DNA from: an uncultured Clostridia bacterium | GTDB taxonomy: Bacteria; Bacillota; Clostridia; TANB77; CAG-508 | Length of the DNA stretch: 64,000 bases | Assembly (NCBI GenBank): GCA_948891265.1 | Contig: CAQUBD010000003.1 | Location: 9,789 to 73,788, forward strand | Direction: 5' to 3' | Shown: positions 1-64,000 of the stretch, in pieces | Position numbering within the stretch: the first letter of the stretch is position 1 | How the letters are laid out: every line of letters begins with the position of its first letter | Notes under the pieces: model-generated | The model's database searches: none | The model's input: only the letters and a program-made list of their open reading frames with translations | What the model was told of the DNA's origin: nothing | Translations under genes and position numbers: made by a program

Positions 1-1160
1 TTAGCAATATTTTCTTTTAGACTAGTAATTACACTATTAATTAAACTATCTTCTCTTAAATGGATATTTGAGCAAAATTTACTACCATTTCTTTTATAAG
101 AAGAACAAACGCATCTAAAATATTTTCCATGATTTTTATTATAGGTTATTTTTGATTTACATTTTTTGCATAAAACTAGCCCTTGTAACAAATGAGGAGA
201 AGAAGCGATATAATTCCATTCATTTGATTTTTTATCAAGCATAATTTGAACACTATTAAAAATATTTCTATCAATGATTGGTTCGTGATTGTTTTCAATA
301 ATGATATGTTGCTGTTTTGGTACATCAATAATTTTTTTTGTTTTATAATTTAATTTGCTATACTTGTGTTGTACTAAATCACCAGTATAAATTCTATCTC
401 TAAGAATTTTAGAAATCATGGTTGTACTCCATAAATTTGTTTTGTTATTTGGATTATAATAGTTTGTAGTTTTTCTTTTATAGGCAAGTGGTGTTAGTAT
501 TTTATTGTTATTTAGATATCTACATATTTCAGTTTTATTGTTTCCAGTATAATACATTTCAAATATTTTTTGAACAATAGAAGAAACTTCATAATCTACT
601 AAAATAATATTTTTGTCCTTTTCATCTTTTTTATATCCATAAGGTAAAAAGGATTTTATATTTTGTCCACTAGATGCTTTGGTTAGCAAGCTAGATCTAA
701 CCTTTTTTGAAATATCTTTTGCATACATATCATTAAAAACAGATTTAAATGGTGTCATATCATTATTTGTGTTGTTATTGTCAAATGTATCAATTCCATC
801 ATTTAAAGCAATATATCTTACATTTTTTAATGGAAAGTATTTTTCTAAATAATAACCTGTTTCAATGTAATCTCTGCCAAGTCTTGATAAATCCTTTGTA
901 ATGACTAAATTTACATTACCAAGTTCAATATCATTGATTAAATTTTTAAAATCTGGTCTATTAAAATTTGTACCAGTAAATCCATCATCTACATATATTT
1001 TAAATAAAGTCCAACCTTGACTTTTTATATAATTAATTAGTAACTTTTTTTGTGTATCAATACTTTCAGATTCTTTGTCTTTTTCATCTTCTCTTGAAAG
1101 TCTTGTGTAAATTCCTACTTTAAAATAAGTAGGAGGAAAGTTATAGTTTAACTCTTGCAT
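1..1160 (-). CDS. Large serine recombinase, partial: N-terminal 386 aa, C-terminus lies beyond the left window edge
   Basis: Reverse translation from the ATG at 1160-1158 gives MQELNYNFPPTYFKVGIYTRLSREDEKDKESESI..., i.e. the serine recombinase catalytic motif (Y-x-R-x-S-R-E-D) followed by a resolvase/recombinase domain. An SD-like AGGAGG lies just upstream. The frame runs open to position 1. Confidence 0.8.
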   Translation of the reverse strand, partial: MQELNYNFPPTYFKVGIYTRLSREDEKDKESESIDTQKKLLINYIKSQGWTLFKIYVDDGFTGTNFNRPDFKNLINDIELGNVNLVITKDLSRLGRDYIETGYYLEKYFPLKNVRYIALNDGIDTFDNNNTNNDMTPFKSVFNDMYAKDISKKVRSSLLTKASSGQNIKSFLPYGYKKDEKDKNIILVDYEVSSIVQKIFEMYYTGNNKTEICRYLNNNKILTPLAYKRKTTNYYNPNNKTNLWSTTMISKILRDRIYTGDLVQHKYSKLNYKTKKIIDVPKQQHIIIENNHEPIIDRNIFNSVQIMLDKKSNEWNYIASSPHLLQGLVLCKKCKSKITYNKNHGKYFRCVCSSYKRNGSKFCSNIHLREDSLINSVITSLKENIA

Positions 1161-1723
1161 TTAGCCTCCTTCCCAGAGTTTAAATTTACGATAACTATTT
1201 ATTTATACTTTTATATTTTATTTCATTTTTATCATTATTTAAATTCCAAAAAAAATAATTTTCATTTAACCATTTTTGCATTAATTCTGTAAGTGTTAAG
1301 CCATTTTCATCATATATATTTGTTACTTTAGTCTGTAATGTGTTTTTTTGCATTGAATCACCTTCTACATAAGTTTATGAACGAAAAAAATAAATATAAA
1401 TTGTCCAAAGATAATTTATATTTATTCATTTTAGTTCAAAATGTGTTTACTTATTTTTTTTTATAGTTTTGTAGTAGCAATTTGCATATTAATTGTTACT
1501 AAAGTAATTATATAATATTTTGTTTGCTTTGAAAATATATACATGTGAATTTTTAAAATGCTTATGTTTCAAAGGTTATAGAAGAAAGATATATCCACTT
1601 TAATAAAAATGTGAACAATAATTAAATTTTATGTTAAATTGATTGAAAAATACGTGAATTTATGCTATTATTATATAGTAACAGTTAGTTAAAGTAGCAT
1701 ACAAAAAGTTGGAGGTAGTGCTT

Positions 1724-2200
1724 ATGCAACAACATCGGAAAGACTTACAACCATTTGACATGAAACGCCTTAATGAAATTCGTAAATTGAGAAAGGGCGA
1801 TAAATGTTATTTCAGTGCAGGAGCTAATTCAAGCTTTTGGGATGAACTGGAGTGTATTCTTAAATGCAATCCTAAAAGTCACATGTGGGAAAGAAAAGAC
1901 AATGATGATGTTGTACTTGGAGAAGTCTGGTACCAGCGGGTAGGAGAATTTTACTATAAACATACAGTTCATAAATTTGAATATATGTATGTAGCATCTG
2001 AAGAATTGGTAATTGACTCACATGGACACAATGAACAGATTCATGAAGGAAAGCAAGTCAGGAAAACACGAGAATTCTATATTTTCCCTGATGGCAGAAT
2101 TGAGATGTGCGGAAAAGATTGTAAGCACAGATTAATCAATGACTACGGGAAACACATTTATGTTCTTTCACTGAAAATCTGTAACAACGGAAACCATTAA
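1724..2200 (+). CDS. Hypothetical protein with markedly higher GC than its surroundings (likely foreign cargo)
   Basis: Long ORF with a GGAGG RBS 9 nt before the ATG at 1724. The tool ORF starts at 1709. Local GC is ~40% against a ~27% background. No family recognised. Confidence 0.5.
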   Translation: MQQHRKDLQPFDMKRLNEIRKLRKGDKCYFSAGANSSFWDELECILKCNPKSHMWERKDNDDVVLGEVWYQRVGEFYYKHTVHKFEYMYVASEELVIDSHGHNEQIHEGKQVRKTREFYIFPDGRIEMCGKDCKHRLINDYGKHIYVLSLKICNNGNH

Positions 2201-2228
2201 TCCAGCATATTGGATATTTGTAATCCAA

Positions 2229-2276
2229 TACAAAACAGCATTCTTAGACATATTTGTCAAAGGATGCTGTTTTGAT
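2229..2276 (+). terminator. Rho-independent terminator candidate after the 1724..2200 gene
   Basis: Inverted repeat aaacagcat...atgctgttt followed by T residues. Confidence 0.4.
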
Positions 2277-2281
2277 AATCA

Positions 2282-2806
2282 TTACAGTTCATATTCTTTT
2301 ATTTCACAATTTTTTAATCCTCTATTTAAGAATTTACCATCAATTATTCCATTAAAATAACCACTAAATGCTTTTGATACTCCACTATGACCTACTATTA
2401 GTACATTTTTATAATCTTTTGTTTTTAGTTCATCTAAAAAATTATAAATTCTATTAAAAAACTCTTTAATATTTTCACTTGTACCATATTGGATAGTCGT
2501 ATAATAATTCCAATATTCTTCTCTATTTGTTACTTCAAGAGGTTGTCCACTTAAACTTCCTGGATCACGTTCTTTAAGTCTGTCATCTATTATTATATTT
2601 TTATTATCAATATTAATAATATCAGCAGTATGTTTTGCTCTTGATAATGGAGAACATATGATAAAATCATATTTTATAGCTTTAATTTTTTCTTTTAATT
2701 CTTCAGCTTGCTTTATTCCTGTTTCATTTAAGTCTTCATCTTCTCTGTTATACAATCCATATAAATTATGATTTACTTCTCCATGTCTTACTAAATATAA
2801 TTTCAT
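2282..2806 (-). CDS. Histidine phosphatase family protein (phosphoglycerate mutase-like / CobC-like)
   Basis: MKLYLVRHGEVNHN... carries the RHG catalytic motif. The tool ORF extends to 2929, but that extension overlaps the upstream paralog, and an RBS (AAGGAAGG) precedes the internal ATG at 2806. Confidence 0.75.
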   Translation of the reverse strand: MKLYLVRHGEVNHNLYGLYNREDEDLNETGIKQAEELKEKIKAIKYDFIICSPLSRAKHTADIINIDNKNIIIDDRLKERDPGSLSGQPLEVTNREEYWNYYTTIQYGTSENIKEFFNRIYNFLDELKTKDYKNVLIVGHSGVSKAFSGYFNGIIDGKFLNRGLKNCEIKEYEL

Positions 2807-2822
2807 TTTTTTAATCCTTCCT

Positions 2823-3353
2823 TTATAGTTCATAATCATAAATTTTACAATTTTCATTAATATCTGATGAGTTTCCATTGTCTGGTATTCCATTAAAATA
2901 CCAATAAATCGCTCTTGATATTCCTCCATGTGTAACTAATAAAATATTATCATCACTATTACTTGATTTTAATTCATCTAGAAAATCGGATATCCTTTCA
3001 TATACACTTTTCATAGTTTCTAATTCTGGATATAATCTATCTGAATTATAATTCCAAAATTCATCCCATTTAAGTTGCTTGAAAGGAACTTTTTCATATA
3101 TTCCCATATTTCGTTCTTTTATTCTATTTTCAATTATCACAGGAATATTTTTGTTTAATCCAAATAATTTTAATGTATGTTTCGCTCTTGGTATTGGAGA
3201 ACAAAATATTTTATTGATATTTAACTTTTTAATATCTTTTCCAACTGCTATAGCTTGTTGGATACCTGTTTCATTTAACGGCTCATCTTCAGTTGCTATA
3301 ATTTCATTTTTACCCATATTAGTTTCACCATGTCTAATTACATATAATTTCAT
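2823..3353 (-). CDS. Histidine phosphatase family protein (PGAM-like), tandem paralog of the previous gene
   Basis: MKLYVIRHGETNMGK...CSPIPRAKHT... shows the RHGE motif and the conserved C-terminal His region. Confidence 0.8.
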   Translation of the reverse strand: MKLYVIRHGETNMGKNEIIATEDEPLNETGIQQAIAVGKDIKKLNINKIFCSPIPRAKHTLKLFGLNKNIPVIIENRIKERNMGIYEKVPFKQLKWDEFWNYNSDRLYPELETMKSVYERISDFLDELKSSNSDDNILLVTHGGISRAIYWYFNGIPDNGNSSDINENCKIYDYEL

Positions 3354-3439
3354 TACAAATCTCCTAATTACTTAAATAAATATTAATAGTATGTTATCAT
3401 AAAAAATTCATATCTTCAACAAATTTTTACATTAATTTT

Positions 3440-3700
3440 AATCAGCCACATATCCATATCAAAACCACTAACAATATACACACTTAATTTTGTAAAAATC
3501 CCTTTTCCTGTATCATACCCTTTAAACTCCAAACAACTTTTTTTGAGTTTTTGTTTATTTTTGGCATATTAGAAGCCTGTCAAAATATCCACTTTAAAGA
3601 TATGAAAAAAAGCCCCAAGTGGATATATTAAAGGTATCCATTTGAAGCCCATTTTATATCCACTTTAATAATAAATATGGATATAAAAATTGTATAAACA
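3440..3700. promoter_or_regulatory. Cluster of about six TATCCA(C/T)TT-like motifs, direct and inverted, upstream of the cotJC-like gene
   Basis: atatccatatc (3450), atatccacttt (3589), gtggatatatt (3622, reverse), gtatccatttg (3640), atatccacttt (3656), atggatataaa (3676, reverse). Confidence 0.3.
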
Positions 3701-3754
3701 AAATAGTTCCTCCAAACAAAACGAAAACTGGCCTTGGGAAGGGGGAATGAACTA

Positions 3755-3961
3755 ATGTGGACTTATGATAAAATGTTAGAATATCCAATTAATATAAAAT
3801 GTACAGACCCAAGACTTGCAAAAGTTATTATTTCTCAATATGGAGGGCCTGACGGAGAGCTTGCAGCTTCTTTAAGATATTTATCTCAAAGATTTGGTAT
3901 GCCAGATCAAAAAGCTAAAGCTATTTTAAATGATATTGGTACTGAAGAATTAGTGCCTTGA
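3755..3961 (+). CDS. cotJC: 5' segment (fragment 1 of 3) of a CotJC-like manganese catalase family spore-coat gene, interrupted by intervening element A
   Basis: MWTYDKMLEYPINIKCTDPRLAKVIISQYGGPDGELAASLRYLSQRF...DIGTEEL matches the Mn-catalase/CotJC N-terminus (MWVYEK.LQYPV...QYGGPDGELAAALRYL...DIGTEE). An AAGGGGG RBS sits 7 nt upstream of the ATG at 3755. The tool ORF starts at 3734. Homology ends at DIGTEEL, then VP-stop. Confidence 0.8.
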   Translation: MWTYDKMLEYPINIKCTDPRLAKVIISQYGGPDGELAASLRYLSQRFGMPDQKAKAILNDIGTEELVP

Positions 3962-4120
3962 TGATGTCAATAGCTAAAGACAATATTTACAATTAGCTAT
4001 TGACTGTAAAATGTGGTATTTTGAATTTGCAATTTTATGTAAAATATGCTGTACTTTATATAGCAACTGTAAATTTTTCATTTCAAATCTTGCTGAATAG
4101 CAAGTAGAAAGTGTGACAGT

Positions 4121-4360
4121 ATGATTGATGTTATACCTATAGTAACAGCTTTTGATCAAAAAAGCATTTGTTTTTCTGTTGACATTTTTAGCGAAGGTAA
4201 AGAAGTTGGGAAAGCAAGTGTGATACTTGGTAAAATCGGAAAAGATGAACCAAAAGTGAGATTTTATCAGGCGTACGATATATACATAAATATGTCAAAT
4301 GAAATATATTCAAAAGCTACAGAATCATGCATATATGCATCTAAGGTAATTTGGGGATAG
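4121..4360 (+). CDS. Small hypothetical protein, 79 aa
   Basis: ORF with slightly elevated GC. No recognisable family. Confidence 0.3.
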   Translation: MIDVIPIVTAFDQKSICFSVDIFSEGKEVGKASVILGKIGKDEPKVRFYQAYDIYINMSNEIYSKATESCIYASKVIWG

Positions 4361-4385
4361 TAATATCCCCATTTTTTAATACTAT

Positions 4386-5942
4386 TTATTTTGGTATCTT
4401 TGGATATATATGTAATTCAAAATTAGTTGGGTTAGAATCCTTTTTTATTGCTTTTTCAGTTTTTAAATATGTAACTTTTGCTAGAATACTTTTAAGTAAG
4501 ATGTTTCTATCTTCAGCAGCTTCTAGTTTACAATATAAATCTATAACATTTTCAAGTTTTGGTATCATTATTTCTTTTTCGTTCTGTACTTCTGTACTTT
4601 TTTGCAGTATAGAACTATATTCTTCTAATTTGCTTTCTAAATTTTGAATATTATCTTTTATAGTTTTCGAGCGATTTATAAATTCATCTTTGCTATAAAT
4701 ACCATTTTCTAAAAAGTCATATATTTTATCAAGTTTAGTATTTTCTTTTTCTAATTCTTTTTTGGTAGTAGATATAGACTTTTCAATTATTTTAGTATTT
4801 TCAGTATTTGAATTATCTTTGACTTCATAATCTACTTTGTAATTTTCAAGCCAAATTTTTAATGCTTCAATAATTTTATTTTCAACAATATAAAGTTTAG
4901 AACTTACATTGTCACATTTAGAATTAGAACACATAAGAGTTGCAGGTTTATCAGCTTTTGCATAAGGTCGTCTTTGCATTGGCTTGCCACATTTCTCACA
5001 AAACACTAAACCAACTAATGGATTTTGAATAATATTACTATGTTTAACTTTTGGAGTATTTTGTTTTCGCTTTTCTTGGACTAATTCCCAAGTTTTATTA
5101 TCAATAATAGGCTCATGTAATCCATTATAAATTAAATAGTCTTGATTACGAGGTCTACTTATAATAATATGTCCATTTTTCGTTTTCTTTTTTTGTTTCC
5201 TTCTATTCCAAACAATCTTACCAATATAGGTAGGATTAGAAAGAATATCTTTAACAGAAGAAATAGTCCATTCATTAGAAATTCTAGGTTTTAAATTCAT
5301 ATCATTTAACTGTTTTACAACTGAATTTATAGTGTTACTTTCAAAGGTATATAATCTAAAAATTTCTTTAACAATAGGTGCTTCATCTTGATTTACAGAT
5401 AAAGAATAGCCTTTTGAATCTTTTAGTTTAACTCTATCATATCCAAATGGAGCAATATTGCCAACGAATTTACCTTCAGAAACAGAAATTTCACGACCTC
5501 TTTGTAGACGCCTATTGATTGTCTTATATTCTCTTCTAGACATAAATAAGCCAAATTCAAAATATTCTTCATCAAACTCATTATCTGGGTCATAGGTTTT
5601 AACAGGTGTAATAATTTTTGTATGAGAATATTTAAAAGCCTTTGAAACTCTACCTTGATCAGCAGTATCACCACGAGCAAGTCTTTCTACTTCTACAACT
5701 AAAACACCAGTCCATTTCTCATTTTCAACATCTTTAAGAAGTTTTTGCATTTCTTTTCTTTCACTAATCGTTTCACCACTTACAACTTCTCTATAAATTT
5801 TTGAGATATGTAGGTTTCGTTTTTCAGCTAAAGTAGTTAGAATTTTCTCATGTCTTGCTAAAGTTTCGCCTTCTCCATATTTTTCAGATTCTATATCTTC
5901 TCTTGATTTTCTTAAATATATTGCATATGTGCCATCTTGCAC
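4386..5942 (-). CDS. Large serine recombinase, 518 aa
   Basis: N-terminus AIYLRKSREDIESEKYGEG... (S-R-E-D catalytic motif). It also has a recombinase domain, a Cys-containing zinc-ribbon region (CEKCGKPM...CSNSKC) and a coiled-coil C-terminus. Confidence 0.9.
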   Translation of the reverse strand: MQDGTYAIYLRKSREDIESEKYGEGETLARHEKILTTLAEKRNLHISKIYREVVSGETISERKEMQKLLKDVENEKWTGVLVVEVERLARGDTADQGRVSKAFKYSHTKIITPVKTYDPDNEFDEEYFEFGLFMSRREYKTINRRLQRGREISVSEGKFVGNIAPFGYDRVKLKDSKGYSLSVNQDEAPIVKEIFRLYTFESNTINSVVKQLNDMNLKPRISNEWTISSVKDILSNPTYIGKIVWNRRKQKKKTKNGHIIISRPRNQDYLIYNGLHEPIIDNKTWELVQEKRKQNTPKVKHSNIIQNPLVGLVFCEKCGKPMQRRPYAKADKPATLMCSNSKCDNVSSKLYIVENKIIEALKIWLENYKVDYEVKDNSNTENTKIIEKSISTTKKELEKENTKLDKIYDFLENGIYSKDEFINRSKTIKDNIQNLESKLEEYSSILQKSTEVQNEKEIMIPKLENVIDLYCKLEAAEDRNILLKSILAKVTYLKTEKAIKKDSNPTNFELHIYPKIPK

Positions 5943-6005
5943 ATTTCCTCCTTTCCTTGTAATTTGTCTTTAACTTAGCCTTATTATATCTGTAATTGCA
6001 ACAAA

Positions 6006-6149
6006 TTACAACAAAGAAGGATTTATTTTTTTTATTAAATTAACAATAACATTATCTATATATTCTTTTTGATTAGTCGTATTTTCTACAATATAATCAT
6101 CATAAAATTTTACTTTAGTATTTTCTAATATGTATTCTTCTAATAACAT
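6006..6149 (-). CDS. Small ORF (47 aa) immediately upstream of the recombinase; candidate accessory factor
   Basis: An AAGAGG RBS precedes the internal ATG. The tool ORF runs 6006..6218. No homology recognised. Confidence 0.25.
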   Translation of the reverse strand: MLLEEYILENTKVKFYDDYIVENTTNQKEYIDNVIVNLIKKINPSLL

Positions 6150-6354
6150 ATAAATCGCCTCTTTAAAATTTATGAAAAAAATATAAAAAAATACCCAAGA
6201 CAAACTTGTCTTGAGCAAATTTATATTTTTTCTATGATAGCATTATATGATGGGCAATTTATAAAATCAATTCCCTTTTATTTCCCTTTTTTCTAAATTA
6301 GTTAGTAATAGAAATAAGATTTATTTAAATAAGATAAAAGTAGAAAATAAATTC

Positions 6355-6383
6355 TTGCAAATACGATAATTTTATGTTAATAT
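6355..6383 (+). promoter_or_regulatory. Sigma-A-like promoter candidate for the radical SAM gene
   Basis: ttgcaa, then 17 nt, then taatat, about 50 nt upstream of the ATG at 6435. Confidence 0.3.
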
Positions 6384-6434
6384 TAATATTAGTTTAAAGT
6401 TAGCAAAAAATAAAAATAGAAAGGATATGATTAT

Positions 6435-7352
6435 ATGAATTCTAAATATGTTGCTATTGCAGTTACTACTGAATGTAACTTGAAATGTCCATATTGCCAA
6501 AGTACAGGAGAAAGTATTCCAAATGTGCAAGGTATGTGGGATTATAACCGGTTAAGAGAAGTTATAACAGCTTTTTTAGAAGTTGGTTATAGGAATTTTA
6601 GAATTACAGGTGGAGAACCTACCACAGTTCCATATTTAGGAGAATTATTAGATTTTCTTCTACAAGATTCTGATGTGAAAGTACGAATAAATACCAATGG
6701 TTGTGATATAGAAAAATATGTAGACCATTTAAGCTCGCAAACAGAAGTAATATTTAGTGTAGATGGATTAAAAAATGTTTTTTTTCCTAAAAGGTTAACA
6801 GATGAGTTACTAAGGAAAATACAATATTTGCAGTCAAAAAACATTTCAATAAGACTAAACTGTGTAGTTACAAAACACAATTCCAATGAAATACTTGAAT
6901 TAATACAATTTTGTTCTAAAGAAGGATTGAATTTAAAATTGCTTGATTTGTCTCCTAGAACAGACTATCAGGGAAAAATTCAGAATGATTTTTGGAATAA
7001 TAACTACTTTGGATTAAACAAATTGTGTATTCCTTTTCCTAAGGTTGCTTCGGAATTTAGAACCAGTATGATAAAAAAGGGAACAGGAATACCTATGAGT
7101 GGATATAGTTTAGGAAACGGACATTGGCTACAAATAAAGGATTCTAGTAAGAAACCTTATTATGCTTTAGTATGTAAGTATTGTCCTTATAAAGATAATT
7201 GTATAGAAGGTGTATTTTCTCTTTCATTATCTGTTGGTGAAATTTTAAGAGTAGCCAATTGTGTTAATCAAAATTATTGGATAAAACTTAGAGGTTTGAA
7301 TCAAAGACAAATTGAAGAAGAACTAAAGAAAATGGAAAAAATCTTTTTTTAA
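6435..7352 (+). CDS. Radical SAM protein (MoaA-like core with a C-terminal Cys cluster), function unknown
   Basis: CNLKCPYC (Cx3Cx2C) and the FRITGGEPT glycine-rich SAM motif. C-terminal CKYCPYKDNC...C resembles a twitch/SPASM-like auxiliary cluster. Confidence 0.85.
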   Translation: MNSKYVAIAVTTECNLKCPYCQSTGESIPNVQGMWDYNRLREVITAFLEVGYRNFRITGGEPTTVPYLGELLDFLLQDSDVKVRINTNGCDIEKYVDHLSSQTEVIFSVDGLKNVFFPKRLTDELLRKIQYLQSKNISIRLNCVVTKHNSNEILELIQFCSKEGLNLKLLDLSPRTDYQGKIQNDFWNNNYFGLNKLCIPFPKVASEFRTSMIKKGTGIPMSGYSLGNGHWLQIKDSSKKPYYALVCKYCPYKDNCIEGVFSLSLSVGEILRVANCVNQNYWIKLRGLNQRQIEEELKKMEKIFF

Positions 7353-7372
7353 GTAATAATTAAAAAACAAAA

Positions 7373-7397
7373 AGCGAGGGAAACCTCGTTTTTTCTA
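7373..7397 (+). terminator. Rho-independent terminator after the radical SAM gene
   Basis: gcgagggaaacctcg hairpin followed by tttttt. Confidence 0.55.
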
Positions 7398-8104
7398 AAT
7401 TATTTAAAAAACTTAGAATTTATAATAATATTAGAAATAGAAAATTATTATAATTTTACAAAAATTTGAATCTATAAAGAGTGATTTAATCCGTTATAAC
7501 AATTCTAATGTGCTTTATAAAATCAAGTCAAGGTTAAAATGAATGTGCTATCGCACAACCTTGACTTAATTTTATAAGCACATTGTCTTTTCAGTTAAGA
7601 GGATTTAAGGATAAGTATATTTAATTAAGTAGACATAAGTACATTTCAAGAGCAAAATACCTCATTAGAAATGAGGGCAGGAAAGAGAGTGTTCACACAT
7701 CGCTTATACACATTGAAGGACAAGCCTTCAAGAGTTAATAAAAGAACAAAAATTTTAAGCAGATATGATGTAGAAATTCACTGGGTGAACTGGTTCAAAC
7801 CCGCTATTCTTCGTTGAAATTGGAAATAGTGAACTAAAAAATTAAAAAAGTTCACTCATTTTAGGCAAAAGTTCACCAAGTGTACTAAAAAATTTTCTGA
7901 AATTTTGTAAAACAGTTACCGAGGAATCCTCGATAACTAGTTATAATAATACAAATTACAAAAATTTTAAGCTTGTTCCAAAATGGAACAAGCTCACTTT
8001 GTGTACTTAGTATTTGTGAAAATTTGTTAAAAAGTATTGATTTTGCAAATAAAATAACTTATAATGAATATAATAGTAGTGGATATTTAATATCTACTAT
8101 AATT

Positions 8105-8227
8105 AAAAATGTGAGTCGCAACCCTATTTGCGTCGAATAAATGGATAGGTGAAAAAATGTGAACCGCAACCCTGCTTGCGAGATATAAATGTGCAGGTGG
8201 AAAAATGTTAATTATAGTAAAATGTGG
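8105..8227 (+). ncRNA. Candidate type III antitoxin RNA (ToxI-like): 2 full and 1 partial tandem repeat of ~47-49 nt
   Basis: R1 is 8105-8151 and R2 is 8152-8200; each begins AAAAATGTGA. R1-R2 identity is about 80%, with compensatory changes cctat...atagg (R1) versus cctgc...gcagg (R2) that preserve a stem. A partial third unit (8201-8227) repeats the AAAAATGT boundary motif. Placement is promoter-like region, then repeats, then terminator, then toxin gene. Confidence 0.6.
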
Positions 8228-8260
8228 GGTCTATAAAATTAATTTAGATCCCATATTTTC
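8227..8260 (+). terminator. Terminator between the repeat array and the toxin gene, as in toxIN-type loci
   Basis: Stem gggtcta/tagatcc (7 bp, one G-U pair) followed by cauauuuuc. Confidence 0.45.
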
Positions 8261-8280
8261 ATAAAAGGAGTTAAATAATA

Positions 8281-8757
8281 ATGATAATAGAAGATGGAAA
8301 ATTTTATTTTATAAAAGATGAGTTTTTTGATATATTTAAAGATTATAAATTGATGGAAAACAAAGAATGCGGAAATAAAAGACCTTGCTACTTTTGCTTT
8401 AGAGATAGAAAAAACAAAGAAATAATATGGTTTGTTCCAATATCGACTAAATATGATAAATATAAAAAGATATATGATAATAAAAAATTAAAAATTGGAA
8501 ATAAACCAGTATATAATTTTGTTTTTGGTAATGTATTAGGTAAAAAAGCTGTATTTTTAATACAAAATATATTTCCAACAACAGAAGAATATATATTAGA
8601 GAAATATACAAATTCAAATATAGATGTAGAAATACCTACAGTAGTAAAAAATGAAATTATAACTACTGCATTAAGAGTTGTGAGACTTGCAGAAGAAGGC
8701 ATACATATTCCATTTTATAATATTGTTGAAATGAGAAATATTTTGTTAAAAGAATAA
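8281..8757 (+). CDS. ToxN/AbiQ-family type III toxin (endoribonuclease) candidate, 158 aa
   Basis: KFYFIKDEFFDIFKDYK...KRPCYFCF...WFVPISTKYDK follows the ToxN/AbiQ pattern (FY.I...Y...L..FD....RP..G......YFAPLSSPK). Size ~160-170 aa, AGGAG RBS. Confidence 0.6.
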   Translation: MIIEDGKFYFIKDEFFDIFKDYKLMENKECGNKRPCYFCFRDRKNKEIIWFVPISTKYDKYKKIYDNKKLKIGNKPVYNFVFGNVLGKKAVFLIQNIFPTTEEYILEKYTNSNIDVEIPTVVKNEIITTALRVVRLAEEGIHIPFYNIVEMRNILLKE

Positions 8758-8772
8758 AGAATAAAAAATATC

Positions 8773-8797
8773 ATATGTGCAGAAATTGCACATATGG
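8773..8797. repeat. Perfect 10-bp palindrome catatgtgca-gaaatt-tgcacatatg downstream of the toxin gene
   Basis: Inverted repeat seen directly. An A-run precedes it on the + strand, so it would act as a terminator only for the minus strand. Confidence 0.4.
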
Positions 8798-8962
8798 GCA
8801 ATAATAAAAAACAACAGTAAATTATAAGTTATAATAATTTAAAACGAAAATAAACTTAATCCGTTCACTTAGTGTACTAGTTTAATGCACCAAGTGAACT
8901 TATTTAAATTTATAGTATTTTACAGCCAATAGTACTAGATTTTTTGTAATTGACATCATCAT

Positions 8963-9085
8963 GGTACTGAAGAATTAGCACACTTAGAAATGGTTGGAAC
9001 AATAGTACACCAATTAACAAAAAATGCATCAATAGAAGAAATTGAAAAAGCGGGATTAAGTGCATATTATACAGATCATGGGGTG
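8963..9085 (+). CDS. cotJC: Middle segment (fragment 2 of 3) of the CotJC-like Mn-catalase gene
   Basis: GTEELAHLEMVGTIVHQLTKNASIEEIEKAGLSAYYTDHGV matches the central Mn-catalase region (DIGTEELAHLEMIATMVYKLTKDATPEQLREAGL..HY.DHG). The frame runs into a stop at 9092 after leaving homology. Confidence 0.75.
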
Positions 9086-9134
9086 GGTTTGTAATATCTC
9101 CTAATCCTGCTTTTTATTTTTTACTAATATAAAA

Positions 9135-9968
9135 TTAATTATCATTTTCAAATAATTCTTTAATATATAATTCTCTATTTTTAAGTTCATTGTTTTTACC
9201 TTGTAATAAATTCTCAAAAAACATTACTAAATAATCAAATGTAGGATAAATTCCTTTTGGAATATTTCCATAGTTACTTCTAACTAGTGCATTTCTAAAA
9301 TATAAGCTTTTATCTTTAAACATATCATTATTAACATTAAATCCCATATTATTAAGATATTTTTCAATAAATACTGCTGTAGTTCTAGTATTTCCTTCTC
9401 CAAATGGATGTACTTGCCAAATGCTTGAAGTGAATTTTGAAATATGTTTAATTAATTCATCATTATTTAGTTTTGAATAATCAAATTCTTTTTCTTCTTT
9501 AAAATCATAATCAAAATAGCTTTCTATATCTTGATAATTTACATATTTAACGGTATGGCCATTTAGGATGTTCTCTTTTTTGGTAATATTATAATTCCTA
9601 TAATTACCTGCAAAATCATAAATATCTTTAAATAGGTATTTATGAATATTCTTTAAAGTAATAGGACTAAAACCAAAGCTCTTATCTTCTAAAAGCTGTG
9701 CTATTCTTAAAGATACTAAATCGCATTCTTTTTCTTTTTGAATATTTATATCATTATGATTTTGTGTTTCATAATATGTTTTTAATAAGTTTTCTACTTC
9801 GTAATATTTTAATTCTCCATTAATATTTTTTTCAGATAAGTCTAATAAATATTTAGAAGGCTTTAAATTATCAACTTTATTTAATCCAATACCCGTATTC
9901 CAATATTCTTGTTTTTTTGTAGTATCAGTTATTTCATTTTCAATTATATAATTTTCTTCATTAGACAT
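9135..9968 (-). CDS. Fic/DOC family protein (putative AMPylator / toxin-like)
   Basis: HPFGEGNTRTTAVF matches the Fic motif HPFx(D/E)GNGR with one substitution. Length 277 aa. Confidence 0.8.
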   Translation of the reverse strand: MSNEENYIIENEITDTTKKQEYWNTGIGLNKVDNLKPSKYLLDLSEKNINGELKYYEVENLLKTYYETQNHNDINIQKEKECDLVSLRIAQLLEDKSFGFSPITLKNIHKYLFKDIYDFAGNYRNYNITKKENILNGHTVKYVNYQDIESYFDYDFKEEKEFDYSKLNNDELIKHISKFTSSIWQVHPFGEGNTRTTAVFIEKYLNNMGFNVNNDMFKDKSLYFRNALVRSNYGNIPKGIYPTFDYLVMFFENLLQGKNNELKNRELYIKELFENDN

Positions 9969-10045
9969 ATAAAAACCTCCTAAAATTTCTCTTTTTCATA
10001 CCTTAATATTATACCATAAAATGCCTAAACTTACTATAGTTTTGC

Positions 10046-11674
10046 CTAAAAATTCCAATGAATTACAACATCTTGAGTTTTAGTCTTTTTGTCTGCTCTG
10101 CAAATTTCATCTGTAACAGGCAAAGCCTTAACAGCTGAAAATTTTTCTCCAATTTCAATATAATCTATAAAGCTATTAACAATATCATAATTAAGTTCTT
10201 TAAAATCTTTAAAGTGATTAATTATTTTCTCTTTTTGTTCTTTTATAAATTTACTGTTTAATTCTTTTTCCTTTAAATTAGATAAATCATTTTCGACTTT
10301 TATTAGTTCTTTTTGCTTTGCTGATTTATCAGATAAAAAAGAGGAGTTTAAATCTTCAAATACATCTTCTGGAACTTTGCCACTTACTTTGTTTAAGTAA
10401 AGTTCTTTTATAGCTTTATTAATGCTTTCCATATCTTTAGATAAAGTTTCTTTTTTGTTTTCTAGTAATTTGGATTTATTTATGTTGTCATTTGAAACAA
10501 ATAACTCATCAGAAATATTATCAAAGTCATAAAATGCTAAAATTTTCTCTTTAATTTTTTCTGTTACTAAATTTTTAAGATTTTCATAGCCAATAGAATG
10601 TGTAGTGCAAGTTCCATATAACTTTCTAGAGCCTTTACAAGAAAAATAAATGTAACCTCTATCATTTTTGCATTTATAAAGTTTTGTTCCACAATCTAAA
10701 CATACTAGCTTATTAGCAAATATATGAACTTCGCCATTTTTACATCTTCTTGTTTTATTTTTAAAGATTTCTTGAACTTTATAAAATTGTTCTTTAGTAA
10801 TAATAGGTTCGTGAGTATTTTCTACAATAATCCATTCTGATTTAGGCTGATTTACCATTTTTTTAGATTTATAGCTTACTTTTTTATTATAACCTTGTAC
10901 CAAATTACCAATATAAACTTCATTTTTCAGTATTTTACTGACTGTAGATTCACACCAATAGTCAATATTTTTGCCTTGATTTCTAAAATTAATTCCTTGT
11001 GACTGTTTATATTTAGTTGGTGTTAAAATACCTTTGTCGTTTAATATTTGAGCAATTTTAGTAACACCATTTCCTTGTTCATAAAGGTTAAAAATCAATT
11101 TAATAACATCGGCTACTTCTGTATCAATAACAAGTTTATTTTTATTCTCTGGACTTCTTTTATATCCATAGCACACAAAAGAGCCAATATGTAATCCTTG
11201 TTTTCTTTTACTATCAAATGTTTTTCTAATATTTTCTGATAAATCCTCTAAATACCACTCATTAACTAAACCATTGATTTGTCTTGATTTCTTATTTCCT
11301 TTATCTAATGTATCAACATGATCTACAAGGCTAACAAATCTAATATTCCACTCGATAAATTTATTGTGTAGGTATTTTTCAACTATTTCCATATCACGAG
11401 TAAATCTACTTTGTGTTTTACAAAGTACAATATCAAATTTATGGCTTTTAGCATCTTCTAATAATTTATTAAATTCAGGTCGTTCACTGTCGATTCCAGA
11501 ATAGTCCTCATCACAGTAAATGTTATAAATATCCCAGCTCCTTTCTATTGCATAATTGATTAGCATAGATTTTTGATTTTGGATACTTTCGCTTTCATCG
11601 TTTTCGTGTAGTTTGTCATCATCTTCACGAGAAAGCCTACAATAAATTGCCACTCTCATAAGTTTACCCTCCAA
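10046..11674 (-). CDS. Large serine recombinase, 542 aa
   Basis: MRVAIYCRLSREDD... catalytic motif, a recombinase domain, a Cys zinc-ribbon (CLDCGTKLYKC...C) and a coiled-coil C-terminal region. Confidence 0.9.
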   Translation of the reverse strand: MEGKLMRVAIYCRLSREDDDKLHENDESESIQNQKSMLINYAIERSWDIYNIYCDEDYSGIDSERPEFNKLLEDAKSHKFDIVLCKTQSRFTRDMEIVEKYLHNKFIEWNIRFVSLVDHVDTLDKGNKKSRQINGLVNEWYLEDLSENIRKTFDSKRKQGLHIGSFVCYGYKRSPENKNKLVIDTEVADVIKLIFNLYEQGNGVTKIAQILNDKGILTPTKYKQSQGINFRNQGKNIDYWCESTVSKILKNEVYIGNLVQGYNKKVSYKSKKMVNQPKSEWIIVENTHEPIITKEQFYKVQEIFKNKTRRCKNGEVHIFANKLVCLDCGTKLYKCKNDRGYIYFSCKGSRKLYGTCTTHSIGYENLKNLVTEKIKEKILAFYDFDNISDELFVSNDNINKSKLLENKKETLSKDMESINKAIKELYLNKVSGKVPEDVFEDLNSSFLSDKSAKQKELIKVENDLSNLKEKELNSKFIKEQKEKIINHFKDFKELNYDIVNSFIDYIEIGEKFSAVKALPVTDEICRADKKTKTQDVVIHWNF

Positions 11675-11724
11675 TCGGTAAACTACTCATTTTGTACAAC
11701 CCCATTATACAATAACAAGTAGTT

Positions 11725-11853
11725 TTAATCAACGCTCTTTGCAAATTCATTTATAATTAATTTATTAACAATATTATTTATATATTTTATAATATCATCT
11801 ATATTTTCATATTTGTTCTTTTCAATAACATTAAAATTAACTTTTTCGCACAT
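11725..11853 (-). CDS. Small ORF (42 aa) upstream of the recombinase; candidate excision/directionality factor or regulator
   Basis: Strong GGAGGAAC RBS 5 nt before the ATG; MCEKVNFNVIEKNKYENIDDIIKYINNIVNKLIINEFAKSVD. No homology recognised. Confidence 0.3.
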   Translation of the reverse strand: MCEKVNFNVIEKNKYENIDDIIKYINNIVNKLIINEFAKSVD

Positions 11854-12058
11854 AACAGGTTCCTCCTTTTAGCAAGAGCTCCCATACTCCTGCTATTAAT
11901 TCATATTCAAAAGGGCTTGTATTTGTGCTAAAAAGCAAAAAAATAAAGCCCTTTTACAATCTTGGCTTTAAAATAAAAATATATTTAATTAACATATGTT
12001 TTTCCTCATTTCTTACTATATAAAAACAAAATTTTATTAAAAATCTAATAAAATCTTG

Positions 12059-12526
12059 TTACCTACTAAAACAACATACATGTTTATATTTTTGTATTGG
12101 TACTTTGATATTCATATTTATAGTTTTTGGAATATCAAATCCGACTTTTAATTTTCTATCTATTACTAAATTTCCTTTACTATTTGTATGATAAGAACTT
12201 GAATTCCATTTTGCAAAAGCATAGTCTGACATAATATTAGTAGTATAAGATAATTCTATTGCATCTTGTTTTTGCTGTGATATCATTTGTTCATAACTGT
12301 TGTCATCTTTCTTTGGTCTGTCATAAGTTTTAAGATATTCTTGTAAATAAACTTTTCTATTTTTAGCATTTGTTTTTTTACGAGTTTCCTTTTCTTGTTT
12401 GTTTCTATTGTCAGCTTTTACAACCTTTGAAACATAAGGACAGCTTTTTCCAACTATTTTAGCAATTTCATTTTGTTTTAGATGGTCATTATAATATAAG
12501 TTTAAAATCTGTTCTTTAGTATTCAA
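12059..12526 (-). CDS. Helix-turn-helix DNA-binding protein (sigma-70 region-4-like HTH at the N-terminus)
   Basis: LKQNEIAKIVGKSCPYVSKVV is a typical HTH. The long basic tail is uncharacterised. Confidence 0.55.
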   Translation of the reverse strand: MNTKEQILNLYYNDHLKQNEIAKIVGKSCPYVSKVVKADNRNKQEKETRKKTNAKNRKVYLQEYLKTYDRPKKDDNSYEQMISQQKQDAIELSYTTNIMSDYAFAKWNSSSYHTNSKGNLVIDRKLKVGFDIPKTINMNIKVPIQKYKHVCCFSR

Positions 12527-12585
12527 TTTTTCTTTTTCCTCCTTTGGTTAACTTTTTGTTTGCAAGATTTTAAATACAATTCGCC

Positions 12586-12614
12586 TATTGACATTTGTTA
12601 TTAATTGTTGTATT
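12586..12614 (+). promoter_or_regulatory. Sigma-A-like promoter candidate
   Basis: ttgaca, then 17 nt, then tattat, in the divergent intergenic region upstream of 12744. Confidence 0.35.
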
Positions 12615-12743
12615 ATTATATTGTAAAAAATCTTACATAATAATTTCATATTGTTATTATACGATTATAATTTATATTTGTCAATACAATTTTAAACATT
12701 TTATTAAAATTTTTTACAAAACAAAAAACGAAGGAGATAAAAA

Positions 12744-13877
12744 ATGAGAGAATTACCTCGCCATCTTGTTTTAGAAGATTTCTATATATGGTTTAATATG
12801 AAAGATAAAGAAGAATATTATGCAACACCATTATATTTATATAATGTATTAAGAAAAGATACAGACAAAGAAAATGATGAAGAAAAAAAGAAAGATGAAA
12901 CAAGAGTATATTTAGAGTTAGAAAAGGATATTTCAAAAACAAAATTAAATAAGAAAAAAGAAGTTATTAGACAACCTTCAACTATTTATATTCATTATGC
13001 AGAAAGCATAGGCTCATTGTTAATAAATTTTTTAAATGCTGACTTTTCATCTTTTCAATCTGCTTATAATACATTTTTTTATGCCTATGGTTTTGAATTA
13101 ATAAAAGAATATACACCTTACATATATTCAAAAACTGATGAGTGTATAACAGATGTAGAATTTATGAAAATGTTAGAAGATATTTATAACACAAGCCTAG
13201 ATGATTTATTAGAATGGCAAGATAATTTCAAGAAATGTGTAGATTTTGTATATAACTTAAATGGAAATGAAGAATTAAAAGAATATAATACATATTCAAA
13301 ATTTGTTGCTTATACAATTAAACACAACGAACTTTATACATATTCACAAGATGTAGAGGTTATATTAGATAATTATATAAATATACACAACCATCATCAC
13401 AATGAAAGTATAGAATATTTAATAAAAGGTATTGAAGATAAAAATCCAAATTTAGAATTACACAATGTTTATACAAGTACAAAATTGAGAAGTATTTGTT
13501 TTACTATATTAGATCAACTTGTAAGACAAGAAAATCTATCAATTAAAACTTGCCAAATTTGTGGTAGATATTTCATACCAACCTTTAGACAAAATGAAAT
13601 TTATTGTGATTTGAAAAATGTTGATGGTACACCAACTTGTAGAGATAAGGGAGCAAGTGAAACTTATAAAAAGAGTCTTAAAAGTAATCCAGCATTATTA
13701 CTTTATAGAAGAACATATCAGCAAAAGGTTATGACAGTATATAGAAACAAAGAAAATAAGCAATTAAAGAAAGATTTTGACAAATGGAAAAAAGAAGCAC
13801 AAGAAAAAATTAAATTATTCAAAAAAGGCAAACTAGATGAAGATACTTTGTATAATTGGATGATTGAAAATAAATAG
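12744..13877 (+). CDS. Hypothetical protein (377 aa) with a C-terminal Cys cluster; possible TnpY-like accessory protein
   Basis: C-terminal CQICGRYF...YCDL...PTCRDKG zinc-ribbon-like cluster. No family confidently recognised. Confidence 0.55.
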   Translation: MRELPRHLVLEDFYIWFNMKDKEEYYATPLYLYNVLRKDTDKENDEEKKKDETRVYLELEKDISKTKLNKKKEVIRQPSTIYIHYAESIGSLLINFLNADFSSFQSAYNTFFYAYGFELIKEYTPYIYSKTDECITDVEFMKMLEDIYNTSLDDLLEWQDNFKKCVDFVYNLNGNEELKEYNTYSKFVAYTIKHNELYTYSQDVEVILDNYINIHNHHHNESIEYLIKGIEDKNPNLELHNVYTSTKLRSICFTILDQLVRQENLSIKTCQICGRYFIPTFRQNEIYCDLKNVDGTPTCRDKGASETYKKSLKSNPALLLYRRTYQQKVMTVYRNKENKQLKKDFDKWKKEAQEKIKLFKKGKLDEDTLYNWMIENK

Positions 13878-13881
13878 AAAT

Positions 13882-13916
13882 AAATCCCTAAGTAAATTAA
13901 CTACTATAGGGATTTA
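13882..13916. terminator. Bidirectional terminator hairpin between convergent genes
   Basis: aaatcccta...tagggattt, a 9-bp perfect stem. Confidence 0.45.
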
Positions 13917-13939
13917 TTTCGTATGTGAGGAATCAATTA

Positions 13940-14293
13940 TTACTTATACTTTTTATTATTTCTTTCGTCATTTTTCTTTGCATCTATTGCCAGCATAACA
14001 ATGCCTATCATAGATAGAACGGCAATAGGCGCAGCTACATAAGGTTCCATCCAACCTTTTGTACTGCTTATAATTGAACACGCACATATAACACAGAGAA
14101 GAAAAAATAATAAGAAAAAATGAGTGACTGATATGAATTTATCATACAAGTTTGATTCCTCTGATTTTCTTACAAATTGTTCAAGAGCTTTATCTTCAAA
14201 AGGTTCTGACCGCTCTTGTTCTTCTAACATCTGTTGAAATTCTTCTTCTGACATTTCTAGAGCTTTTTTTACTGTCATTCTCTTGTCATCCAT
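13940..14293 (-). CDS. Hypothetical membrane protein (two C-terminal TM helices), higher GC
   Basis: Hydrophobic segments FFLLFFLLCVICACSII and APIAVLSMIGIVMLAI. Confidence 0.45.
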   Translation of the reverse strand: MDDKRMTVKKALEMSEEEFQQMLEEQERSEPFEDKALEQFVRKSEESNLYDKFISVTHFFLLFFLLCVICACSIISSTKGWMEPYVAAPIAVLSMIGIVMLAIDAKKNDERNNKKYK

Positions 14294-14483
14294 AAAATTT
14301 ACCTCCTATTATTATGTTGGAATTTTCCATTACATTGTCAATTATATCAAAAAATTCTCTAAAATATTTGTATTTTACATAAAAATATGATAAACTATTA
14401 AATATAAAATTTTATAATCTCCTTTTGGAGTTTATCATAGATAACAAGTAAACAGCACAATTAATATTGGAGGAGGTAAACAT

Positions 14484-14882
14484 ATGAAAGTAAAAACAGA
14501 ATATGTATCTATAACTCAGGCAGAAAGGATATTCGAAGTTATAAAGCAATCATTAAGCGTTACAAAGGATATTCAAATTTTTGTAGCAGAAGAATTGATT
14601 AAAGAATTACGGAGAAATGGCGTAGAACACCATGTTTATGAATTTAACGGAATGGGTTGTCATCATTATAATAAAGATGATGATGGTTTTGGAGGAGAAA
14701 CTTGGTATGGATATCATAAAGAACATGCTTTTTCACCTGTAATATCTTCAGCAAGCTTTATTTCCAATTGTAAAGGTTATTATCAGTTAGTAGAATTTCC
14801 AAATAAGAAAGTTCCAAGTGATTATTTACACTATGCAGTGGGATTTAAGGAATTGTTATTGATTGAAGTAGATACAATCTAA
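14484..14882 (+). CDS. Hypothetical protein, higher GC
   Basis: ORF preceded by a GGAGGAGG RBS. No family recognised. Confidence 0.5.
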   Translation: MKVKTEYVSITQAERIFEVIKQSLSVTKDIQIFVAEELIKELRRNGVEHHVYEFNGMGCHHYNKDDDGFGGETWYGYHKEHAFSPVISSASFISNCKGYYQLVEFPNKKVPSDYLHYAVGFKELLLIEVDTI

Positions 14883-14924
14883 AAAAGAGTAGCTTGTAAA
14901 CACATTTGTTAAGGAGGTACCAAA

Positions 14925-15116
14925 ATGGCGAATGAAAGAAATGTAGATTTAATGAACAATTTCGACAAGAGAAATGTTGAAAGTATTGACAAGCATATTA
15001 GAGAAGATGAACTTCCCCAAGAAGTATATGGAATGCTTGTTGATGAATCTGGACACGGAAAAGTCAAAGTATCAGAAGAAAGCAGAAAAATTTGTGCAAA
15101 AAATCTTTTGAAATGA
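14925..15116 (+). CDS. Small hypothetical protein, 63 aa
   Basis: AAGGAGG RBS. A terminator hairpin (aatgagag...ctctcatt, 15140-15175) follows. Confidence 0.4.
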   Translation: MANERNVDLMNNFDKRNVESIDKHIREDELPQEVYGMLVDESGHGKVKVSEESRKICAKNLLK

Positions 15117-15192
15117 TTTTTAAATTTCAAATCGCTAATGGAATGAGAGCCTATATGGACTCTCATTTCATTTCTACGATTTATATCTTATA

Positions 15193-16371
15193 TCAAATTT
15201 CTAAATCCCACTCTTTTTCTCTTTCTTCATGTTCAAGTTGTTTTACTGGATCAATAAATGTATGAGTGTCTTCTTCAAATTTTTTAACTAATTCTTTTGA
15301 TTCGCCAATACCAAATTTATGGCAAATCCAAACTATAAATTTATCAACAGTTTCATAGAATTTATCTATAATTTTGTGTAAATGACTATTTTCCTTTTCT
15401 AAACTTTTAATTTTACTTTTATATTTCCATTCAATATCAAATTCTTTTTCCTTATATTCTGCTTTAATATTGTTTACTTGATTATGAAGTTCTTTATTAT
15501 CAGCAAGTATAGAGTTTCTTTCTTTTTGATATTTTTCAGCTACATTAACTAAATTTACCTGTTTGGATAGTTCATTATGCAATTTTAAATTTTCTTGATA
15601 CAATTCCATAATTTTATCATCTTTTGGCTTAATAATTTCGTTTTCTACTTTTTCTCTATTAAGTTTTATTAGTTTAATATCATTTATATCTGGAGTTTCG
15701 GGTAATTCTAGTTTTATATTATCTAAAATCTTTTTAGTGTTTTCAAAATTAGTCAATTTCTTTAAATCCTCAATTTTTTCGTGTTTTGCACCAGTTTCTT
15801 CTACTGGTAAACCTCGCTCTAAATCAAACCCTTTTGAAGTTATATATTTGTGAAAAGCATTTTGTAGTTGTCTGTAACTATCTCTGCCTTTCCAAAAATC
15901 TCTACAGCATATTTTATCAATGTCATTTCCTTCTTTATCTTTTGTATGGATTACTGGTATATACACTAAATGCATGTGTGGAGTGGTTTCATCTAAATGT
16001 ACTGCTGCTGATACAATATACTTTTCTTCAAGATTATTATAATTACATACAAATTTATAACTTTCTTTAAAATATCTTTTAGTTTCTTCTAAACCAATCT
16101 TATTAAAAAAAGCATTATCAGAAGTAATCATTATTTCACACATGATATTACTATTACTTCTAATAGTGCCTTTTAAATCATATTCCTTTTTCATTTTATC
16201 AAATTCTTTTATATAAGTTAATTCGTTTTTCTTACACCAAAAATTGAGATGTGTTCTTGTAGGATCAATATCTTTATTAGAATGACCTTTTGACCTTCTA
16301 TCATTGTGAATGTATGATCCTTGTGCATCCACTCTTGTTAATTTATCATTTCTTATAATAGCATAGCTCAT
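15193..16371 (-). CDS. mob: MobV-family (Pre/Mob, pMV158 MobM-like) mobilization relaxase
   Basis: N-terminus MSYAIIRNDKLTR...HNDR...HSNKDIDPTRTHLN and HLDETTPHMHLVYIP (HxDE...PHxH) match MobM motifs. The coiled-coil C-terminus is typical of the family. Confidence 0.85.
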   Translation of the reverse strand: MSYAIIRNDKLTRVDAQGSYIHNDRRSKGHSNKDIDPTRTHLNFWCKKNELTYIKEFDKMKKEYDLKGTIRSNSNIMCEIMITSDNAFFNKIGLEETKRYFKESYKFVCNYNNLEEKYIVSAAVHLDETTPHMHLVYIPVIHTKDKEGNDIDKICCRDFWKGRDSYRQLQNAFHKYITSKGFDLERGLPVEETGAKHEKIEDLKKLTNFENTKKILDNIKLELPETPDINDIKLIKLNREKVENEIIKPKDDKIMELYQENLKLHNELSKQVNLVNVAEKYQKERNSILADNKELHNQVNNIKAEYKEKEFDIEWKYKSKIKSLEKENSHLHKIIDKFYETVDKFIVWICHKFGIGESKELVKKFEEDTHTFIDPVKQLEHEEREKEWDLEI

Positions 16372-16389
16372 ATCTTCTTTGAACCTCCT

Positions 16390-16560
16390 TCTTTGCTCAA
16401 GATATTCTTTGAATGTCTAACATACTAGACAAACAAGTTTGTCCCGTATGGCAGGGTTTAGCAACCCTACAACCCAAACCTAAAAATTGCTACTCGCATT
16501 TTTAGATTATTTCATAAAAAATGCTTATCGCAATTTTTATGAAATATGAGCAAAAAAATA
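16390..16560. promoter_or_regulatory. Candidate oriT / mob promoter region
   Basis: Inverted repeats gacaaac-aa-gtttgtc (16420-16437), agggtt-tagc-aaccct (16445-16460) and tcataaaaa...tttttatga (16510-16545), immediately upstream of the relaxase gene. Confidence 0.3.
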
Positions 16561-17242
16561 AATTTTTTTACTCATTTCACTTTAGCAACTATCAAGCAGA
16601 AGCCAGAGGGAGAGAGATAAAGTGAATTAGGTGTAATAATCCCATTTGTGAAAAATAGAATTATTACACCTATATAAGTTGAAACCGTCGGTCGTTCGCC
16701 TCGTTTCATAGGTAGTCTAGTAAGTAGTGATATTACTACTATAATTGCTGATGCTTAGGCTGTTAAACTTTTAGTTGTTACAGCCTAAGTATGCAAAATA
16801 ATTGAAAATTATTTTGTATTACCTTACATCTTTGTTCATACTTGCCCAAACTTTTTACAATTACAAATCCATATCAAATATGCCACCGAATACTCTTTTA
16901 TTATTGTGAGTCTGTGTTCTAAAATCTCACTCACGCACTTTGTATAATTAGACTGCTTATACTAATACGCGCATACTTTATAGCATCGGCTTGCTAAACC
17001 AAGAACTTTTATAGAGGTTCTGCATATCTCTTGCAATAAAAAAAGACATCTGTAACTTTTGCATTACAAATGACTTTCTTATTTAATATTTAATTATCTT
17101 TGTCCTCACAATCGATTTTAAGCAGAATAAAATTGTAAGGTAATAAATAATGCCTACAAAAAAATGTAGGCATAAAACTTCTTGTACAAAATAAGTAGTT
17201 ACATATATATTTTCTTTTAGGATAGATAACAAACACACACCA

Positions 17243-17566
17243 CACGGTGTAGATGTATACCCATCATCAGCAGCAGGAGTACCATTTACAGCAGCATATA
17301 TAGCATGTAAAGGAGATCCAATAGCAAATCTACAGGAAGACTTAGCAGCAGAGCAAAAAGCCAGAGCAACTTATGAAAAATTAATAAACTTATGTAGAGA
17401 TAATCCAGATGTAGTAGATCCACTTCGTTTCTTAAGAGAAAGAGAAGTAGTACACTTCCAAAGATTTGGAGAAGCATTAAGAGGAGTACAAGACAAATTA
17501 GCTGAAAAGAAGTTTTATATGAATGACATGAAACCTTATACAAATGATTGTGGATGTAATAAATAA
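17243..17566 (+). CDS. cotJC: 3' segment (fragment 3 of 3) of the CotJC-like Mn-catalase gene
   Basis: HGVDVYPSSAAGVPFTAAYIACKGDPIANLQEDLAAEQKARATYEKLINLCRDNPDVVDPLRFLREREVVHFQRFGEAL... matches the Mn-catalase C-terminal half (NAAGVPFTAAYIQAKGDP...AAEEKARATY...DPLRFLREREIVH.QRF). Stop at 17564-17566. Confidence 0.8.
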   Translation, partial: HGVDVYPSSAAGVPFTAAYIACKGDPIANLQEDLAAEQKARATYEKLINLCRDNPDVVDPLRFLREREVVHFQRFGEALRGVQDKLAEKKFYMNDMKPYTNDCGCNK

Positions 17567-17578
17567 TAAAAGAAAAAG

Positions 17579-17634
17579 CAGGATCTGAACGATACCCAAA
17601 AAAAGTAGAGTTCAGATAATCCTGTTTTTTTTGT
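17579..17634 (+). terminator. Rho-independent terminator after the cotJC-like gene
   Basis: caggatctgaac...gttcagataatcctg stem followed by tttttttt. Confidence 0.6.
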
Positions 17635-17739
17635 ATGTATTTAATATTGAGAATAAAATTTTAGAAATATATCGCAAAATAATATTTTTATGTTATAATG
17701 ATAGTGAAAAAAGAAAATAGAAGAAATTATTAAATAAAT

Positions 17740-18087
17740 TTGATAAAGGAAAATAATATGAATAAAGATGAAATTGTAAAATTTTGTTTAACATTACCTA
17801 GCACATTTGAAGACTATCCTTTTCCAAATGACAGTATTAGTACAGTAATGAAACATACAAAAAATAGAAAATGGTTTGCATTACTGATGGAAGTCAAAGG
17901 AGAATTATATTTAAATGTAAAAACAGAACCTGATTACTCTGATATATTAAGAAATACTTATGATTATATTATTCCAGCATATCACATGAACAAGGAACAT
18001 TGGAACACAATAGTTGTTAGCAACAAAGCAGATAAAACAATAATAAAAGAACTTATTAGCCAGAGTTATGAATTAACTAAAAAATAA
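17740..18087 (+). CDS. MmcQ/YjbR family DNA-binding protein
   Basis: FCLTLPSTFEDYPFPND...WFAL...AYHMNKEHWNTI resembles YjbR-family proteins. The start may be the ATG at 17758 (MNKDEI). Confidence 0.65.
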   Translation: MIKENNMNKDEIVKFCLTLPSTFEDYPFPNDSISTVMKHTKNRKWFALLMEVKGELYLNVKTEPDYSDILRNTYDYIIPAYHMNKEHWNTIVVSNKADKTIIKELISQSYELTKK

Positions 18088-18363
18088 TATTCACAAAAGA
18101 TAAAAATACTATTAAAAGGTCATATTCTTATGGAAAAAGAAATTATATAGGATTATCTGAAGATGAACAGATAGAAAGAGTTTATCTACATTTAAAGGAT
18201 AAATATGGTGAAAACGGATATGCAAAAGTCTATTTAGAAGATAAGGAATTTGAAAATGCTTTGTATAAATTAAGACAAGCATTAGAAGATAAGAATGAGT
18301 TCATTAAAAGAGTAAGAAAAGTAGTTAATGAAATATAAAATATTTTAGAGGTGGAGTGTTGAT

Positions 18364-19011
18364 ATGAAAAATCAAAAAATAGAAAAGTTACTACAATTTT
18401 ATTTATTGGCAACAGAATTAAAAGATAAAATCAGAAGTGGATGGAAAGTCTGGAATATTGAAAGAGAAAGAGTTGAAAGTATAGCAGAACATATTTATGG
18501 TACATGTATTTTAGCCATATCAATAGACTCGGAATTCGAACTAAATGTTGATATATATAAAGTTGTAATAATGCTTATATTGCATGAAATAGAAGAAATA
18601 AAAATAGGAGATTTAACACCATTTGACAAAGTTACAAAAGAACAAAAAAGAAAGATTGGAAAAAAGGCAGTAGAAGAAGTATTAAGTACTTTAGATAAAA
18701 AAGTACAATATATTGAATTAATAGAAGAGTTTGAAAATATGGAAACAAAAGAAGCCATTTTTGCAAAGATGTGCGATAAATTAGAGGCAGATATACAATG
18801 TAAGTTGTATTGCGAAGAAAACTGTATAGACATAAATAGAAAAGAAAACGAACATCTTCTTGAAGATGAAAGAATTCAAAAATTATTACAAAAAGGAGAA
18901 AAAACAGTAGCTGATTTATTTATCGAAAATGACAGACATATATATACTGAAAAAGTATTTGAAAATATAGCAGATTATATAAAAGATAATGACTTGCTAA
19001 AACTAAAATAA
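18364..19011 (+). CDS. HD-superfamily hydrolase-like protein (YfbR-type 5'-nucleotidase-like)
   Basis: ESIAEHIYGT...ILHEIEEIKIGDLTP resembles YfbR-type HD domains. The HD doublet reads HE here. Confidence 0.55.
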   Translation: MKNQKIEKLLQFYLLATELKDKIRSGWKVWNIERERVESIAEHIYGTCILAISIDSEFELNVDIYKVVIMLILHEIEEIKIGDLTPFDKVTKEQKRKIGKKAVEEVLSTLDKKVQYIELIEEFENMETKEAIFAKMCDKLEADIQCKLYCEENCIDINRKENEHLLEDERIQKLLQKGEKTVADLFIENDRHIYTEKVFENIADYIKDNDLLKLK

Positions 19012-19029
19012 ATTAAAGGAGTGAATGAA

Positions 19030-19485
19030 GTGACAAAAGTTTTATTTGTATGCTATGGCAATATTTGCAGGTCACCAATGGGAGAATTTATATTAAAAGA
19101 CTTAGTAAAAAAGAATAATCTTGAAGATAAATTTAAAATTGAATCAGCAGGAACAAGTGCAGAAGAATTAGGAAATCCAGTGTATTATCTAGCAAAAGAA
19201 AAATTGAAAGAACATAATATATTTTGCAATGGCAAATTTGCGAGACAACTTAATAAAAATGATTATGAAAAATATGATTATATTTTAGCAATGGAAGAGT
19301 CAAATGTTAGAGAGATAAATAGAATATTTAATAAAGATACAGAAGGAAAAGTATATAGACTTTTAGATTTTACACAAAATCCAAGAGATATAGATGACCC
19401 TTGGTACACAAGAGATTTTGATAGAACATATAATGAGATTTTAGAAGGATGTAGAGTTTTTTTGAAATATATTAGTGAAAAATAA
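19030..19485 (+). CDS. Low-molecular-weight protein tyrosine phosphatase
   Basis: VLFVCYGNICRSPMGE contains the CX5R P-loop. A GTG start at 19030 with an AAAGGAG RBS is preferred. The tool ORF begins at 19021. Confidence 0.8.
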   Translation: MTKVLFVCYGNICRSPMGEFILKDLVKKNNLEDKFKIESAGTSAEELGNPVYYLAKEKLKEHNIFCNGKFARQLNKNDYEKYDYILAMEESNVREINRIFNKDTEGKVYRLLDFTQNPRDIDDPWYTRDFDRTYNEILEGCRVFLKYISEK

Positions 19486-19497
19486 AAATTAAAAGAA

Positions 19498-20196
19498 GTG
19501 AGGGAAAAAATGAAAAATATTATTTTAACAGGAGCAAGTGATGGATTAGGAAAAGAATTTGCTTTAAGATGTTTAAAAGAAAAAGATATAAACATAATTG
19601 CATTATGCAGAACAGAGCCAGATTATAAATGTGATTTTATAAAAACAGATTTAACTGATGAAACATCAATAGAAAATACTTGTAATATTATTAAGGAAAA
19701 ATATAAAAAGATAGATGCTTTAATAAATTGTGCAGGTGTACCTGGAGTTCAAAAACTAGAAGAAGTTACTTATGATGTATTAGACGATTTAATGAAAATA
19801 AATGTACTTGCCCCTATATATTTAACAACTCAACTAATAACATTAATAAAAGAAAGTGAAGCAGATATTTTAAATGTTGGTTCAACTATTGGAACAAAAT
19901 CAGGGTATACAGATCAAATTGCTTATACAACTTCAAAATGGGCGATGCGTGGAACAAGCTATAATCTACAAGTAGAATTGAAAAAACATAATTGTCGTGT
20001 GATACAATTTAATGTTGGTGGAATGAATACTAGAATGCATACAAAATGGACAGGAAAAGAAATAGAACATCCAGAAGAGTGGATGAATCCAGCAGATATT
20101 GCAGATTTAATGGTGTATATATTAAAGTTACCTAAAATGATTGAAGTAAGTGAAATTGCAATAAATAGAAAAGTTAATGTACTAGATAAAAAGTAA
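19498..20196 (+). CDS. SDR family oxidoreductase
   Basis: ILTGASDGLGKEFA glycine-rich NAD(P)-binding motif, and YTTSKWAMRG with the catalytic Y-x3-K. Confidence 0.8.
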   Translation: MREKMKNIILTGASDGLGKEFALRCLKEKDINIIALCRTEPDYKCDFIKTDLTDETSIENTCNIIKEKYKKIDALINCAGVPGVQKLEEVTYDVLDDLMKINVLAPIYLTTQLITLIKESEADILNVGSTIGTKSGYTDQIAYTTSKWAMRGTSYNLQVELKKHNCRVIQFNVGGMNTRMHTKWTGKEIEHPEEWMNPADIADLMVYILKLPKMIEVSEIAINRKVNVLDKK

Positions 20197-20547
20197 TGGA
20201 TATGAAATAATGGAAATATTTGATGTAGAAAGAAATTAGAAAAAAGAATACAAGGAAGAACAGATATAGAATTAAATGATAAAGGAATAGAACAAGCATA
20301 TCAAACAAAGGAAAATTTAAAGAACGAAAAAATAGACTTAATAATATGCTCACCATTAAAAAGAGCAAAACAAACAGCAGATATTATAAATAAAGATAGA
20401 AATATTCAAATAATTTATGATGAAAGATTATTAGAGATTTGTTATGGAGAAAATGAAGGAAGACTACATGATGATTTTGACTATGATGGCTTTTGGAATA
20501 TAGTAGAAACTCACGAATATAAAAATGCAGAAAATGTTAATAACTTT

Positions 20548-21450
20548 ATGAAAATAGTACATAACTTTTTAGAAGAAATAAAAAATTATAAAGAAGAAAA
20601 TATACTAATAGTTACACATAATGGAGTATGTAGAGCAATTAATACATATTTTAATGGTATTCCCAAAGATAATAACATTATTAATTTAGGAATCAAAAAT
20701 TGTGAAGTGGTTAAATATAATCTTGTTAAAGATAATAGTTTCATTATATATGCACATAGAGGAGCATCTGCATATGCACCAGAAAATACAAGGATAGCCT
20801 TTAAAAAAGCAATAGAATTAAATGCAAATGGAATAGAACTAGATTTACAAAAAACAAAAGATGGAAAGATAGTTATATTTCATGATGACTACATAGATAA
20901 TAAGTCAAATGGAACAGGGAAAATTGAAGAATATATTTATCAAGAATTATTAAAGTTAGATTTTGGAAGTTGGTTCAATGAAGAATATTATGAAGAACAT
21001 ATAATGTTATTTGAAGATTTTGCAAAGGAATTTTTAAATAAAGAACTGACTTTTGCAATAGAATTAAAAGTTTTAGGCATAGAAAAAGAAGTATTAGAAA
21101 TTATAAATAAGTATAAAGTACATAATAATATTTATATAACTTCATTTATATATAATGCACTTGAAAATGTTAGAAAAATAGATACAGATATAAAATTGTC
21201 TTGGCTTATTGAAGAAAGAATAAATAAAGACAATATAGAGAAATTACTAAAAATAAATGGAAGTCAAATTTGCCCTAAAGCTGATCTGATAACTAAAGAA
21301 GATATACAAATTGCTAATAATAATGGATTAGGAGTTAGATTATGGGGAGTTAATAATGAAGAAATTATGGAAAAAGTATATAAATTAAATATAGAAGGAA
21401 TGATTGTAAATTTTCCAGATAAATTGATTCAATTATTAAAAATAAAGTGA
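20548..21450 (+). CDS. Glycerophosphodiester phosphodiesterase (GDPD) domain fused to the C-terminal half of a histidine phosphatase. The phosphatase 5' part (20224..20547) is in frame but has no start codon
   Basis: IIYAHRGASAYAPENTRIAFKKAIELNANGIELDLQKTKDGKIVIFHDD is a GDPD signature. The upstream in-frame region encodes LEKRIQGRTDIELNDKG...ICSPLKRAKQTA...LIVTHNGVCRAINTYFNGIP (PGAM-like) but lacks the RHG N-terminus. Confidence 0.6.
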   Translation: MKIVHNFLEEIKNYKEENILIVTHNGVCRAINTYFNGIPKDNNIINLGIKNCEVVKYNLVKDNSFIIYAHRGASAYAPENTRIAFKKAIELNANGIELDLQKTKDGKIVIFHDDYIDNKSNGTGKIEEYIYQELLKLDFGSWFNEEYYEEHIMLFEDFAKEFLNKELTFAIELKVLGIEKEVLEIINKYKVHNNIYITSFIYNALENVRKIDTDIKLSWLIEERINKDNIEKLLKINGSQICPKADLITKEDIQIANNNGLGVRLWGVNNEEIMEKVYKLNIEGMIVNFPDKLIQLLKIK

Positions 21451-21527
21451 AAAATACAATATTACAAAGTGGATTTTATAAAAATATAATTCAAAAAAAT
21501 AAATAAAAAAGAAAGGTTTGATAAATT

Positions 21528-22187
21528 ATGAAAATTACAAAATTTCCACAATCATGTTTACTAATAGAAACAAAAGGAAAGAAAATATTAATAGATCCAG
21601 GTACGTTAAAATATAAAGAAGAATATTTTGATATTTGGAATTCAGTAGATATAATATTAATAACACATAAACATTCTGACCATTGTAATACAGAAGTATT
21701 AGAAAAAATAGATAAAAATATTAAAATATATTCAAGTAATGAAGTGAAAAATACTCATCCAACATTAGATATAAATATTGTTAAAGAAAATGATAAGATT
21801 ATTATAGAAGATAAAATATTGATAGAAGTAGTACATGCTGAACATGGATATATACCACCAATGAAAACTGGAGCAAAAGTTATTGAAAATATAGGTTATA
21901 TAATAGATGATAATGAAACAAGAATATATATAACAAGTGATACTATTTGTTTTGAAAATGAATATAAATGTGATATTTTATGTGTTCCTGTTTCAGATTA
22001 TGGAGTTGTAATGGGAGCATTTGAAGCATCTTTATTTGCTAAAGAGACTAATGCTCAATTGGTAATTCCATTACATGCAGATAGTCCTAAATATCCAGTT
22101 GACTTTGATTTTGTAAAAGAGATGTTTGAGAAAAATGAAGTAGAATATGAAATATTAGAAAATGATGAAAGTATTGAAGTAGAATAA
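21528..22187 (+). CDS. MBL-fold metallo-hydrolase
   Basis: ITHKHSDH (HxHxDH) motif. Confidence 0.75.
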   Translation: MKITKFPQSCLLIETKGKKILIDPGTLKYKEEYFDIWNSVDIILITHKHSDHCNTEVLEKIDKNIKIYSSNEVKNTHPTLDINIVKENDKIIIEDKILIEVVHAEHGYIPPMKTGAKVIENIGYIIDDNETRIYITSDTICFENEYKCDILCVPVSDYGVVMGAFEASLFAKETNAQLVIPLHADSPKYPVDFDFVKEMFEKNEVEYEILENDESIEVE

Positions 22188-22247
22188 AAAGTAAATTTGA
22201 CCACAAGCTATGTATAGTAGAATTAACAATAAATTAAGGGGAAAATA

Positions 22248-22841
22248 ATGATAAAAAATATAATATTTGATATAGGCGGAGTATTACTTGAATACAATCC
22301 AAAAACATATTTAGATAAATTAAATATAGAAGAAAGTAAAAGAAAAGAGTTAAATAATATAATTTTTCATAATCAAAAATGGAGAGATTGTTTAAATGGT
22401 TTTATAAACAATGAGGAATTAATAAATTATTTAGGAAAAGAAAATCCAAAATATAAAAATGAAATAGAACAAATACTTAGCAAAGATAATTTAAAATATA
22501 TGTTACCACCAAAGCAAGATATAATAGAATATTATAAAAGCTTAAAACAAAATGGATATAAAATATATTTATGTTCTAATATAACAGAATGTACTTATGA
22601 TTATATTAAAGATAATTTTGAAATAATACAAATAGCTGATGGAGGAGTATTCTCTTGTTTTGAACATATCAGTAAGCCTAATATTGAAATTTATCAAAAC
22701 TTAATAAATAAATATCAGATAAATGTAAAAGAAACAATTTTTATTGATGATACAAATAAAAATATAATAAATGCAAGTAAAATTGGATTGAAAACAATTT
22801 TATTTAATGATATAGAACAACTAAAAATATTAGAAGAATAG
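22248..22841 (+). CDS. HAD-superfamily hydrolase (subfamily IA-like)
   Basis: IIFDIGGVLL motif-I variant, and a C-terminal FIDDT motif. Confidence 0.6.
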   Translation: MIKNIIFDIGGVLLEYNPKTYLDKLNIEESKRKELNNIIFHNQKWRDCLNGFINNEELINYLGKENPKYKNEIEQILSKDNLKYMLPPKQDIIEYYKSLKQNGYKIYLCSNITECTYDYIKDNFEIIQIADGGVFSCFEHISKPNIEIYQNLINKYQINVKETIFIDDTNKNIINASKIGLKTILFNDIEQLKILEE

Positions 22842-22856
22842 AGGAGAAAAATAACG

Positions 22857-23345
22857 ATGGACAAGCCAATAAGAAAAGCAGTAAGATGCTATTTAATAAA
22901 AGATAATAAAGTTGTAGTTACAAAATATAAGAAGGGTAATAGAAAAGAAGGATATTATGATATACCTGGAGGAAAGATAGAAGAAGGAGAAATTCCAAGT
23001 CAAACAGCTATTAGAGAGATGAAAGAAGAGACTGGAATAGATATTAAAAATTTAAAATACAAAGGAATTATGACAATAGAATATCCAAATAGAAAATTTT
23101 TATTCGATGTATTTATTTCAAATGAAAGTGAAGGAGAACCACAAGAGTTTGAAGAAAATATATCAGAATGGATAGAAATTAATGAACTATTACAAAAAGA
23201 AAAGATATTATCTAATATAATGATTTTAGATAGATTTTTTATAAAAGGGCTAATAGATGATAATTGCAATTTTAGTATGCATATTATAGTAGATGAACAA
23301 GAGAATATTTTAAATGTAGAATATAATTTAGAATATAAACAATAA
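22857..23345 (+). CDS. NUDIX hydrolase
   Basis: GGKIEEGEIPSQTAIREMKEETGI matches the Nudix box. Confidence 0.8.
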   Translation: MDKPIRKAVRCYLIKDNKVVVTKYKKGNRKEGYYDIPGGKIEEGEIPSQTAIREMKEETGIDIKNLKYKGIMTIEYPNRKFLFDVFISNESEGEPQEFEENISEWIEINELLQKEKILSNIMILDRFFIKGLIDDNCNFSMHIIVDEQENILNVEYNLEYKQ

Positions 23346-23373
23346 GATTAAATTATAAAATAGGAGAAACTAA

Positions 23374-24204
23374 ATGACATATTTACAAGAATTTTATTTA
23401 CCGACAATACAAAAGGAAGAACTAACAACAAACACACCAAGTAGTTATCCTTTTGGAATATTTCCATATAAAGAAATAGAACAAATAAATTTCAAACCAA
23501 TTACTATATTTTATGGAAGTAATGGTTCTGGAAAATCTACACTATTGAATATTATAGCAGCAAAGTTAGGAATTGCTAGAACAGCTAATTTTAATACTAC
23601 ATACTTATTTGATGCTTATATAAATATATGTAAAAAAGTATCTAATGCAATACCTATTAATAGTAAATTTATAACAAGTGAAGATGTTTTTTCACATATA
23701 TTAGAGGTAAGATTAAAAAATAGTGAAATTGATAGCAAAAGGGAAGAACTTGAAAAATTATATTATAAAGAAAAATATACACCTATAAATTATGATAATA
23801 TGGAAGAGCTAAAAATACAAAATGAAACAAGGTCTAAAAGTCAAAATCAATTTGTAAAAAGTAGATTAGAAGAGAATATAAAGGAATTTTCTAATGGAGA
23901 AACAGCTATTCAATTTTTTGATAATTCTTTTAAAATCGGTAATTTATATATATTAGATGAACCAGAAAATAGTCTTGCACCAAAATTTCAAATGCAATTA
24001 GCAAAAATACTATTAGAATGTGCAAGATATTGCGATTGCCAATTTATTATTGCTAGTCATTCACCTTTTATATTATCAATAGAAGATGCACTAATATATG
24101 ATTTAGATGATAAACCTACAAAAACAAAAAATTGGTATGAATTAGAGAATATGAAAATTTATAATGATTTCTTTAAGAAATTTTCAAAAGAATTTAATAA
24201 TTAA
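23374..24204 (+). CDS. AAA-family ATPase (ABC-like ATP-binding protein, AAA_21-like)
   Basis: Walker A FYGSNGSGKSTLL and Walker B LYILDEPENSL. Confidence 0.7.
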   Translation: MTYLQEFYLPTIQKEELTTNTPSSYPFGIFPYKEIEQINFKPITIFYGSNGSGKSTLLNIIAAKLGIARTANFNTTYLFDAYINICKKVSNAIPINSKFITSEDVFSHILEVRLKNSEIDSKREELEKLYYKEKYTPINYDNMEELKIQNETRSKSQNQFVKSRLEENIKEFSNGETAIQFFDNSFKIGNLYILDEPENSLAPKFQMQLAKILLECARYCDCQFIIASHSPFILSIEDALIYDLDDKPTKTKNWYELENMKIYNDFFKKFSKEFNN

Positions 24205-24270
24205 TATAACTTTAATATTGGTATTGTAATAGATGAAAAAAATAAATATATTATAAATTTACATAAATGT

Positions 24271-24299
24271 ATTTGACATGATATAAATAATATGCTAAA
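24271..24299 (+). promoter_or_regulatory. Sigma-A-like promoter candidate, followed by a ~200-nt leader before the GNAT gene
   Basis: ttgaca, then 17 nt, then taaaat. Confidence 0.35.
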
Positions 24300-24504
24300 A
24301 TAAAAATATATTTTAAGAGTATATCTAAAAACAAATAAGTTTTGAGCGATATAGAATAACTATAAAAGTTATTTGCACTGAGAAATAGATTTAAAAGTCT
24401 TTCAAAGGAGTCTTAAAGATTCTTTTGTGAGGCTTTTTATAATTATAATAGAATAAATTAATTTAATAAAATAGTTAGATATTATGAAAGGGGATGAAAT
24501 TCAT

Positions 24505-25059
24505 ATGGAAATAAAAACTCAAACTACATCAAATGATTCAATTTTAATTAGAAAAGTAAGAAATGATGATGCAAAACAGTATATTGAACTTATAAATTCT
24601 GTTTGGAGAGTTGCTTATAAAGATATTTTTCCAGAGGAAGTATTTATTGACAGAGAAAGAGGGAAAGAAAATAGAATAAAAAGTTTTTCTGACAAATTAT
24701 ATAATGATAATAAGAGGTTATGTTATGTTGCTGAATGTGATGGTGTAATTGTTGGAGCAATAAATGGTACAATAAAATCAACATATGAACATTTTTCAGA
24801 AGATGATTTTGCTGATTTAGTTGGATTATATATAAATCCAAAGTATCAGGGAAAAGGAATAGGCACAAAATTAAAAAACATTTTTGAAGATTGGGCGAGA
24901 AGAAATGGTGCTAAGAAATATATAATTGGAGTTTTGAAAGATAATAATAAAGCTCGAAAGGTATATGAAAGCTGGGGAGGCGAGCTTGACGATTGGGAGC
25001 AGAAATTTTATAAATTGGATGTAGGATATGATGAAGTTTTTTACAAATATAATTTATAA
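24505..25059 (+). CDS. GNAT family N-acetyltransferase
   Basis: INPKYQGKGIGTKL resembles acetyl-CoA binding motif A. An AAAGGGGA RBS precedes the ATG at 24505. The tool ORF starts at 24484. Confidence 0.75.
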   Translation: MEIKTQTTSNDSILIRKVRNDDAKQYIELINSVWRVAYKDIFPEEVFIDRERGKENRIKSFSDKLYNDNKRLCYVAECDGVIVGAINGTIKSTYEHFSEDDFADLVGLYINPKYQGKGIGTKLKNIFEDWARRNGAKKYIIGVLKDNNKARKVYESWGGELDDWEQKFYKLDVGYDEVFYKYNL

Positions 25060-25088
25060 AAATTATAAATTTATTTAATAAAATTGGA

Positions 25089-25670
25089 TAAAAGGAGATG
25101 ATTAGAATGCCAAAATTCATATTAATAATAGGACCACAAGCAGTTGGGAAAATGACAGTAGGTCAAGAATTAGCAAAATTAACATGATATAAACTATTTT
25201 ATAATCATATGACAATAGAAATGGTTAGATTAATATTTGATTATGATAAAAAAGCATATCAAAAAATGAACCAACGTATAAGATATAAAGTATTTAAAGA
25301 ATTTGCAAAAAGTAATGAAAAGGGAATAATATTTACAGGATGTTTTGATTTTGGAAAAGACTTAGAAGAAGAAAAAGCAGAAACTGATAGATGGATGAAT
25401 TTATTTGAAGAATCATATGTAGTTGAATTAGAGACAACATTAGAAGAAAGATTAAAAAGAAATAAAACAGCTAATAGATTAGAACATAAAGCATCTAAAA
25501 GAGATTTAGAATGGAGTGAAAAAGAGTTATTAAAATCAATGGAAAAACACAAATTAAACTCTGAACCAGGCGAAGGAGAAAAGATTTTTAAGAATTATTT
25601 AAAAATTGTAAATACAGATATATCAGCTATTGATGTAGCAAAAATTATAAAAGAAAAATTTAAATTATAG
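25089..25670 (+). pseudogene. P-loop kinase / AAA-family ATP-binding protein interrupted by an in-frame TGA
   Basis: MIRMPKFILIIGPQAVGKMTVGQELAKLT-stop-YKLFYNHMTIEMVRLIF... is one continuous frame with a single TGA at 25186-25188. The P-loop is GPQAVGKMT. Confidence 0.5.
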
Positions 25671-25688
25671 AAAAGGAGAAAAGAAAAA

Positions 25689-26252
25689 ATGAAATATTAT
25701 AAAAAATTAGTAGGAGAAAGAATATATTTATCACCAATAAGTATAGAAGATGCAGAAAAATATGTAGAATGGCTTTCAGATTTTAAAGTGACAGATGGAC
25801 TAGGTAGAAGTAGTAACTTGATGACAATAGAAGATGAAAAAGTATGGATTACTAACGAATCAAAAGGTAATGATTTAAACTTTGCAATTGTAAATTTAGA
25901 AAATGATAAGTTAATTGGAAATTGTAGTTTAATGAACATTAGTTATAAAAATAGGATAGCTGAAGTAGGACTTTTTATAGGAGATGAAAGTAATAGAAAT
26001 AATGGATATGGAGCAGAAACATTAAGATTATTATTAGACTTTGGTTTTAATTACTTAAACTTAAATAATATAATGTTAGGAGTAAAATCATTTAATGAAA
26101 GAGCGATAGCATGTTATAAAAAAGTAGGTTTCAAAGAATTTGGAAGAAGAAGAGAAAGCTATTTCTTAAATGGAAAATATTATGATGATATACAAATGGA
26201 TATTTTAGCAAGAGAATTTACAGAAAGTTATATAAAAAATAAAAATATATAA
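25689..26252 (+). CDS. GNAT family N-acetyltransferase (RimJ/RimL-like)
   Basis: GNAT fold motifs (GYGAETLRLLLDFGF), about 187 aa. Confidence 0.7.
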   Translation: MKYYKKLVGERIYLSPISIEDAEKYVEWLSDFKVTDGLGRSSNLMTIEDEKVWITNESKGNDLNFAIVNLENDKLIGNCSLMNISYKNRIAEVGLFIGDESNRNNGYGAETLRLLLDFGFNYLNLNNIMLGVKSFNERAIACYKKVGFKEFGRRRESYFLNGKYYDDIQMDILAREFTESYIKNKNI

Positions 26253-26289
26253 TACATTTTACAAAAAGTGTGTTATACTAATAACAAAT

Positions 26290-26530
26290 TAAATTTAGTT
26301 ATGATTTAAAAAGAAAATTAATAGTAATTTATAGTTACAAAATTAAGAGAGATAGTGGTAGGTGAAAACTATTAGAATATAAAATTACGAATTACAATTC
26401 TTATAGTAACTAACGAGTGGCTACGAATAAGCTATAATGAGGTAATATAAAGTTTTATATTATGAATAAAGGTGGTAACACGAGTCAAATCGTCCTTTAA
26501 AAAGGATTGATTTGACTCTTTTAATTTTTA
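26290..26530 (+). promoter_or_regulatory. T-box riboswitch leader with a Tyr (UAC) specifier, upstream of tyrS
   Basis: T-box sequence aataaaggtggtaacacgag (~26465-26484). Terminator gagtcaaatc...gatttgactc + ttttaattttt (26481-26530). Candidate specifier ggCUACgaa (~26419-26423). Confidence 0.7.
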
Positions 26531-26615
26531 AAAGATAATATTAGATGAATGGTTTGTAAAATAAGAAATTTTCAATTTCTTATTTTATGATGAACGAAGT
26601 GAAAGGAGAAAAATT

Positions 26616-27779
26616 ATGAAGGAATTAGAATTAATTAAAAGAAAATCTGTACAGATATTTTCAGAGGAAGAATTAGAAAGAAAATTAAAAAGTGGAAAAA
26701 AATTAGTAATAAAATTTGGAGCAGATCCTAGCAGACCTGATTTACACTTAGGACATACAGTACCATTAAGAGTCTTAAAAACTTTTCAAGATTTAGGACA
26801 TGAAGTAGTTTTTGTAATTGGAGATTTTACAGCAATGATTGGAGATCCAACAGGAAAGAGTAAAACAAGACCAGCATTAACATTTGAAGAAACAAGAAAA
26901 TCAGCAGAAACATATTTAAAACAAGTTACAAAAATTTTAGATAAAGATAAAACAAGAATTGAATATAATTCAGAATGGTTATCTAAAATGAATTTTGAAG
27001 ATATAATAAAATTAACAAGTAAATACACTGTAGCAAGAATACTAGAAAGAGATGACTTTAAAAATAGATTTGAAAATAATTTGCCACTTTCAATGCATGA
27101 ATTATTATATCCACTTATGCAAGGATATGATTCAATAGCATTAAATGCAGATATAGAAATAGGAGGAACAGACCAAACATTCAATTTGTTAGTAGGAAGA
27201 GAATTACAAAAAGATTATAAACAAGAGGCTCAAGTTGTTATTACTTTTCCATTATTAGTTGGATTAGATGGAAAAGAAAAAATGAGTAAGTCTTTAGATA
27301 ATTATATTGGAATAGATGAATCGCCTGAAAAGATGTATGAAAAAGCAATGAAAATTCCAGATGAAGTTCTAATAGAATATTTTAAATTAACAACTGATAT
27401 TGATATAGAAATAGCTAAAAAATGGATAGATGAAGATGTTGTTGAAACACATAAAAAATATGCAAAAGAAATAATCAAAATGTATCATGGAGAGGAATTT
27501 ATTACACAAGCTGAAGAAAAATATAAGACAGTTGCAAATGGTAGAATTCCTAGTGATATAGAAAGCATAAGCTTAAGTAATGATATTCAAGAAATATCAA
27601 TATGTGATTTATTAGTAAAAACAGAATTTGCGAAATCAAGAGGAGAAGCCAAAAGAATGATACAGGGAAAAGGTGTTAAAATAAATAGTGTATTAATTGA
27701 AGATATTAATAGTAGTATAAAATTAGATGAAGAGCTTGTATTACAGTTTGGAAAAAATAAATTTATAAAAGTAAAGTAG
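26616..27779 (+). CDS. tyrS: Tyrosine--tRNA ligase
   Basis: [13 protein letters not shown] (HIGH), KMSKS, a C-terminal S4-like domain, and a Tyr T-box upstream. Confidence 0.85.
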
Positions 27780-27878
27780 ATAGTGAAATATTAAAAAATT
27801 CAGATATTGCAAATTATGTAAAATTAATGTATAATAATTAAACTGGAAATTACCAAAAAAATCAAGGAGGTAACGGAT

Positions 27879-28892
27879 ATGTATGAATATGCACCGTGGT
27901 CAAAGAAAGTTTTAGAACGGATACTAGAAATTTCTTCAACAACATTGCCAATTTTAGATGTTCAGTTAGGAGGAGCATGTAATCTAAACTGCATTTACTG
28001 TGATACACCAAAGTATCATTCACCATGTTCATTAGATATAAATTCACTTGAACGAATTATCAAAAATGGTAATATTGAGTGGGTATATACCTGTGGATTA
28101 GGAGAGCCAACAGCATCTGGAAATATGGGAACTTTTAAACAGATATTGGATATTTGTAAGAAAAATGGAGCAAAGGTTTCAGTGTTTAGTAACATCGTTA
28201 ATTTAGATGATGAGTTATTAAGTTATATTGAAGGAGGTACATTAAGTGTGCTGTTCAAGCTTGATAGCTTTGATAAAGAAAAAATGGCTTATTTATATGG
28301 GCGAGATAAAGGACAAATTATCTTACGAAATTATCAAAGATTATTAGAAGTTACAAAACTAAGCGATGGAACTACTAACTTAGGGGCTTCTATTGTACCA
28401 ACAAAGATTAATTATGAAGAGGTATATCAGATTATTGATTTTTGTATGGAAAATGGAATATTTCCTTTGTTAGGTCAACTTGAAAATGCTGGGAGATGTT
28501 CAAAAATTTTTGAAAAAATGGAACTGAAACAAGAAGAATTATTGAATTTAAGAAGTTACATTAATCAAAAATATGAACTGACATACCAAATTCCTATATG
28601 TCCTGCAACTATTTCTGCAATGCATATAACAAATCAAAATGATGTTATTGTAGATAAGAAAACAGGATTGTCATGCGCATGGTTTTGGTTAGGAGATCCT
28701 GAAATGATTACACTTGGCAATATCAAAGAGATGCCTGCAGATATGATAACTAAAAAAATTATTGACTATCGAAAATCTAGATTCAAAGATGTTGTTGATA
28801 TTGCAAAGACATTAAAACCACATCCATTTGGTGGATGTGGAGGAGATGCAAAAACTTTACTTAATCAGTATATCAGCATTGCAAAATACTGA
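27879..28892 (+). CDS. Radical SAM domain protein, function unknown
   Basis: LGGACNLNCIYCDT (Cx3Cx2C) and GLGEPTA SAM-binding motif. Confidence 0.7.
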   Translation: MYEYAPWSKKVLERILEISSTTLPILDVQLGGACNLNCIYCDTPKYHSPCSLDINSLERIIKNGNIEWVYTCGLGEPTASGNMGTFKQILDICKKNGAKVSVFSNIVNLDDELLSYIEGGTLSVLFKLDSFDKEKMAYLYGRDKGQIILRNYQRLLEVTKLSDGTTNLGASIVPTKINYEEVYQIIDFCMENGIFPLLGQLENAGRCSKIFEKMELKQEELLNLRSYINQKYELTYQIPICPATISAMHITNQNDVIVDKKTGLSCAWFWLGDPEMITLGNIKEMPADMITKKIIDYRKSRFKDVVDIAKTLKPHPFGGCGGDAKTLLNQYISIAKY

Positions 28893-28920
28893 AAAATGTT
28901 AAAATTAAAATTGTTTAAAT

Positions 28921-28952
28921 AGAGGTGTGAATGATTTCATTCACACCTTATT
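28921..28952 (+). terminator. Hairpin terminator candidate
   Basis: aggtgtgaatga-tt-tcattcacacct, a 12-bp perfect stem with a weak U-tract. Confidence 0.4.
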
Positions 28953-29050
28953 AACGGTATGGCTAAATCAGAGAATTTATATATTAAGTTCGTATTGTAA
29001 AAAATGTAAACTTATGATAACATTATGATACAAAGAAGAGGAGAGAAAAG

Positions 29051-29782
29051 ATGGAAAAAGTTGTATTAGTAACTGGAAGCAGTAAAGGAATTGGAAAAGC
29101 AACAGCTATTGAATTTGCTAAAAAAGGATATAAAGTAATAATAAATTATTTAACAGATAAAGAAAATGCAGAAAAATTATCAGATTATCTAGAACAAGAA
29201 TATAAAGTAGAAACATTACTTATTAAAGCTGATGTATCAGATGAAATGCAAGTAAAAAATATGATAAAAGAAGTTATAGATAAATATGGAAAAATAGATG
29301 TACTAGTAAATAATGCAGGAATAGCGATAGATAAGGAATTTGAAGATAGAACTATAGAAGATTGGAAAAGAACATTAGAAGTAAATACAATAGGAACTTT
29401 TTTAGTATCTAAATATGTAAGCGAATACATGATAAAAAATAAGAATGGAAAAATAATAAATGTATCTTCAACAAATGGAATAAATACATTTTTTCCATCA
29501 AGCATAGATTATGATGCATCAAAGGCAGCAATTAACAATTTAACATATAATTTAGCAATACAATTCGCACCATATATAAATGTAAATGCTGTTGCACCTG
29601 GTTGGGTAAATACGGATATGAATAAAGAATTGCCAAAAGAATTAGTAGAAGAAGAGACTGAAAAAATATATAAGAAAAGATTTGCAGAACCAGAAGAAAT
29701 AGCAAAAGTAATAGTATTTTTAGCATCTGAAGATGCAAGTTATATAAATGGAACAGTTATAAAAGTAGATGGAGGAATGTAA
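29051..29782 (+). CDS. SDR family oxidoreductase (FabG-like 3-oxoacyl-ACP reductase)
   Basis: VLVTGSSKGIGKATA, NNAG, and Y-x3-K (YDASKAA). Confidence 0.8.
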   Translation: MEKVVLVTGSSKGIGKATAIEFAKKGYKVIINYLTDKENAEKLSDYLEQEYKVETLLIKADVSDEMQVKNMIKEVIDKYGKIDVLVNNAGIAIDKEFEDRTIEDWKRTLEVNTIGTFLVSKYVSEYMIKNKNGKIINVSSTNGINTFFPSSIDYDASKAAINNLTYNLAIQFAPYINVNAVAPGWVNTDMNKELPKELVEEETEKIYKKRFAEPEEIAKVIVFLASEDASYINGTVIKVDGGM

Positions 29783-29788
29783 ATAAAG

Positions 29789-30712
29789 ATGTTATTAGAA
29801 TATTATTTAGACAAATTAAATGTAAAAAATAAACCTGAGTTTATTGAAAAGTATTTAAAAACACCATCTTTATTAAGACTAAAAAAAGTTGGATATTTTT
29901 GTGGAATGGATTATGCATCAAAAAATATATATAATTTTAAAGAATATATTACGAGGTACGACCACTCATTAACAGTTGCACTATTAACATGGAAATTTAC
30001 ACAAAATGAAAAGATGACACTTGCAGGATTATTTCATGATATTGCAACTCCATGTTTTTCACATGTAATAGATTATATGAATAAGGATTATGAAAATCAA
30101 GAAAGTACAGAAGAGTATACCGAAAATATATTAAAAAATGATAAATACTTAATAAAATGTTTAAAACAAGATAATATTCAAATAGAAGATATAACTAATT
30201 TTAAGAAATATAGTATTGTAGATAATGATAGACCTAAAGTATGTGCAGACAGAATAGATGGAGTAATACTTACTGGAATATCTTGGACTAAAAATGTAGA
30301 ATATGGGGATATAGATAAAATCATAGATGATATTGAAATATATACTAATGAAGATAATTTAGATGAAATAGGATTTAAAACAGCAGAAGTTGCTAAGTTG
30401 GTATTAGATATTAGTAAAAGTATTGATATTTATTGTCATTCTAAAGAAGATAACTATATGATGGAATTATTAGCAGAAATAACAAGATGTGCAATAAATA
30501 ATAAAATAATAAAATATGATGATTTGTATCTATTTGACGAAGAAAAAATGATGCAAAAGTTAAAAAAATGCAATAATAAAGTCATAGAAGAAAATATAAA
30601 AAAATTTGAGACAATTACTAAAGAAGAAATACCAGATATCAAATTACAAAATGTAAAAATAAGAAAGTTGAATCCGATTGTAAATGGAAAGAGATATAGT
30701 GTTATCAAATAA
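29789..30712 (+). CDS. HD domain phosphohydrolase
   Basis: HSLTVALL...LFHDIATPCFSH contains the HD motif. Confidence 0.6.
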   Translation: MLLEYYLDKLNVKNKPEFIEKYLKTPSLLRLKKVGYFCGMDYASKNIYNFKEYITRYDHSLTVALLTWKFTQNEKMTLAGLFHDIATPCFSHVIDYMNKDYENQESTEEYTENILKNDKYLIKCLKQDNIQIEDITNFKKYSIVDNDRPKVCADRIDGVILTGISWTKNVEYGDIDKIIDDIEIYTNEDNLDEIGFKTAEVAKLVLDISKSIDIYCHSKEDNYMMELLAEITRCAINNKIIKYDDLYLFDEEKMMQKLKKCNNKVIEENIKKFETITKEEIPDIKLQNVKIRKLNPIVNGKRYSVIK

Positions 30713-30789
30713 CAATGATATAGTGACTAGACAATTATAAAAATTAAAATAACACTAGACAAAGTTAAAATTAAGATGTATAATAATAG

Positions 30790-31061
30790 CATAATAAATA
30801 AAAACAAAGAAAAAGAGGAGTACATTTAAACACTGATTTAAAGAGAATAGAAGCCAAAGGCTGGAAGCTTCTAAAATTAAGATAAATGGAAGTAACTTTA
30901 GAGTTGGTAATATGAAAATAAACTTAAGATTATCCGTATAAGCTGCGTTAAAGCTAAATTAAGATGTTATCTAAAAATACAAAAAATAGATAATAATTAA
31001 GGTGGTACCGTGAGATATTAGCTCGCCCTTATAGAAATATAAGGACGAGTTTGTTGTTTTT
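30790..31061 (+). promoter_or_regulatory. T-box riboswitch leader upstream of valS
   Basis: Canonical T-box aattaaggtggtaccgtgag (30996-31015) and terminator gctcgcccttata...tataaggacgag + uuuguuguuuuu (31021-31061). Confidence 0.75.
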
Positions 31062-31095
31062 AAAACAACCTATGGTACAAAGTTGTGAAAGATAT

Positions 31096-31182
31096 GTCCC
31101 CAATGGGACAAAAATTAAGATAGCTGTTTGAGCAAAGCGAATTACAGATATCTTATGCAAAAGGAAACGTCCCCAATGGGAC
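31096..31182. repeat. Two copies of the palindromic element GTCCCCAATGGGAC (31096-31109, 31169-31182) flanking a 12-bp inverted repeat, in the valS leader
   Basis: Seen directly. The internal inverted repeat is taagatagctgt / acagatatctta. Confidence 0.55.
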
Positions 31183-31291
31183 AAACATGCATATGAATTA
31201 CCAAAAGAAACAAAGTTAACAGAAAAACAAAAAGGAAAGAATGGAGTTTTAGGGACTTCTAAATTAGAAAAAACAGAAGGAGATTTAGAAA

Positions 31292-33970
31292 ATGACAGAT
31301 AATAAATTAAGTGGAAAATATAATCCACAAGAATTTGAAGAAAAACTATATCAAGAATGGGAGAAAAAAGGCTACTTTAAGCCAAGCATGGACAAAACAA
31401 AAGAAAGCTATTGTATAATGATGCCTCCACCAAATGTAACAGGAAAGCTACACATGGGACATGCATTAGATGATACAATACAAGATATTTTAATAAGATT
31501 TAAAAGAATGCAAGGATATAACACATTATGGCTTCCAGGTTCAGACCATGCAGCAATAGCAACAGAAGTAAAAGTTGTTGCTAAAATGAAAGAAGATGAA
31601 GGGCTTACTAAGGCTGATATTACAAGAGAGCAATTTTTAGAAAGAGCATGGGCATGGACTAAAGAGTATGGTGGAACAATACAAAAACAACAAAAAAGGC
31701 TAGGATGTTCTTGCGACTGGGATAGAAACAGATTTACTATGGATGAAGGTTTGTCTGAAGCTGTTTTAGAGCAATTTATAAATTTATATAATAAAGGTTT
31801 AATTTATAAAGGCAAAAAAATGATAAACTGGTGTCCATCATGTCATACAAGTATATCTGATGCAGAAGTTGAACATGAAGATGAAGCTTCACATCTATGG
31901 CATATTAGATATCAAATAGCAGGTGAGAAGAATAGATATATAATTGTAGCAACAACAAGACCTGAAACAATGCTAGGAGATACAGCAGTTGCAGTACATC
32001 CAGATGATGAAAGATATAAAGATTTAATAGGTAAAAAATGTATTTTACCTATAATGAATAAAGAAATTCCAATTATTGCTGATGAATTTGTTGAAAAAGA
32101 ATTTGGAACAGGTTGTGTTAAGATTACACCTGCACATGATCCAAATGATTATGAAGCAGGATTACGTCATAACTTAGAGATTATTGAAGTTTTTGATGAT
32201 AGTTCTATAATGGGAGATTTAGTTCCTGAATATAAAGGAATGAAAGCAATAGATGCAAGAAAGCCAATTGTAGATAAGTTACAAGAATTAGGGAATTTAG
32301 TCAAAATTGAAGATTATGCACATAATGTTGGAAAATGTTATAGATGTCATAATACAATTGAACCTAGAATTTCTGAACAATGGTTTATAAGTATGAAAGA
32401 CTTAGCTAAAAGAGCTGCTGATAGTGTTAGAAATAATGAAGTTAGATTTGTTCCAAAAAGATATGAAAAAATGTATTTTAACTGGTTGGATAATATTCAG
32501 GATTGGTGTATATCAAGACAATTATGGTGGGGGCATAGAATTCCAGTATATTATTGTGATGAATGTGGACACATGAATGTTGCAAAAGCAATGCCAGAAA
32601 AATGCGAAAAATGTGGTTCAAGTAAATTACATCAAGATGAGGACTCATTAGATACATGGTTCAGCTCAGCATTATGGCCATTCTCAACACTTGGTTGGCC
32701 AAATGAAGAAAATGAAGATTATAAAACATTTTATCCAACAAATGTATTAGTTACAGGATATGACATTATAACATTTTGGATATCAAGAATGATGACACAA
32801 GGACTAGAACTAACAAACCAAAATCCATTTAAAGATGTTGTAGTACATGGAATAGTACGTGATAGTCAAGGAAGAAAAATGTCAAAATCATTAGGAAATG
32901 GAATTGACCCAATTGAGATAATAGATCAATATGGGGCAGACGCATTAAGATTTTCAGTACTATCTGGAACAACAATGGGAAATGATATAAGATACATGCC
33001 AGAAAAACTAGAACAAGCGTCAAACTTTGCAAATAAAATTTGGAATGCTGCTAAATTTGTAATAAGCAATTCAGCTGATGAAGAAAAAGTGAGAGAATTT
33101 TGTTATGAAGCATTTGAAAAAACAAAATCATATAATCCAGAATGCTTTAGATTAGAAGACAAATGGATTTTAAATAAATTTGATAAGCTAGTAGTAGATA
33201 TTACTAAAAACTTAGACAATTATGATTTAGGAATTGCACTTGACAATATATATAACTTCATTTGGAATGAATTTTGTGATTGGTATATTGAAATGGTTAA
33301 AACTAGAATATATAGTGATGACGAAAATGTAAGAGTACCAGTAACAGATGTGTTAAATCATATTTTAGCATCTTCACTTAAATTATTACACCCATTTATG
33401 CCATTTCTTACAGCTGAGATTTACAAAAATCTTATAGTATTTGGTACAGAAGATTTAATAGTTGCAAAATGGCCAGATATTAGAAATGAATTTGTTTTTG
33501 ACAAAGAGGAAGAAATAGTAGAAAAAATAAAACAAATAATAGTAGAAATTAGAAATGTAAGAGCAAATATGAATATACATCCATCTAAAAAATCAGAATT
33601 AATATTTGTTACAGAAAAATATGAAAAAGAGATTTTAGAAGCACAAGAATTAATGGCGAAATTAGGATTTGGAACATCTCTAAAAGTTCAAAAAGATAAA
33701 ACAGGAATACCAGAAAATGCAATAAGTATAATGCAAGATGGAATTGAATTATATATGCCATTAGAGGATTTAGTTGATATGGAAGAGGAAAGAAAAAGAT
33801 TACAAGATGAAAAAACTAAGTTAGAAGCGGAAGTTGCAAGATGTGAAAAAATGCTTTCTAATCCTGGATTTGTTAATAAAGCACCTGAGAAGAAAATTCA
33901 AGAAGAAAAGGATAAATTAGAAAAATATAGGGAAATGCTTGCAAAAGTAGTGGAAAGACTTGCAAAATAA
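31292..33970 (+). CDS. valS: Valine--tRNA ligase
   Basis: PPPNVTGKLHMGHAL (HIGH) and KMSKSLGN; 892 aa with a C-terminal coiled coil. Confidence 0.95.
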   Translation: MTDNKLSGKYNPQEFEEKLYQEWEKKGYFKPSMDKTKESYCIMMPPPNVTGKLHMGHALDDTIQDILIRFKRMQGYNTLWLPGSDHAAIATEVKVVAKMKEDEGLTKADITREQFLERAWAWTKEYGGTIQKQQKRLGCSCDWDRNRFTMDEGLSEAVLEQFINLYNKGLIYKGKKMINWCPSCHTSISDAEVEHEDEASHLWHIRYQIAGEKNRYIIVATTRPETMLGDTAVAVHPDDERYKDLIGKKCILPIMNKEIPIIADEFVEKEFGTGCVKITPAHDPNDYEAGLRHNLEIIEVFDDSSIMGDLVPEYKGMKAIDARKPIVDKLQELGNLVKIEDYAHNVGKCYRCHNTIEPRISEQWFISMKDLAKRAADSVRNNEVRFVPKRYEKMYFNWLDNIQDWCISRQLWWGHRIPVYYCDECGHMNVAKAMPEKCEKCGSSKLHQDEDSLDTWFSSALWPFSTLGWPNEENEDYKTFYPTNVLVTGYDIITFWISRMMTQGLELTNQNPFKDVVVHGIVRDSQGRKMSKSLGNGIDPIEIIDQYGADALRFSVLSGTTMGNDIRYMPEKLEQASNFANKIWNAAKFVISNSADEEKVREFCYEAFEKTKSYNPECFRLEDKWILNKFDKLVVDITKNLDNYDLGIALDNIYNFIWNEFCDWYIEMVKTRIYSDDENVRVPVTDVLNHILASSLKLLHPFMPFLTAEIYKNLIVFGTEDLIVAKWPDIRNEFVFDKEEEIVEKIKQIIVEIRNVRANMNIHPSKKSELIFVTEKYEKEILEAQELMAKLGFGTSLKVQKDKTGIPENAISIMQDGIELYMPLEDLVDMEEERKRLQDEKTKLEAEVARCEKMLSNPGFVNKAPEKKIQEEKDKLEKYREMLAKVVERLAK

Positions 33971-34070
33971 TTTTAAATGTGATATTATGTTAATATGAAA
34001 GTGCAGAACTCCGTCGCAACATTGGAGTTACAGAAGTAACTAATAACAATTATATTAAGGAGGTAGCAAG

Positions 34071-34196
34071 ATGGGAAATGCAGGAATTCTTTTAACAGGC
34101 TTTATTGGTGGATGTATAGCGGCATTTATAGCCGATAAAGTAATTGACAAAGTACAGATGTACTTGAAAGAAAAGAAATACTTTAAAAACAACTAA
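34071..34196 (+). CDS. Small hydrophobic peptide (41 aa), type I toxin-like or small membrane protein
   Basis: AAGGAGG RBS; MGNAGILLTGFIGGCIAAFIADKVIDKVQMYLKEKKYFKNN, one TM helix plus a charged tail. Confidence 0.4.
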   Translation: MGNAGILLTGFIGGCIAAFIADKVIDKVQMYLKEKKYFKNN

Positions 34197-34226
34197 AACA
34201 ATAGCTGTATTATAGGAGGAAAAAAT

Positions 34227-34325
34227 ATGAACATTTTGATTGGATATATTTTTGGAGTTACTATAGGAACAGTAGTAGGGAGTACAATAGTTTACTGTGT
34301 TAATAAAGTTATGAATAAGCGCTAA
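34227..34325 (+). CDS. Small hydrophobic peptide (32 aa), paralog of the previous
   Basis: AGGAGG RBS; MNILIGYIFGVTIGTVVGSTIVYCVNKVMNKR. Confidence 0.4.
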   Translation: MNILIGYIFGVTIGTVVGSTIVYCVNKVMNKR

Positions 34326-34335
34326 GTGAAAAAGG

Positions 34336-34383
34336 AAAAGAATCTAATCCAAAAATTTGGATTAGGCTCTTTTCTTTTTTTTT
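34336..34383 (+). terminator. Rho-independent terminator
   Basis: agaatctaatcc...ggattaggctct stem followed by a T-run of about 12. Confidence 0.6.
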
Positions 34384-34429
34384 ATGAAGTGTTAAAATAG
34401 TTTTATAAAATTTATAAAAGGAGAAAATT

Positions 34430-36145
34430 ATGGAAAACATTGATAAAATATACGATTTATTAAATAGTGTAAAAGTTACAGAAAAAAACGAAATGTATAT
34501 AAATGAAATAAAAGACCTATTAGCAACAGAAAATTATTTAGAAGCTCTTTCAAAAATGAGAGAATTAAGAAATAAACAAGATGAAGAAGAACAAGAAGAG
34601 GAAGACATTATAATTGAAGAAGATGAGATAGAAGAAGGAACATATCCGAAACAGTTAAGTAATCAAGAATTAGAAGAGAAATATATAGGGATATTACTAG
34701 AAAATCCAAAATTAATTTCAAAATATTATTTTTTATTTGAAATATGTATGTTTGAAGATCCAGAGATGCTAAATATCTATAAAAGTGTATTATTTAATGA
34801 AGGTTCAAAATATTCATCAGAAAAGGCAAAAAATAGATTTAACTTTTCAAAAGATACAGAGGAAGTATATGCACTAAAAAATGAATTAAGAAAAAGTGTA
34901 AAAGATCAAGATTATAATATAGAAAAAATATTCACTGAATTAAGAAAACTATTTATACTTAGAAAAGCATATATAGAAACACCAGAAGAAAATATTCAAA
35001 ATAAAATAGTTGAAATAACACAATATGAATTGTATGATAAAATGTCATCAGAAGAAGTTGAAAGTACAATAGAACAAGTAAAAATAACACAGAAATTTAG
35101 ACAATCAGTATTAAGTAATGACTTAGTAGATTTTTTACAAAGTGGAGAAAATGAATTAGCAAATGGACTTGCTTACCCATTCCCAGTAATAACAGAAGTA
35201 TTTAAAGGAATAAGAAAAGGAGAAACAATGGCATTTGCAATGCCATCAAACTCAGGAAAAAGTAGGTTAACAACAGATTTAGCAGCATATACAGCATTAG
35301 TACATAAAAAGAAAGTACTAGTAATATCAAATGAAATGTCAGAAGAGAAAATGAAATTATGTTTAATTACTACAATAATTAATAACCCAGAAATTCAAAA
35401 GATACATGGACAAGAAGTATCAGTAACAGAAGGAGAATTACTAGAATTTAAGTTTAGACCAGATAATAAAAAAGACGCTAAATTAGATGAAGAAGGATAT
35501 ATTTTAAAAGAAGAAGGAGAAACACAAAAACAATTTGCAAAAAGATTATCAACAATATCATCTGATTTTAATAAAGTTATAAAAGCAATAGATTGGGCAA
35601 GTAAACAAATAAATAATTCAATATATTTTATAAATATTACAGACCATACAAATGATGAATTAAGAAAAGTTATTATAAACTACTATTATAAAGAACATAT
35701 AGAATATGTATTTTATGATACATTAAAAACAGATACTGATAATATAGGAAATCCAGAAGAAATAAAGAAAACAGCAACAATACTTTCAAACTTAGCACAA
35801 AATTTTAATATTTTTATATGCTCATCATTACAATTATCAGAAAGCAAAACATTACCAATAAATCTAGATGTAAATGATTTAGCAGTAAGTAGAACTGTAA
35901 AAGAAGTTCTAGATACACTTTGCCTTTTTAAACAAATAAGCAGAGATAATTTAGATGAATATGAGTATTCACTAAATGAAGTAGATACAGAATTTTTTGA
36001 TTTGGAAAAGTCAGAAGATCCTGATGTTAGGTATTATGCCTGTGTTATTGATAAAAACAGAGCTGGAGCTAAACCTAAGTTGGTATTTAGATTGAATTTG
36101 GCTTATAATAGTTGGGTTGAACTTGGATATTTGAGATTAAAATAA
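34430..36145 (+). CDS. DnaB-family replicative helicase-like protein (divergent, likely phage/plasmid-derived)
   Basis: RecA-fold P-loop FAMPSNSGKSRLTTDLAAYTA and an ...IDKNRAGAKP region resemble the DnaB C-terminal domain. The acidic N-terminal region is unusual. Confidence 0.6.
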   Translation: MENIDKIYDLLNSVKVTEKNEMYINEIKDLLATENYLEALSKMRELRNKQDEEEQEEEDIIIEEDEIEEGTYPKQLSNQELEEKYIGILLENPKLISKYYFLFEICMFEDPEMLNIYKSVLFNEGSKYSSEKAKNRFNFSKDTEEVYALKNELRKSVKDQDYNIEKIFTELRKLFILRKAYIETPEENIQNKIVEITQYELYDKMSSEEVESTIEQVKITQKFRQSVLSNDLVDFLQSGENELANGLAYPFPVITEVFKGIRKGETMAFAMPSNSGKSRLTTDLAAYTALVHKKKVLVISNEMSEEKMKLCLITTIINNPEIQKIHGQEVSVTEGELLEFKFRPDNKKDAKLDEEGYILKEEGETQKQFAKRLSTISSDFNKVIKAIDWASKQINNSIYFINITDHTNDELRKVIINYYYKEHIEYVFYDTLKTDTDNIGNPEEIKKTATILSNLAQNFNIFICSSLQLSESKTLPINLDVNDLAVSRTVKEVLDTLCLFKQISRDNLDEYEYSLNEVDTEFFDLEKSEDPDVRYYACVIDKNRAGAKPKLVFRLNLAYNSWVELGYLRLK

Positions 36146-36181
36146 TGTGCCAAAGGGGGCGTCCCTTTTTGGCACATTTTA
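36142..36181. terminator. Bidirectional terminator / inverted repeat between convergent genes
   Basis: aatgtgccaaa-gggggcgtccc-tttttggcacatt. Confidence 0.5.
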
Positions 36182-45925: not shown

Positions 45926-48205
45926 ATGAAAAAGGAACTAGATATTAAAATAAGGTTGGTATTGAAATTTATATTGATTACTATACTATTTTTAATAATA
46001 TTAGCAATTATTTCTATATGGTTAAAAGCAAGTGCATCAACAAAGCTACAAGGGATTGAAAATTTCCCTAGTAGTTATCAACCATATTTACAAGAATTAT
46101 TAAAAAAACATCCTAATTGGAAGTTTACAGCATTATATACAAATTTAGATTGGAATTATGTAATAAGTCAAGAAAATGTATTTGGAAAGAATTTAGTGCC
46201 TAAAAATTATTCAGATAGTTGGAAAAATACAACACCTGGACAATATAATATAGAGGTTGATAGTGGTTGGGTTGATAGTTCAAGACAGGCAGTAGAATAT
46301 TGTATGGACCCAAGAAATTTTTTAAATGAAATTAGAATATTTCAATTTGAAGGATTGTCATATGATGTGCATACAAATAATTTAGATGGAATTGAAAAAA
46401 TTTTATATGGTACAGAATTTTATAATAAAAAAGTATCATTTCTAGATTTTTGGGGAAACACCATTAATATGAATGAAAAATATTCGGATCTAATTTTAAG
46501 AGGAGGACAAACTTCATATGTTAGTCCATATCATTTAGCATCTCGTATTAAACAAGAGGTAGGCCCTTTTTTATCACATTCTTCAATAAGTGGAAATGTT
46601 CAAGGATTTGAAGGATTATATAATTTTTATAATATAGGAGCTACAAGTTCAGCAGAGCCAATGGGGGCAATTAAAAATGGATTGAGGTATGCAAAAGATG
46701 GAAAAGGTGCAAGTGAGGAAACAAAAAATAAATATTTAATTCCATGGAATACAAAAGAAAAAGCAATTAGTGGTGGAGGAATTTTTATTGGTTCTAGTTA
46801 TATTAACGTGGGACAAAATACAATATATTTACAAAAATTTGATGTTAATGATGATAGAGGAGGTAATTTGTTTTCACATCAATATATGACTAATATATTA
46901 GCACCATATAGTGAATCAAAATCAATTTATAATGGGTATAAAAATAGTGGATTATTAAATACAGCGATGAACTTTATTATTCCTGTATATAATAATATGA
47001 TAAACATACCAGTGCAAAGTCCAAATATTAATACAAATGATTTTATTCAGGATAATACTAAAGTATATTGCAATGGTGATAATATAAATATACGAACAGG
47101 TCCAAGTACTTCTTATGAGATTATAACCACAATATCAAAACAAGATAAGATGACCAGAATTCAAAAAGGGAAACAAGCAGGTGAAAGATGGGATAAAGTA
47201 ATTCTAGAAAATGGAATTGTTGGATATATTTATCAATCATATGTAACAGAGATTCCACCAGTTCAAATTGAGAGAATACACATTTCTATTGATAATGCAA
47301 CAATACAAAAAGGAGAAAGAAAACAATTACAAATTACTATATATCCTCAACAAGCAAATAATCATAAAGTTATATATTCTTCAAGTAATCCTAATATAGC
47401 AACGGTAGACGAAAAAGGTAATATTTTAGCAATTCATTCAGGAGAGACAATAATTACAGTTAAAGCACAAGAAAATTATGTACAGAATGAAATAAAAATA
47501 AAAGTTTATAGTAAAGTTGAAAATTTATTTTTAGATCAGAATGAAATTTGTATGACTGTTAATGACACATTTAAAATTAATGGATACGTTGAACCAGATG
47601 ATGCTGATGACTCTAAGATTTTATATAGTAGCTTAAATCCACAAATTGCGACTATTGATGCAAGTGGAAATATTACTGCAAATAAAATTGGTGATACTAC
47701 AATAATTGCAAGAGCAAATGAAAATCCACAGATAAAAAAAGAGTGCAAATTGTCAGTTGTTAGAAAGATGGAGGATACCGAAATATCTATTGATAATTCT
47801 TTAACAGTGAATAGTTTAGAAATTAGTGGAATAAGTTATGATAAGAATACAGTTGCAGATTTAAAAAGTTTATTTTTTACTAATCTTGATATTGAAATTG
47901 TCAATTATAAAGATGAAATGCTAAAGGATAGTGATCTAGTTGGAACTGGTTGTAAACTTTTAGTTAAAGAAAATAATAAAGTGCTTAGAGTATATAGGTT
48001 TATAGTGTATGGTGATGCAAATGGAGATGGAAAAATAAATAGTTCAGATTTATTAGTATTACAAAGACATATTTTAGAGATTCAGAATATGGACGAAATA
48101 TTTAGAAAAGCTACTAATATTAGAAAAAATGGAAAAAAGCCAACTTCAATAGATTTGTTATTAATTCAAAGACATATCTTAGAATTAAAATTTATTGAAC
48201 AATAA
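45926..48205 (+). CDS. Large surface/secreted protein: N-terminal TM, SH3b-like domain, Big_2 Ig-like repeats, and a C-terminal type I dockerin
   Basis: Big_2-like segments (ATVDEKGNILAIHSGETIITVKA; ATIDASGNITANKIGDTTIIARA). Dockerin duplicated Ca-binding repeats (GDANGDGKINSSDLLVLQRHIL ... KKPTSIDLLLIQRHIL). Confidence 0.7.
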   Translation: MKKELDIKIRLVLKFILITILFLIILAIISIWLKASASTKLQGIENFPSSYQPYLQELLKKHPNWKFTALYTNLDWNYVISQENVFGKNLVPKNYSDSWKNTTPGQYNIEVDSGWVDSSRQAVEYCMDPRNFLNEIRIFQFEGLSYDVHTNNLDGIEKILYGTEFYNKKVSFLDFWGNTINMNEKYSDLILRGGQTSYVSPYHLASRIKQEVGPFLSHSSISGNVQGFEGLYNFYNIGATSSAEPMGAIKNGLRYAKDGKGASEETKNKYLIPWNTKEKAISGGGIFIGSSYINVGQNTIYLQKFDVNDDRGGNLFSHQYMTNILAPYSESKSIYNGYKNSGLLNTAMNFIIPVYNNMINIPVQSPNINTNDFIQDNTKVYCNGDNINIRTGPSTSYEIITTISKQDKMTRIQKGKQAGERWDKVILENGIVGYIYQSYVTEIPPVQIERIHISIDNATIQKGERKQLQITIYPQQANNHKVIYSSSNPNIATVDEKGNILAIHSGETIITVKAQENYVQNEIKIKVYSKVENLFLDQNEICMTVNDTFKINGYVEPDDADDSKILYSSLNPQIATIDASGNITANKIGDTTIIARANENPQIKKECKLSVVRKMEDTEISIDNSLTVNSLEISGISYDKNTVADLKSLFFTNLDIEIVNYKDEMLKDSDLVGTGCKLLVKENNKVLRVYRFIVYGDANGDGKINSSDLLVLQRHILEIQNMDEIFRKATNIRKNGKKPTSIDLLLIQRHILELKFIEQ

Positions 48206-48263
48206 AATTGGACTAAATCAGATAAAAGTTTTAAGAAAACGAGTGAAAGGAATGATATTAAAT

Positions 48264-49541
48264 ATGAATATTAAAGCAAAGAAAAAAATAGTAATACTTT
48301 TAATAAGTTTTGTTCTTATATATATTCATTGCTTCAATTTTAATATTAGCTTTGCTGTAGATAATGGAATTGTAATTATAAATTGTGACAAAAGTAATAT
48401 TAATAAAGATGAAGAATTTGAGATTAGCATCAATTTGGAAAATGCTATAACATCAGCCTTTACATTATCGCTATTTTTTGATAACACAAAGGTAGAATTT
48501 GTAAAAGGCCCAGATAATATAAATGTAATTGAAAATGAAATTATTTATGTATGGTATGATTTAACAGGAGGAAAAAACTCTAAACAAGGTGAAATTGCAA
48601 AATTAATATTTAAAGCAAAAGATGAAGGGATTGCAAATTTTGTAGCAAATGGTGAATTTTATAATGAATTACAAGAACAACTACCAATTAAGTCTAAAGA
48701 TATACAGGTTCAAATAGGAAATATACAAAATACAAACCAAGAGAAGAAAATAAGTGATGATGAACAGGGTAACAATACGCAAGTACAAAATGCAAATCTA
48801 AAAGTATTAAGATTAGATAGGGAAGGATTAATACCTAATTTTGAAGAAAATATATATGAGTATTATTTAACTGTTTTAAATGATGTAAATGATATAGAAG
48901 TTTTAGCTATTTCAGATAACGCTAATGCTACAGTAGAAGTAGCGGGAAATAACAATTTAAAAGAGGGAGTAAATGATATAACAATTAGAGTTATTTCAGA
49001 AGATAAAACACAAGATAATATATATACTATACATGTTACTAAAACATCAGATTTAGAGATATCTAATACAAATTTAGAAATTCTAGCAATTGAAAATATA
49101 TTATTATATCCTGAGTTTGATAGAAATGTTACAAATTATGAAGCACAAATTTCTAATGAAATTAATAATTTAAACATTTTTGCTGTACCAGAAAATGAAA
49201 ATGGAAAAGTAGAAATTACAGGCAATGGCAATTTAAAGGAAGGAAATAATTTAATAAATATAAATGTAACTGCTCCAAATGGAATTTCAAAAAGAGAATA
49301 TAAGGTAAATGTATATAAGAGAAATCAAGAGGAAGAAACTAAGTATCAAGAAGATGTAAAGGATAATCAAAATAAATTAGAAGAGATATATGATATAGAA
49401 AAAACTAATGATGAATTATCAATTCAAAAAGATGAAAATCATAAAAGAAATATTATAATAGGTGTGTTAATAATAGTTTTAGTATCTTTTTTTGTAGTTT
49501 TTTTAATATATAAAAAAATCTTCTATAATTTCACTAGTTAA
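48264..49541 (+). CDS. Membrane-anchored protein with a cohesin domain and two cadherin-like beta-sandwich repeats
   Basis: Signal/TM N-terminus; cohesin-like FAVDNGIVIINCDKSNINKDEEFEISINLEN...IYVWYD...AKLIFKAKDEG; repeated LKVLRLD...NFEENIYEYYLTV / LEILAIENI..YPEFDRNVTNYEAQI modules; C-terminal TM. The tool ORF starts at 48195. Confidence 0.65.
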   Translation: MNIKAKKKIVILLISFVLIYIHCFNFNISFAVDNGIVIINCDKSNINKDEEFEISINLENAITSAFTLSLFFDNTKVEFVKGPDNINVIENEIIYVWYDLTGGKNSKQGEIAKLIFKAKDEGIANFVANGEFYNELQEQLPIKSKDIQVQIGNIQNTNQEKKISDDEQGNNTQVQNANLKVLRLDREGLIPNFEENIYEYYLTVLNDVNDIEVLAISDNANATVEVAGNNNLKEGVNDITIRVISEDKTQDNIYTIHVTKTSDLEISNTNLEILAIENILLYPEFDRNVTNYEAQISNEINNLNIFAVPENENGKVEITGNGNLKEGNNLININVTAPNGISKREYKVNVYKRNQEEETKYQEDVKDNQNKLEEIYDIEKTNDELSIQKDENHKRNIIIGVLIIVLVSFFVVFLIYKKIFYNFTS

Positions 49542-49663
49542 AAAATGTTAATTATTAGCTATTTAATACAAAAATTATGTTAATTGAGTTGAAAAACATT
49601 ACCAATTATGCTATAATATAGGATGTAAAAGAAAGCAAATATAAGAGAGGAGAACTGAATATT

Positions 49664-51346
49664 ATGGCGAATGACATAATTCAAGAAAACAAAAAAACTG
49701 TTGTTGCAACAATTGGCAGGTGGATAACACCACATGAAGGGCACAAAAGATTTTTGCTTAAATTAGTTCGGGAATACGATAAGGTTCTTATTTTAATAGG
49801 TTCATGCTATGAAAATGGAACTGAAAGCAATTGCATTTCTGCTACTGAAAGGCAGAAAATGCTTACAGCGATTTTAAAAAGAGAGGGAATTGCGAAAGAA
49901 AAATATGAGTTTGATACTGTTGAAGATGTTCCTACTTTTGAAGAATGGCTGGATGATGTAAAAGAAGTTTGTAATAAAAATGGTGTTACACATTTCTGTA
50001 CAGGAAATCAGGAAGATATTTTAAATGTCCTAAAAGAAAAGAATGAGACTTTAGGGTTTGAAATAATAAATCCTGAAGTGGATTCGGATTTTCCATATCA
50101 TTCAAGTCATATTAGGAAGATGATTATTGAAGGAAAATATGAGGAATTAGAAGGATTAATACCTGATGAAGTGAAACCAATTCTTTTTAGGAATTCTTTT
50201 AAAGAGATTTTAGCAGCAAATCAAAAGAGAGGTATTCACTTTGTGCAGGGACGTCAAACAGTAGATGTAATAGTGCTTATCAGAAATACTTTAGATGGAA
50301 AAGCCTATGTTCTACTAGGAAAACGTTCAATGGAAAAGGTTGATTTCCCTGGATATTTGGGACTTCCTGGAGATGCAATCCATAAACACGAGACAGCAAT
50401 AAATGCTGCAGTTCGTACTTGTTACGAACAAACAGGATTGCAAATTGAAGTACTGGACAACTCATTAGAGCCCGCAATTGTAAAGTTTGAAAATGTTCCA
50501 AAGTCTAACCTTGAACAGATGCATTTTGTAGGTATTTATAGTTCAGAGGATGAGAAATTTGCTGGAACTCGCGGAGGTTCTTCACAATGTTTTGGAATCT
50601 TTATTGAAGATGAGATATACAAGTATGAAGAATATCTTAATGCTTCTGAAGAATTAACAAACTTGAAATTCTATGAAGTAAATGATGCGATGTCTAAAGG
50701 ATTGACATATCAGCAGCCAGAAATGCTCAAAAAAGCAATGGCTATGTTTGAGGCATATCCGAATTTGACAAAAACAATTCAGCCACAAATGGAGGAAAAG
50801 GCAGAAACGTTCATGGTTTCATTTATAGGAGCTTCAGGTGCGGGAAAGAGTTCAGCGGCATTAGGCACAGCATTTAAACTCAAAATGTTAGGTCAATCTG
50901 TCGAATATGTTCCAGAATTTGCAAAAGAGTTGGTATACAACGGAGTCCTTGGAAAGTATATTCCAAATCAGTCATATATTGTGGCAGAGCAATTTAAACA
51001 ATTATATGATTTATTAGGGCAGGTGGATTACATCGTAACTGATGCAGGACTTGAAATTACTGCACTCCACTCATCAAAAGAAGATGAAGTTGTTGAAAAA
51101 TTAGCTTGGTATTTGAGAAATAAAATAAACCAAGTAACAATCTTTATTGAGAGAGATGAAGAAAAAGTGCCATTTGAGACACGTGGGAGAATTGAGACAG
51201 AAGAAGAGAGTCGTCAGTTTTCCATTCAACTTGAAAAATATCTAAAGAAAAACAATGTAAGATATATCAAAGTGAAAGGTTCAGAAGCAGCAATTGAAGT
51301 GGCTCTTAATGCAATAACGGAACATAATAAGTCATGTAAAGCGTAG
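49664..51346 (+). CDS. Three-domain NAD-metabolism protein: NMN adenylyltransferase (NadM-like), Nudix-like domain, and a C-terminal P-loop kinase (NadR-like architecture)
   Basis: ATIGRWITPHEGHKRFL (cytidylyltransferase HxGH), Nudix-like LPGDAIHKHETAINAAVRTCYEQTGL, and Walker A FIGASGAGKSS. GC is noticeably higher than the neighbours. Confidence 0.7.
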   Translation: MANDIIQENKKTVVATIGRWITPHEGHKRFLLKLVREYDKVLILIGSCYENGTESNCISATERQKMLTAILKREGIAKEKYEFDTVEDVPTFEEWLDDVKEVCNKNGVTHFCTGNQEDILNVLKEKNETLGFEIINPEVDSDFPYHSSHIRKMIIEGKYEELEGLIPDEVKPILFRNSFKEILAANQKRGIHFVQGRQTVDVIVLIRNTLDGKAYVLLGKRSMEKVDFPGYLGLPGDAIHKHETAINAAVRTCYEQTGLQIEVLDNSLEPAIVKFENVPKSNLEQMHFVGIYSSEDEKFAGTRGGSSQCFGIFIEDEIYKYEEYLNASEELTNLKFYEVNDAMSKGLTYQQPEMLKKAMAMFEAYPNLTKTIQPQMEEKAETFMVSFIGASGAGKSSAALGTAFKLKMLGQSVEYVPEFAKELVYNGVLGKYIPNQSYIVAEQFKQLYDLLGQVDYIVTDAGLEITALHSSKEDEVVEKLAWYLRNKINQVTIFIERDEEKVPFETRGRIETEEESRQFSIQLEKYLKKNNVRYIKVKGSEAAIEVALNAITEHNKSCKA

Positions 51347-51418
51347 TAACACAAAAACAGTTTTCCTCTATACATCTTTTTTAGGTGTATAGAGAATTTG
51401 TAAGAAGGAGAGATCTAT

Positions 51419-52393
51419 ATGGAAATGACGAATGGCATTAATATAGTAAAATCAAAAGAAAAAATTCAGAAGGAAAGTTGTGTAAAAAAGCGGTCAGAAG
51501 ATTTAATTTCAGTATTAAAAGGGAAAAAGGTAACAATATTAGGGCATGACAATATTGATGTAGATGCAACATTATCAGGAATATTAATGTCTAAATTGTT
51601 AGACTTTCTTAAAATCGATAATGAATTTATCATTATTGAAGAAGTTAAAAGAAATGAAACTTATGAAATAATTGAAGAAACAATAGGCATTGATATGAGA
51701 AAATGGCAAGTGAAAGGAGAAAATCCAAAAAGAGAATTGTTTTTAGTTGATCATTTCGAAACAATTCATAGTGGACATGTGGTAGGATGTATTGACCATC
51801 ATCCAACTAAGCAAGAAAAAGGCTATGAATTCAAATACACAAGAAAATCATGTGCAACTGCATATTTAATCTACGAAATTATGAAGGAAGTAAATTTTCC
51901 AATAACTAAAGAAGATGTAAAAATGGTTATTGTTGCTATGATGGTAGATACAGTATCTTTTAGAAGTAGCAAGACAATACCAAAAGAGGCGGAAGAAGCA
52001 AAAGAGTTGGCAAGGCAGTATGGGATCAAATATTTTCAATTGGAAAGATATTGTTTATGTTTAACTCCAATTGACAAAATGAGTAAAGCTGAAATTATAT
52101 CTAATGGACAAAAATGGTACAATTATAATGGGCATAAAGTAGGATCATCATATGTACAAATATATGAAATGCCAAATAAAGAACTAATAAGTGAATGGTT
52201 AAGTAGCTTAAAAGAAAAGTTAAGAGATACTAATAGTGATATGTTAGTATTCATTATCGCTAACATGAAAAGTAATACTACTTATGAGTATCAAATTACA
52301 AAAGAAGAGATAACAAGATATGTAAAAAATGGCATTTTATCAAGAGGACAAGATATTATGCCTGAAATTGAAGCTAAATATATTAATAGATAA
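51419..52393 (+). CDS. DHH family phosphoesterase
   Basis: ILGHDNIDVDATLSG (motif I/II) and GCIDHH (DHH motif). Confidence 0.7.
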   Translation: MEMTNGINIVKSKEKIQKESCVKKRSEDLISVLKGKKVTILGHDNIDVDATLSGILMSKLLDFLKIDNEFIIIEEVKRNETYEIIEETIGIDMRKWQVKGENPKRELFLVDHFETIHSGHVVGCIDHHPTKQEKGYEFKYTRKSCATAYLIYEIMKEVNFPITKEDVKMVIVAMMVDTVSFRSSKTIPKEAEEAKELARQYGIKYFQLERYCLCLTPIDKMSKAEIISNGQKWYNYNGHKVGSSYVQIYEMPNKELISEWLSSLKEKLRDTNSDMLVFIIANMKSNTTYEYQITKEEITRYVKNGILSRGQDIMPEIEAKYINR

Positions 52394-52520
52394 AAGAAAA
52401 ACAGCTCATATGAATAGATTATCATATGGGTTGTTTTTCTTTTAACTTTGCATAATAAGTTTTTAAAAATATATTAACATAAAAGCAAAGTAAACATATT
52501 ATATAACGGGAGGAAAAAAA

Positions 52521-53285
52521 GTGGAAAATATATTATATAGTATAGCAGGAATATTAATACCATTTATAGGAACAAGTTTAGGAAGTAGTTTTGTATTCTT
52601 TATGAAAAAAAATATGAATGAGAAATTTCAGAAAATGCTTGTGGGATTTGCTTCAGGTGTTATGATTGCAGCCAGCGTATGGTCACTTATTTTACCAGCA
52701 GTAGAAATGGCAGAGAATCAAGGGGGAATACCTTGGCTACCAGCAGCATTAGGATTTGCATCAGGTGTTATATTTTTAATTTTAATAAATAAAATTGCTA
52801 AAAAATTTGAATCAAATGGAAATGAAAAGAAGTTAAATATGTTAATATTTTCAGTTACACTACATAACATTCCAGAAGGAATGGCAGTTGGTGTATGCTT
52901 TGCAGGATTTTTAGCAGGGAATGCGGGGATAGCCTTATTTGAAGCAATGATTTTAGCATTAGGGATAGCTATTCAAAATATTCCAGAAGGTGCAATAATT
53001 TCAATGCCTTTAAAAATGCAAGGTGCAAATAAGAAAAAAGCATTCTGGTGTGGAGTTTTATCTGGAATAGTTGAGCCTACTGCAGCATTTATAACAGTAT
53101 TACTAATTAACATTGTTGTTCCAATCTTACCATATTTATTATCATTTGCAGCAGGAGCAATGATATTTGTAGTAGCAGAAGAATTAATTCCAGAAATGCA
53201 TAGTGGTAAGAAATCTACTTTAGGTGTAATTGGATTAACAATAGGATTTATTATAATGATGGTATTAGATATAGCTTTGGGATAA
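52521..53285 (+). CDS. ZIP family metal transporter (ZupT-like)
   Basis: HNIPEGMAVG and QNIPEGAII motifs, multiple TM helices. Confidence 0.85.
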   Translation: MENILYSIAGILIPFIGTSLGSSFVFFMKKNMNEKFQKMLVGFASGVMIAASVWSLILPAVEMAENQGGIPWLPAALGFASGVIFLILINKIAKKFESNGNEKKLNMLIFSVTLHNIPEGMAVGVCFAGFLAGNAGIALFEAMILALGIAIQNIPEGAIISMPLKMQGANKKKAFWCGVLSGIVEPTAAFITVLLINIVVPILPYLLSFAAGAMIFVVAEELIPEMHSGKKSTLGVIGLTIGFIIMMVLDIALG

Positions 53286-53418
53286 ATTAGAATATAAATG
53301 AAAATACTTTATAATTTTTATAAATAAAATTTGTAAAAATTATAGAGTATTTTTTAGTGTTGTGATAAAATATGAATAGTAAAAAGTTATTAATAAATAT
53401 AGTAAGAAAAGAGAAAAT

Positions 53419-53904
53419 ATGGAATATAATAAATGTGTAGAATATATGAAAGAAAAACATAAAGGACAAAAAAGGAAACAAGGAACGCCTTATTATTTAC
53501 ACCCAATTGGAGTAAGTAACATTTTAAAGAAAAAAGGATTTGCAAAAGATTATCAGATAGCGGGATTATTCCATGATTTGATAGAAGACACTGATACTAC
53601 TTATGAAGAAATATTAAAAATTACAAATAGAAACATTGCTGAAGCTGTAAGGCTAGTAACAAAAGAAAATGGATATAAAATGCAAGAATATATTATAAGA
53701 ATAAGTAAAAATGATATGGCAAAGATGGTAAAGCTAGCAGATAGACTACACAATTTGTCAGAAACTCATTTAACAGAAATAGAATTTCAGAAAAAATATG
53801 TAAATGAAACAGAGGAGTGGTTTTTAGATTTGGCAAAAGGGACTGTTTTTGAAGATGACTTACAAAAAGAACTAAATAATATTAAAAGATTATATGAAAA
53901 GTAA
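53419..53904 (+). CDS. HD-domain protein of the RelA/SpoT hydrolase type (small alarmone hydrolase-like)
   Basis: YYLHPIGVSNIL...AGLFHDLIEDTD matches the (p)ppGpp hydrolase HD signature. Confidence 0.65.
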   Translation: MEYNKCVEYMKEKHKGQKRKQGTPYYLHPIGVSNILKKKGFAKDYQIAGLFHDLIEDTDTTYEEILKITNRNIAEAVRLVTKENGYKMQEYIIRISKNDMAKMVKLADRLHNLSETHLTEIEFQKKYVNETEEWFLDLAKGTVFEDDLQKELNNIKRLYEK

Positions 53905-53924
53905 TAGAAATTTATTTAAAGCTC

Positions 53925-53991
53925 CAAAAAGTGATTATTGAATAGTCACTTTTTTTGTTGTATAGGAAAAATTGATTTTTCCTATACAACA
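53925..53991 (+). terminator. Terminator hairpin plus a second perfect 10-bp palindrome
   Basis: aaagtgatta...tagtcacttttttt, then gttgtatagg-aaaaattgattttt-cctatacaac. Confidence 0.5.
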
Positions 53992-54029
53992 AAAACACAT
54001 TCCAAAGAAAATTGCAATGCAATTTTCGC

Positions 54030-54155
54030 GAGCGAACAAAAACGGGGCATGTAAGTAATCTAAAATGTTAAAAAATTTTAATCATGCTCCTTTTGTTCTT
54101 GTATAAAATGTTTAAAACAGAAACAATGTTATTAATGTCCGCTTTTGTTCTTGTA
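54030..54155 (+). promoter_or_regulatory. Candidate PurR operator (inverted PurBox-like pair) in the purA promoter region
   Basis: gcgaacaaaaacg (54033-54045) and the inverted copy ccgcttttgttc (54139-54150), each containing a CGAACA core. Confidence 0.3.
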
Positions 54156-54238
54156 TAGTATTATATTAAAAAAACTTATTATATTTTTTATAAAAAGTAT
54201 TGACAAATAAAAAAATAATGAATATAATACAAATGTAA

Positions 54239-55549
<1,311 letters not shown>

Positions 55550-55572
55550 AAAAAGAAAGAGAGTTTTATATT

Positions 55573-56925
55573 ATGGAAGATATATATAATGTTTCACCAA
55601 TAGATGGTAGATACAGAGAAATAACAGATGAAGTAAGAAATTGTTTTAGTGAATATCACTTAATAAAAAATAGAGTTATTGTAGAAATTGAGTGGTTAAA
55701 AAAACTGTTTCAAATAAAAGAGCTAGATTTAAATTATGATAAATCAGATTTAAAAATATTTGATAAAATAATTGATGAATTTAATTTAGAAGATGCTAAA
55801 AAAGTAAAAAAAATAGAAGATGTAACAAAGCATGATGTGAAGGCTGTTGAATATTATTTAGACGAAAAATTCAAAGAATATAATATCGAAAAATACAATC
55901 ATCTAATTCATTTTGCTTGTACATCAGAAGATATAAATAATCTAGCTTATGGAATTATGATAAAAGAATTAATTCAAGATGTATATGTTCCAAATACAAA
56001 TAAATTAATAGAAACTATAGAAGAAAAAGCAAAAGAATATGCAAATATTCCTATGCTATCACATACACATGGACAAAATGCAACGCCTACAACAGTGGGA
56101 AAAGAATTATCAATATTTGCATACAGATGTAACAAGATTTTAAATAAAATAAAAAATGAAAAAATTTCAGGAAAATTTAATGGAACAGTAGGAAATTTTA
56201 ATGCACATGTAATTTCTTATCCAAATGTTGATTGGATACAAGTAAGCAAAGAATTTGTAGAAAGTTTTGGGTTAGAATGTAATTTATTTACAACACAAAT
56301 AGAATCACACGATAATATATGCCTAATATTTTCAGAAATTAAATTATTAAATAATATAATTTTAGATTTTGATAGTGATATATGGATGTATATTAGTAGA
56401 AATTATTTTATACAAAACAATGTTAAAGGAGAAGTAGGCTCATCAGTTATGCCACATAAAATCAATCCAATTAATTTTGAAAATTCTATGGCAAATATAA
56501 AAATGGCAAATGGAGTGTTAGGAGCATTTATTGAAAATTTACAAATTTCAAGAATGCAAAGAGATTTAAGTGACTCATCAATGCTTAGAAATATTGGAAT
56601 GGCAGTAGCATATTCAATTATAACGATAAAACAATCTATTAAAGGATTAAGCAAATTAAATGTAAACGAAAAACTTTTGAGAGAAGAGCTACAAAATACG
56701 CCAGAAATATTAGCCGAAGCAGTTCAAACAATATTAAGAAAAAATGGGTATGAAAATGCATATGAAATATTAAAAAGTATGACAAGAGGAAAAAATATAT
56801 CTATGAAAGAATTTATAGAAACTTTAGAAATAAACAAAGAAGATAAAGAGAGTTTATTAAAGTTAGAACCTGAAAATTATATTGGTTTAGCTTCTAAATT
56901 AGTAGAGATTGAAGTAAATAAATAA
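55573..56925 (+). CDS. purB: Adenylosuccinate lyase
   Basis: Fumarase/lyase family signature; SHTHGQNATPTTVGKE and SSVMPHKINP. Confidence 0.95.
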   Translation: MEDIYNVSPIDGRYREITDEVRNCFSEYHLIKNRVIVEIEWLKKLFQIKELDLNYDKSDLKIFDKIIDEFNLEDAKKVKKIEDVTKHDVKAVEYYLDEKFKEYNIEKYNHLIHFACTSEDINNLAYGIMIKELIQDVYVPNTNKLIETIEEKAKEYANIPMLSHTHGQNATPTTVGKELSIFAYRCNKILNKIKNEKISGKFNGTVGNFNAHVISYPNVDWIQVSKEFVESFGLECNLFTTQIESHDNICLIFSEIKLLNNIILDFDSDIWMYISRNYFIQNNVKGEVGSSVMPHKINPINFENSMANIKMANGVLGAFIENLQISRMQRDLSDSSMLRNIGMAVAYSIITIKQSIKGLSKLNVNEKLLREELQNTPEILAEAVQTILRKNGYENAYEILKSMTRGKNISMKEFIETLEINKEDKESLLKLEPENYIGLASKLVEIEVNK

Positions 56926-56941
56926 AGTTTAAAAAGGACAT

Positions 56942-57129
56942 ATGAAACAGAAAAAGCCACTTATTATAGTAGAAGTAGGAAAAAATTATGGACAAAAGGA
57001 GAAAAAAGTGGTAATATACAAGAAATTAAAAAAATTTATTTAGACTGCGATTCAGATACACTTTTATTTTTAGTAAAGCAAAAAGGATTTGCGTGTCATA
57101 GAAATAAAAAGACATGTTTTGAACTTTAA
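56942..57129 (+). pseudogene. hisI: Remnant of a phosphoribosyl-AMP cyclohydrolase (hisI-like) gene, frameshifted and internally deleted
   Basis: The C-terminal frame (57034..57129) encodes [31 protein letters not shown], matching the HisI DCDGDTLL..V.Q.G.ACH.G..SCF motif. A short upstream ORF (56942..57043) is in a different frame. Total length is far too short for an intact HisI. Confidence 0.4.
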
Positions 57130-57179
57130 ATATATATAAAATTAGAAAAAGAAAACACAATAATAGAAGGAGAAGAACA

Positions 57180-57689
57180 ATGCCAGGATATATGATACAT
57201 TTAGCAGTAGGAACAGTATATTCAAAGAATAATAAAATTGAAGATTTAAAAAGCTTTAACAAAGGAATAATAGACCCAGATTTATTAGGTGGAGATAAAC
57301 AAAAAACACATTATGGGTTAGATTCTGCTCATCCGGGATTAAATAAATATATAAATTCAAATGGAATGCAAGACAGTTATCAAGAAGGTTATTTTTTACA
57401 CTTATTAACAGATTACCTATTTTATAATAAATTTTTAACTACATTTAGTACAGATATTTATGATGATTATGATAGACTAAATTTAAAAATAAAAGAAAAA
57501 TATAAAATTAAGATTCCTGAAGAAGTACAAGATGTAGTAAAATTTAAAGAAGGAAGATTGACAGTTTTAGAAGAAGAAAAATTATATAAGTTTATAGAAA
57601 GTGTTGGTAAAATAAATGTAAGAGATATTATATCAAAAAGAGATATAGACTATGAAAGAGAAATTCAACAGTTAAACTTAGAAATATAA
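57180..57689 (+). CDS. Hypothetical protein, 169 aa
   Basis: GGAG RBS. No family confidently recognised. Confidence 0.5.
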   Translation: MPGYMIHLAVGTVYSKNNKIEDLKSFNKGIIDPDLLGGDKQKTHYGLDSAHPGLNKYINSNGMQDSYQEGYFLHLLTDYLFYNKFLTTFSTDIYDDYDRLNLKIKEKYKIKIPEEVQDVVKFKEGRLTVLEEEKLYKFIESVGKINVRDIISKRDIDYEREIQQLNLEI

Positions 57690-57764
57690 TTTAATAATTA
57701 TATAAATTTATGTTTTAAGATTAAATACTTTAAAAGGTCATAAAAGAAAGGAATACCAATAAAA

Positions 57765-64000: not shown

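Follow-up and report, generated by a model that had tools for sequence, protein, structure and literature searches.

Genes that are rebuilt by excision of an intervening DNA element are known from several bacteria. In B. subtilis, SPβ splits the mother-cell spore-envelope gene spsM, and its recombination pair consists of the SprA integrase and the directionality factor (RDF) SprB (PMC5499854). In C. difficile, sigK is interrupted by the skin element (skinCd), whose large serine recombinase (LSR) CD1231 has a σA promoter that is active in all cells; the timing is set by the small RDF CD1234, with a transcription start 14 bp ahead of the start codon (PMC5025042). In both systems the recombinase is σA-driven and the RDF is σE- or σE/K-driven (PMC5499854, PMC5025042). 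In Bacillus cereus, gerE is interrupted by gin, an element of non-phage type that uses the LSR GirC together with the 42-aa RDF GirX (PMC5595907). Among the heterocyst interruption elements of cyanobacteria (nif, hup, fdx), ten genes are known with multiple elements, Rivularia nifD having four (PMC4874684), and nifBHDK of Calothrix lies in 13 parts (PMC11249958). In a passage of a preprint that cites Abe et al. 2013, cotJC had already been named among the genes in which elements often integrate (bioRxiv 10.1101/2021.11.22.469490). Our literature search found no published equivalent of a sporulation operon interrupted by several elements.

Here we analysed a 64,000-nucleotide stretch of DNA (the window) from an uncultured gut Clostridium with 26% GC, in which cotJC lies in three pieces on the plus strand. 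Piece 1 (3755..3953) holds codons 1-66 and ends in the 16-bp attL1 core (3938-3953). Piece 2 (8963..9078) holds codons 62 to ~100 and begins with the 16-bp attR1 core, and piece 3 (17245..17566) holds codons ~101-206 and the stop. The first-pass annotation had read these stretches as co-linear parts of one CotJC/Mn-catalase homolog of ~205 aa. We reproduced its three translations exactly, and the pieces matched residues 1-67, 62-102, and 97-205 of an intact homologue with E-values of 1.6e-39, 2.6e-20, and 8e-68, respectively, the join being 206 aa long. When the joined frame was aligned with profile models, as had been proposed, residues 1-184 gave one continuous match to positions 1-197 of Pfam Mn_catalase (PF05067; E 6.7e-55, 186.5 bits against a cutoff of 27), and the score against the canonical bacterial Mn catalase model NF052557 was 97.7 bits, below its cutoff of 350. 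Judged by its sequence, the joined protein is of the short CotJC type and not the 268-aa catalase. The search for an uninterrupted allele, also proposed there, returned hundreds of proteins of 205-209 aa that are 93-94% identical to the joined CotJC, and joining the pieces recreates the invariant motifs GTEELAH and YYTDHGVD in frame.

An overlapping metagenome contig, L007, extends this picture upstream. Its positions 3567-15298 match the window at 99.9% identity, and its gene order is cotJA (PF11007), the 5' part of cotJB (PF12652), and then an element, El3, all upstream of cotJC. Within the window itself, cotJA and cotJB genes are absent upstream of cotJC, and the 3' tail of cotJB (WPWEGGMN*; 3729..3755, plus strand) ends in a stop that overlaps the cotJC ATG (TAATG). 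El3 breaks cotJB 8 codons ahead of its stop, and the ...EEPW of L007 followed by PWEGGMN* of the window gives the ending pattern of intact CotJB, ...EEPWPWERGNF*. The cotJ operon is therefore cut into four pieces by three LSR elements. The count of two elements in the first-pass annotation was right for cotJC and overlooked this third one. A recombinase of its own had been assigned to each gap in cotJC, and complete LSRs are indeed encoded at 4386-5942 (LSR1) and 10046-11674 (LSR2), both on the minus strand. On the other hand, the two elements are, contrary to the first-pass description, neither nested nor in tandem, but occupy two different sites ~100 bp apart.

The first element in cotJC, El1 (3954..8962), is 5.0 kb long and carries a SprA-type recombination module. 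At its junction, the 16-bp direct repeat GGTACTGAAGAATTAG is found at 3938-3953 and 8963-8978, and 13-bp perfect inverted repeats lie immediately inside this direct repeat; the reconstructed attP reads ATTGACATCATCA-22 bp-TGATGATGTCAAT. LSR1 (4386..5942, minus strand; 518 aa) contains the Pfam domains Resolvase, Recombinase, and Zn_ribbon_recom and matches SprA/YokA of SPβ over its full length (E 1.5e-46). A 47-aa ORF (6006..6149, minus strand) lies upstream of LSR1 as an RDF candidate, and a σA-like promoter, TTGTAA-17-TATAAT (5983..6011, minus strand), is located between the two and is kept across the LSR1-clade loci compared. Farther upstream on the same strand (6192..6270), another σA-like promoter (6242-6270) precedes a terminator made up of a hairpin and a T-run (6192-6217), and a conserved, -10-like TCATAAAT box stands ~8 nt ahead of the ribosome-binding site (RBS) of the small ORF. 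The 47-aa ORF was found in 20 of 21 LSR1-clade genome loci, the exception being L011, which is without upstream flank, and its dN/dS is ~0.25. The cargo consists of a 305-aa Radical SAM protein (6435..7352, plus strand; Pfam Radical_SAM, E 7e-16) with a weak match to PADLOC pVip (E 1.9e-14), and a 158-aa ORF (8281..8757, plus strand) that belongs to phrog_33519 (E 6e-19), a family to which no function is assigned, and recurs in several El1-type loci.

The parallel with skin and SPβ drawn in the first-pass annotation is apt for this element, which has a SprA-like recombinase and att sites of SPβ design. As in SPβ/spsM, a 16-bp core common to all att sites lies inside a perfect attP inverted repeat, a mother-cell spore-envelope gene is split, and a separate σA-type promoter serves the recombinase (PMC5499854). 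El1 differs from SPβ in being 5 kb long without phage structural genes, in targeting cotJC rather than spsM, and in having a small partner ORF directly upstream of the recombinase; this 47-aa ORF shows no similarity to SprB. El1 is an old module of the SprA (SPβ) type, and a module of this type is also present on a Paenibacillus phage (phiIBB_P123, see below).

The second element, El2, is an integrative mobilisable element of ~8.2 kb (9079..17244), its ends (±3 bp) being set on the assumption that the crossover point is the CA of the His codon. At its junction, a short core falls in the His-Gly codons, and the inverted ends are imperfect. LSR2 (10046..11674, minus strand; 542 aa) combines the same three Pfam domains with a C-terminal DUF4368 tail, is 33% identical to TndX, and matches TnpX and SprA weakly (E ~1e-11; TnpX 1.8e-11, N-terminal domain only). 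A σA-like promoter, TTGATT-17-TATAAT preceded by TG (11704..11732, minus strand), is placed between LSR2 and a 42-aa RDF candidate (11725..11853, minus strand); the promoter is kept in 42 distinct upstream sequences of the LSR2 clade, across which the small ORF is also conserved. The element further encodes a 277-aa Fic-domain protein (9135..9968, minus strand; Pfam Fic) of the PADLOC candidate defence family PDC-S72 (E 4.9e-98), a 155-aa ORF (12059..12526, minus strand) with weak HTH/sigma-r4-like matches that are all below thresholds, a 377-aa DUF6076 protein (12744..13877, plus strand), and a 392-aa MOBV-type Mob_Pre relaxase (15193..16371, minus strand; PF01076, E 1.9e-38).

Comparison of the window with contigs L004, L005, and L006 showed that the element side of the El2 junction is constant and the host side is variable. 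El2 is 100% identical to that of L005, with 0 mismatches over 8,157 bp, and also has 0 mismatches to L004 and L006 over 2,812 and 4,807 bp, respectively, while the adjoining cotJC pieces in these contigs are only 72-79% identical to those of the window. Since an identical El2 sits in a host whose cotJC is only 78% identical (L005), El2 is evidently mobile between hosts at present. Thus the skin analogy does not hold for El2, which with its Mob_Pre gene and its 100% identity in other hosts is no skin-like relic. El2 may be compared with Tn4451/Tn4453 and Tn5397 (LSRs TnpX and TndX, with the Mob/Pre relaxase TnpZ in Tn4451) in that its LSR, which has a DUF4368 tail, occurs together with a Mob_Pre relaxase, although the similarity of LSR2 to TnpX is weak. 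El2 differs from Tn4451 and Tn5397 in its low sequence identity to them, its single exact cotJC codon, and its lack of antibiotic-resistance cargo. Tn4451-family elements have low target specificity and use many sites that resemble the transposon joint. El2 does not show such low specificity: all 57 informative contigs of the LSR2 clade carry the element at one cotJC codon.

The right-hand ~3.7 kb of El3 occupy 1..3728; the whole element is ~5.3 kb (L007 ~1972-7294), its left end lying outside the window. The first 386 codons of the 516-aa LSR3 (1..1160, minus strand) are present up to the window edge, matching LSR3 of L007 at 99.5% by tblastn, and the L007 protein shows the Resolvase, Recombinase, and zinc-ribbon domains. 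LSR3 shares 33% identity with LSR2 and 24% with LSR1. Directly upstream, a 52-aa ORF with an RBS and start (1195..1353, minus strand), which gene calling also found in L007 and L125, is the RDF candidate. The cargo comprises a 163-aa ORF (1709..2200, plus strand), which had no match in Pfam, PHROG, or PADLOC and also accompanies LSR3 in L107, and two histidine-phosphatase ORFs (2282-2929 and 2823-3353, spanning 2282..3353, minus strand; Pfam His_Phos_1, E 2.8e-34 and 1.6e-37).

Examination of related loci revealed that each LSR lineage is tied to its own codon site: EEPW|PWE in cotJB for LSR3, GTEEL in cotJC for LSR1, and TDHG in cotJC for LSR2. An R-x-S motif is visible near the N-terminus of all three. 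In the LSR1 clade (LSR1 at 63% identity or more), cotJC is broken at residues 61-67 in all 21 genome loci, and the identical site is used by relatives at only 40-45% identity in Paenibacillus, Ruminococcus, and Muricoprocola (n=3). In the LSR2 clade (79-97% identical), the break lies at residues ~97-104 of cotJC in 57 of 67 contigs; nine of the others have too little flank and L107 is rearranged, and none of the 67 has LSR2 beside an unbroken cotJC. Recombinases of the LSR3 type (55-97% identical) stand next to cotJ pieces in L019, L023, L029, L045, L047, and L107, and in the first three we could follow the sequence directly across EEPW|PWE. For integration, attP recombines with attB at a short core common to element and gene, and therefore, judged in silico, precise excision restores the reading frame to the residue.

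Double carriers, that is, a cotJC in three pieces, number at least 19 metagenome contigs, and triple carriers are the window and L007; the arrangement recurs widely in gut metagenomes. The claim of novelty in the first-pass annotation was accordingly too strong, since cotJC was a known target, nif genes with multiple elements are known, and the three-piece cotJC is recurrent. At the same time, the locus is richer than first described, with three elements in one operon and each recombinase lineage dedicated to its own codon, and we regard it as a multi-element version of the known arrangement in which a gene is rebuilt by excision. The case of C. difficile skin is similar in that it is clostridial and concerns a mother-cell gene, and the -10-like box ~8 nt before the RBS of the El1 small ORF invites comparison with it; however, skin is a single element in a regulatory gene essential for sporulation, whereas the target of the three elements here is an operon for structural coat proteins, probably a dispensable one. 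The RDF of gin (42 aa) is similar in size to the small ORFs found here (42-52 aa), but gin is a single 28.6-kb element that uses one of its three recombinase genes, while the three elements here have three sites and one recombinase each. Heterocyst elements resemble the cotJ case in that several occur per gene or operon, each with its own recombinase, often of the serine type, in a terminally differentiated cell, although phylum and cell type are different.

Expression of cotJ in B. subtilis is under σE in the mother cell. Based on these observations, we suggest with moderate confidence that the three LSR elements, each dedicated to its codon, are excised in the mother cell to rebuild cotJB and cotJC. 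Each LSR gene would be expressed on its own, from the σA-like promoter in El1 and El2, and the small upstream ORF would act as the directionality factor whose expression triggers excision. The most likely place for the three orthogonal excisions would be the terminal mother cell, as in SPβ/spsM, skin/sigK, and gin/gerE; this cell would then produce CotJB and CotJC, and the spore genome would retain all three elements. Mother-cell excision during sporulation is plausible, and the conserved promoter and small-ORF layout supports it indirectly. Counted in its favour are the exact reconstitution, the dedicated sites, the mobility, the kinship with proven systems, the layout, and the constraint on the genes; counted against it are the lack of an excised product, the lack of a confident σE or σK promoter, RDF candidates without a family match, the need of El2 to excise in dividing cells, the mild phenotypes of cotJC-type mutants, and the polymorphism of the insertions. 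Indeed, none of the small ORFs upstream of LSR1, LSR2, and LSR3 matched a known RDF or family, and the conserved TCATAAAT box is only suggestive, no σE or σK promoter having been identified with confidence.

The main alternative is insertion into a safe harbour without developmental control, which we consider doubtful but with some real chance of being right. The elements would then be ordinary site-specific mobile elements that gain a broad host range at low cost from the conserved motifs of a dispensable operon; the operon would be off in carriers, excision would be only sporadic and serve transfer, and the pieces would look intact because the insertions are young. In B. subtilis and C. difficile, mutants that lack cotJC-type genes are mildly affected (PMC12122855, PMC11222575), and therefore simple inactivation could be tolerated. 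Since four different host alleles carry an identical El2, its insertions must be very recent. For 7 of 10 proteins rebuilt from related loci, an identical uninterrupted protein is present elsewhere, in one case on 830 contigs, which indicates that the insertions are polymorphic. Because, in addition, the synonymous divergences of LSR1 and cotJC do not track each other (r = 0.17), the integrity of the reading frames could partly reflect recent insertion. The missing sporulation promoter also fits this explanation, as does the failure to find excision products: the exact rejoined CotJC of the window is absent from a collection of ~15 billion proteins, and the contigs examined contain no attP junction of the excised form.

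Several observations argue against a mere safe harbour. First, a single mother-cell operon is the target of three unrelated LSR lineages, a pattern seen in proven intervening elements, and SprA and the PhiS63 integrase, both acting on sporulation genes, are among the closest characterised relatives of LSR1. Second, the LSR1 lineage is old (dS 0.44-1.25, dN/dS 0.15), yet it is always found at the GTEEL site. Third, the split genes remain in good order: 10 of 11 complete split cotJC alleles are free of stops and frameshifts, their median dN/dS is 0.12, and all 15 distinct split alleles rebuilt by in silico joining are full-length ORFs. One lineage, represented by L109 and L110, has frameshifts in both cotJC and LSR2. 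Fourth, LSR2 is still intact in minimal 2.9-kb elements that have lost cargo and transfer genes. Finally, the order of terminator, conserved box, small ORF, σA-like promoter, and LSR is common to the LSR1 and LSR2 clades, and this layout is like that of SPβ and skinCd.

TnpX and TndX excise without a separate RDF, and their excision serves transposition rather than development. If the related recombinases here behaved in the same way, the fates of the elements would be mixed, El1 being excised developmentally and El2 and/or El3 not, and the operon of a triple carrier would therefore stay broken even in the mother cell. The catalytic N-terminal domain of LSR3 is closest to TnpX (E 1.2e-32), and LSR2 has DUF4368 and accompanies a relaxase. 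The spread of El2 also shows a lifestyle independent of sporulation. El2 must excise in dividing cells to spread, and its excision is thus not confined to sporulation. We nevertheless judge a mixed fate to be quite unlikely, because the LSR2 clade shares the small-ORF and σA-like promoter layout of El1, LSR2 and LSR3 are strictly specific for their cotJ codons as compared with the looser targeting of TnpX, and double and triple carriers are common with their pieces intact. A chimeric contig joined from fragments of different strains is hardly credible: although the source is metagenomic or MAG-like and the genes of the related contig L107 are oddly arranged, the junctions recur in assemblies made independently (JGI, ENA, Logan, and NCBI), whose agreement makes mis-assembly unlikely, the att sites are well formed with joins in frame, and rebuilt proteins exactly equal real intact ones.

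The relatives of LSR1 also include phage integrases. LSR1 is 41% identical to the integrase of PhiS63, a sigK-intervening prophage, and 48% identical to that of the Paenibacillus phage phiIBB_P123 (Fernvirus), which differs from El1 in being a complete 41-kb temperate phage. The sequence ATTGATAACACCATGGTACAGAAGA, 30 nt past the phiIBB_P123 integrase gene, corresponds to the attP arm and core of the phage and nearly matches the right arm of El1-type elements together with the cotJC core, and we predict that this phage integrates into cotJC.

When we translated the three cotJC pieces, they read exactly as the first-pass annotation had given them, and they aligned co-linearly with residues 1-67, 62-102 and 97-205 of P0001, an intact CotJC homologue (E 1.6e-39, 2.6e-20 and 8e-68, respectively), to which no other stretch of the window is similar. 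Joined with the short duplicated cores removed, the pieces gave an in-frame protein of 206 amino acids, which matched the Pfam Mn_catalase model in one continuous alignment (E 6.7e-55), in line with the proposal of a single Mn-catalase gene. The rebuilt protein is 93-94% identical to uninterrupted proteins of 205-209 amino acids, with hundreds of matches, and the invariant motifs GTEELAH and YYTDHGVD, which span the two joins, were restored exactly. The window's own rebuilt CotJC had no exact match in the protein look-up. Each gap contains a complete large serine recombinase (LSR), as had been claimed: LSR1 in El1 (window 3954-8962, 5.0 kb) and LSR2 in El2 (window ~9079-17244, 8.2 kb). The proposed architecture of the split gene is thus supported, while its developmental excision is something that we infer.

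The closest intact cotJC alleles belong to cotJA-cotJB-cotJC operons, where cotJB and cotJC overlap at the stop of the one and the start of the other, and a search for cotJA and cotJB in the window found neither. A redundant orphan paralogue of cotJC was considered and ruled out, since the JGI metagenome contig L007, which is 99.9% identical to window 1-11732 and reaches 3.5 kb further left, has the operon upstream, separated by a third element, El3. L007 carries cotJA and then a cotJB whose alignment ends at residue 100 of 107, followed by a third recombinase, LSR3 (516 aa), a 163-aa ORF and two histidine-phosphatase genes; the first 386 codons of LSR3 lie in the window (1-1160, minus strand). 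The 3' tail of cotJB, WPWEGGMN-stop, occupies the 27 bases before the cotJC ATG (window 3729-3755). When the ...EEPW end in L007 was joined to this tail at the shared TGG, we obtained ...EEPWPWEGGMN-stop, and intact CotJB ends in ...EEPWPWERGNF-stop. Based on this in-frame join and the context in L007, the operon is in four pieces, cut by three elements; the two elements described in the first-pass annotation were borne out for cotJC, but El3 (~5.3 kb, in cotJB) had been missed. The three recombinases share only 24-33% pairwise identity, and no further LSR was found in the window.

El1 is flanked by the 16-bp direct repeat GGTACTGAAGAATTAG, and its reconstructed attP, the junction of the element circle, consists of perfect 13-bp inverted repeats on either side of a 22-bp spacer with the 16-bp core in it. 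SPβ is designed alike: all its att sites have a 16-bp core in common, which in attP is enclosed by a perfect inverted repeat (PMC5499854). LSR1 also aligned end to end with the SPβ integrase SprA/YokA (E 1.5e-46), and its nearest phage relatives include the integrases of Paenibacillus phage phiIBB_P123 (48% identity) and Clostridium phage PhiS63 (41%), the latter being a functional sigK-intervening prophage (PMC3442830). In phiIBB_P123, ATTGATAACACCATGGTACAGAAGA is found 30 bases past the integrase gene, a near match to the El1-type right arm plus cotJC core as in the related locus L005, indicating that the El1 recombination module is common to a real temperate phage; on sequence grounds, we predict that phiIBB_P123 integrates into cotJC. 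At both junctions of El2 the element side is constant, and the host side differs among the window and the loci L004, L005 and L006; the simplest explanation is that crossover takes place at CA in the His codon. In El3 the core is TGG and the inverted ends are imperfect, features common to its relatives in L019, L023 and L029.

Each of the three sites recurs in related genomes or metagenome contigs. Among species-representative genomes, we collected 21 loci with recombinases 63-97% identical to LSR1, mostly from uncultured gut Clostridium/Clostridia MAGs (mouse, rabbit and others), and at all 21 the cotJC fragments in the available flank are broken at residues 61-67. More distant relatives with 40-45% identity (Paenibacillus lacisoli, a Ruminococcus MAG and Muricoprocola aceti) adjoin cotJC fragments that end or start there. 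The metagenome scan for LSR2 (79-97% identity) gave 67 contigs, and cotJC is broken at residues ~97-104 in 57 of them, the other ten being nine without informative flank and L107 with an odd gene order; on none of the 67 does LSR2 adjoin an unbroken cotJC. The LSR2-type elements range from 2.9 kb, hardly more than the LSR and a small upstream ORF, to 10.6 kb. LSR3-type recombinases (55-97% identity) accompany cotJ pieces in L019, L023, L029, L045, L047 and L107; the EEPW/PWE junction was read directly in the first three, and the same cotJB site is uninterrupted in eight other loci. The elements also commonly occur together: an El1-type element is present on at least 19 LSR2-clade contigs, giving a three-piece cotJC, El2-type and El3-type elements coexist in L045 and L047, and El3 and El1 types coexist in L019. 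These data show that three LSR elements integrate site-specifically, that each lineage keeps to one conserved cotJ codon, and that integration can in principle be undone with the reading frame restored exactly. At least three recombinase lineages use the coat operon as a common landing pad in many uncultured gut Clostridia, and its multi-element split is real, recurrent and richer than the first-pass annotation reported.

Three loci (L014, L018 and L026) contain extra LSR1-like genes or fragments (48-84% identity) between the main LSR1 element and cotJC piece 1, an arrangement that resembles tandem arrays of related elements, partly decayed, at the GTEEL site. In a Ruminococcus MAG (L038, 3608-11989), an LSR1-like recombinase (40%) lies at the right end of an insert of ~7.7 kb placed between cotJB and a cotJC with an unbroken GTEEL site; this position would be yet another cotJ-operon site. 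The 532-aa 'recombinase' members of 90%-identity CotJC clusters, considered as CotJC-LSR fusions in which the cotJ promoter would drive the recombinase, turned out to be LSR3-like proteins without a CotJC part. One example, P0168, occurs on 165 contigs and has no sequence in common with CotJC, and the listing of such proteins there is an apparent quirk of the cluster table.

We then compared the split alleles with intact ones. In the genome scan, 11 complete split alleles had a median pairwise dN/dS of 0.12, within the range of their values against intact alleles, and ten of them were free of stops and frameshifts. Rebuilding cotJC at the metagenome and window loci gave 15 distinct alleles, all of them full-length ORFs of 195-214 amino acids. 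Ten rebuilt proteins were searched for identical sequences, and seven occurred elsewhere uninterrupted, one of them as 'manganese containing catalase [Clostridium sp. CAG:440]' on 830 contigs, indicating that the predicted joins are right to the residue and that the insertions are polymorphic. In one lineage, seen in two samples (L109 5154-5466 and L110 12185-12497), cotJC is frameshifted by a 1-bp insertion exactly at the El1 core (GATATA-C-GGAACTGAAGAA), and LSR2 is frameshifted too, near codon 203. This could reflect coupled decay of cotJC and the recombinase or, alternatively, the scar of an imprecise excision; coupled decay would be expected from a functional link, but this is a single case. 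Overlapping C-terminal pieces (residues 71-204) in L072, L077-L080 and L096 were set aside, since the overlap in L077 comes from an alignment extended at low identity, with the usual HG/V join; the others are assumed to be alike. In L082 (7767-8159 and 2277-2570), an N-side cotJC copy is uninterrupted at TDHG and ends in ...DPIANL/KEFK-stop, and a second copy restarts at HG/V beyond an LSR2 element. P0184, a CotJC of 137 amino acids on 8 contigs, is cut off at ...LQEDLAA/DK. These are hints of one more insertion point, around residues 129-135, or of a composite element with a gene fragment inside.

Directly upstream of every LSR, on the same strand and with a good RBS, lies a small ORF of 47 (El1), 42 (El2) or 52 (El3) amino acids. 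The El1 ORF was found at every LSR1-clade genome locus but L011, which lacks the upstream flank (20 of 21), and the El2 ORF is conserved in 42 distinct LSR2-clade upstream sequences. A σA-like promoter between the small ORF and the LSR is conserved in both clades (TTGTAA-17-TATAAT in El1; TTGATT-17-TATAAT with TG upstream in El2), and both clades have a terminator and then a conserved box upstream of the small ORF. The El1 box, TCATAAAT, lies ~8 nt before the RBS and resembles in form and position the TCATATAAT box before cotJA in L007. Visual inspection for σE/σK promoters ahead of the small ORFs showed conservation of a CATA-type -10-like box only. The small ORFs matched no family in Pfam or PHROGs (best E ~0.04) and no chain of the PDB, the SprA-SprB fusion chain included (best E ~1), and they do not resemble SprB. 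From their position, size and conservation, they are candidate recombination directionality factors (RDFs). The motif AAGACAA(A/G) occurs in both arms of a conserved hairpin upstream of the El1 small ORF (window 6192-6217, minus strand) and again in the conserved LSR1 5' leader (window ~5950-5975, minus strand). SpoIIID boxes of B. subtilis have an RRACAR core. The C. difficile SpoIIID consensus is KRTAACARK (PMC5025042). The motif fits the former and not the latter, and its reading as a SpoIIID-like box is speculative.

We suggest that the small ORFs would act as RDFs that trigger excision of all three elements in the mother cell, where CotJB and CotJC would then be made, while the spore would keep the elements; this course of events we slightly favour. 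More tentatively, at a little under an even chance, many gut Clostridia may use the cotJ operon as a developmental switch with three locks: three mutually orthogonal recombinase/RDF pairs of different lineages, each at one conserved codon, would all need to act in one mother cell before CotJB and CotJC could be made, and the spore would inherit three intact elements.

Alternatively, the operon might be a tolerated safe harbour that is off in carriers, with pieces intact only because the insertions are young, which we regard as unlikely. The age of the elements bears on this explanation. El2 of the window is 100% identical to that of L005 over all 8,157 bp, and to those of L004 and L006 over 2,812 and 4,807 bp, while the adjoining cotJC pieces are only 72-79% identical to the window's and the C-termini and downstream genes differ. 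Identical elements beside divergent pieces indicate a very recent entry into the same codon of different host alleles, and since El2 must leave one genome to reach another, it evidently can excise; these comparisons show that El2 is currently mobile. LSR1 genes, with dS of 0.44-1.25 and dN/dS of ~0.15, represent an old lineage under constraint. An identical rebuilt protein was found in L081 and L097, with an El2-type element only, and in L084, with El1-type and El2-type elements, indicating that El1-type presence can vary within one host allele. The synonymous differences of LSR1 and cotJC showed a correlation of only 0.17, giving no support for long vertical co-inheritance. L007 diverges from the window after position 11732, just past the LSR2 start, with a variant small ORF and a different El2 interior (L007 15298-15942), so that near-identical hosts carry different El2 variants at one site.

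It is less probable still that only the SprA-like El1 is developmental and that El2 and El3, with TndX- and TnpX-like recombinases, are not. The closest named relative of LSR2 is indeed TndX (33%), and the catalytic domain of LSR3 best matched TnpX (E 1.2e-32). The layout of both El1 and El2 follows the logic of two proven systems, SPβ and the C. difficile skin element. The sprA gene of SPβ is expressed constitutively under σA, and SprB, its RDF of 58 aa, is made from a σE/K promoter (PMC5499854). Likewise, all cells express CD1231 of skin under σA, and CD1234, an RDF of 72 aa, depends on σE/SpoIIID, its transcript starting 14 bp before the start codon (PMC5025042). An assembly artefact is excluded in practice, as independent assemblies agree.

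Returning to mother-cell excision, we searched for its products. No attP sequence of any of the three elements was present in the related contigs collected, the El1-type attP pattern occurred in only one contig of a viral collection, equal in length to phiIBB_P123, and none of the assembled sequences contained an excised junction. As negative evidence this is weak, because assemblies would rarely capture minority mother-cell DNA.

The gene cotJC is already listed as an integration target in a passage of a preprint that cites Abe et al. 2013 (bioRxiv 10.1101/2021.11.22.469490). Our literature search, in which Abe et al. 2013 was represented through that citing paper only, found no experimental work on cotJC rearrangement and no report of a sporulation gene or operon that holds two or three elements. 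In heterocyst cyanobacteria, single genes are known to carry several elements, each of which has its own recombinase (PMC4874684, PMC11249958), and the cotJ case is therefore not a new category. If the three-lock reading holds, it would be the first sporulation operon with a programmed rearrangement that involves several elements. If the three excisions are developmental, spore formers would not be limited to one element per gene in their programmed gene rebuilding, and multi-lock, combinatorial arrangements would extend beyond cyanobacterial heterocysts, the sole known case so far. Since El2 is spreading now, spore-coat composition may differ between strains by element load. The locus also offers three co-resident, presumably orthogonal serine integrases with defined attB, attP, attL and attR sites and candidate RDFs, and with minimal elements of only 2.9 kb it is useful for genome-engineering toolkits; if the three-lock reading is true, these would be natural orthogonal LSR/RDF/att triplets already working side by side within ~100 bp.

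The cargo differs among the elements. El1 has no phage structural genes and carries a radical-SAM protein (window 6435-7352), a 158-aa protein (phrog_33519) and a 79-aa ORF. Besides its LSR, which has a DUF4368 tail, El2 encodes a Mob_Pre relaxase, a DUF6076 protein and a Fic protein (window 9135-9968), a gene set that marks it as an integrative mobilisable element. The Fic protein matched the PADLOC candidate defence family PDC-S72 (E 4.9e-98), and the radical-SAM protein gave a weak, partial match to prokaryotic viperin models (E 1.9e-14); both may be defence-related. The two histidine-phosphatase ORFs of El3 (window 2282-2929 and 2823-3353, minus strand) are tandem paralogues and cargo. They overlap by ~100 nt in the mechanical ORF list, and the L007 gene calls shorten the downstream one to 198 amino acids; a similar gene also occurs in the El2-type elements of L055 and L059. 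The 158-aa ORF of El1 and the 163-aa ORF of El3 are not homologous, which rules them out as a common accessory factor. In El1, ~930 bp between the radical-SAM gene and the 158-aa ORF contain no convincing ORF, and this stretch has a 78-nt inverted self-match (window 7507-7584) and a bidirectional terminator-like hairpin with a 13-bp stem (window 7968-7996). An Rfam scan of window 1-20000 gave no matches. A 45-nt hairpin with a 20-bp stem (window 16628-16672, minus strand) is a plausible origin of transfer of El2, whose Mob_Pre relaxase gene it precedes by ~260-300 bp.

Follow-up and report, generated by a model that had tools for sequence, protein, structure and literature searches.

Probable attachment sites of an SprA-like serine recombinase element inside cotJC of an uncultured Clostridia bacterium

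The splitting of a gene by a recombinase-bearing element is a well-known arrangement in spore-forming bacteria; among the elements that interrupt sporulation genes are skin, SPbeta, vfbin, vrin, gin and yin. The recombinase described here has as its closest relative of solved structure SprA, from SPbeta, a 134-kb active prophage that targets the mother-cell spore-envelope gene spsM of Bacillus subtilis (PMC4191935, PMC5499854). All four SprA sites share a 16-bp sequence, the attP, about 52 bp long, has perfectly inverted arms, and strands are exchanged at the central dinucleotide (PMC5499854). The gin element (GirC/GirX), in gerE of Bacillus cereus, is a non-prophage intervening element of 28.6 kb with three recombinases, a 9-bp shared core inside an imperfect inverted repeat and, as its recombination directionality factor (RDF), a protein of only 6.5 kDa (PMC5595907). 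Clostridial examples, again with serine recombinases, are skinCd in sigK of Clostridioides difficile (CD1231/CD1234; PMC5025042) and yin in yabG of Clostridium botulinum (PMC10747680), in both of which a mother-cell promoter drives a small acidic RDF and the 12-14-bp repeat at attL and attR is flanked by inverted repeats.

Interruptions of cotJC itself have also been recorded, in a list by Abe et al. 2013 cited in bioRxiv 10.1101/2021.11.22.469490 and in Laceyella sacchari, where the gene holds a skin-like element (bioRxiv 10.1101/2022.02.25.481979). These elements bear recombinases and share their host gene with the element described here; they are from Bacilli and, in the portions of those texts drawn on here, are mentioned in passing, without att sites, a family survey or a double interruption.

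Element A, which lies in a 64,000-nt stretch of DNA (the window) from an uncultured Clostridia bacterium, resembles SPbeta in the design of its att sites, in its location in a spore-envelope gene, here one with presumed mother-cell expression, and in encoding a small acidic RDF, a candidate in this case. It differs from SPbeta in its target, cotJC, in its size (5 kb, without phage genes), in a predicted central dinucleotide of GA as opposed to AA, with a symmetry axis that lies off the middle of the repeat, and in its candidate RDF, which is unrelated in sequence and is encoded directly upstream of the recombinase. With gin it shares the non-prophage character, a short core inside inverted repeats and a tiny putative RDF, although gin has a different target gene and its excision, which we infer for element A, has been proven experimentally. 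The repeats of skinCd and yin are flanked as in element A, whereas their target genes and recombinase subfamilies are different and their promoter type, predicted here from a CATA-type box, has been mapped by experiment.

The split cotJC gene and its break points

The host gene encodes a CotJC-family Mn catalase and in most relatives follows cotJA and cotJB, both of which are absent next to cotJC in this genome. The parts of the gene and the features at the ends of element A are:

3755..3953, forward strand: cotJC fragment 1, codons 1-66, with its frame continuing into the element as far as a stop at 3959-3961
3923..3972, forward strand: probable attL, about 50 bp, host half-site B (3923-3947) and element half-site P' (3948-3972), placed by symmetry and family comparison
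3937..3953, forward strand: direct repeat copy 1, TGGTACTGAAGAATTAG, 17 bp, exact
3945..3949, forward strand: AAGAA, the minimal attL/attR core common to the family; predicted central dinucleotide GA at 3947-3948
3959..3971, forward strand: P' arm, TGATGATGTCAAT, a perfect inverted repeat of 8949-8961
8948..8997, forward strand: probable attR, about 50 bp, element half-site P (8948-8972) and host half-site B' (8973-8997), placed by symmetry and family comparison
8949..8961, forward strand: P arm, ATTGACATCATCA
8962..8978, forward strand: direct repeat copy 2, 17 bp; predicted central GA at 8972-8973
8963..9078, forward strand: cotJC fragment 2, codons 62-100
17245..17566, forward strand: cotJC fragment 3, to the stop codon

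Element A comprises 5,025 bp when integrated, that is, one copy of the repeat and the 5,008 bp between the copies, and its removal in silico restores a continuous CotJC frame. Both repeat copies lie in that frame, as originally described. The fully reconstructed protein has 206 residues and is 93-94% identical, over 100% of its length, to intact proteins of 205-209 residues. The intact cotJC DNA of relatives is colinear across both junctions, and a syntenic relative (L009) has an uninterrupted cotJC in which the core occurs once and can be aligned with either copy of the repeat. The point of insertion corresponds to the codons for the conserved GTEELAH motif.

In the preliminary description the repeat was given as the 16-bp sequence GGTACTGAAGAATTAG at 3938-3953 and 8963-8978. 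Both positions are exact, but the match runs one base further to the left and the repeat is thus 17 bp long. The right arm was likewise placed correctly at 8949-8961; the left arm, reported at 3961-3973, in fact lies 2 nt away, at 3959-3971. The two arms form a perfect 13-nt inverted repeat just inside the direct repeats. No further copy of the 16-bp sequence was found within the window with up to 2 mismatches allowed (0.02 expected).

Could the repeat be a chance match, or the target-site duplication of a transposase? The window is 26% GC and contains 123 repeated 16-mers; such repeats are therefore not rare here, and the 17-bp repeat is by itself weak evidence. Its context argues otherwise. 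The repeat sits exactly at both break points of the gene whose frame it restores, perfect 13-nt arms arise in only about 1.5 of 10,000 trials with pairs of 40-nt segments drawn at random from the window, its length among relatives ranges from 5 to 17 bp, unlike a duplication of fixed length, and no transposase is present. The restored frame, the colinear intact genes, the variable core, the shared symmetry axis and the empty site in L009 refute this explanation, to which we give practically no weight.

Attachment sites and the predicted point of exchange

Very probably, a serine-recombinase element has its attL site at 3923-3972 and its attR site at 8948-8997. The interpretation had been put forward on the geometry of a large-serine-recombinase attP recombined with an attB inside the gene, and it is supported by the restored frame, the attB in relatives, the dyad-symmetric attP, the intact recombinase and a phage attP. 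The attP reconstructed from the window is about 50 bp long, with 19 of 24 half-site positions matching about a centre between 3947 and 3948 (half-site consensus ATTGACAnCATCAtGGnAC...). The attB half-sites are less symmetric (9 of 20 positions), and the attB sequence predicted earlier occurs in the empty sites of three relatives (L009-L011) as GATATAGGTACTGAAGAATTAGCTCACTTAGAA, with the core present once. The 13-nt arms are the outer part of longer half-sites, of about 24 nt each. Across the family both att half-sites are kept while the adjacent cargo is replaced, and conservation on the P side stops about 26 nt from the attP centre, where the cargo differs.

Where within these sites are the strands exchanged? 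Identity between attL and attR within a genome narrows to GAAGAAT in two relatives (L020 and L023) and to AAGAA in a third (L018). Since AAGAA is the minimal attL/attR core across the family, the crossover should lie within it, a placement that these comparisons allow us to make with high confidence. The 17-bp repeat reflects no more than the identity that attP and attB chance to share in this genome, and the identity needed for function appears to be much shorter than 16 bp. The dinucleotide suggested at the outset, GA at about 3947-3948 and 8972-8973, lies within the shared AAGAA, and the symmetry agrees with it: in all eight reconstructed attPs, representing every family member with both junctions, the dyad axis falls between G and A, at positions 10 and 11, with 17-20 of 25 matches compared with at most 11 elsewhere. 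Large serine recombinases cleave symmetrically about the dyad. From this axis, exchange is predicted to occur probably at GA itself. It is unlikely that the sites are correct and the dinucleotide is a neighbouring pair in AAGAA, for example AA. The comparative data do confine exchange to AAGAA and no further, and a central AA is strongly preferred by SprA, which stands closest among the characterised enzymes (PMC5499854); set against this, the axis lies exactly between G and A in the eight attPs and in that of the phage, with no competing axis, and cleavage is expected to be symmetric about it.

The phage in question is the free Paenibacillus phage phiIBB_Pl23 (NC_021865), whose integrase is 48% identical to recombinase A; temperate-phage integrases are the nearest relatives of the recombinase. 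Its attP, with ATTGATAACACCATGGTACAGAAG and AGTATGAACC... on either side of the centre, lies 19 nt past the integrase stop codon; its placement and orientation with respect to the 3' end of the integrase gene are those seen in element A. Of the 13,030 positions in that phage locus it gives the best match to the window attP, at 39 of 60 positions. As in element A, the core (GGTACAGAAG followed across the axis by AG) lies between inverted arms, which fit the family half-site consensus at 16 of 18 positions. Unlike element A, phiIBB_Pl23 is a temperate phage, complete at 41 kb, and it lacks a homologue of the 47-aa ORF described below.

Recombinase, cargo and family

Between its ends, element A carries the following features:

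4386..5942, reverse strand: large serine recombinase A, 518 aa, with Resolvase, Recombinase and Zn-ribbon domains and the catalytic YLRKSRED motif; SprA-like
6006..6149, reverse strand: acidic 47-aa ORF, MLLEEYILENTK..., immediately upstream of the recombinase; candidate RDF
6150..6197, reverse strand: conserved block GGTATTTTTTTAT-N8-CATAAAT-N-AAAGAGG; putative mother-cell-type (sigma E/K) promoter and ribosome-binding site
6435..7352, forward strand: radical SAM protein, MoaA/viperin-like (below family cutoffs); varies among relatives
8105..8208, forward strand: tandem repeat, 48 nt x 2.2; likely RNA antitoxin of a type III toxin-antitoxin system, from its position upstream of the toxin
8281..8757, forward strand: CptIN-family type III toxin (NF047359, 159 bits against a cutoff of 90)

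The first of these had been read as a large serine recombinase, and it is intact, with all three domains of such enzymes (PF00239, E = 3.8e-14; PF07508, E = 3.9e-24; PF13408, E = 1.4e-6). It is closest to SprA/YokA (9dxh), with which it aligns end to end through residues 9-510 (E = 1.5e-46), YLRKSRED pairing with the catalytic serine motif YLRRSRQD. In the family comparison the recombinase is under purifying selection (dN/dS 0.08-0.2). Its dS values (0.43-1.0) are lower than those of cotJC (0.8-1.6); the elements may therefore have moved between lineages, and the purifying selection on cotJC may in consequence partly pre-date insertion.

The recombinase and the 47-aa ORF are the only genes that the whole family conserves. 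We regard the case for the 47-aa product as the RDF as evenly balanced; it has no detectable similarity to SprB, to other known RDFs or to any family. In about 20 genomes the small ORF and a CATA-type box stand ahead of the recombinase. The CATAAAT box resembles the clostridial sigma E/K -10 boxes CATATTAT and CATATAAT (consensus from PMC3789822); the -35 region of this putative sporulation promoter is ambiguous, and a sigma-A-like promoter and a terminator lie just upstream. The cargo, to judge from its sequence, consists of a toxin-antitoxin system of type III together with a radical SAM gene. The repeat array ends 73 nt upstream of the toxin gene, as expected for a CptIN system; the repeat RNA has no Rfam match. 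No phage structural genes were found in the 5-kb element.

Relatives of element A split cotJC at the same codon in about 20 species-level genomes, with recombinases that are 75-96% identical, and the recombinase family is abundant in animal-gut Clostridia, where it forms hundreds of 90%-identity clusters. This single target codon sets the family apart from the clostridial transposons Tn4451 and Tn5397, whose large serine recombinases TnpX and TndX exchange strands at a GA dinucleotide, with circular intermediates and without the need for an RDF, and which use several target sites.

Excision during sporulation and its alternatives

The explanation that we prefer, and as a whole hold with considerable confidence, is that element A is moved by its own SprA-like recombinase, that a roughly 50-bp attP recombined with an attB inside the GTEELAH codons of cotJC, and that strands would be exchanged at a central dinucleotide that lies inside AAGAA whichever pair it is, GA being the predicted one. 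During sporulation the recombinase, with the 47-aa protein as directionality factor, would excise the element as a circle in the mother cell, restoring cotJC there, while the spore genome would keep the element. The tie to sporulation, suggested by the parallel with skin, SPbeta, gin and yin, is somewhat favoured. Mother-cell expression of this cotJC copy is assumed; of the C. difficile genes, cotCB and cotD depend on sigma-K, but cotG, another Mn catalase, depends on sigma-G (PMC3789822).

A complete CotJC would also require the excision of element B, a mobilizable recombinase element that interrupts the gene 125 bp further downstream:

9079..17244: element B, 8,166 bp, second interruption of cotJC
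9077-78 and 17243-44: shared CA
9080-9104 and 17217-17241: arms
9135-9968, reverse strand: Fic
10046-11674, reverse strand: serine recombinase, unrelated to that of element A
15193-16371, reverse strand: MobV relaxase

Alternatively, element A may be a small integrative mobile element that carries defence genes and uses the strongly conserved cotJC motif just as a landing pad, with excision that is sporadic or linked to transfer and carriers that live without this CotJC. Its cargo does resemble defence or addiction genes (the CptIN toxin with its repeat array, the radical SAM protein), and the recombinase dS below that of the host gene, which suggests horizontal movement, the kinship with temperate-phage integrases and the sigma-A-like promoter would all suit such a life, as would the finding that C. 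difficile does not need its CotJC-family catalases to form a coat (PMC11222575). Nor was the excised form found: a collection of 15 billion proteins contains neither the exact reconstituted CotJC nor the version with only element A removed, a degenerate attP pattern had 0 matches in IMG/VR and the JGI metagenomes, assemblies being a poor assay for a product confined to the mother cell, and no fetched locus has an attP-like junction. We nevertheless think this alternative rather improbable, given that all 8 split cotJC genes examined reconstruct to full ORFs (dN/dS 0.05-0.23), that the small ORF and the CATA-type box are conserved before the recombinase, and that all characterised elements of such design in mother-cell genes excise during sporulation (PMC4191935, PMC5595907, PMC5025042, PMC10747680). 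The small size of element A, its lack of phage structural genes and the absence of excision products from the collections searched might suggest a decaying remnant that has lost excision and whose att sites are fossils; a full-length recombinase under purifying selection, with its catalytic motif kept, and half-sites that are conserved despite the replacement of the cargo make this very unlikely.

Excision by its own recombinase, our preferred reading of element A, leaves the established picture of how such elements work unchanged. With it, a well-defined case joins the sporulation genes that site-specific recombination puts back together, its att sites narrowed to within 5 bp from comparative data alone, and it provides a compact pair of recombinase and candidate RDF with known 50-bp sites; SprA-like recombinases with defined sites are of practical interest as tools for genome engineering. 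The family is widespread in gut Clostridia and is not described specifically in the portions of the literature consulted. Its abundance has consequences for annotation, since cotJC will probably be entered as a pseudogene or in fragments. Small defence cargo, here type III toxin-antitoxin and radical SAM genes, rides on such elements. A broader view, which we offer tentatively, is of a 'two-lock' gene, in which two unrelated elements 125 bp apart in the 621-bp cotJC would both excise in the mother cell. Element A, a mini-element with defence cargo, would then belong to a very large gut-Clostridia family, not specifically described, that came from cotJC-targeting temperate phages and has kept nothing but the recombinase and the 47-aa RDF while swapping its defence cargo, with terminal excision in the mother cell making cotJC a cost-free chromosomal niche. 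The presence of two independent elements in one small gene is unusual, and could serve the study of coordinated excision.

The interrupted cotJC gene and its direct repeat

At 3755-3953 lies an open reading frame for the N-terminal part of a CotJC-family manganese catalase; the frame picks up again at 8963, on the far side of element A, a 5,025-bp integrated element with its own large serine recombinase. Both break points coincide with copies of a direct repeat, GGTACTGAAGAATTAG, which the preliminary description had placed at 3938-3953 and 8963-8978. Both copies are exact at these positions, and there is no third copy in the window with up to two mismatches allowed; the length of 16 bp needs revision, the true exact repeat being 17 bp and extending one base further to the left (3937-3953 and 8962-8978). 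In silico removal of one repeat copy together with the intervening DNA gives ...NDIGTEELAHLEMVG... with no frame shift. A second stop near 9090, with the frame picked up again near 17245, leaves cotJC in three pieces, interrupted by two elements.

The reconstructed CotJC, of 206 residues, is 93-94% identical over 100% of its length to intact proteins of 205-209 residues. The intact cotJC genes of relatives are colinear across both junctions, and the exact 16-mer is single-copy in three of the loci compared (L009-L011). The first of these, L009, is 96% identical in its upstream context and its alignment to the window falls into three collinear blocks; the one core it has (L009 3184-3199) aligns with both repeat copies, and a stretch of 5 nt (L009 3298-3302) aligns with both ends of element B, the second, unrelated recombinase element in cotJC. 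This alignment pattern marks L009 as a syntenic locus with an empty site.

There is no cotJA or cotJB upstream of cotJC in the window; a histidine-phosphatase gene stands there instead (3354-3754), as in L009 (2600-3001). Most relatives bearing element A have a full cotJA-cotJB-cotJC operon, with the split gene following cotJA-cotJB, and a protein identical to the CotJC of L009 is found in L010 alongside cotJA/B.

On its own the repeat is weak evidence, because the window is 26% GC and contains 123 repeated 16-mers. A chance match, or duplication of a target by a transposase, was nevertheless rejected as its origin, since the repeat lies at the breaks of a split gene whose frame its removal restores, its length varies among carriers, and, when 40-nt segments of the window are paired at random, a perfect 13-nt inverted repeat, such as the arms just inside the element, turns up in only about 1.5 per 10,000 trials. 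Absence of the repeat from related carriers, which had been held to count against the assignment, was not seen; a repeat was found in every case, with a length of 5-17 bp.

Another 17-mer, TATATCCACTTTAATAA, occurs at 1590-1606, upstream of an ORF at 1709-2200, and at 3655-3671, upstream of cotJC. It was considered as the att sites of a third element and dropped, its flanks being unrelated; the match is probably due to chance or to a regulatory motif common to both places.

Attachment-site symmetry and the point of crossover

The enzyme expected to act on these sites is encoded at the attL end of element A:

4386-5942, minus strand: large serine recombinase A, 518 residues, with Resolvase, Recombinase and Zn-ribbon domains

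Its alignment with SprA (YokA) of phage SPbeta (PDB 9dxh, E=1.5e-46) runs from end to end, the catalytic YLRxSRxD motif included, and SprA itself belongs to a prophage that interrupts a sporulation gene (PMC4191935, PMC5499854). A recombinase of identical sequence is present in samples SRR13102923, SRR13102929 and SRR26912633. When attP, the site of the excised circle, was rebuilt by joining the right end of element A to its left end, the 24-nt halves, ATTGACATCATCATGGTACTGAAG and ATTGACATCATCAAGGCACTAATT, matched at 19 positions, with the symmetry axis between 3947 and 3948. The 13-nt arms of the preliminary description form the outer part of these half-sites; the right arm, ATTGACATCATCA, lies where it was placed, at 8949-8961, and the left arm, TGATGATGTCAAT, is present but at 3959-3971, two bases to the left of the 3961-3973 assigned to it. 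The empty gene site, attB, is far less symmetric (9/20), and weak attB symmetry is usual in the large serine recombinase family. The junctions predicted after excision are GATATTGGTACTGAAGAATTAGCACACTTAGAA for attB and CATCATCATGGTACTGAAGAATTAGTGCCTTGATGATG for attP. The full attB would combine 3923-3947 with 8973-8997, and the full 50-bp attP 8948-8972 with 3948-3972.

Where within the repeat would the crossover occur? The recombinase A family is very large and tight, comprising hundreds of clusters (drawn at 90% identity) that are 88-94% identical. A scan with one genome per species gave 34 loci; about 20 of these come from genomes of uncultured gut Clostridium or Clostridia, and their recombinases are 75-96% identical. 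In every locus with flanks present, the break in cotJC falls at one and the same codon (62-67). Both the P arm (ATTGACAWCATCAT) and the P' arm (ATGATGWTGTCAAT) persist where some lineages have exchanged the cargo next to them, which sets the outer limit of the site at about 26 nt from its centre. Comparison of attL with attR in the same genome shows differences within the stretch that forms the 17-bp repeat of the window, the common part being GAAGAATTAG in L016, GAAGAAT in L020 and L023, and AAGAA only in L018 (for L027 the attL register was read by eye, the scripted register being off by one base). These stretches intersect at positions 8-12, or 3945-3949 of the window, and the crossover must therefore be inside AAGAA. 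The symmetry axis is uniquely at positions 10/11 in all eight rebuilt attPs (17-20 of 25 matches, compared with at most 11 elsewhere), in agreement with the central dinucleotide GA (3947-3948 and 8972-8973) that had been predicted for the crossover.

A further inverted repeat lies outside the arms, with ATTTTACAGCCAATAG at 8917-8932 matching the reverse complement, ATTTTACAGTCAATAG, at 3997-4012 in 15 of 16 positions. It is 40-65 nt from the crossover, beyond the attP of about 50 bp and at asymmetric distances, and is kept in the closest relatives; it may serve as a site for an accessory factor, or take on a structure that exists only once the element has been excised as a circle. In three loci, L041 (8001-10051), L030 (5200-10540) and L038 (8001-10000), the recombinase gene lies on the attR side and is read in the same direction as cotJC. 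These recombinases are 89%, 63% and 45% identical, respectively, and the internal arrangement is opposite to that of the window; both arrangements also occur among free phages, as in MT835739 and phiIBB_Pl23.

The recombinase operon, cargo and neighbouring elements

Family-wide conservation is limited to two genes, that for the recombinase and a small ORF located immediately upstream. This ORF and the cargo of element A are as follows:

6006-6149, minus strand: 47-residue acidic ORF, candidate recombination directionality factor (RDF); start placed by conservation and ribosome-binding site
6435-7352: radical SAM protein, cargo, 305 residues, with MoaA-like/viperin-like similarity below all curated cutoffs
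8105-8208: tandem repeat array, 48 nt x 2.2, cargo, before the CptIN toxin gene
8281-8757: CptIN-family type III toxin, cargo (NF047359, 159 bits against a cutoff of 90)

Conservation of the small ORF and a good ribosome-binding site start at an internal ATG, giving the 47-residue product; independent gene callers put it at 45-47 residues. Its position and its co-conservation with the recombinase make it the best candidate for the RDF. It has no Pfam or PHROG match, and a 19-sequence profile gave no PDB match to SprB/YotN; absence of similarity to known families is the norm for directionality factors (PMC5025042).

Upstream of this ORF, nearly all relatives have the block GGTATTTTTTTAT-N8-CATAAAT-N-AAAGAGG. 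The CATAAAT(T) box resembles the -10 boxes of clostridial sigma E/K promoters, CATATTAT/CATATAAT (PMC3789822), and the -35 is ambiguous. The -10-like box suits both sigma E and sigma K, and the -35 neither cleanly. A near-consensus sigma-A-type promoter, TTGATT-17-TATAAT (6270..6242, minus strand), is kept in close relatives, and an intrinsic terminator hairpin (6217..6192, minus strand) follows it after about 25 nt, directly upstream of the operon; together these could form a small RNA or attenuator governing recombinase expression. Taking the CATAAAT box together with the ambiguous -35 and this nearby promoter and terminator, sporulation control of the operon is plausible but unproven.

The radical SAM gene has a homologue in only one relative, the closest (L014), and is therefore variable cargo. 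The 48-nt array is expected, by its architecture only, to be the type III antitoxin RNA gene; an Rfam scan of elements A and B at E<=0.1 gave no match, the array included.

Element B interrupts the same gene a short distance downstream:

9079-17244 (approximate ends): element B, 8,166 bp, interrupting cotJC 125 bp downstream of element A
9135-9968, minus strand: Fic protein, matching candidate defence family PDC-S72
10046-11674, minus strand: LSR-B serine recombinase, 23-25% identical to recombinase A and unrelated
15193-16371, minus strand: MobV relaxase of element B

The 25-nt inverted arms of element B (9080-9104 and 17217-17241) match at 20 of 25 positions, and their dyad axis falls on a common CA (9077-78 and 17243-44); identity at the crossover is just 2 bp. 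In L014, where the cargo of element A is 98-100% identical, the second site is likewise occupied by a B-like element, one with different cargo. The window start cuts a third gene for a large serine recombinase (1-1160, minus strand), which encodes 516 residues in L001 (5128-6678); this part of the genome thus has at least three such recombinases within 12 kb.

Phage relatives, known systems and possible use of the split gene

The nearest phage integrases to recombinase A are 48% identical. The complete genome of Paenibacillus phage phiIBB_Pl23 carries, 19 nt past the integrase stop codon, ATTGATAACACCATGGTACAGAAG followed directly by AGTATGAACCATCGGGATATCAGTAAT, a site in which inverted arms flank a cotJC-like GTEE core and the dyad axis falls on the same G/A step. 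Of the 13,030 positions in that locus, this one agrees best with the window's rebuilt attP (39 of 60 bases), and its left half-site fits the consensus of the family at 16 of the 18 bases specified. The faecal phage MT835739 has a similar site, with a core like the attR of a Muricoprocola locus (L038). Clostridium phage PhiS63 is reported to be a functional phage intervening in sigK (PMC3442830); its integrase is 41% identical to recombinase A. From these integrase relatives and their matching attP sites, we infer that the element A recombinase family descends from temperate-phage integrases that target sporulation genes.

Like SPbeta/spsM, gin/gerE, skinCd/sigK and yin/yabG, element A has a spore-envelope gene as target, a serine recombinase encoded at one end, a very small RDF (in element A a candidate) and a short common core set within imperfect inverted repeats. 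Two preprints already list cotJC as a target of such insertions (bioRxiv 10.1101/2021.11.22.469490; bioRxiv 10.1101/2022.02.25.481979). The preliminary description is an accurate reading of an arrangement of known kind. Three points may be new: this very widespread clostridial family, elements of minimal size whose defence cargo can be exchanged, and a single small gene interrupted twice; a limited literature search, which is not proof of novelty, found no prior description of any of the three.

Is the split gene put to use? A degenerate attP pattern requiring both arms had no match in IMG/VR or in JGI metagenomes, no attP-like junction was present among the 51 fetched loci, and Logan contigs of about 5 kb with family recombinases (L046-L048) were integrated fragments and not circles. 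Neither the exact sequence of fully reconstituted CotJC nor the exact product expected from excision of A alone occurs in the protein collection. Assemblies are, however, ill suited to detecting a product restricted to terminal mother cells, so these negative results do not count as evidence against excision.

All eight split cotJC genes examined give full ORFs on reconstruction. Pairwise dN/dS is 0.05-0.23 among split genes and similar for split against intact genes (about 0.04-0.05), and values of 0.08-0.2 indicate purifying selection on the recombinase. Its dS is consistently lower than that of cotJC, implying that some lateral movement of elements is likely and that the constraint on cotJC may partly pre-date insertion; with this lower dS and a correlation of only r=0.5, co-divergence was set aside as proof of long residence, and strict vertical inheritance is not claimed. 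The full ORFs and low dN/dS of the split genes fit a cotJC that is reconstituted and used.

Follow-up and report, generated by a model that had tools for sequence, protein, structure and literature searches.

Positions 8037-8757 of the window (the whole 64-kb stretch of DNA analyzed) contain a promoter of sigma-70-like type, a 48-nt tandem repeat in 2.2 copies, a terminator hairpin and a 158-aa ORF. An earlier note on this DNA had recognized here the canonical layout of a type III toxin-antitoxin (TA) locus, and promoter, repeats, terminator and ORF were all found to be present. Of 80 related loci, about 72 keep the whole layout, and the partial third repeat, the terminator, the promoter and the Shine-Dalgarno sequence are also conserved among them. 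The features of the locus, with Er denoting the E. rectale system, are the following:

8013-8778, + strand: portable cptIN cassette, about 750 bp, delimited by blastn homology limits
8037-8065, + strand: sigma-70-type promoter, TTGATT (-35), 17-nt spacer, TATAAT (-10), 10/12 match, the best in 7800-9000
8076-8100, + strand: 5' leader hairpin GTAGTGGATAT-TTA-ATATCTACTAT, between the -10 box and R1 (RNAfold)
8105-8152, + strand: cptI repeat R1, 48 nt (TRF, pair counts on 61 distinct units, comparison with CptI_Er)
Elements of R1, + strand: S1 8117-8121/8128-8132, L1 8122, S2 8123-8127/8145-8149, L2 8133-8144, tail UGA 8150-8152
8153-8200, + strand: cptI repeat R2, 48 nt (TRF, pair counts, comparison with CptI_Er)
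Elements of R2, + strand: S1 8165-8169/8176-8180, L1 8170, S2 8171-8175/8193-8197, L2 8181-8192 containing AUAUAAAUG
8201-8213, + strand: partial third repeat (AAAAAUGUUAAUU), with (A/C)AAAUGUUAAU conserved 3' of R2 in nearly all related loci
8219-8259, + strand: intrinsic terminator, 15-bp stem, 11-nt loop and U-run, between the repeats and the toxin gene (folding versus shuffles)
8281-8757, + strand: cptN toxin gene, 158 aa, predicted endoribonuclease (NCBIfam, phmmer, AF2/Foldseek)

The TTGA of the -35 box and the TATAAT of the -10 box are almost invariant across 25 diverse related loci. RNAfold predicts the leader hairpin, whose outer pairs reach 8071-8105, in 30 of 30 distinct leaders, a divergent clade having another stem sequence (AGAGATAC...GTATCT); one guess is that it serves as a stabilizing 5' structure. 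The terminator hairpin has a dG of -18.3 kcal/mol (z = -6.0) and none of 200 shuffles was equally stable. It occupies the equivalent position in every aligned locus, the sequence in the divergent clade being a different one. A simple terminator scan did not pick it up because its loop is 11 nt long.

The ORF is preceded by a Shine-Dalgarno sequence (AGGAG, 8266-8270, 10 nt 5' of the ATG) and its product matches the CptIN toxin equivalog NF047359.1 of NCBIfam over profile positions 1-150 of 150 (159.3 bits, cutoff 90, E 5.7e-47). Also, phmmer aligned residues 7-142 with the CptN protein of 4RMO (E 6.6e-18). A shallow alignment (77-97% identity) gave an AF2 model with a pLDDT of 47.6, which was set aside, and the model built on a diverse alignment (pLDDT 92.7) was used instead. 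Its best PDB match by Foldseek was 4rmo_A (E 1.9e-10, TM 0.85/0.87, rmsd 2.1 A), whereas AbiQ (4GLK) ranked 40th with a TM of 0.67 and ToxN_Bt (4ATO) 26th with a TM of 0.46. The ToxN/AbiQ identity proposed earlier for this protein was thus not borne out: at E <= 1 the Pfam scan of the toxin returned no family, so that the ToxN/AbiQ model was unmatched too, the PADLOC scan at E <= 1 returned no model, and it was the CptIN profile that matched instead. The toxin was identified by NCBIfam and PDB sequences only.

The active site of CptN_Er consists of a Ser-Ser/Thr-Arg triad and a stacking Tyr104 (Rao 2015, PMC4627078). In the family alignment, P-I-S55-T56-K57 of the present protein aligns with S51-S52-R53 and Y109 with Y104, so that the Ser-Ser/Thr-basic motif of the catalytic site and the stacking Tyr are both kept, with K57 in place of R53. 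S55 is invariant in 35 diverse members, the family consensus being PISSK. For Asp81 and Ser85, which read the scissile adenine in CptN_Er, the aligned residues here appear to differ (V85/N84 and A90), in a gapped, poorly aligned loop with family-variable columns. The dN/dS of cptN (0.06-0.27) shows purifying selection and hence a functional protein, but no more than that.

TRF found a single array at the locus (8105-8208, period 48, 2.2 copies, 80% matches, score 129) and just one further array scoring >=80 in the entire 64-kb window. An equivalent array of about 48 nt x 1.9-2.3 occurs in about 72 of the 80 related loci, which takes the repeat observation far beyond chance, and 79 of the 80 yielded two units in register. 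The two full units described previously were recovered with their border displaced by one base (R1 8105-8152 and R2 8153-8200, rather than a border at 8151/8152). A partial third repeat is likewise present, its extent to 8227 not being sustained since it is recognizable to about 8213 only (AAAAATGTTAATT).

R1 and R2 are 75-80% identical and have different S2 helices, related by the compensatory change that the earlier note had pointed out (CCUAU...AUAGG in R1, CCUGC...GCAGG in R2) and that proved to be real. A second stem (CGCAA/UUGCG) is nested with this one, giving a full H-type pseudoknot with a 5-bp S1 (CGCAA/UUGCG), a 1-nt L1, a 5-bp S2 and a 12-nt A-rich L2. MFE folding of single repeats cannot capture a pseudoknot and told little (z -0.1 and -0.7), and covariation was therefore counted across homologous loci. 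In 61 distinct units, 98.9% of 610 cells were paired, against 24-52% in slid-partner controls, with both-side (compensatory) changes at 7 of the 10 pairs; none of 500 shuffles matched the observed percentage paired or the covariation score. The conserved, covarying stem postulated for the repeats is hence well supported, as are the pairs of the pseudoknot as a whole. The C18-G47 pair is invariant and carries no information for or against pairing. Extension of S1 by two outer pairs was ruled out, as these positions are mostly unpaired. The S2 helices of R1 and R2 differ in 43 of 44 distinct combinations; a role of this difference as a guard against inter-unit mispairing was considered and rejected as too weak, cross-pairing costing merely about 1 of 5 pairs.

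The junction between units reads ...GGUG(A/G/U)|(A/G/U)(A/C)(A/G)AAUGU, in which A4, A5, U6, G7 and U8 are the sole invariant bases. Positions A35, A36 and U38 of L2 are fixed. A33 and U34 of the unit match A29 and the kink U30 of CptI_Er, and the position matching U30 is free. By comparison with the ...UUGA|AAGUUU junction of E. rectale, a putative cleavage at the start of AAAAAUGU is plausible. Since only the five bases named above are invariant, the putative cut may fall a few bases inside the unit boundary assumed in the earlier note. The last two bases of R2 in the window are GG, not GA, which makes the cleavage register uncertain.

Scanning 7800-9000 against Rfam at E <= 10 gave nothing beyond chance matches to eukaryotic snoRNA, miRNA and lncRNA, leaving the repeat without an Rfam match. 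At 48 nt against 45, it is also 3 nt longer than the sole crystallized cptI, with a 5' single-stranded segment of 12 nt against 6 and an L2 of 12 nt against 9 in CptI_Er. Such features could be taken to indicate a ToxIN/AbiQ-like system whose repeat of about 48 nt represents a new antitoxin RNA family apart from toxI, antiQ, cptI and tenpI. We regard this as very unlikely, given that the toxin scores above the curated CptIN equivalog cutoff, superposes on CptN and lacks a Pfam match and hence one to the ToxN/AbiQ model named in the earlier note. Moreover, published cptI repeats measure 40-48 nt and occur in 1.9-3.4 copies (PMC3401426 Table 2), so that an array of 48 nt x 2.2 copies fits cptI, and the pseudoknot topology, the 1-nt L1, the L2 core AUAUAAAUG and the UGA tail are as in CptI_Er. 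The locus is an additional member of CptIN, a family described before, rather than the first of a new one.

With the repeats in its 5' leader and a terminator behind them, the ORF has an attenuator-like arrangement, and covariation by itself cannot tell a trans-acting from a cis-acting RNA. It is nevertheless barely credible that the repeats lack antitoxin activity and act purely in cis on a gene with another function, whether as DNA-level sites or through a leader or attenuator structure. The ORF is an equivalog-level match to a toxin with a proven trans-acting repeat antitoxin (PMC4627078). Also, the G-U pairs in S2 (2 cells in the 61 distinct units) and the strand-specific promoter and terminator favor RNA over DNA sites, and a processing site would be expected to be conserved, as the partial third repeat is.

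If the CptIN module works as its relatives do, a constitutive sigma-70-type promoter would drive a transcript carrying the leader hairpin, the two 48-nt cptI repeats and the partial third repeat. Most transcripts would end at the terminator, giving an excess of RNA antitoxin, and read-through would supply little cptN mRNA. CptN, a predicted small endoribonuclease of Kid/MazF-like fold, would cut the precursor into single units at its conserved, A-rich junction (...GGUGA|AAAAAUGU...), and the partial third repeat would provide the predicted 3' processing site for R2. Each unit would then fold as an H-type pseudoknot and stay on the toxin, occluding its active site, the complex probably being a closed 2:2 ring by analogy with CptIN of E. 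rectale. In that system CptN and RNA form a closed 2:2 complex, and cleavage occurs after A with a 2',3'-cyclic phosphate (Rao 2015, PMC4627078). Should the supply of labile RNA cease, free CptN would cleave cellular RNA, with arrest or death of the cell. Cleavage, inhibition and stoichiometry are drawn here from the family, and the stabilizing role discussed below from the context.

As previously proposed, the cassette is part of an element that splits a sporulation-type gene and encodes a recombinase:

3954-8978, no strand assigned: intervening element A, about 5.0 kb, carrying the cptIN cassette (repeats, in-silico removal, related loci)
4386-5942, - strand: large serine recombinase of element A (Pfam PF00239, PF07508 and PF13408; Resolvase, Recombinase and Zn-ribbon)
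3755-3953, 8963-9081 and 17248-17521, + strand: 5' fragment, middle and 3' part of a split cotJC-like gene of the Mn-catalase family (tblastn with a CotJC probe)

The ends of element A are marked by a 16-bp direct repeat, GGTACTGAAGAATTAG (3938-3953 and 8963-8978), and by imperfect inverted repeats (3952-3978/8942-8968), with the recombinase near the left end, 432 bp inside. In-silico removal restores the frame: joined, 3755-3953, 8979-9081 and 17248-17521 form one 191-aa ORF that matches PF05067 (Mn_catalase, 186.7 bits) and is co-linear with the intact gene in related locus L045. We take the split gene to be a spore-coat cotJC from its 51-54% identity to a B. subtilis CotJC probe. Two elements are inserted in tandem within this one 576-bp gene. 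Element A is also found in related loci L001-L011, L013, L014 and L022, and related elements split the SpoIIID gene (TIGR02844, 121.3 bits, cutoff 111.5). No description of a split cotJC or a split spoIIID was found in the searchable open-access literature.

In order to delimit the cassette, it was compared by blastn with about 65 loci outside the cotJC element, and in nearly all of them homology starts at 8009-8060 and ends at 8738-8778. Two starts are later, one at a locus cut by a contig end (L026) and one at a locus with a divergent promoter region (L064). The cptIN cassette recurs beside three different serine-recombinase lineages, in elements splitting cotJC or spoIIID. Judging from these sequences, it is a recurrent cargo, in gut Clostridia, of small, apparently excisable elements inserted in sporulation genes. 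As skin-like elements, those carrying cptIN would be excised in the mother cell in the course of sporulation. The cassette adjoins an intact spoIIID without a recombinase in 8 related loci, indicating that it persists without an excisable element. Searches of 50,697 phage records found no cptIN homologues, a result that is neutral as to a role in phage defense, and plasmid records gave only 6 weak matches.

The present analysis demonstrates to which family the locus belongs, its anatomy, the fold of its RNA, its conservation and its genomic setting, and we put at roughly 0.85 the probability that the locus is a CptIN-family type III TA module, with a predicted antitoxin RNA and a predicted toxin, for which element stabilization is the most likely role. 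To our knowledge, CptIN has so far been given no clear natural role. Under addiction, vegetative cells losing the excised, non-replicating element would be penalized, and the element would be kept in the lineage. In E. coli, CptIN_Er stabilized a plasmid and gave no phage protection (PMC4627078). Experiments support a stabilizing effect of type I TA modules on the C. difficile prophage regions in which they lie, and for the TA modules of skin elements a stabilizing role has only been suggested (PMC6563280, PMC6562991).

It is possible, if rather unlikely, that the selected function of this same CptIN module is abortive-infection phage defense as mobile-element cargo. A phage that halts host transcription or degrades RNA would deplete the labile cptI, and CptN would kill the infected cell. 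The other type III families ToxIN, AbiQ and TenpIN abort phage infection (PMC3401426), defense genes are frequent on mobile elements, and here a radical-SAM protein is among the neighboring cargo, the adjacent element having a Fic protein. Also, the 8 loci with the cassette beside an intact spoIIID are unexplained by pure addiction. However, cptIN of E. rectale or R. torques protected against none of six coliphages tested, and the E. rectale locus likewise failed against >200 coliphages, yet stabilized a plasmid (PMC3401426, PMC4627078); the toxin, moreover, matches no PADLOC model. Phage tests of CptIN used E. coli with coliphages only, leaving room for abortive infection in the native host. 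Stabilization of the element by addiction is the role that we consider most likely.

The value of the locus for type III TA biology is modest: it adds a well-sampled clade, with 61 distinct units and natural compensatory changes in both stems, and the covariation independently supports the CptI fold of the single crystal structure. More useful than family membership is the context, with CptIN as cargo of small elements splitting spoIIID or a cotJC-like gene, which leads to a concrete testable hypothesis, element addiction. Speculatively, this CptIN clade may be a specialized anti-loss cassette that has passed between three or more serine-recombinase lineages with cotJC (at two sites) and spoIIID as targets, and that is retained by killing vegetative cells that lose the element, a loss that would otherwise benefit the host. 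If so, type III TA systems would help to keep programmed DNA rearrangements heritable in Clostridia, and the split spoIIID and split cotJC would be newly recognized developmental rearrangements.

Of the known systems, CptIN of E. rectale (4RMO; PMC3401426, PMC4627078) belongs to the same family by curated HMM and fold (TM 0.85) and has the same layout of promoter, about two repeats plus a partial one, terminator and toxin. Its RNA, whose sequence was taken for comparison from a primer in Rao 2015 (PMC4627078), is likewise an H-type pseudoknot with a 1-nt L1, a long A-rich L2 and the same element order. The L2 of CptI_Er (A27-G35) contains the exact 9-mer AUAUAAAUG, as does that of R2, and its 3' tail UGA lies beside an A-rich junction, as here. 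Protein identity to CptN_Er is 34% in the family alignment and 27% in the Foldseek structural alignment. The present repeat has no S2-S1 linker, whereas that of E. rectale has 2 nt, and the present locus lies within an apparently excisable element, whereas E. rectale cptIN occupies a plain chromosomal site.

ToxIN of Pectobacterium atrosepticum and Bacillus thuringiensis and AbiQ/antiQ of Lactococcus follow the same type III logic of tandem pseudoknot RNA repeats that the endoribonuclease toxin processes and that in turn inhibit it, likewise separated by a terminator from the toxin gene, and their toxins have a distantly related fold (AbiQ 4GLK, TM 0.67; ToxN_Bt 4ATO, TM 0.46). Their repeats measure 35-36 nt, fold as triplex pseudoknots and assemble into heterohexamers, in contrast to the period of 48 nt found here, and abortive-infection activity has been shown for them, unlike for CptIN. 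The TA modules of skin elements resemble the present one in being TA cargo of an element that a recombinase excises from a sporulation gene of the mother cell. They use an antisense RNA or a protein antitoxin, whereas the antitoxin here would be a protein-binding pseudoknot RNA, and the gene interrupted by skin elements is sigK rather than the cotJC-like gene split by element A or the spoIIID split by related elements. Finally, skin, SPbeta, vfbin, vrin, gin and yin share with element A a large serine recombinase near the left end, short direct repeats at the junctions and a host ORF restored by precise removal (here in silico), but element A differs from them in being very small (about 5 kb) and not prophage-like.

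[quoted passage not shown] The type III assignment made from the raw sequence was the right call, being genuine and well conserved, and all the features listed in the earlier note (repeats, terminator, promoter-like region and 158-aa ORF) are present, although their positions were displaced by 1-2 bases and the partial repeat does not extend as far as claimed.

Features of the cptIN locus
8037-8065, best promoter-like site, TTGATT-17-TATAAT
8105-8152, repeat R1
8153-8200, repeat R2
after R2, to about 8213, partial third unit (R3), AAAAATGTTAATT
8219-8259, terminator hairpin, 15-bp stem followed by a U-run at its end
10 nt upstream of the ORF ATG, ribosome-binding AGGAG
8281-8757, ORF of 158 aa

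At the locus, Tandem Repeats Finder detects one array (8105-8208, period 48, 2.2 copies, 80% matches, score 129), and the terminator hairpin (-18.3 kcal/mol, z = -6.0) was equalled in stability by none of 200 shuffles. The 64-kb window has just one further array with a score of at least 80, at 39257-39361, made of 3.0 copies of 35 nt that are 95% identical. It lies within a 1199-aa ORF (38075-41674) called by eye from motifs as an AddA/UvrD-like helicase; its 3 x 35 = 105 nt keep the frame, so that each 35-nt copy is read in a different one.

The toxin had been taken for a ToxN/AbiQ-family protein. Searches of the 158-aa sequence against Pfam and against PADLOC gave no match at E ≤ 1, so the toxin fits no Pfam family, the intended ToxN/AbiQ model included. 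Instead, it matches the equivalog-level NCBIfam profile NF047359, "type III toxin-antitoxin system CptIN family toxin", over its entire length (159.3 bits, cutoff 90), and among solved structures its sole relative is the Eubacterium rectale (Er) CptN (4RMO, E 6.6e-18). An AlphaFold model built from 57 diverse sequences (pLDDT 92.7, pTM 0.88), used in place of one from a shallow alignment (pLDDT 47.6), has 4rmo_A as its top PDB match (TM 0.85/0.87, rmsd 2.1 A), followed by MazF/Kid-type toxins (TM about 0.45), AbiQ (0.67) and ToxN_Bt (0.46), a ranking consistent with the published remark that CptN resembles Kid more than ToxN does. S55 is invariant in an alignment of 35 diverse family members, P-I-S55-T56-K57 aligning with Er P-L-S51-S52-R53 and Y109 with Er Tyr104; Er Asp81 and Ser85 lie in a loop that aligns poorly and appear not to be conserved. 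This family comprises 923 clusters at 50% identity (E ≤ 1e-3), and the toxin shows dN/dS of 0.06-0.27 against 42 relatives.

Scanning one genome per species recovered 80 related loci (numbered from L001) with toxins 68-100% identical, all from gut Clostridia metagenome-assembled genomes. About 72 of them carry a ~48-nt x 1.9-2.3 array upstream of the toxin (Tandem Repeats Finder), and 79 of the 80 yielded two in-register units, giving an alignment of 61 distinct units and 49 columns. The H-type pseudoknot model evaluated on it consists of stem S1 (13-17/24-28, CGCAA/UUGCG), loop L1 (C18), stem S2 (19-23/41-45) and loop L2 (29-40). Standard pairs occupy 98.9% of 610 cells, versus 24-52% after shifting the 3' partners by 1-3 columns; both sides change in 7 of the 10 pairs, and in none of 500 shuffles was the pairing percentage or the covariation score as high as in the real alignment. 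S1 occurs, for example, as CGCAA/UUGCG, CGCCA/UGGCG or CGGAG/CUCCG, and S2, for example, as CCUAU/AUAGG, CCUGC/GCAGG, CCUAC/GUAGG or CCUUG/CAAGG. The covarying stem noticed earlier between the two repeats is real: it is S2, its covariation is kept across homologous loci, and together with S1 it forms the pseudoknot. An outward extension of S1 was also tried and found unsupported.

R1 and R2 behave as stable paralogs, with a CCUAU-type S2 in R1 and a CCUGC- or CCUAC-type in R2 in 43 of 44 distinct combinations; cross-pairing between them costs little (4.05 vs 4.94 pairs out of 5). ToxI-type arrays, unlike these, have near-identical repeats.

The whole type III arrangement is also conserved: 25 diverse loci keep the -35 and -10 boxes, leader hairpin, R1, R2, a partial R3 of the form (A/C)AAAUGUUAAU, terminator hairpin and ribosome-binding site. 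At its one position the terminator hairpin comes in either of two unrelated sequences; its expected effect is a high antitoxin-to-toxin ratio. A fourth copy of the junction motif AAAAUGUG lies at 8219-8226, within the terminator 5' arm, where it is kept in the close clade as AAAAU(G/A)UGGGG and is missing in the terminator of the divergent clade. The leader hairpin, between the -10 box and R1 (8076-8100, outer pairs 8071-8105), is kept in 30 of 30 distinct leaders, the divergent clade having a stem sequence of its own; no mention of it was found in the CptIN literature examined.

The earlier placement of the locus inside an intervening element is structurally supported by a split gene, direct and inverted repeats, a recombinase and a rejoined ORF.

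Features of the split gene and its inserts
3755-3953; 8963-9081; 17248-17521, cotJC-like, Mn-catalase-family gene in three pieces
3954-8978, first insert, about 5.0 kb, with 16-bp direct repeat GGTACTGAAGAATTAG and imperfect inverted repeats at its bounds
4386-5942, large serine recombinase, first insert
6006-6218, minus strand, 70-aa ORF directly upstream of that recombinase
6435-7352, plus strand, radical-SAM gene, first insert, MoaA-like, below every NCBIfam cutoff
about 9082-17247, second insert, carrying the next four genes
9135-9968, Fic/DOC protein
10046-11674, serine recombinase
12744-13877, DUF6076 protein
15193-16371, Mob_Pre relaxase

Joined, the three pieces form one 191-aa ORF (186.7 bits on PF05067), which is co-linear with the uninterrupted gene of L045 and with the junction in L002; the name cotJC rests on similarity. 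The 576-bp gene has received two independent tandem insertions, the one at codon 66 being about 5.0 kb long and the one at codon 100 about 8.2 kb. Each brings its own large serine recombinase, and most relatives carry the first only. The closest relatives (L001-L011, L013, L014, L022) share the first element, its recombinase being 81-99% identical in most and 54% in L014, and mostly miss the second, which looks like a small mobilisable island. The radical-SAM gene is variable cargo, found in the window and L001-L003 only. The 70-aa ORF may encode a recombination directionality factor or a regulator; it is co-conserved with the recombinase (73-99% identity in 14 loci) and has no match in Pfam or NCBIfam.

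DNA similarity (blastn) to loci outside the first element is limited to about 8013-8778, a cassette that begins shortly before the -35 box and closes about 20 nt beyond the stop codon. A SpoIIID gene (TIGR02844, 121.3 bits, cutoff 111.5; PF12116 also matches) lies near cptIN in 37 of the 80 loci. In at least six (L024, L028, L032, L050, L078, L079), split spoIIID halves (610-723 and 8262-8402 in L028) flank a 4.6-8-kb segment containing cptIN and then, at its right edge, a distinct large serine recombinase sharing 24-27% identity with that of the window, with STVHKDV duplicated at both junctions. In about 20 further loci the spoIIID C-terminal half immediately follows the recombinase, and in L006, which has a third type of recombinase, cptIN adjoins the 3' portion of cotJC. 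The cassette therefore recurs in elements interrupting two different genes, and it is this recurrent residence that merits follow-up; the open-access literature searched yielded no account of a split gene for SpoIIID, a mother-cell transcription regulator. Eight loci (L042, L044, L046, L062, L063, L065, L074, L076) lack a recombinase and hold cptIN next to an intact copy of spoIIID, suggesting decayed or fixed elements. The intact gene begins 178 nt after cptN in L044, and L046 has an extra N-terminal fragment.

By analogy with the family, the CptIN molecular mechanism likely operates here. Element stabilisation is the favoured biological role, since CptIN_Er stabilised a plasmid and gave no protection against >200 coliphages (PMC4627078), the carriers would be non-replicating after excision, the promoter looks constitutive and skin elements are established carriers of other toxin-antitoxin types (PMC6563280, PMC6562991). 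Abortive infection in the native host is a live alternative, which would explain better than stabilisation the persistence of cassettes without a recombinase.

The earlier note had also proposed a new repeat family. Published cptI repeats span 40-48 nt (mean 44.8) in 1.9-3.4 copies (Blower et al., PMC3401426 Table 2), a range that includes 48 nt x 2.2. CptI_Er (AAGUUUACCACUGACCGAUAUGUGGUAUAUAAAUGGUCGGGUUGA, from the primer table of Rao et al., PMC4627078) is 45 nt long and folds as an H-type pseudoknot: L1 is one base, L2 (A27-G35) is long and A-rich with the kink U30 facing outward, and the scissile A45 is preceded by G44. The Er RNA is cut at ...UUGA|AAGUUU. The analogous putative bond, ...GGUGA|AAAAAUGU, is the unit boundary proposed earlier. 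Junction positions 48, 1 and 2 are variable, position 3 is A in about 90% of units, only A4, A5, U6, G7 and U8 are invariant, and R2 ends in GG; given the variable positions and this ending, the toxin may cut a few bases within the A-run. The column matching Er U30 varies (U, C or A) between fixed A's, fitting a base without contacts. The extra length of the window repeat lies mainly in the 5' single strand (12 vs 6 nt) and L2 (12 vs 9 nt). The repeat is cptI and no new family: its element order is identical to that of CptI_Er, both terminate in UGA beside an A-rich junction, and the Er L2 sequence AUAUAAAUG is found as an exact copy in R2, and R1 contains AUAAAUGG.

Follow-up and report, generated by a model that had tools for sequence, protein, structure and literature searches.

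Element B is a discrete insertion of 8,166 bp (9079..17244) that splits the spore-coat gene cotJC within the window, the 64,000-nt stretch of DNA analysed here, which comes from an uncultured gut Clostridium (Table 1). Every gene listed in a sequence-only reading of this DNA was recovered at, or very near, its proposed coordinates, including the Fic gene carried as cargo, a small ORF with a ribosome-binding site beside the recombinase (here orf42, which proved conserved) and a 377-aa Cys-cluster protein, which belongs to DUF6076. Two of its placements were refined: the large serine recombinase (LSR) gene stands, yet starts not at a TTG at 11674 but at an ATG five codons inside, preceded by a GGAGG site, and the element boundaries moved from 9086..17249 to the exact positions where identity to other copies begins and ends.

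Table 1 Features of element B and its junctions (positions in the window)
Feature	Position	Strand	Description
attL	9052..9104		Host cotJC half-site, CA crossover, element P′ arm
CA crossover dinucleotide in attL	9077-9078		
P′ arm of attL	9079..9103		Begins TGGGGTGGGTTTGTAATATCTCC
Fic-domain protein, 277 aa	9135..9968	-	VbhT-like; PF02661 E 2e-12
LSR, 537 aa	10046..11659	-	Resolvase, Recombinase, Zn_ribbon_recom, DUF4368
LSR gene leader	11660..11732	-	Conserved; sigma-A-like promoter TTGATT-17-TGTATAAT and hairpin
LSR leader hairpin	11661..11684	-	Ribosome-binding site in loop
orf42, 42 aa	11725..11853	-	Directly upstream of recombinase
Conserved 40-nt block upstream of orf42	11889..11928	-	GCACAAATACAAGCCCTTTTGAATATGAATTAATAGCAGG; candidate regulated promoter, AC-N17-AATA geometry
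orf155, 155 aa	12059..12526	-	Weak N-terminal HTH
Divergent sigma-70-type promoters	12588..12684		For DUF6076 (+) and orf155 (-); consensus matches only
DUF6076 protein, 377 aa	12744..13877	+	PF19553 E 4e-11; C-x2-C...C...C cluster
orf117	13940..14293	-	Small cargo protein, C-terminal half hydrophobic; called in all copies
orf132	14484..14882	+	Hypothetical cargo; called in all copies
orf63	14925..15116	+	Hypothetical cargo; called in all copies
MobV (Mob/Pre) relaxase, 392 aa	15193..16371	-	PF01076 (Mob_Pre) E 1.9e-38
Predicted oriT	16414..16450	-	Hairpin CATACGGGACAAAC-TT-GTTTGTCTAGTATG, then TTAGACA
Second conserved 20-bp hairpin	16628..16672		~300 nt upstream of mobV; inverted repeat I2, 90% complementary
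attR	17218..17270		Element P arm, CA crossover, host cotJC half-site
P arm of attR	17218..17242		Ends ATAACAAACACACACCA
CA crossover dinucleotide in attR	17243-17244		
cotJC 3′ piece	17245..17568	+	With 3755..3953 and 8979..9078 gives intact 206-aa Mn-catalase/CotJC

Junctions and target gene

At attL, identity to other copies switches from 68–78% (host) to 100% (element) exactly at the junction, and the same kind of switch marks the element/host junction at attR; the anatomy and exact junctions of element B are demonstrated. The P′ and P arms read as imperfect reverse complements (20/25), and the reconstructed attP is an imperfect 25 + 25-bp dyad with CA at its centre, the joint expected from the element ends being ...CACACACCA-CA-TGGGGTGGG.... 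Base 17245, a C in the window and a T in copies of other hosts, differs between hosts and so belongs to the host, which leaves CA as the sole identical core of attL and attR in this window. A search for a circular intermediate, as the sequence-only reading had proposed, returned no attP junction of element B from JGI metagenome contigs or IMG/VR, and an empty site with exactly the window's host cotJC allele was not found.

The insertion point is the CA of a His codon (...YYTDH|GVD...). In-silico removal of element B restores a 206-aa CotJC, collinear with the uninterrupted cotJC of another locus (L093; 93% amino acid identity), where the intact gene sits in a cotJA-cotJB-cotJC operon; cotJA-cotJB precede the target gene at no fewer than 33 loci. 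The cotJ operon of the window is broken up by three elements, so that its function would return only if all three excised. Relatives of the LSR (72–97% amino acid identity) occur in ~55 species-representative genomes, and all 53 with readable flanks occupy the same cotJC codon, while the next-nearest LSRs (41–49%) had no cotJC fragments on their flanks. Interruption of cotJC was previously mentioned only in passing, for Laceyella sacchari (bioRxiv 10.1101/2022.02.25.481979).

Recombination module and cargo

The LSR carries its catalytic Ser within YCRLSRED and matches a PHROG integrase (E 3e-105); no other PHROG match in element B has a phage function, and element B is therefore not a prophage. 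The LSR matches the catalytic domain of TnpX (PDB 2MHC, E 2.6e-11) no better than SprA of SPbeta (E 1.6e-11), SprA being the best full-length PDB match. The promoter in the LSR leader scored 10/12 in a promoter scan, and the leader hardly varies across more than 40 divergent elements, its stem showing a compensatory variant (GTTATAC/GTATAAC).

orf42 is open in 45 loci, with 37 distinct protein variants and nucleotide diversities of 0.168/0.114/0.271 by codon position. The orf42–LSR pair is retained in nearly all family members, with open frames even in minimal 2.9-kb elements. orf42 showed no detectable homology to any known recombination directionality factor (RDF) or to its counterpart in element A, likewise a small ORF; we regard it as a candidate RDF, and a conserved small partner ORF suggests that excision of element B is RDF-dependent. 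The 40-nt block upstream of it is nearly invariant across ~42 elements, whose sequence farther upstream is unalignable. Host cotJA promoters in the clade have a similar AC-N17-CATA layout, and the −10-like element of the block lacks the C of the mother-cell CATA consensus; its sigma-factor assignment, taken from layout alone, is putative.

Element B might instead be a plain mobilizable island that uses cotJC as a conserved but dispensable landing pad and inactivates it, with excision unconnected to sporulation. A strong vegetative-type promoter on the recombinase would suit such an island, many LSR elements sit in conserved genes without developmental reason, and three elements in one cotJ operon make full restoration demanding. 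B. subtilis cotJ mutants, moreover, have mild phenotypes. We nevertheless think it unlikely. The orf42–LSR pair is intact in dozens of species and in elements stripped down to 2.9–4 kb, as expected if selection favours gene-restoring excision, and orf42 has its own conserved upstream block with an AC-N17-xATA layout like that of host cotJA promoters. All characterised LSR elements in mother-cell sporulation genes excise at sporulation (PMC5595907, PMC4191935, PMC5025042, PMC10747680).

Among the cargo, the Fic protein matches VbhT in the PDB (E 9e-10) and the PADLOC candidate defence family PDC-S72 (E 5e-98), and its motif HPFGEGNTRTTA departs from the canonical AMPylation consensus HxFx(D/E)GNGRxxR. 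Of 32 related elements, 18 have a ParE-toxin pair (toxin–antitoxin) in the slot beside attL that Fic fills here; the Fic gene probably serves addiction or anti-phage defence. An HTH protein had also been proposed near the recombinase; the ORF exists (orf155), but its HTH matches are sub-threshold (KorB, E 0.016; Sigma70_r4, E 0.085). It matches PHROG 9628, of unknown function (E 5e-6), and occurs together with DUF6076 and MobV genes at six other loci. The divergent promoters between orf155 and the DUF6076 gene read TTGACA-17-TATAAT (12/12) on the minus strand and TTGACA-17-TATTAT (11/12) on the plus strand. Four cysteines of the DUF6076 protein (C270, C273, C288 and C299) are invariant in 34 homologs; it has 597 unnamed homologs, and its AF2 model, although confident (pLDDT 84), gave no fold match in the PDB. 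Family searches yielded weak matches only for orf117 and none for orf132 (Pfam, PADLOC and PHROG being among those run) or orf63. The higher GC ascribed to this cargo is a weak distinction: 14001-15000 has 0.29–0.31 GC, equalled by several stretches inside and outside element B.

Relaxase, origin of transfer and recent spread

The relaxase scores 127 bits against NCBIfam MobV NF041497 (cut-off, 100 bits) and can be aligned with the corresponding domain of MobM (PDB 4LVI, E 1e-24). With the Mob_Pre match, these results uphold the MobM-like relaxase of the sequence-only reading, which had made loss of the catalytic His triad one of its tests: His22 and HLDETTPHMH are kept on alignment, and the catalytic motifs are thereby demonstrated to be intact. 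The palindrome-rich DNA that it had marked as a possible oriT (16390-16560) contains our best candidate, a hairpin (inverted repeat I6) 49 nt upstream of mobV with a predicted G/T nick between 16421 and 16420, at GTATG/TTA. Similarity to a known oriT is likewise demonstrated: the pMV158 nick-region 16-mer matches with three mismatches on the relaxase-coding strand, 44–59 nt before the start codon. MobV genes that share only 42–81% identity with that of the window keep the motif GTAGT(G/A)TG/TTA in their upstream DNA. The second hairpin, kept at the same distance in four related elements, is at a guess a single-strand origin or terminator.

Six copies are 100% identical to element B over the first 1,000 nt inside each end, whereas in the 100 nt of host sequence next to them identity drops to 68–78%. 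Identical copies occupy at least five differently diverged cotJC genes, although the flanks come from metagenome assemblies and the 'different hosts' could in part be paralogous cotJC loci. The identical LSR protein was listed in 28 blocks of a public assembly collection and present in all 23 contigs read. Element B has clearly moved horizontally, and very recently; end-identical copies in diverged cotJC alleles bear out the link from a sporulation-gene element to horizontal transfer drawn earlier.

Most of the family lacks MobV, which roughly a quarter to a third of its members carry; one has a remnant of it. A domesticated intervening element that is no longer transferable could account for this, its relaxase a relic and its spread due to transduction, transformation or a ride within some larger element, with the LSR then integrating it: most members hold the same site in many species without MobV, and at one locus only 124 bp separate a copy from a large conjugative-type element that encodes a VirD4/TraG coupling protein, both in the same cotJC, which makes co-transfer conceivable. 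That neighbour is also a possible helper. We judge domestication improbable, given a full-length MobV with all catalytic residues, an oriT conserved with MobV across divergent pairs, and copies 100% identical at both ends in several hosts, the oriT side included, which leaves no time for the relaxase module to decay. It is scarcely credible that element B is a small mobilizable plasmid in integrated form, which a recombinase cassette captured. Five sister elements do have a RepL replication gene next to MobV, and the relaxase and oriT are of small rolling-circle plasmid type; however, the window's copy has no recognisable Rep gene, plasmid records gave no DNA-level match, and every copy seen is integrated in cotJC.

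We therefore consider it likely that element B represents a family not described before, integrative, mobilizable and site-specific, whose home is cotJC. In the life cycle we propose, the LSR would recombine a ~50-bp attP with an attB in cotJC, the crossover falling on the CA of the His codon, and the reverse reaction would rejoin the gene halves exactly and release a circle. Excision would probably require the orf42 product as directionality factor and be turned on where cotJC itself is expressed, in the mother cell during sporulation. On the circle, MobV would nick the oriT hairpin and pilot a single strand through the mating pore that a conjugative element in the same cell provides. Both the mobilization and the sporulation timing of excision are what we infer from these features.

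Comparison with known systems

The broad class assigned earlier (LSR, MobV and oriT) stands, and the resemblance to the Tn4451 family goes no further. Like Tn4451 and Tn4453 of C. perfringens and C. difficile, element B is small (6–8 kb), non-conjugative and found in Clostridia. It carries Fic in place of catP, and its core is CA, whereas that of Tn4451 is GA. A family member with catP swapped for Fic would share the same two functional modules, and the similarities are an LSR with a DUF4368 tail typical of TnpX-like proteins and an N-terminal domain matching TnpX, excision of a circle (proposed for element B) by crossover at a 2-bp core, and a Mob/Pre relaxase with oriT upstream that would allow mobilization in trans (PMC5704250). 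Such membership is still very unlikely. The five-for-five match to TnpX, TnpV, TnpY, TnpZ and TnpW drawn by the sequence-only reading is not supported. Even with the threshold relaxed to E ≤ 10, no ORF of element B hit TnpV or TnpW in Pfam, and none matched the TnpV/TnpW proteins of the Tn4451-like element carried by plasmid pD610-HI2. Identity to proteins of that element is low, only 31% between the LSR and its DUF4368 recombinase and 26% between MobV and its Mob, at the N-terminus only. SprA matches the LSR as well as TnpX does, and gene order differs, a Tn4451-like locus having contiguous Mob-TnpW-LSR. Tn4451 has low target specificity with a 2-bp core, and TnpX needs no RDF (PMC5704250), whereas the element B family holds one fixed cotJC codon in ~55 species and its conserved small ORF suggests that it depends on one.

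As in MobM of pMV158, the MOBV1 prototype, the relaxase domain is N-terminal, with His22 and HxDE...PHxH. The predicted oriT is laid out as in pMV158 (IR3 and nic): on the coding strand, immediately before the relaxase gene, a hairpin arm carries the G/T nick at its 3′ end (PMC5863519). The hairpin sequence differs, and MobV is only 25–32% identical to plasmid MobV proteins. In the MobV-type element IMESag-rpsI, a relaxase of this family reportedly drives the transfer of a chromosomal island (PMC5090054).

The arrangement proposed for element B, a recombinase on a vegetative promoter and a small directionality factor expressed at sporulation, resembles SprA/SprB of SPbeta and CD1231/CD1234 of the C. 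difficile skin element. In both, the recombinase reportedly has a vegetative-type promoter and the small partner gene is regulated separately. PDB entry 9DXD holds SprA fused to the small protein YotN, which we take to be its directionality factor. orf42 has no detectable similarity to known RDFs, and its promoter class is suggested by layout only. CD1231 lies outside SigE or SpoIIID control (PMC3789822).

With skin (sigK), SPbeta (spsM), vfbin (spoVFB), gin (gerE) and yin (yabG), element B shares an LSR element that splits the frame of a mother-cell sporulation gene, here cotJC, precise excision that restores the gene (in silico for element B) and a small accessory gene near the recombinase. 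skin, SPbeta, vfbin and yin are prophages or prophage remnants; gin, like element B, is non-viral, but it lacks transfer genes and its authors described the transfer mechanism as unknown (PMC5595907, PMC4191935, PMC5025042, PMC10747680). Element B, with its relaxase and predicted oriT, hints at how non-viral elements inside sporulation genes may pass from one bacterium to another.

Boundaries and gene content of element B

The Mn-catalase/CotJC gene of the window lies in three pieces within low-GC DNA (GC ~25%), and element B is the DNA separating pieces 2 and 3. The window matches a contig of the metagenome-assembled genome GCA_948708035.1 at 100% identity over 13.5 kb, and the genomes that harbour related loci, of gut and faecal origin, are labelled uncultured Clostridium sp. 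or Clostridia bacterium. Samples in which element B is present include SRR31428989, SRR13102923, SRR21764067, SRR26138719 and ERZ14864014.

In the public assembly collection, 28 blocks list the identical large serine recombinase (LSR), and all 23 contigs read carry it; an exact-protein look-up also placed the identical relaxase in 6 contigs. In those loci aligned to the window, the element was 97–100% identical, whereas the cotJC flanks were only 72–84% identical. The switch in identity was abrupt and fell on the same bases in every aligned copy, at ...GA(T/C) followed by CATGGGGTGGGTTTG on the left, and at ...CACACACCACA(C/T)GG followed by host DNA on the right. In six contigs (L001, L005, L007, L008, L011 and L012), the first 1,000 nt inside each end were 100% identical, with only 68–78% identity in the 100 nt of adjoining host DNA. 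This is direct comparative evidence that element B spread very recently into diverged hosts, and it bears out the link between an intervening element and horizontal transfer drawn in the sequence-only reading.

In the window, the left junction (attL) is GAT-CA-TGGGG and the right junction (attR) CCA-CA-CGGTG. At base 17245 the window has C where copies in other hosts have T, so this base belongs to the host, which leaves CA alone (9077-78, 17243-44) as the core shared by attL and attR. Joined in silico, the ends give ...ATAACAAACACACACCA-CA-TGGGGTGGGTTTGTAAT..., symmetric at 20 of 25 positions either side of CA (attP joint, CACACACCACATGGGGTGGGTTTG). The predicted joint has the architecture expected of a serine-integrase attP (~50 bp, dyad symmetry, non-palindromic 2-bp core). 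Together with the mapped junctions, it defines element B as 9079..17244 (8,166 bp); the earlier reading of a discrete element at 9086-17249 stands, but its ends move to the identity switches. The circular intermediate that this reading had proposed to look for was not found, as no attP joint was present in assembled contigs of JGI metagenomes or IMG/VR.

The attB restored in silico in the window's host allele is ...TAYACNGAYCAYGGNGTNGAYGT.... Removing both element B and element A, a second LSR element in the same gene, yielded an uninterrupted 206-aa CotJC, collinear codon for codon with an intact gene (L093; 93% amino acid and 83% nucleotide identity) that lies in a cotJA-cotJB-cotJC operon and has the empty site TATACAGACCATGGAGTTGATGTATATCC. 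Many intact CotJC proteins were found at 88–96% identity. The empty attB of the exact host allele was absent from JGI metagenomes; more distant intact alleles are common.

One further joint was seen in L103/L111 (positions 880..940; ENA ERZ15121395 NODE_4017), in which an identical Fic gene and the element's left end are joined to ...CCCCA-TG-TGGTATATATGTGTATTTCATC. The latter arm looks like the right-end arm of the family (12/16) rather than cotJC, and beyond it lies the gene of a 1164-aa ResIII/Eco57I protein. This could be an attP-type joint, formed by a larger relative as a circle or in tandem, or else a site of secondary integration.

Features of element B and the adjoining cotJ region (window positions)
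Feature	Position	Strand	Remarks
Third LSR gene	N-terminus near 1160	-	Within 1..3750; runs off window start
cotJB remnant	3720-3750		Last ~9 codons (NWPWEGG..), directly before cotJC
cotJC piece 1	3755..3953		
Element A	3954..8978		16-bp direct repeat GGTACTGAAGAATTAG at 3938 and 8963
Radical-SAM protein (element A)	6435..7352		Matches prokaryotic viperin models (PADLOC, E 1.9e-14)
cotJC piece 2	about 8963..9078		
Fic	9135..9968	-	PF02661
LSR	10046..11659	-	Resolvase, Recombinase, Zn_ribbon_recom and DUF4368 domains
Hairpin in LSR leader	11661..11684	-	GTTTACC-GATTGGAGG-GTAAAC
orf42	11725..11853	-	42 aa; no family match
40-nt block upstream of orf42	11889..11928		GCACAAATACAAGCCCTTTTGAATATGAATTAATAGCAGG
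orf155	12059..12526	-	155 aa; HTH signals, all sub-threshold
DUF6076 protein	12744..13877	+	377 aa; four Cys invariant, 34 homologs
Three unannotatable ORFs	13940..15116		No family match
MobV relaxase	15193..16371	-	Exceeds both curated cut-offs
Predicted oriT	16414..16450		
20-bp hairpin	16628..16672		Near-perfect
cotJC piece 3	17245..17568		

ORF listing and profile searches recovered the gene inventory of the sequence-only reading (Fic, LSR, a small ORF, a 377-aa Cys-cluster protein and MobV), with some amendments. The recombinase had been drawn as 10046..11674; the gene is present, but it starts at ATG 11659 and not at the upstream TTG, as an exact-match protein look-up returned the 537-aa ATG-start form and no record of the 542-aa TTG-start form. 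Profile search assigned it PF00239, PF07508 and PF13408, and the catalytic Ser, read from the sequence, lies within YCRLSRED. The supposed HTH protein beside the recombinase exists as an ORF (orf155), but its HTH assignment did not hold at threshold. Genes described as higher in GC (13940..15116) have a GC of 0.29–0.31, values that other parts of the window span as well.

The Fic protein scored above the PF02661 cut-off. Aligned to VbhT, its active-site motif HPFGEGNTRTTA departs from the canonical HxFx(D/E)GNGRxxR at two residues (G to T, last R to A), and it matches the PADLOC candidate defence family PDC-S72 (E 5e-98). For the DUF6076 protein, a search of 5.8 billion proteins gave 597 homologs, none of them named and hence none pointing to TnpY, and the searchable literature held no mention of the domain; tblastn against plasmids gave only two weak matches, on a C. 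difficile megaplasmid in an unrelated context. Its AF2 model is confident (pLDDT 84), and Foldseek against the PDB returned nothing below E = 2. At the DNA level, the whole element had no match among plasmid and phage records, and an Rfam scan of 3500..18000 gave only sub-threshold noise.

None of the nine ORFs in the 8.2 kb carried a T4SS domain in profile searches. Integrative mobilizable elements (IMEs) have their own integration/excision module, relaxase and oriT, without coupling-protein or mating-pore genes (Guedon et al. 2017, PMC5704250); element B, by its predicted gene content, fits this definition.

Other LSR elements occupy the same operon. Element A lies ~35 codons upstream of element B, and in many related genomes its site holds two LSR lineages in opposite orientations. 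Beside the third LSR gene only the end of cotJB is left, so the third element appears to interrupt cotJB, and the cotJ operon of the window would be split by three LSR elements. LSRs of the third type also adjoin cotJC in L019, L052, L053, L059 and L061.

A cotJC-specific family and its recombination module

When one genome per species was scanned, an LSR 72–97% identical to that of element B (LSR_B) turned up in ~55 species-level genomes. Fragments of cotJC flank the element on one or both sides in 53/55, the other two contigs stopping inside the element, and the same cotJC codon is the target in 53/55 loci, so that a single codon is occupied by this family across ~55 species of gut Clostridia. 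The target gene lies downstream of cotJA and cotJB in at least 33 loci. The next tier of LSR relatives (41–49%) has no cotJC flanks. Element B is best described as a cotJC-specific integrative mobilizable element belonging to a new, widespread family.

Complete elements range from 2.9 to 11.1 kb, with orf42 and LSR as the constant parts and the LSR frame open in most. The slot between LSR and attL contains a ParE-type toxin and a 73-aa partner in 18/32 complete elements, or alternatively a Fic protein; MobV is present in 9/32, RepL in 5/32 and DUF6076 in 4/32. Among the other cargo, which varies, are OLD-family and AAA_15 ATPases. At one extreme, L038 (11 kb) combines relaxase, RepL and defence-type cargo; at the other, 2.9-kb cores consist of recombinase and small ORF, and this size series provides natural material on how intervening elements become domesticated. 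In L025, L038 and L059, RepL (PF05732, E 8e-28) adjoins MobV, between attR and mobV, and such relatives may replicate after excision; the gene is absent from the window copy. The recombinase frame is broken in L058-L061, L064, L067 and L069, mostly near codon 200 by a 1-nt length difference, which could be homopolymer assembly error or genuine frameshift.

Judged by its sequence variation, orf42 is a real gene: 37 distinct protein variants occur in 45 loci with the frame open in all, nucleotide diversity by codon position is 0.168/0.114/0.271, and the motifs FNVIEKNK and IVNKLI are near-invariant. The 40-nt block directly upstream is almost invariant in ~42 elements, and sequence further upstream is unalignable. 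Its layout, AC-17 nt-AATAnnnT(T)A, can be set beside that of host cotJA promoters of the same clade (AC-N17-CATA) and parallels the consensus of mother-cell sigma factors. This layout is suggestive but its -10 is without the consensus C, and the sigma-factor assignment is therefore put forward tentatively.

A sigma-A-type promoter (TTGATT-17-TGTATAAT) between orf42 and LSR is separately conserved. The conserved hairpin in the leader encloses the recombinase ribosome-binding site, and a compensatory stem variant in other family members (GTTATAC...GTATAAC) suggests translational control of the recombinase. A vegetative-type recombinase promoter with a separately regulated small partner gene is known from sprA/sprB of SPbeta and CD1231/CD1234 of C. 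difficile, and on the strength of this shared two-promoter arrangement we propose orf42 as a candidate recombination directionality factor (RDF). CD1231 is not under SigE or SpoIIID control (PMC3789822), and a SigK-type promoter has been proposed for the yin RDF (PMC10747680). We detected no homology of orf42 to known RDFs. Against the 45-aa ORFs of element A, orf42 gave a BLASTP E of 0.14 and an hhalign probability of 1%; in sequence terms, orf42 and the small ORF upstream of the element A recombinase are positional analogues only. The new recombinase comes with defined attP and attB sites and a 42-aa candidate for its directionality factor, and could serve genome engineering.

Mobilization module and a proposed role of the mother cell

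In an alignment with the relaxase domain of MobM (PDB 4LVI, E 1e-24), the element B relaxase keeps its catalytic histidines, whose loss would have refuted the sequence-only reading: the nucleophile H22 (HxxR) lies in ...SYIHNDRR..., and the metal-binding HxDE...PHxH in VHLDETTPHMH. The closest plasmid MobV proteins are 25–32% identical to it.

An oriT had been anticipated within 16390-16560, and our candidate falls inside that interval. It consists of a 14-bp hairpin, CATACGGGACAAAC-TT-GTTTGTCTAGTATG, then TTAGACA, and lies 49 nt ahead of the relaxase start codon on the coding strand; the predicted nick strand is CATACGGGACAAACTTGTTTGTCTAGTATG/TTAGACA. In pMV158, MobM makes its contact at AAGtaTAGTGTG, the region melted around the nick is TGTG/TTATAC and the nick (5'-G/T-3') lies at the 3' end of the IR3 right arm on the coding (transferred) strand (PMC5863519). 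The pMV158 16-mer matches 16415..16430 with three mismatches. Since the 64 kb contain 3 such matches where 0.8 would be expected, the match by itself is weak, and the oriT call relies on position, strand, hairpin and conservation. No match to the pMV158 18-mer was found at up to 3 mismatches. Of the three 16-mer matches, only that at 16415..16430 has the appropriate location and strand, and it closes the hairpin. GTAGT(G/A)TG/TTA is found at the same position in 7 divergent relatives, upstream of MobV genes only 42–81% identical. The predicted site thus has the features of a cognate MOBV oriT (hairpin, G/T at its 3' edge, upstream location, coding strand; PMC5863519). A separate hairpin ~300 nt upstream of mobV, preceded by conserved GAACGACCGACGGTTTCA, is kept at equal distance in L017, L030, L032 and L034; our guess is a single-strand origin.

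A candidate helper was seen in L107 (Logan SRR34340702_6988, 6500..16346), in which the 124-bp middle piece of cotJC separates a copy of element B from a different, larger element of conjugative type at the element-A site. Its genes encode RadC, DUF3846, SAM synthetase (MetK), DUF3560, a small resolvase and a VirD4/TraG-type coupling protein. This arrangement indicates that element B and a conjugative element can reside in one host, and that cotJC may be a site for elements of the latter kind.

These observations suggest a speculative scheme in which the family would use the doomed mother cell as a launch pad, a scheme we regard as improbable enough to be offered only as a conjecture. A mother-cell sigma factor would switch on the 42-aa directionality factor, and the recombinase would then excise element B, repairing cotJC for the spore coat. 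MobV would nick the freed circle, which would leave by way of a conjugative element present in the same cell, sometimes one seated in the same cotJC gene, while the forespore would retain the integrated copy. If true, transfer would be free of cost to the host lineage, and cotJC, with the whole cotJ operon, would be a docking site common to LSR elements with defence cargo in gut Clostridia. Excision during sporulation is in itself probable, and its main rival is that cotJC is a mere landing pad. Three separate LSR elements in the cotJ operon of the window make full restoration demanding, which favours this rival, yet many species retain intact orf42 and LSR cores, which speaks against it.

Relation to Tn4451 and to sporulation gene-intervening elements

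The sequence-only reading had likened element B to the Tn4451/Tn4453 type, which is borne out in part. We compared it with the Tn4451-like element on plasmid pD610-HI2 (L013), annotated with TnpV, cargo, Mob, TnpW and a DUF4368 recombinase. LSR_B has the domain set of TnpX-type recombinases, including DUF4368, but is only 31% identical to the L013 recombinase (E 2.5e-77), and the L013 Mob protein is 26% identical to the element B relaxase over the N-terminal 156 residues only. LSR_B matched the TnpX catalytic domain (2MHC) at E 2.6e-11, no better than full-length SprA/YokA of SPbeta (9DXH, E 1.6e-11). With the Tn4451/Tn4453 family, element B shares a TnpZ-type Mob/Pre relaxase with an oriT-like (RSA-like) site upstream, at superfamily level only. 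No small ORF matched the Pfam TnpV family, which we take to be PF14198, at E <= 10, and neither orf42 nor the 63-aa orf63 matched the TnpW family, presumably PF14202; BLASTP found no similarity to TnpV or TnpW of L013. The crossover core is CA in element B and GA in Tn4451. For Tn4451, integration is of low specificity and is carried out by a recombinase, TnpX (written TndX in PMC5704250), that needs no directionality factor (PMC5704250); in the element B family, a single codon of cotJC is the target and a dedicated small partner ORF is retained. Given the low identities, the fixed target and the absence of TnpV and TnpW, the resemblance is one of class, that of Clostridia IMEs with LSR and MobV, and not of family.

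Element B has the anatomy of a sporulation gene-intervening element: it is an LSR element lying within the reading frame of a mother-cell sporulation gene, and that gene is restored exactly when the element is excised in silico. The Mn-catalase coat genes of C. difficile are SigK-dependent (PMC3789822), and interruption of cotJC has been mentioned once before, in Laceyella sacchari (bioRxiv 10.1101/2022.02.25.481979). In the searchable literature, we found no intervening element reported to carry a relaxase and oriT of its own. Known intervening elements are prophages or prophage remnants, the non-viral exception being gin in gerE, which is without transfer genes and whose transfer mechanism its authors call unknown (PMC5595907). 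Element B gives a testable transfer route for non-viral intervening elements. In contrast to the prophage-like cases and to gin, it appears from its sequence to join three features: it is non-viral, it interrupts a sporulation gene and it carries a complete mobilization module.
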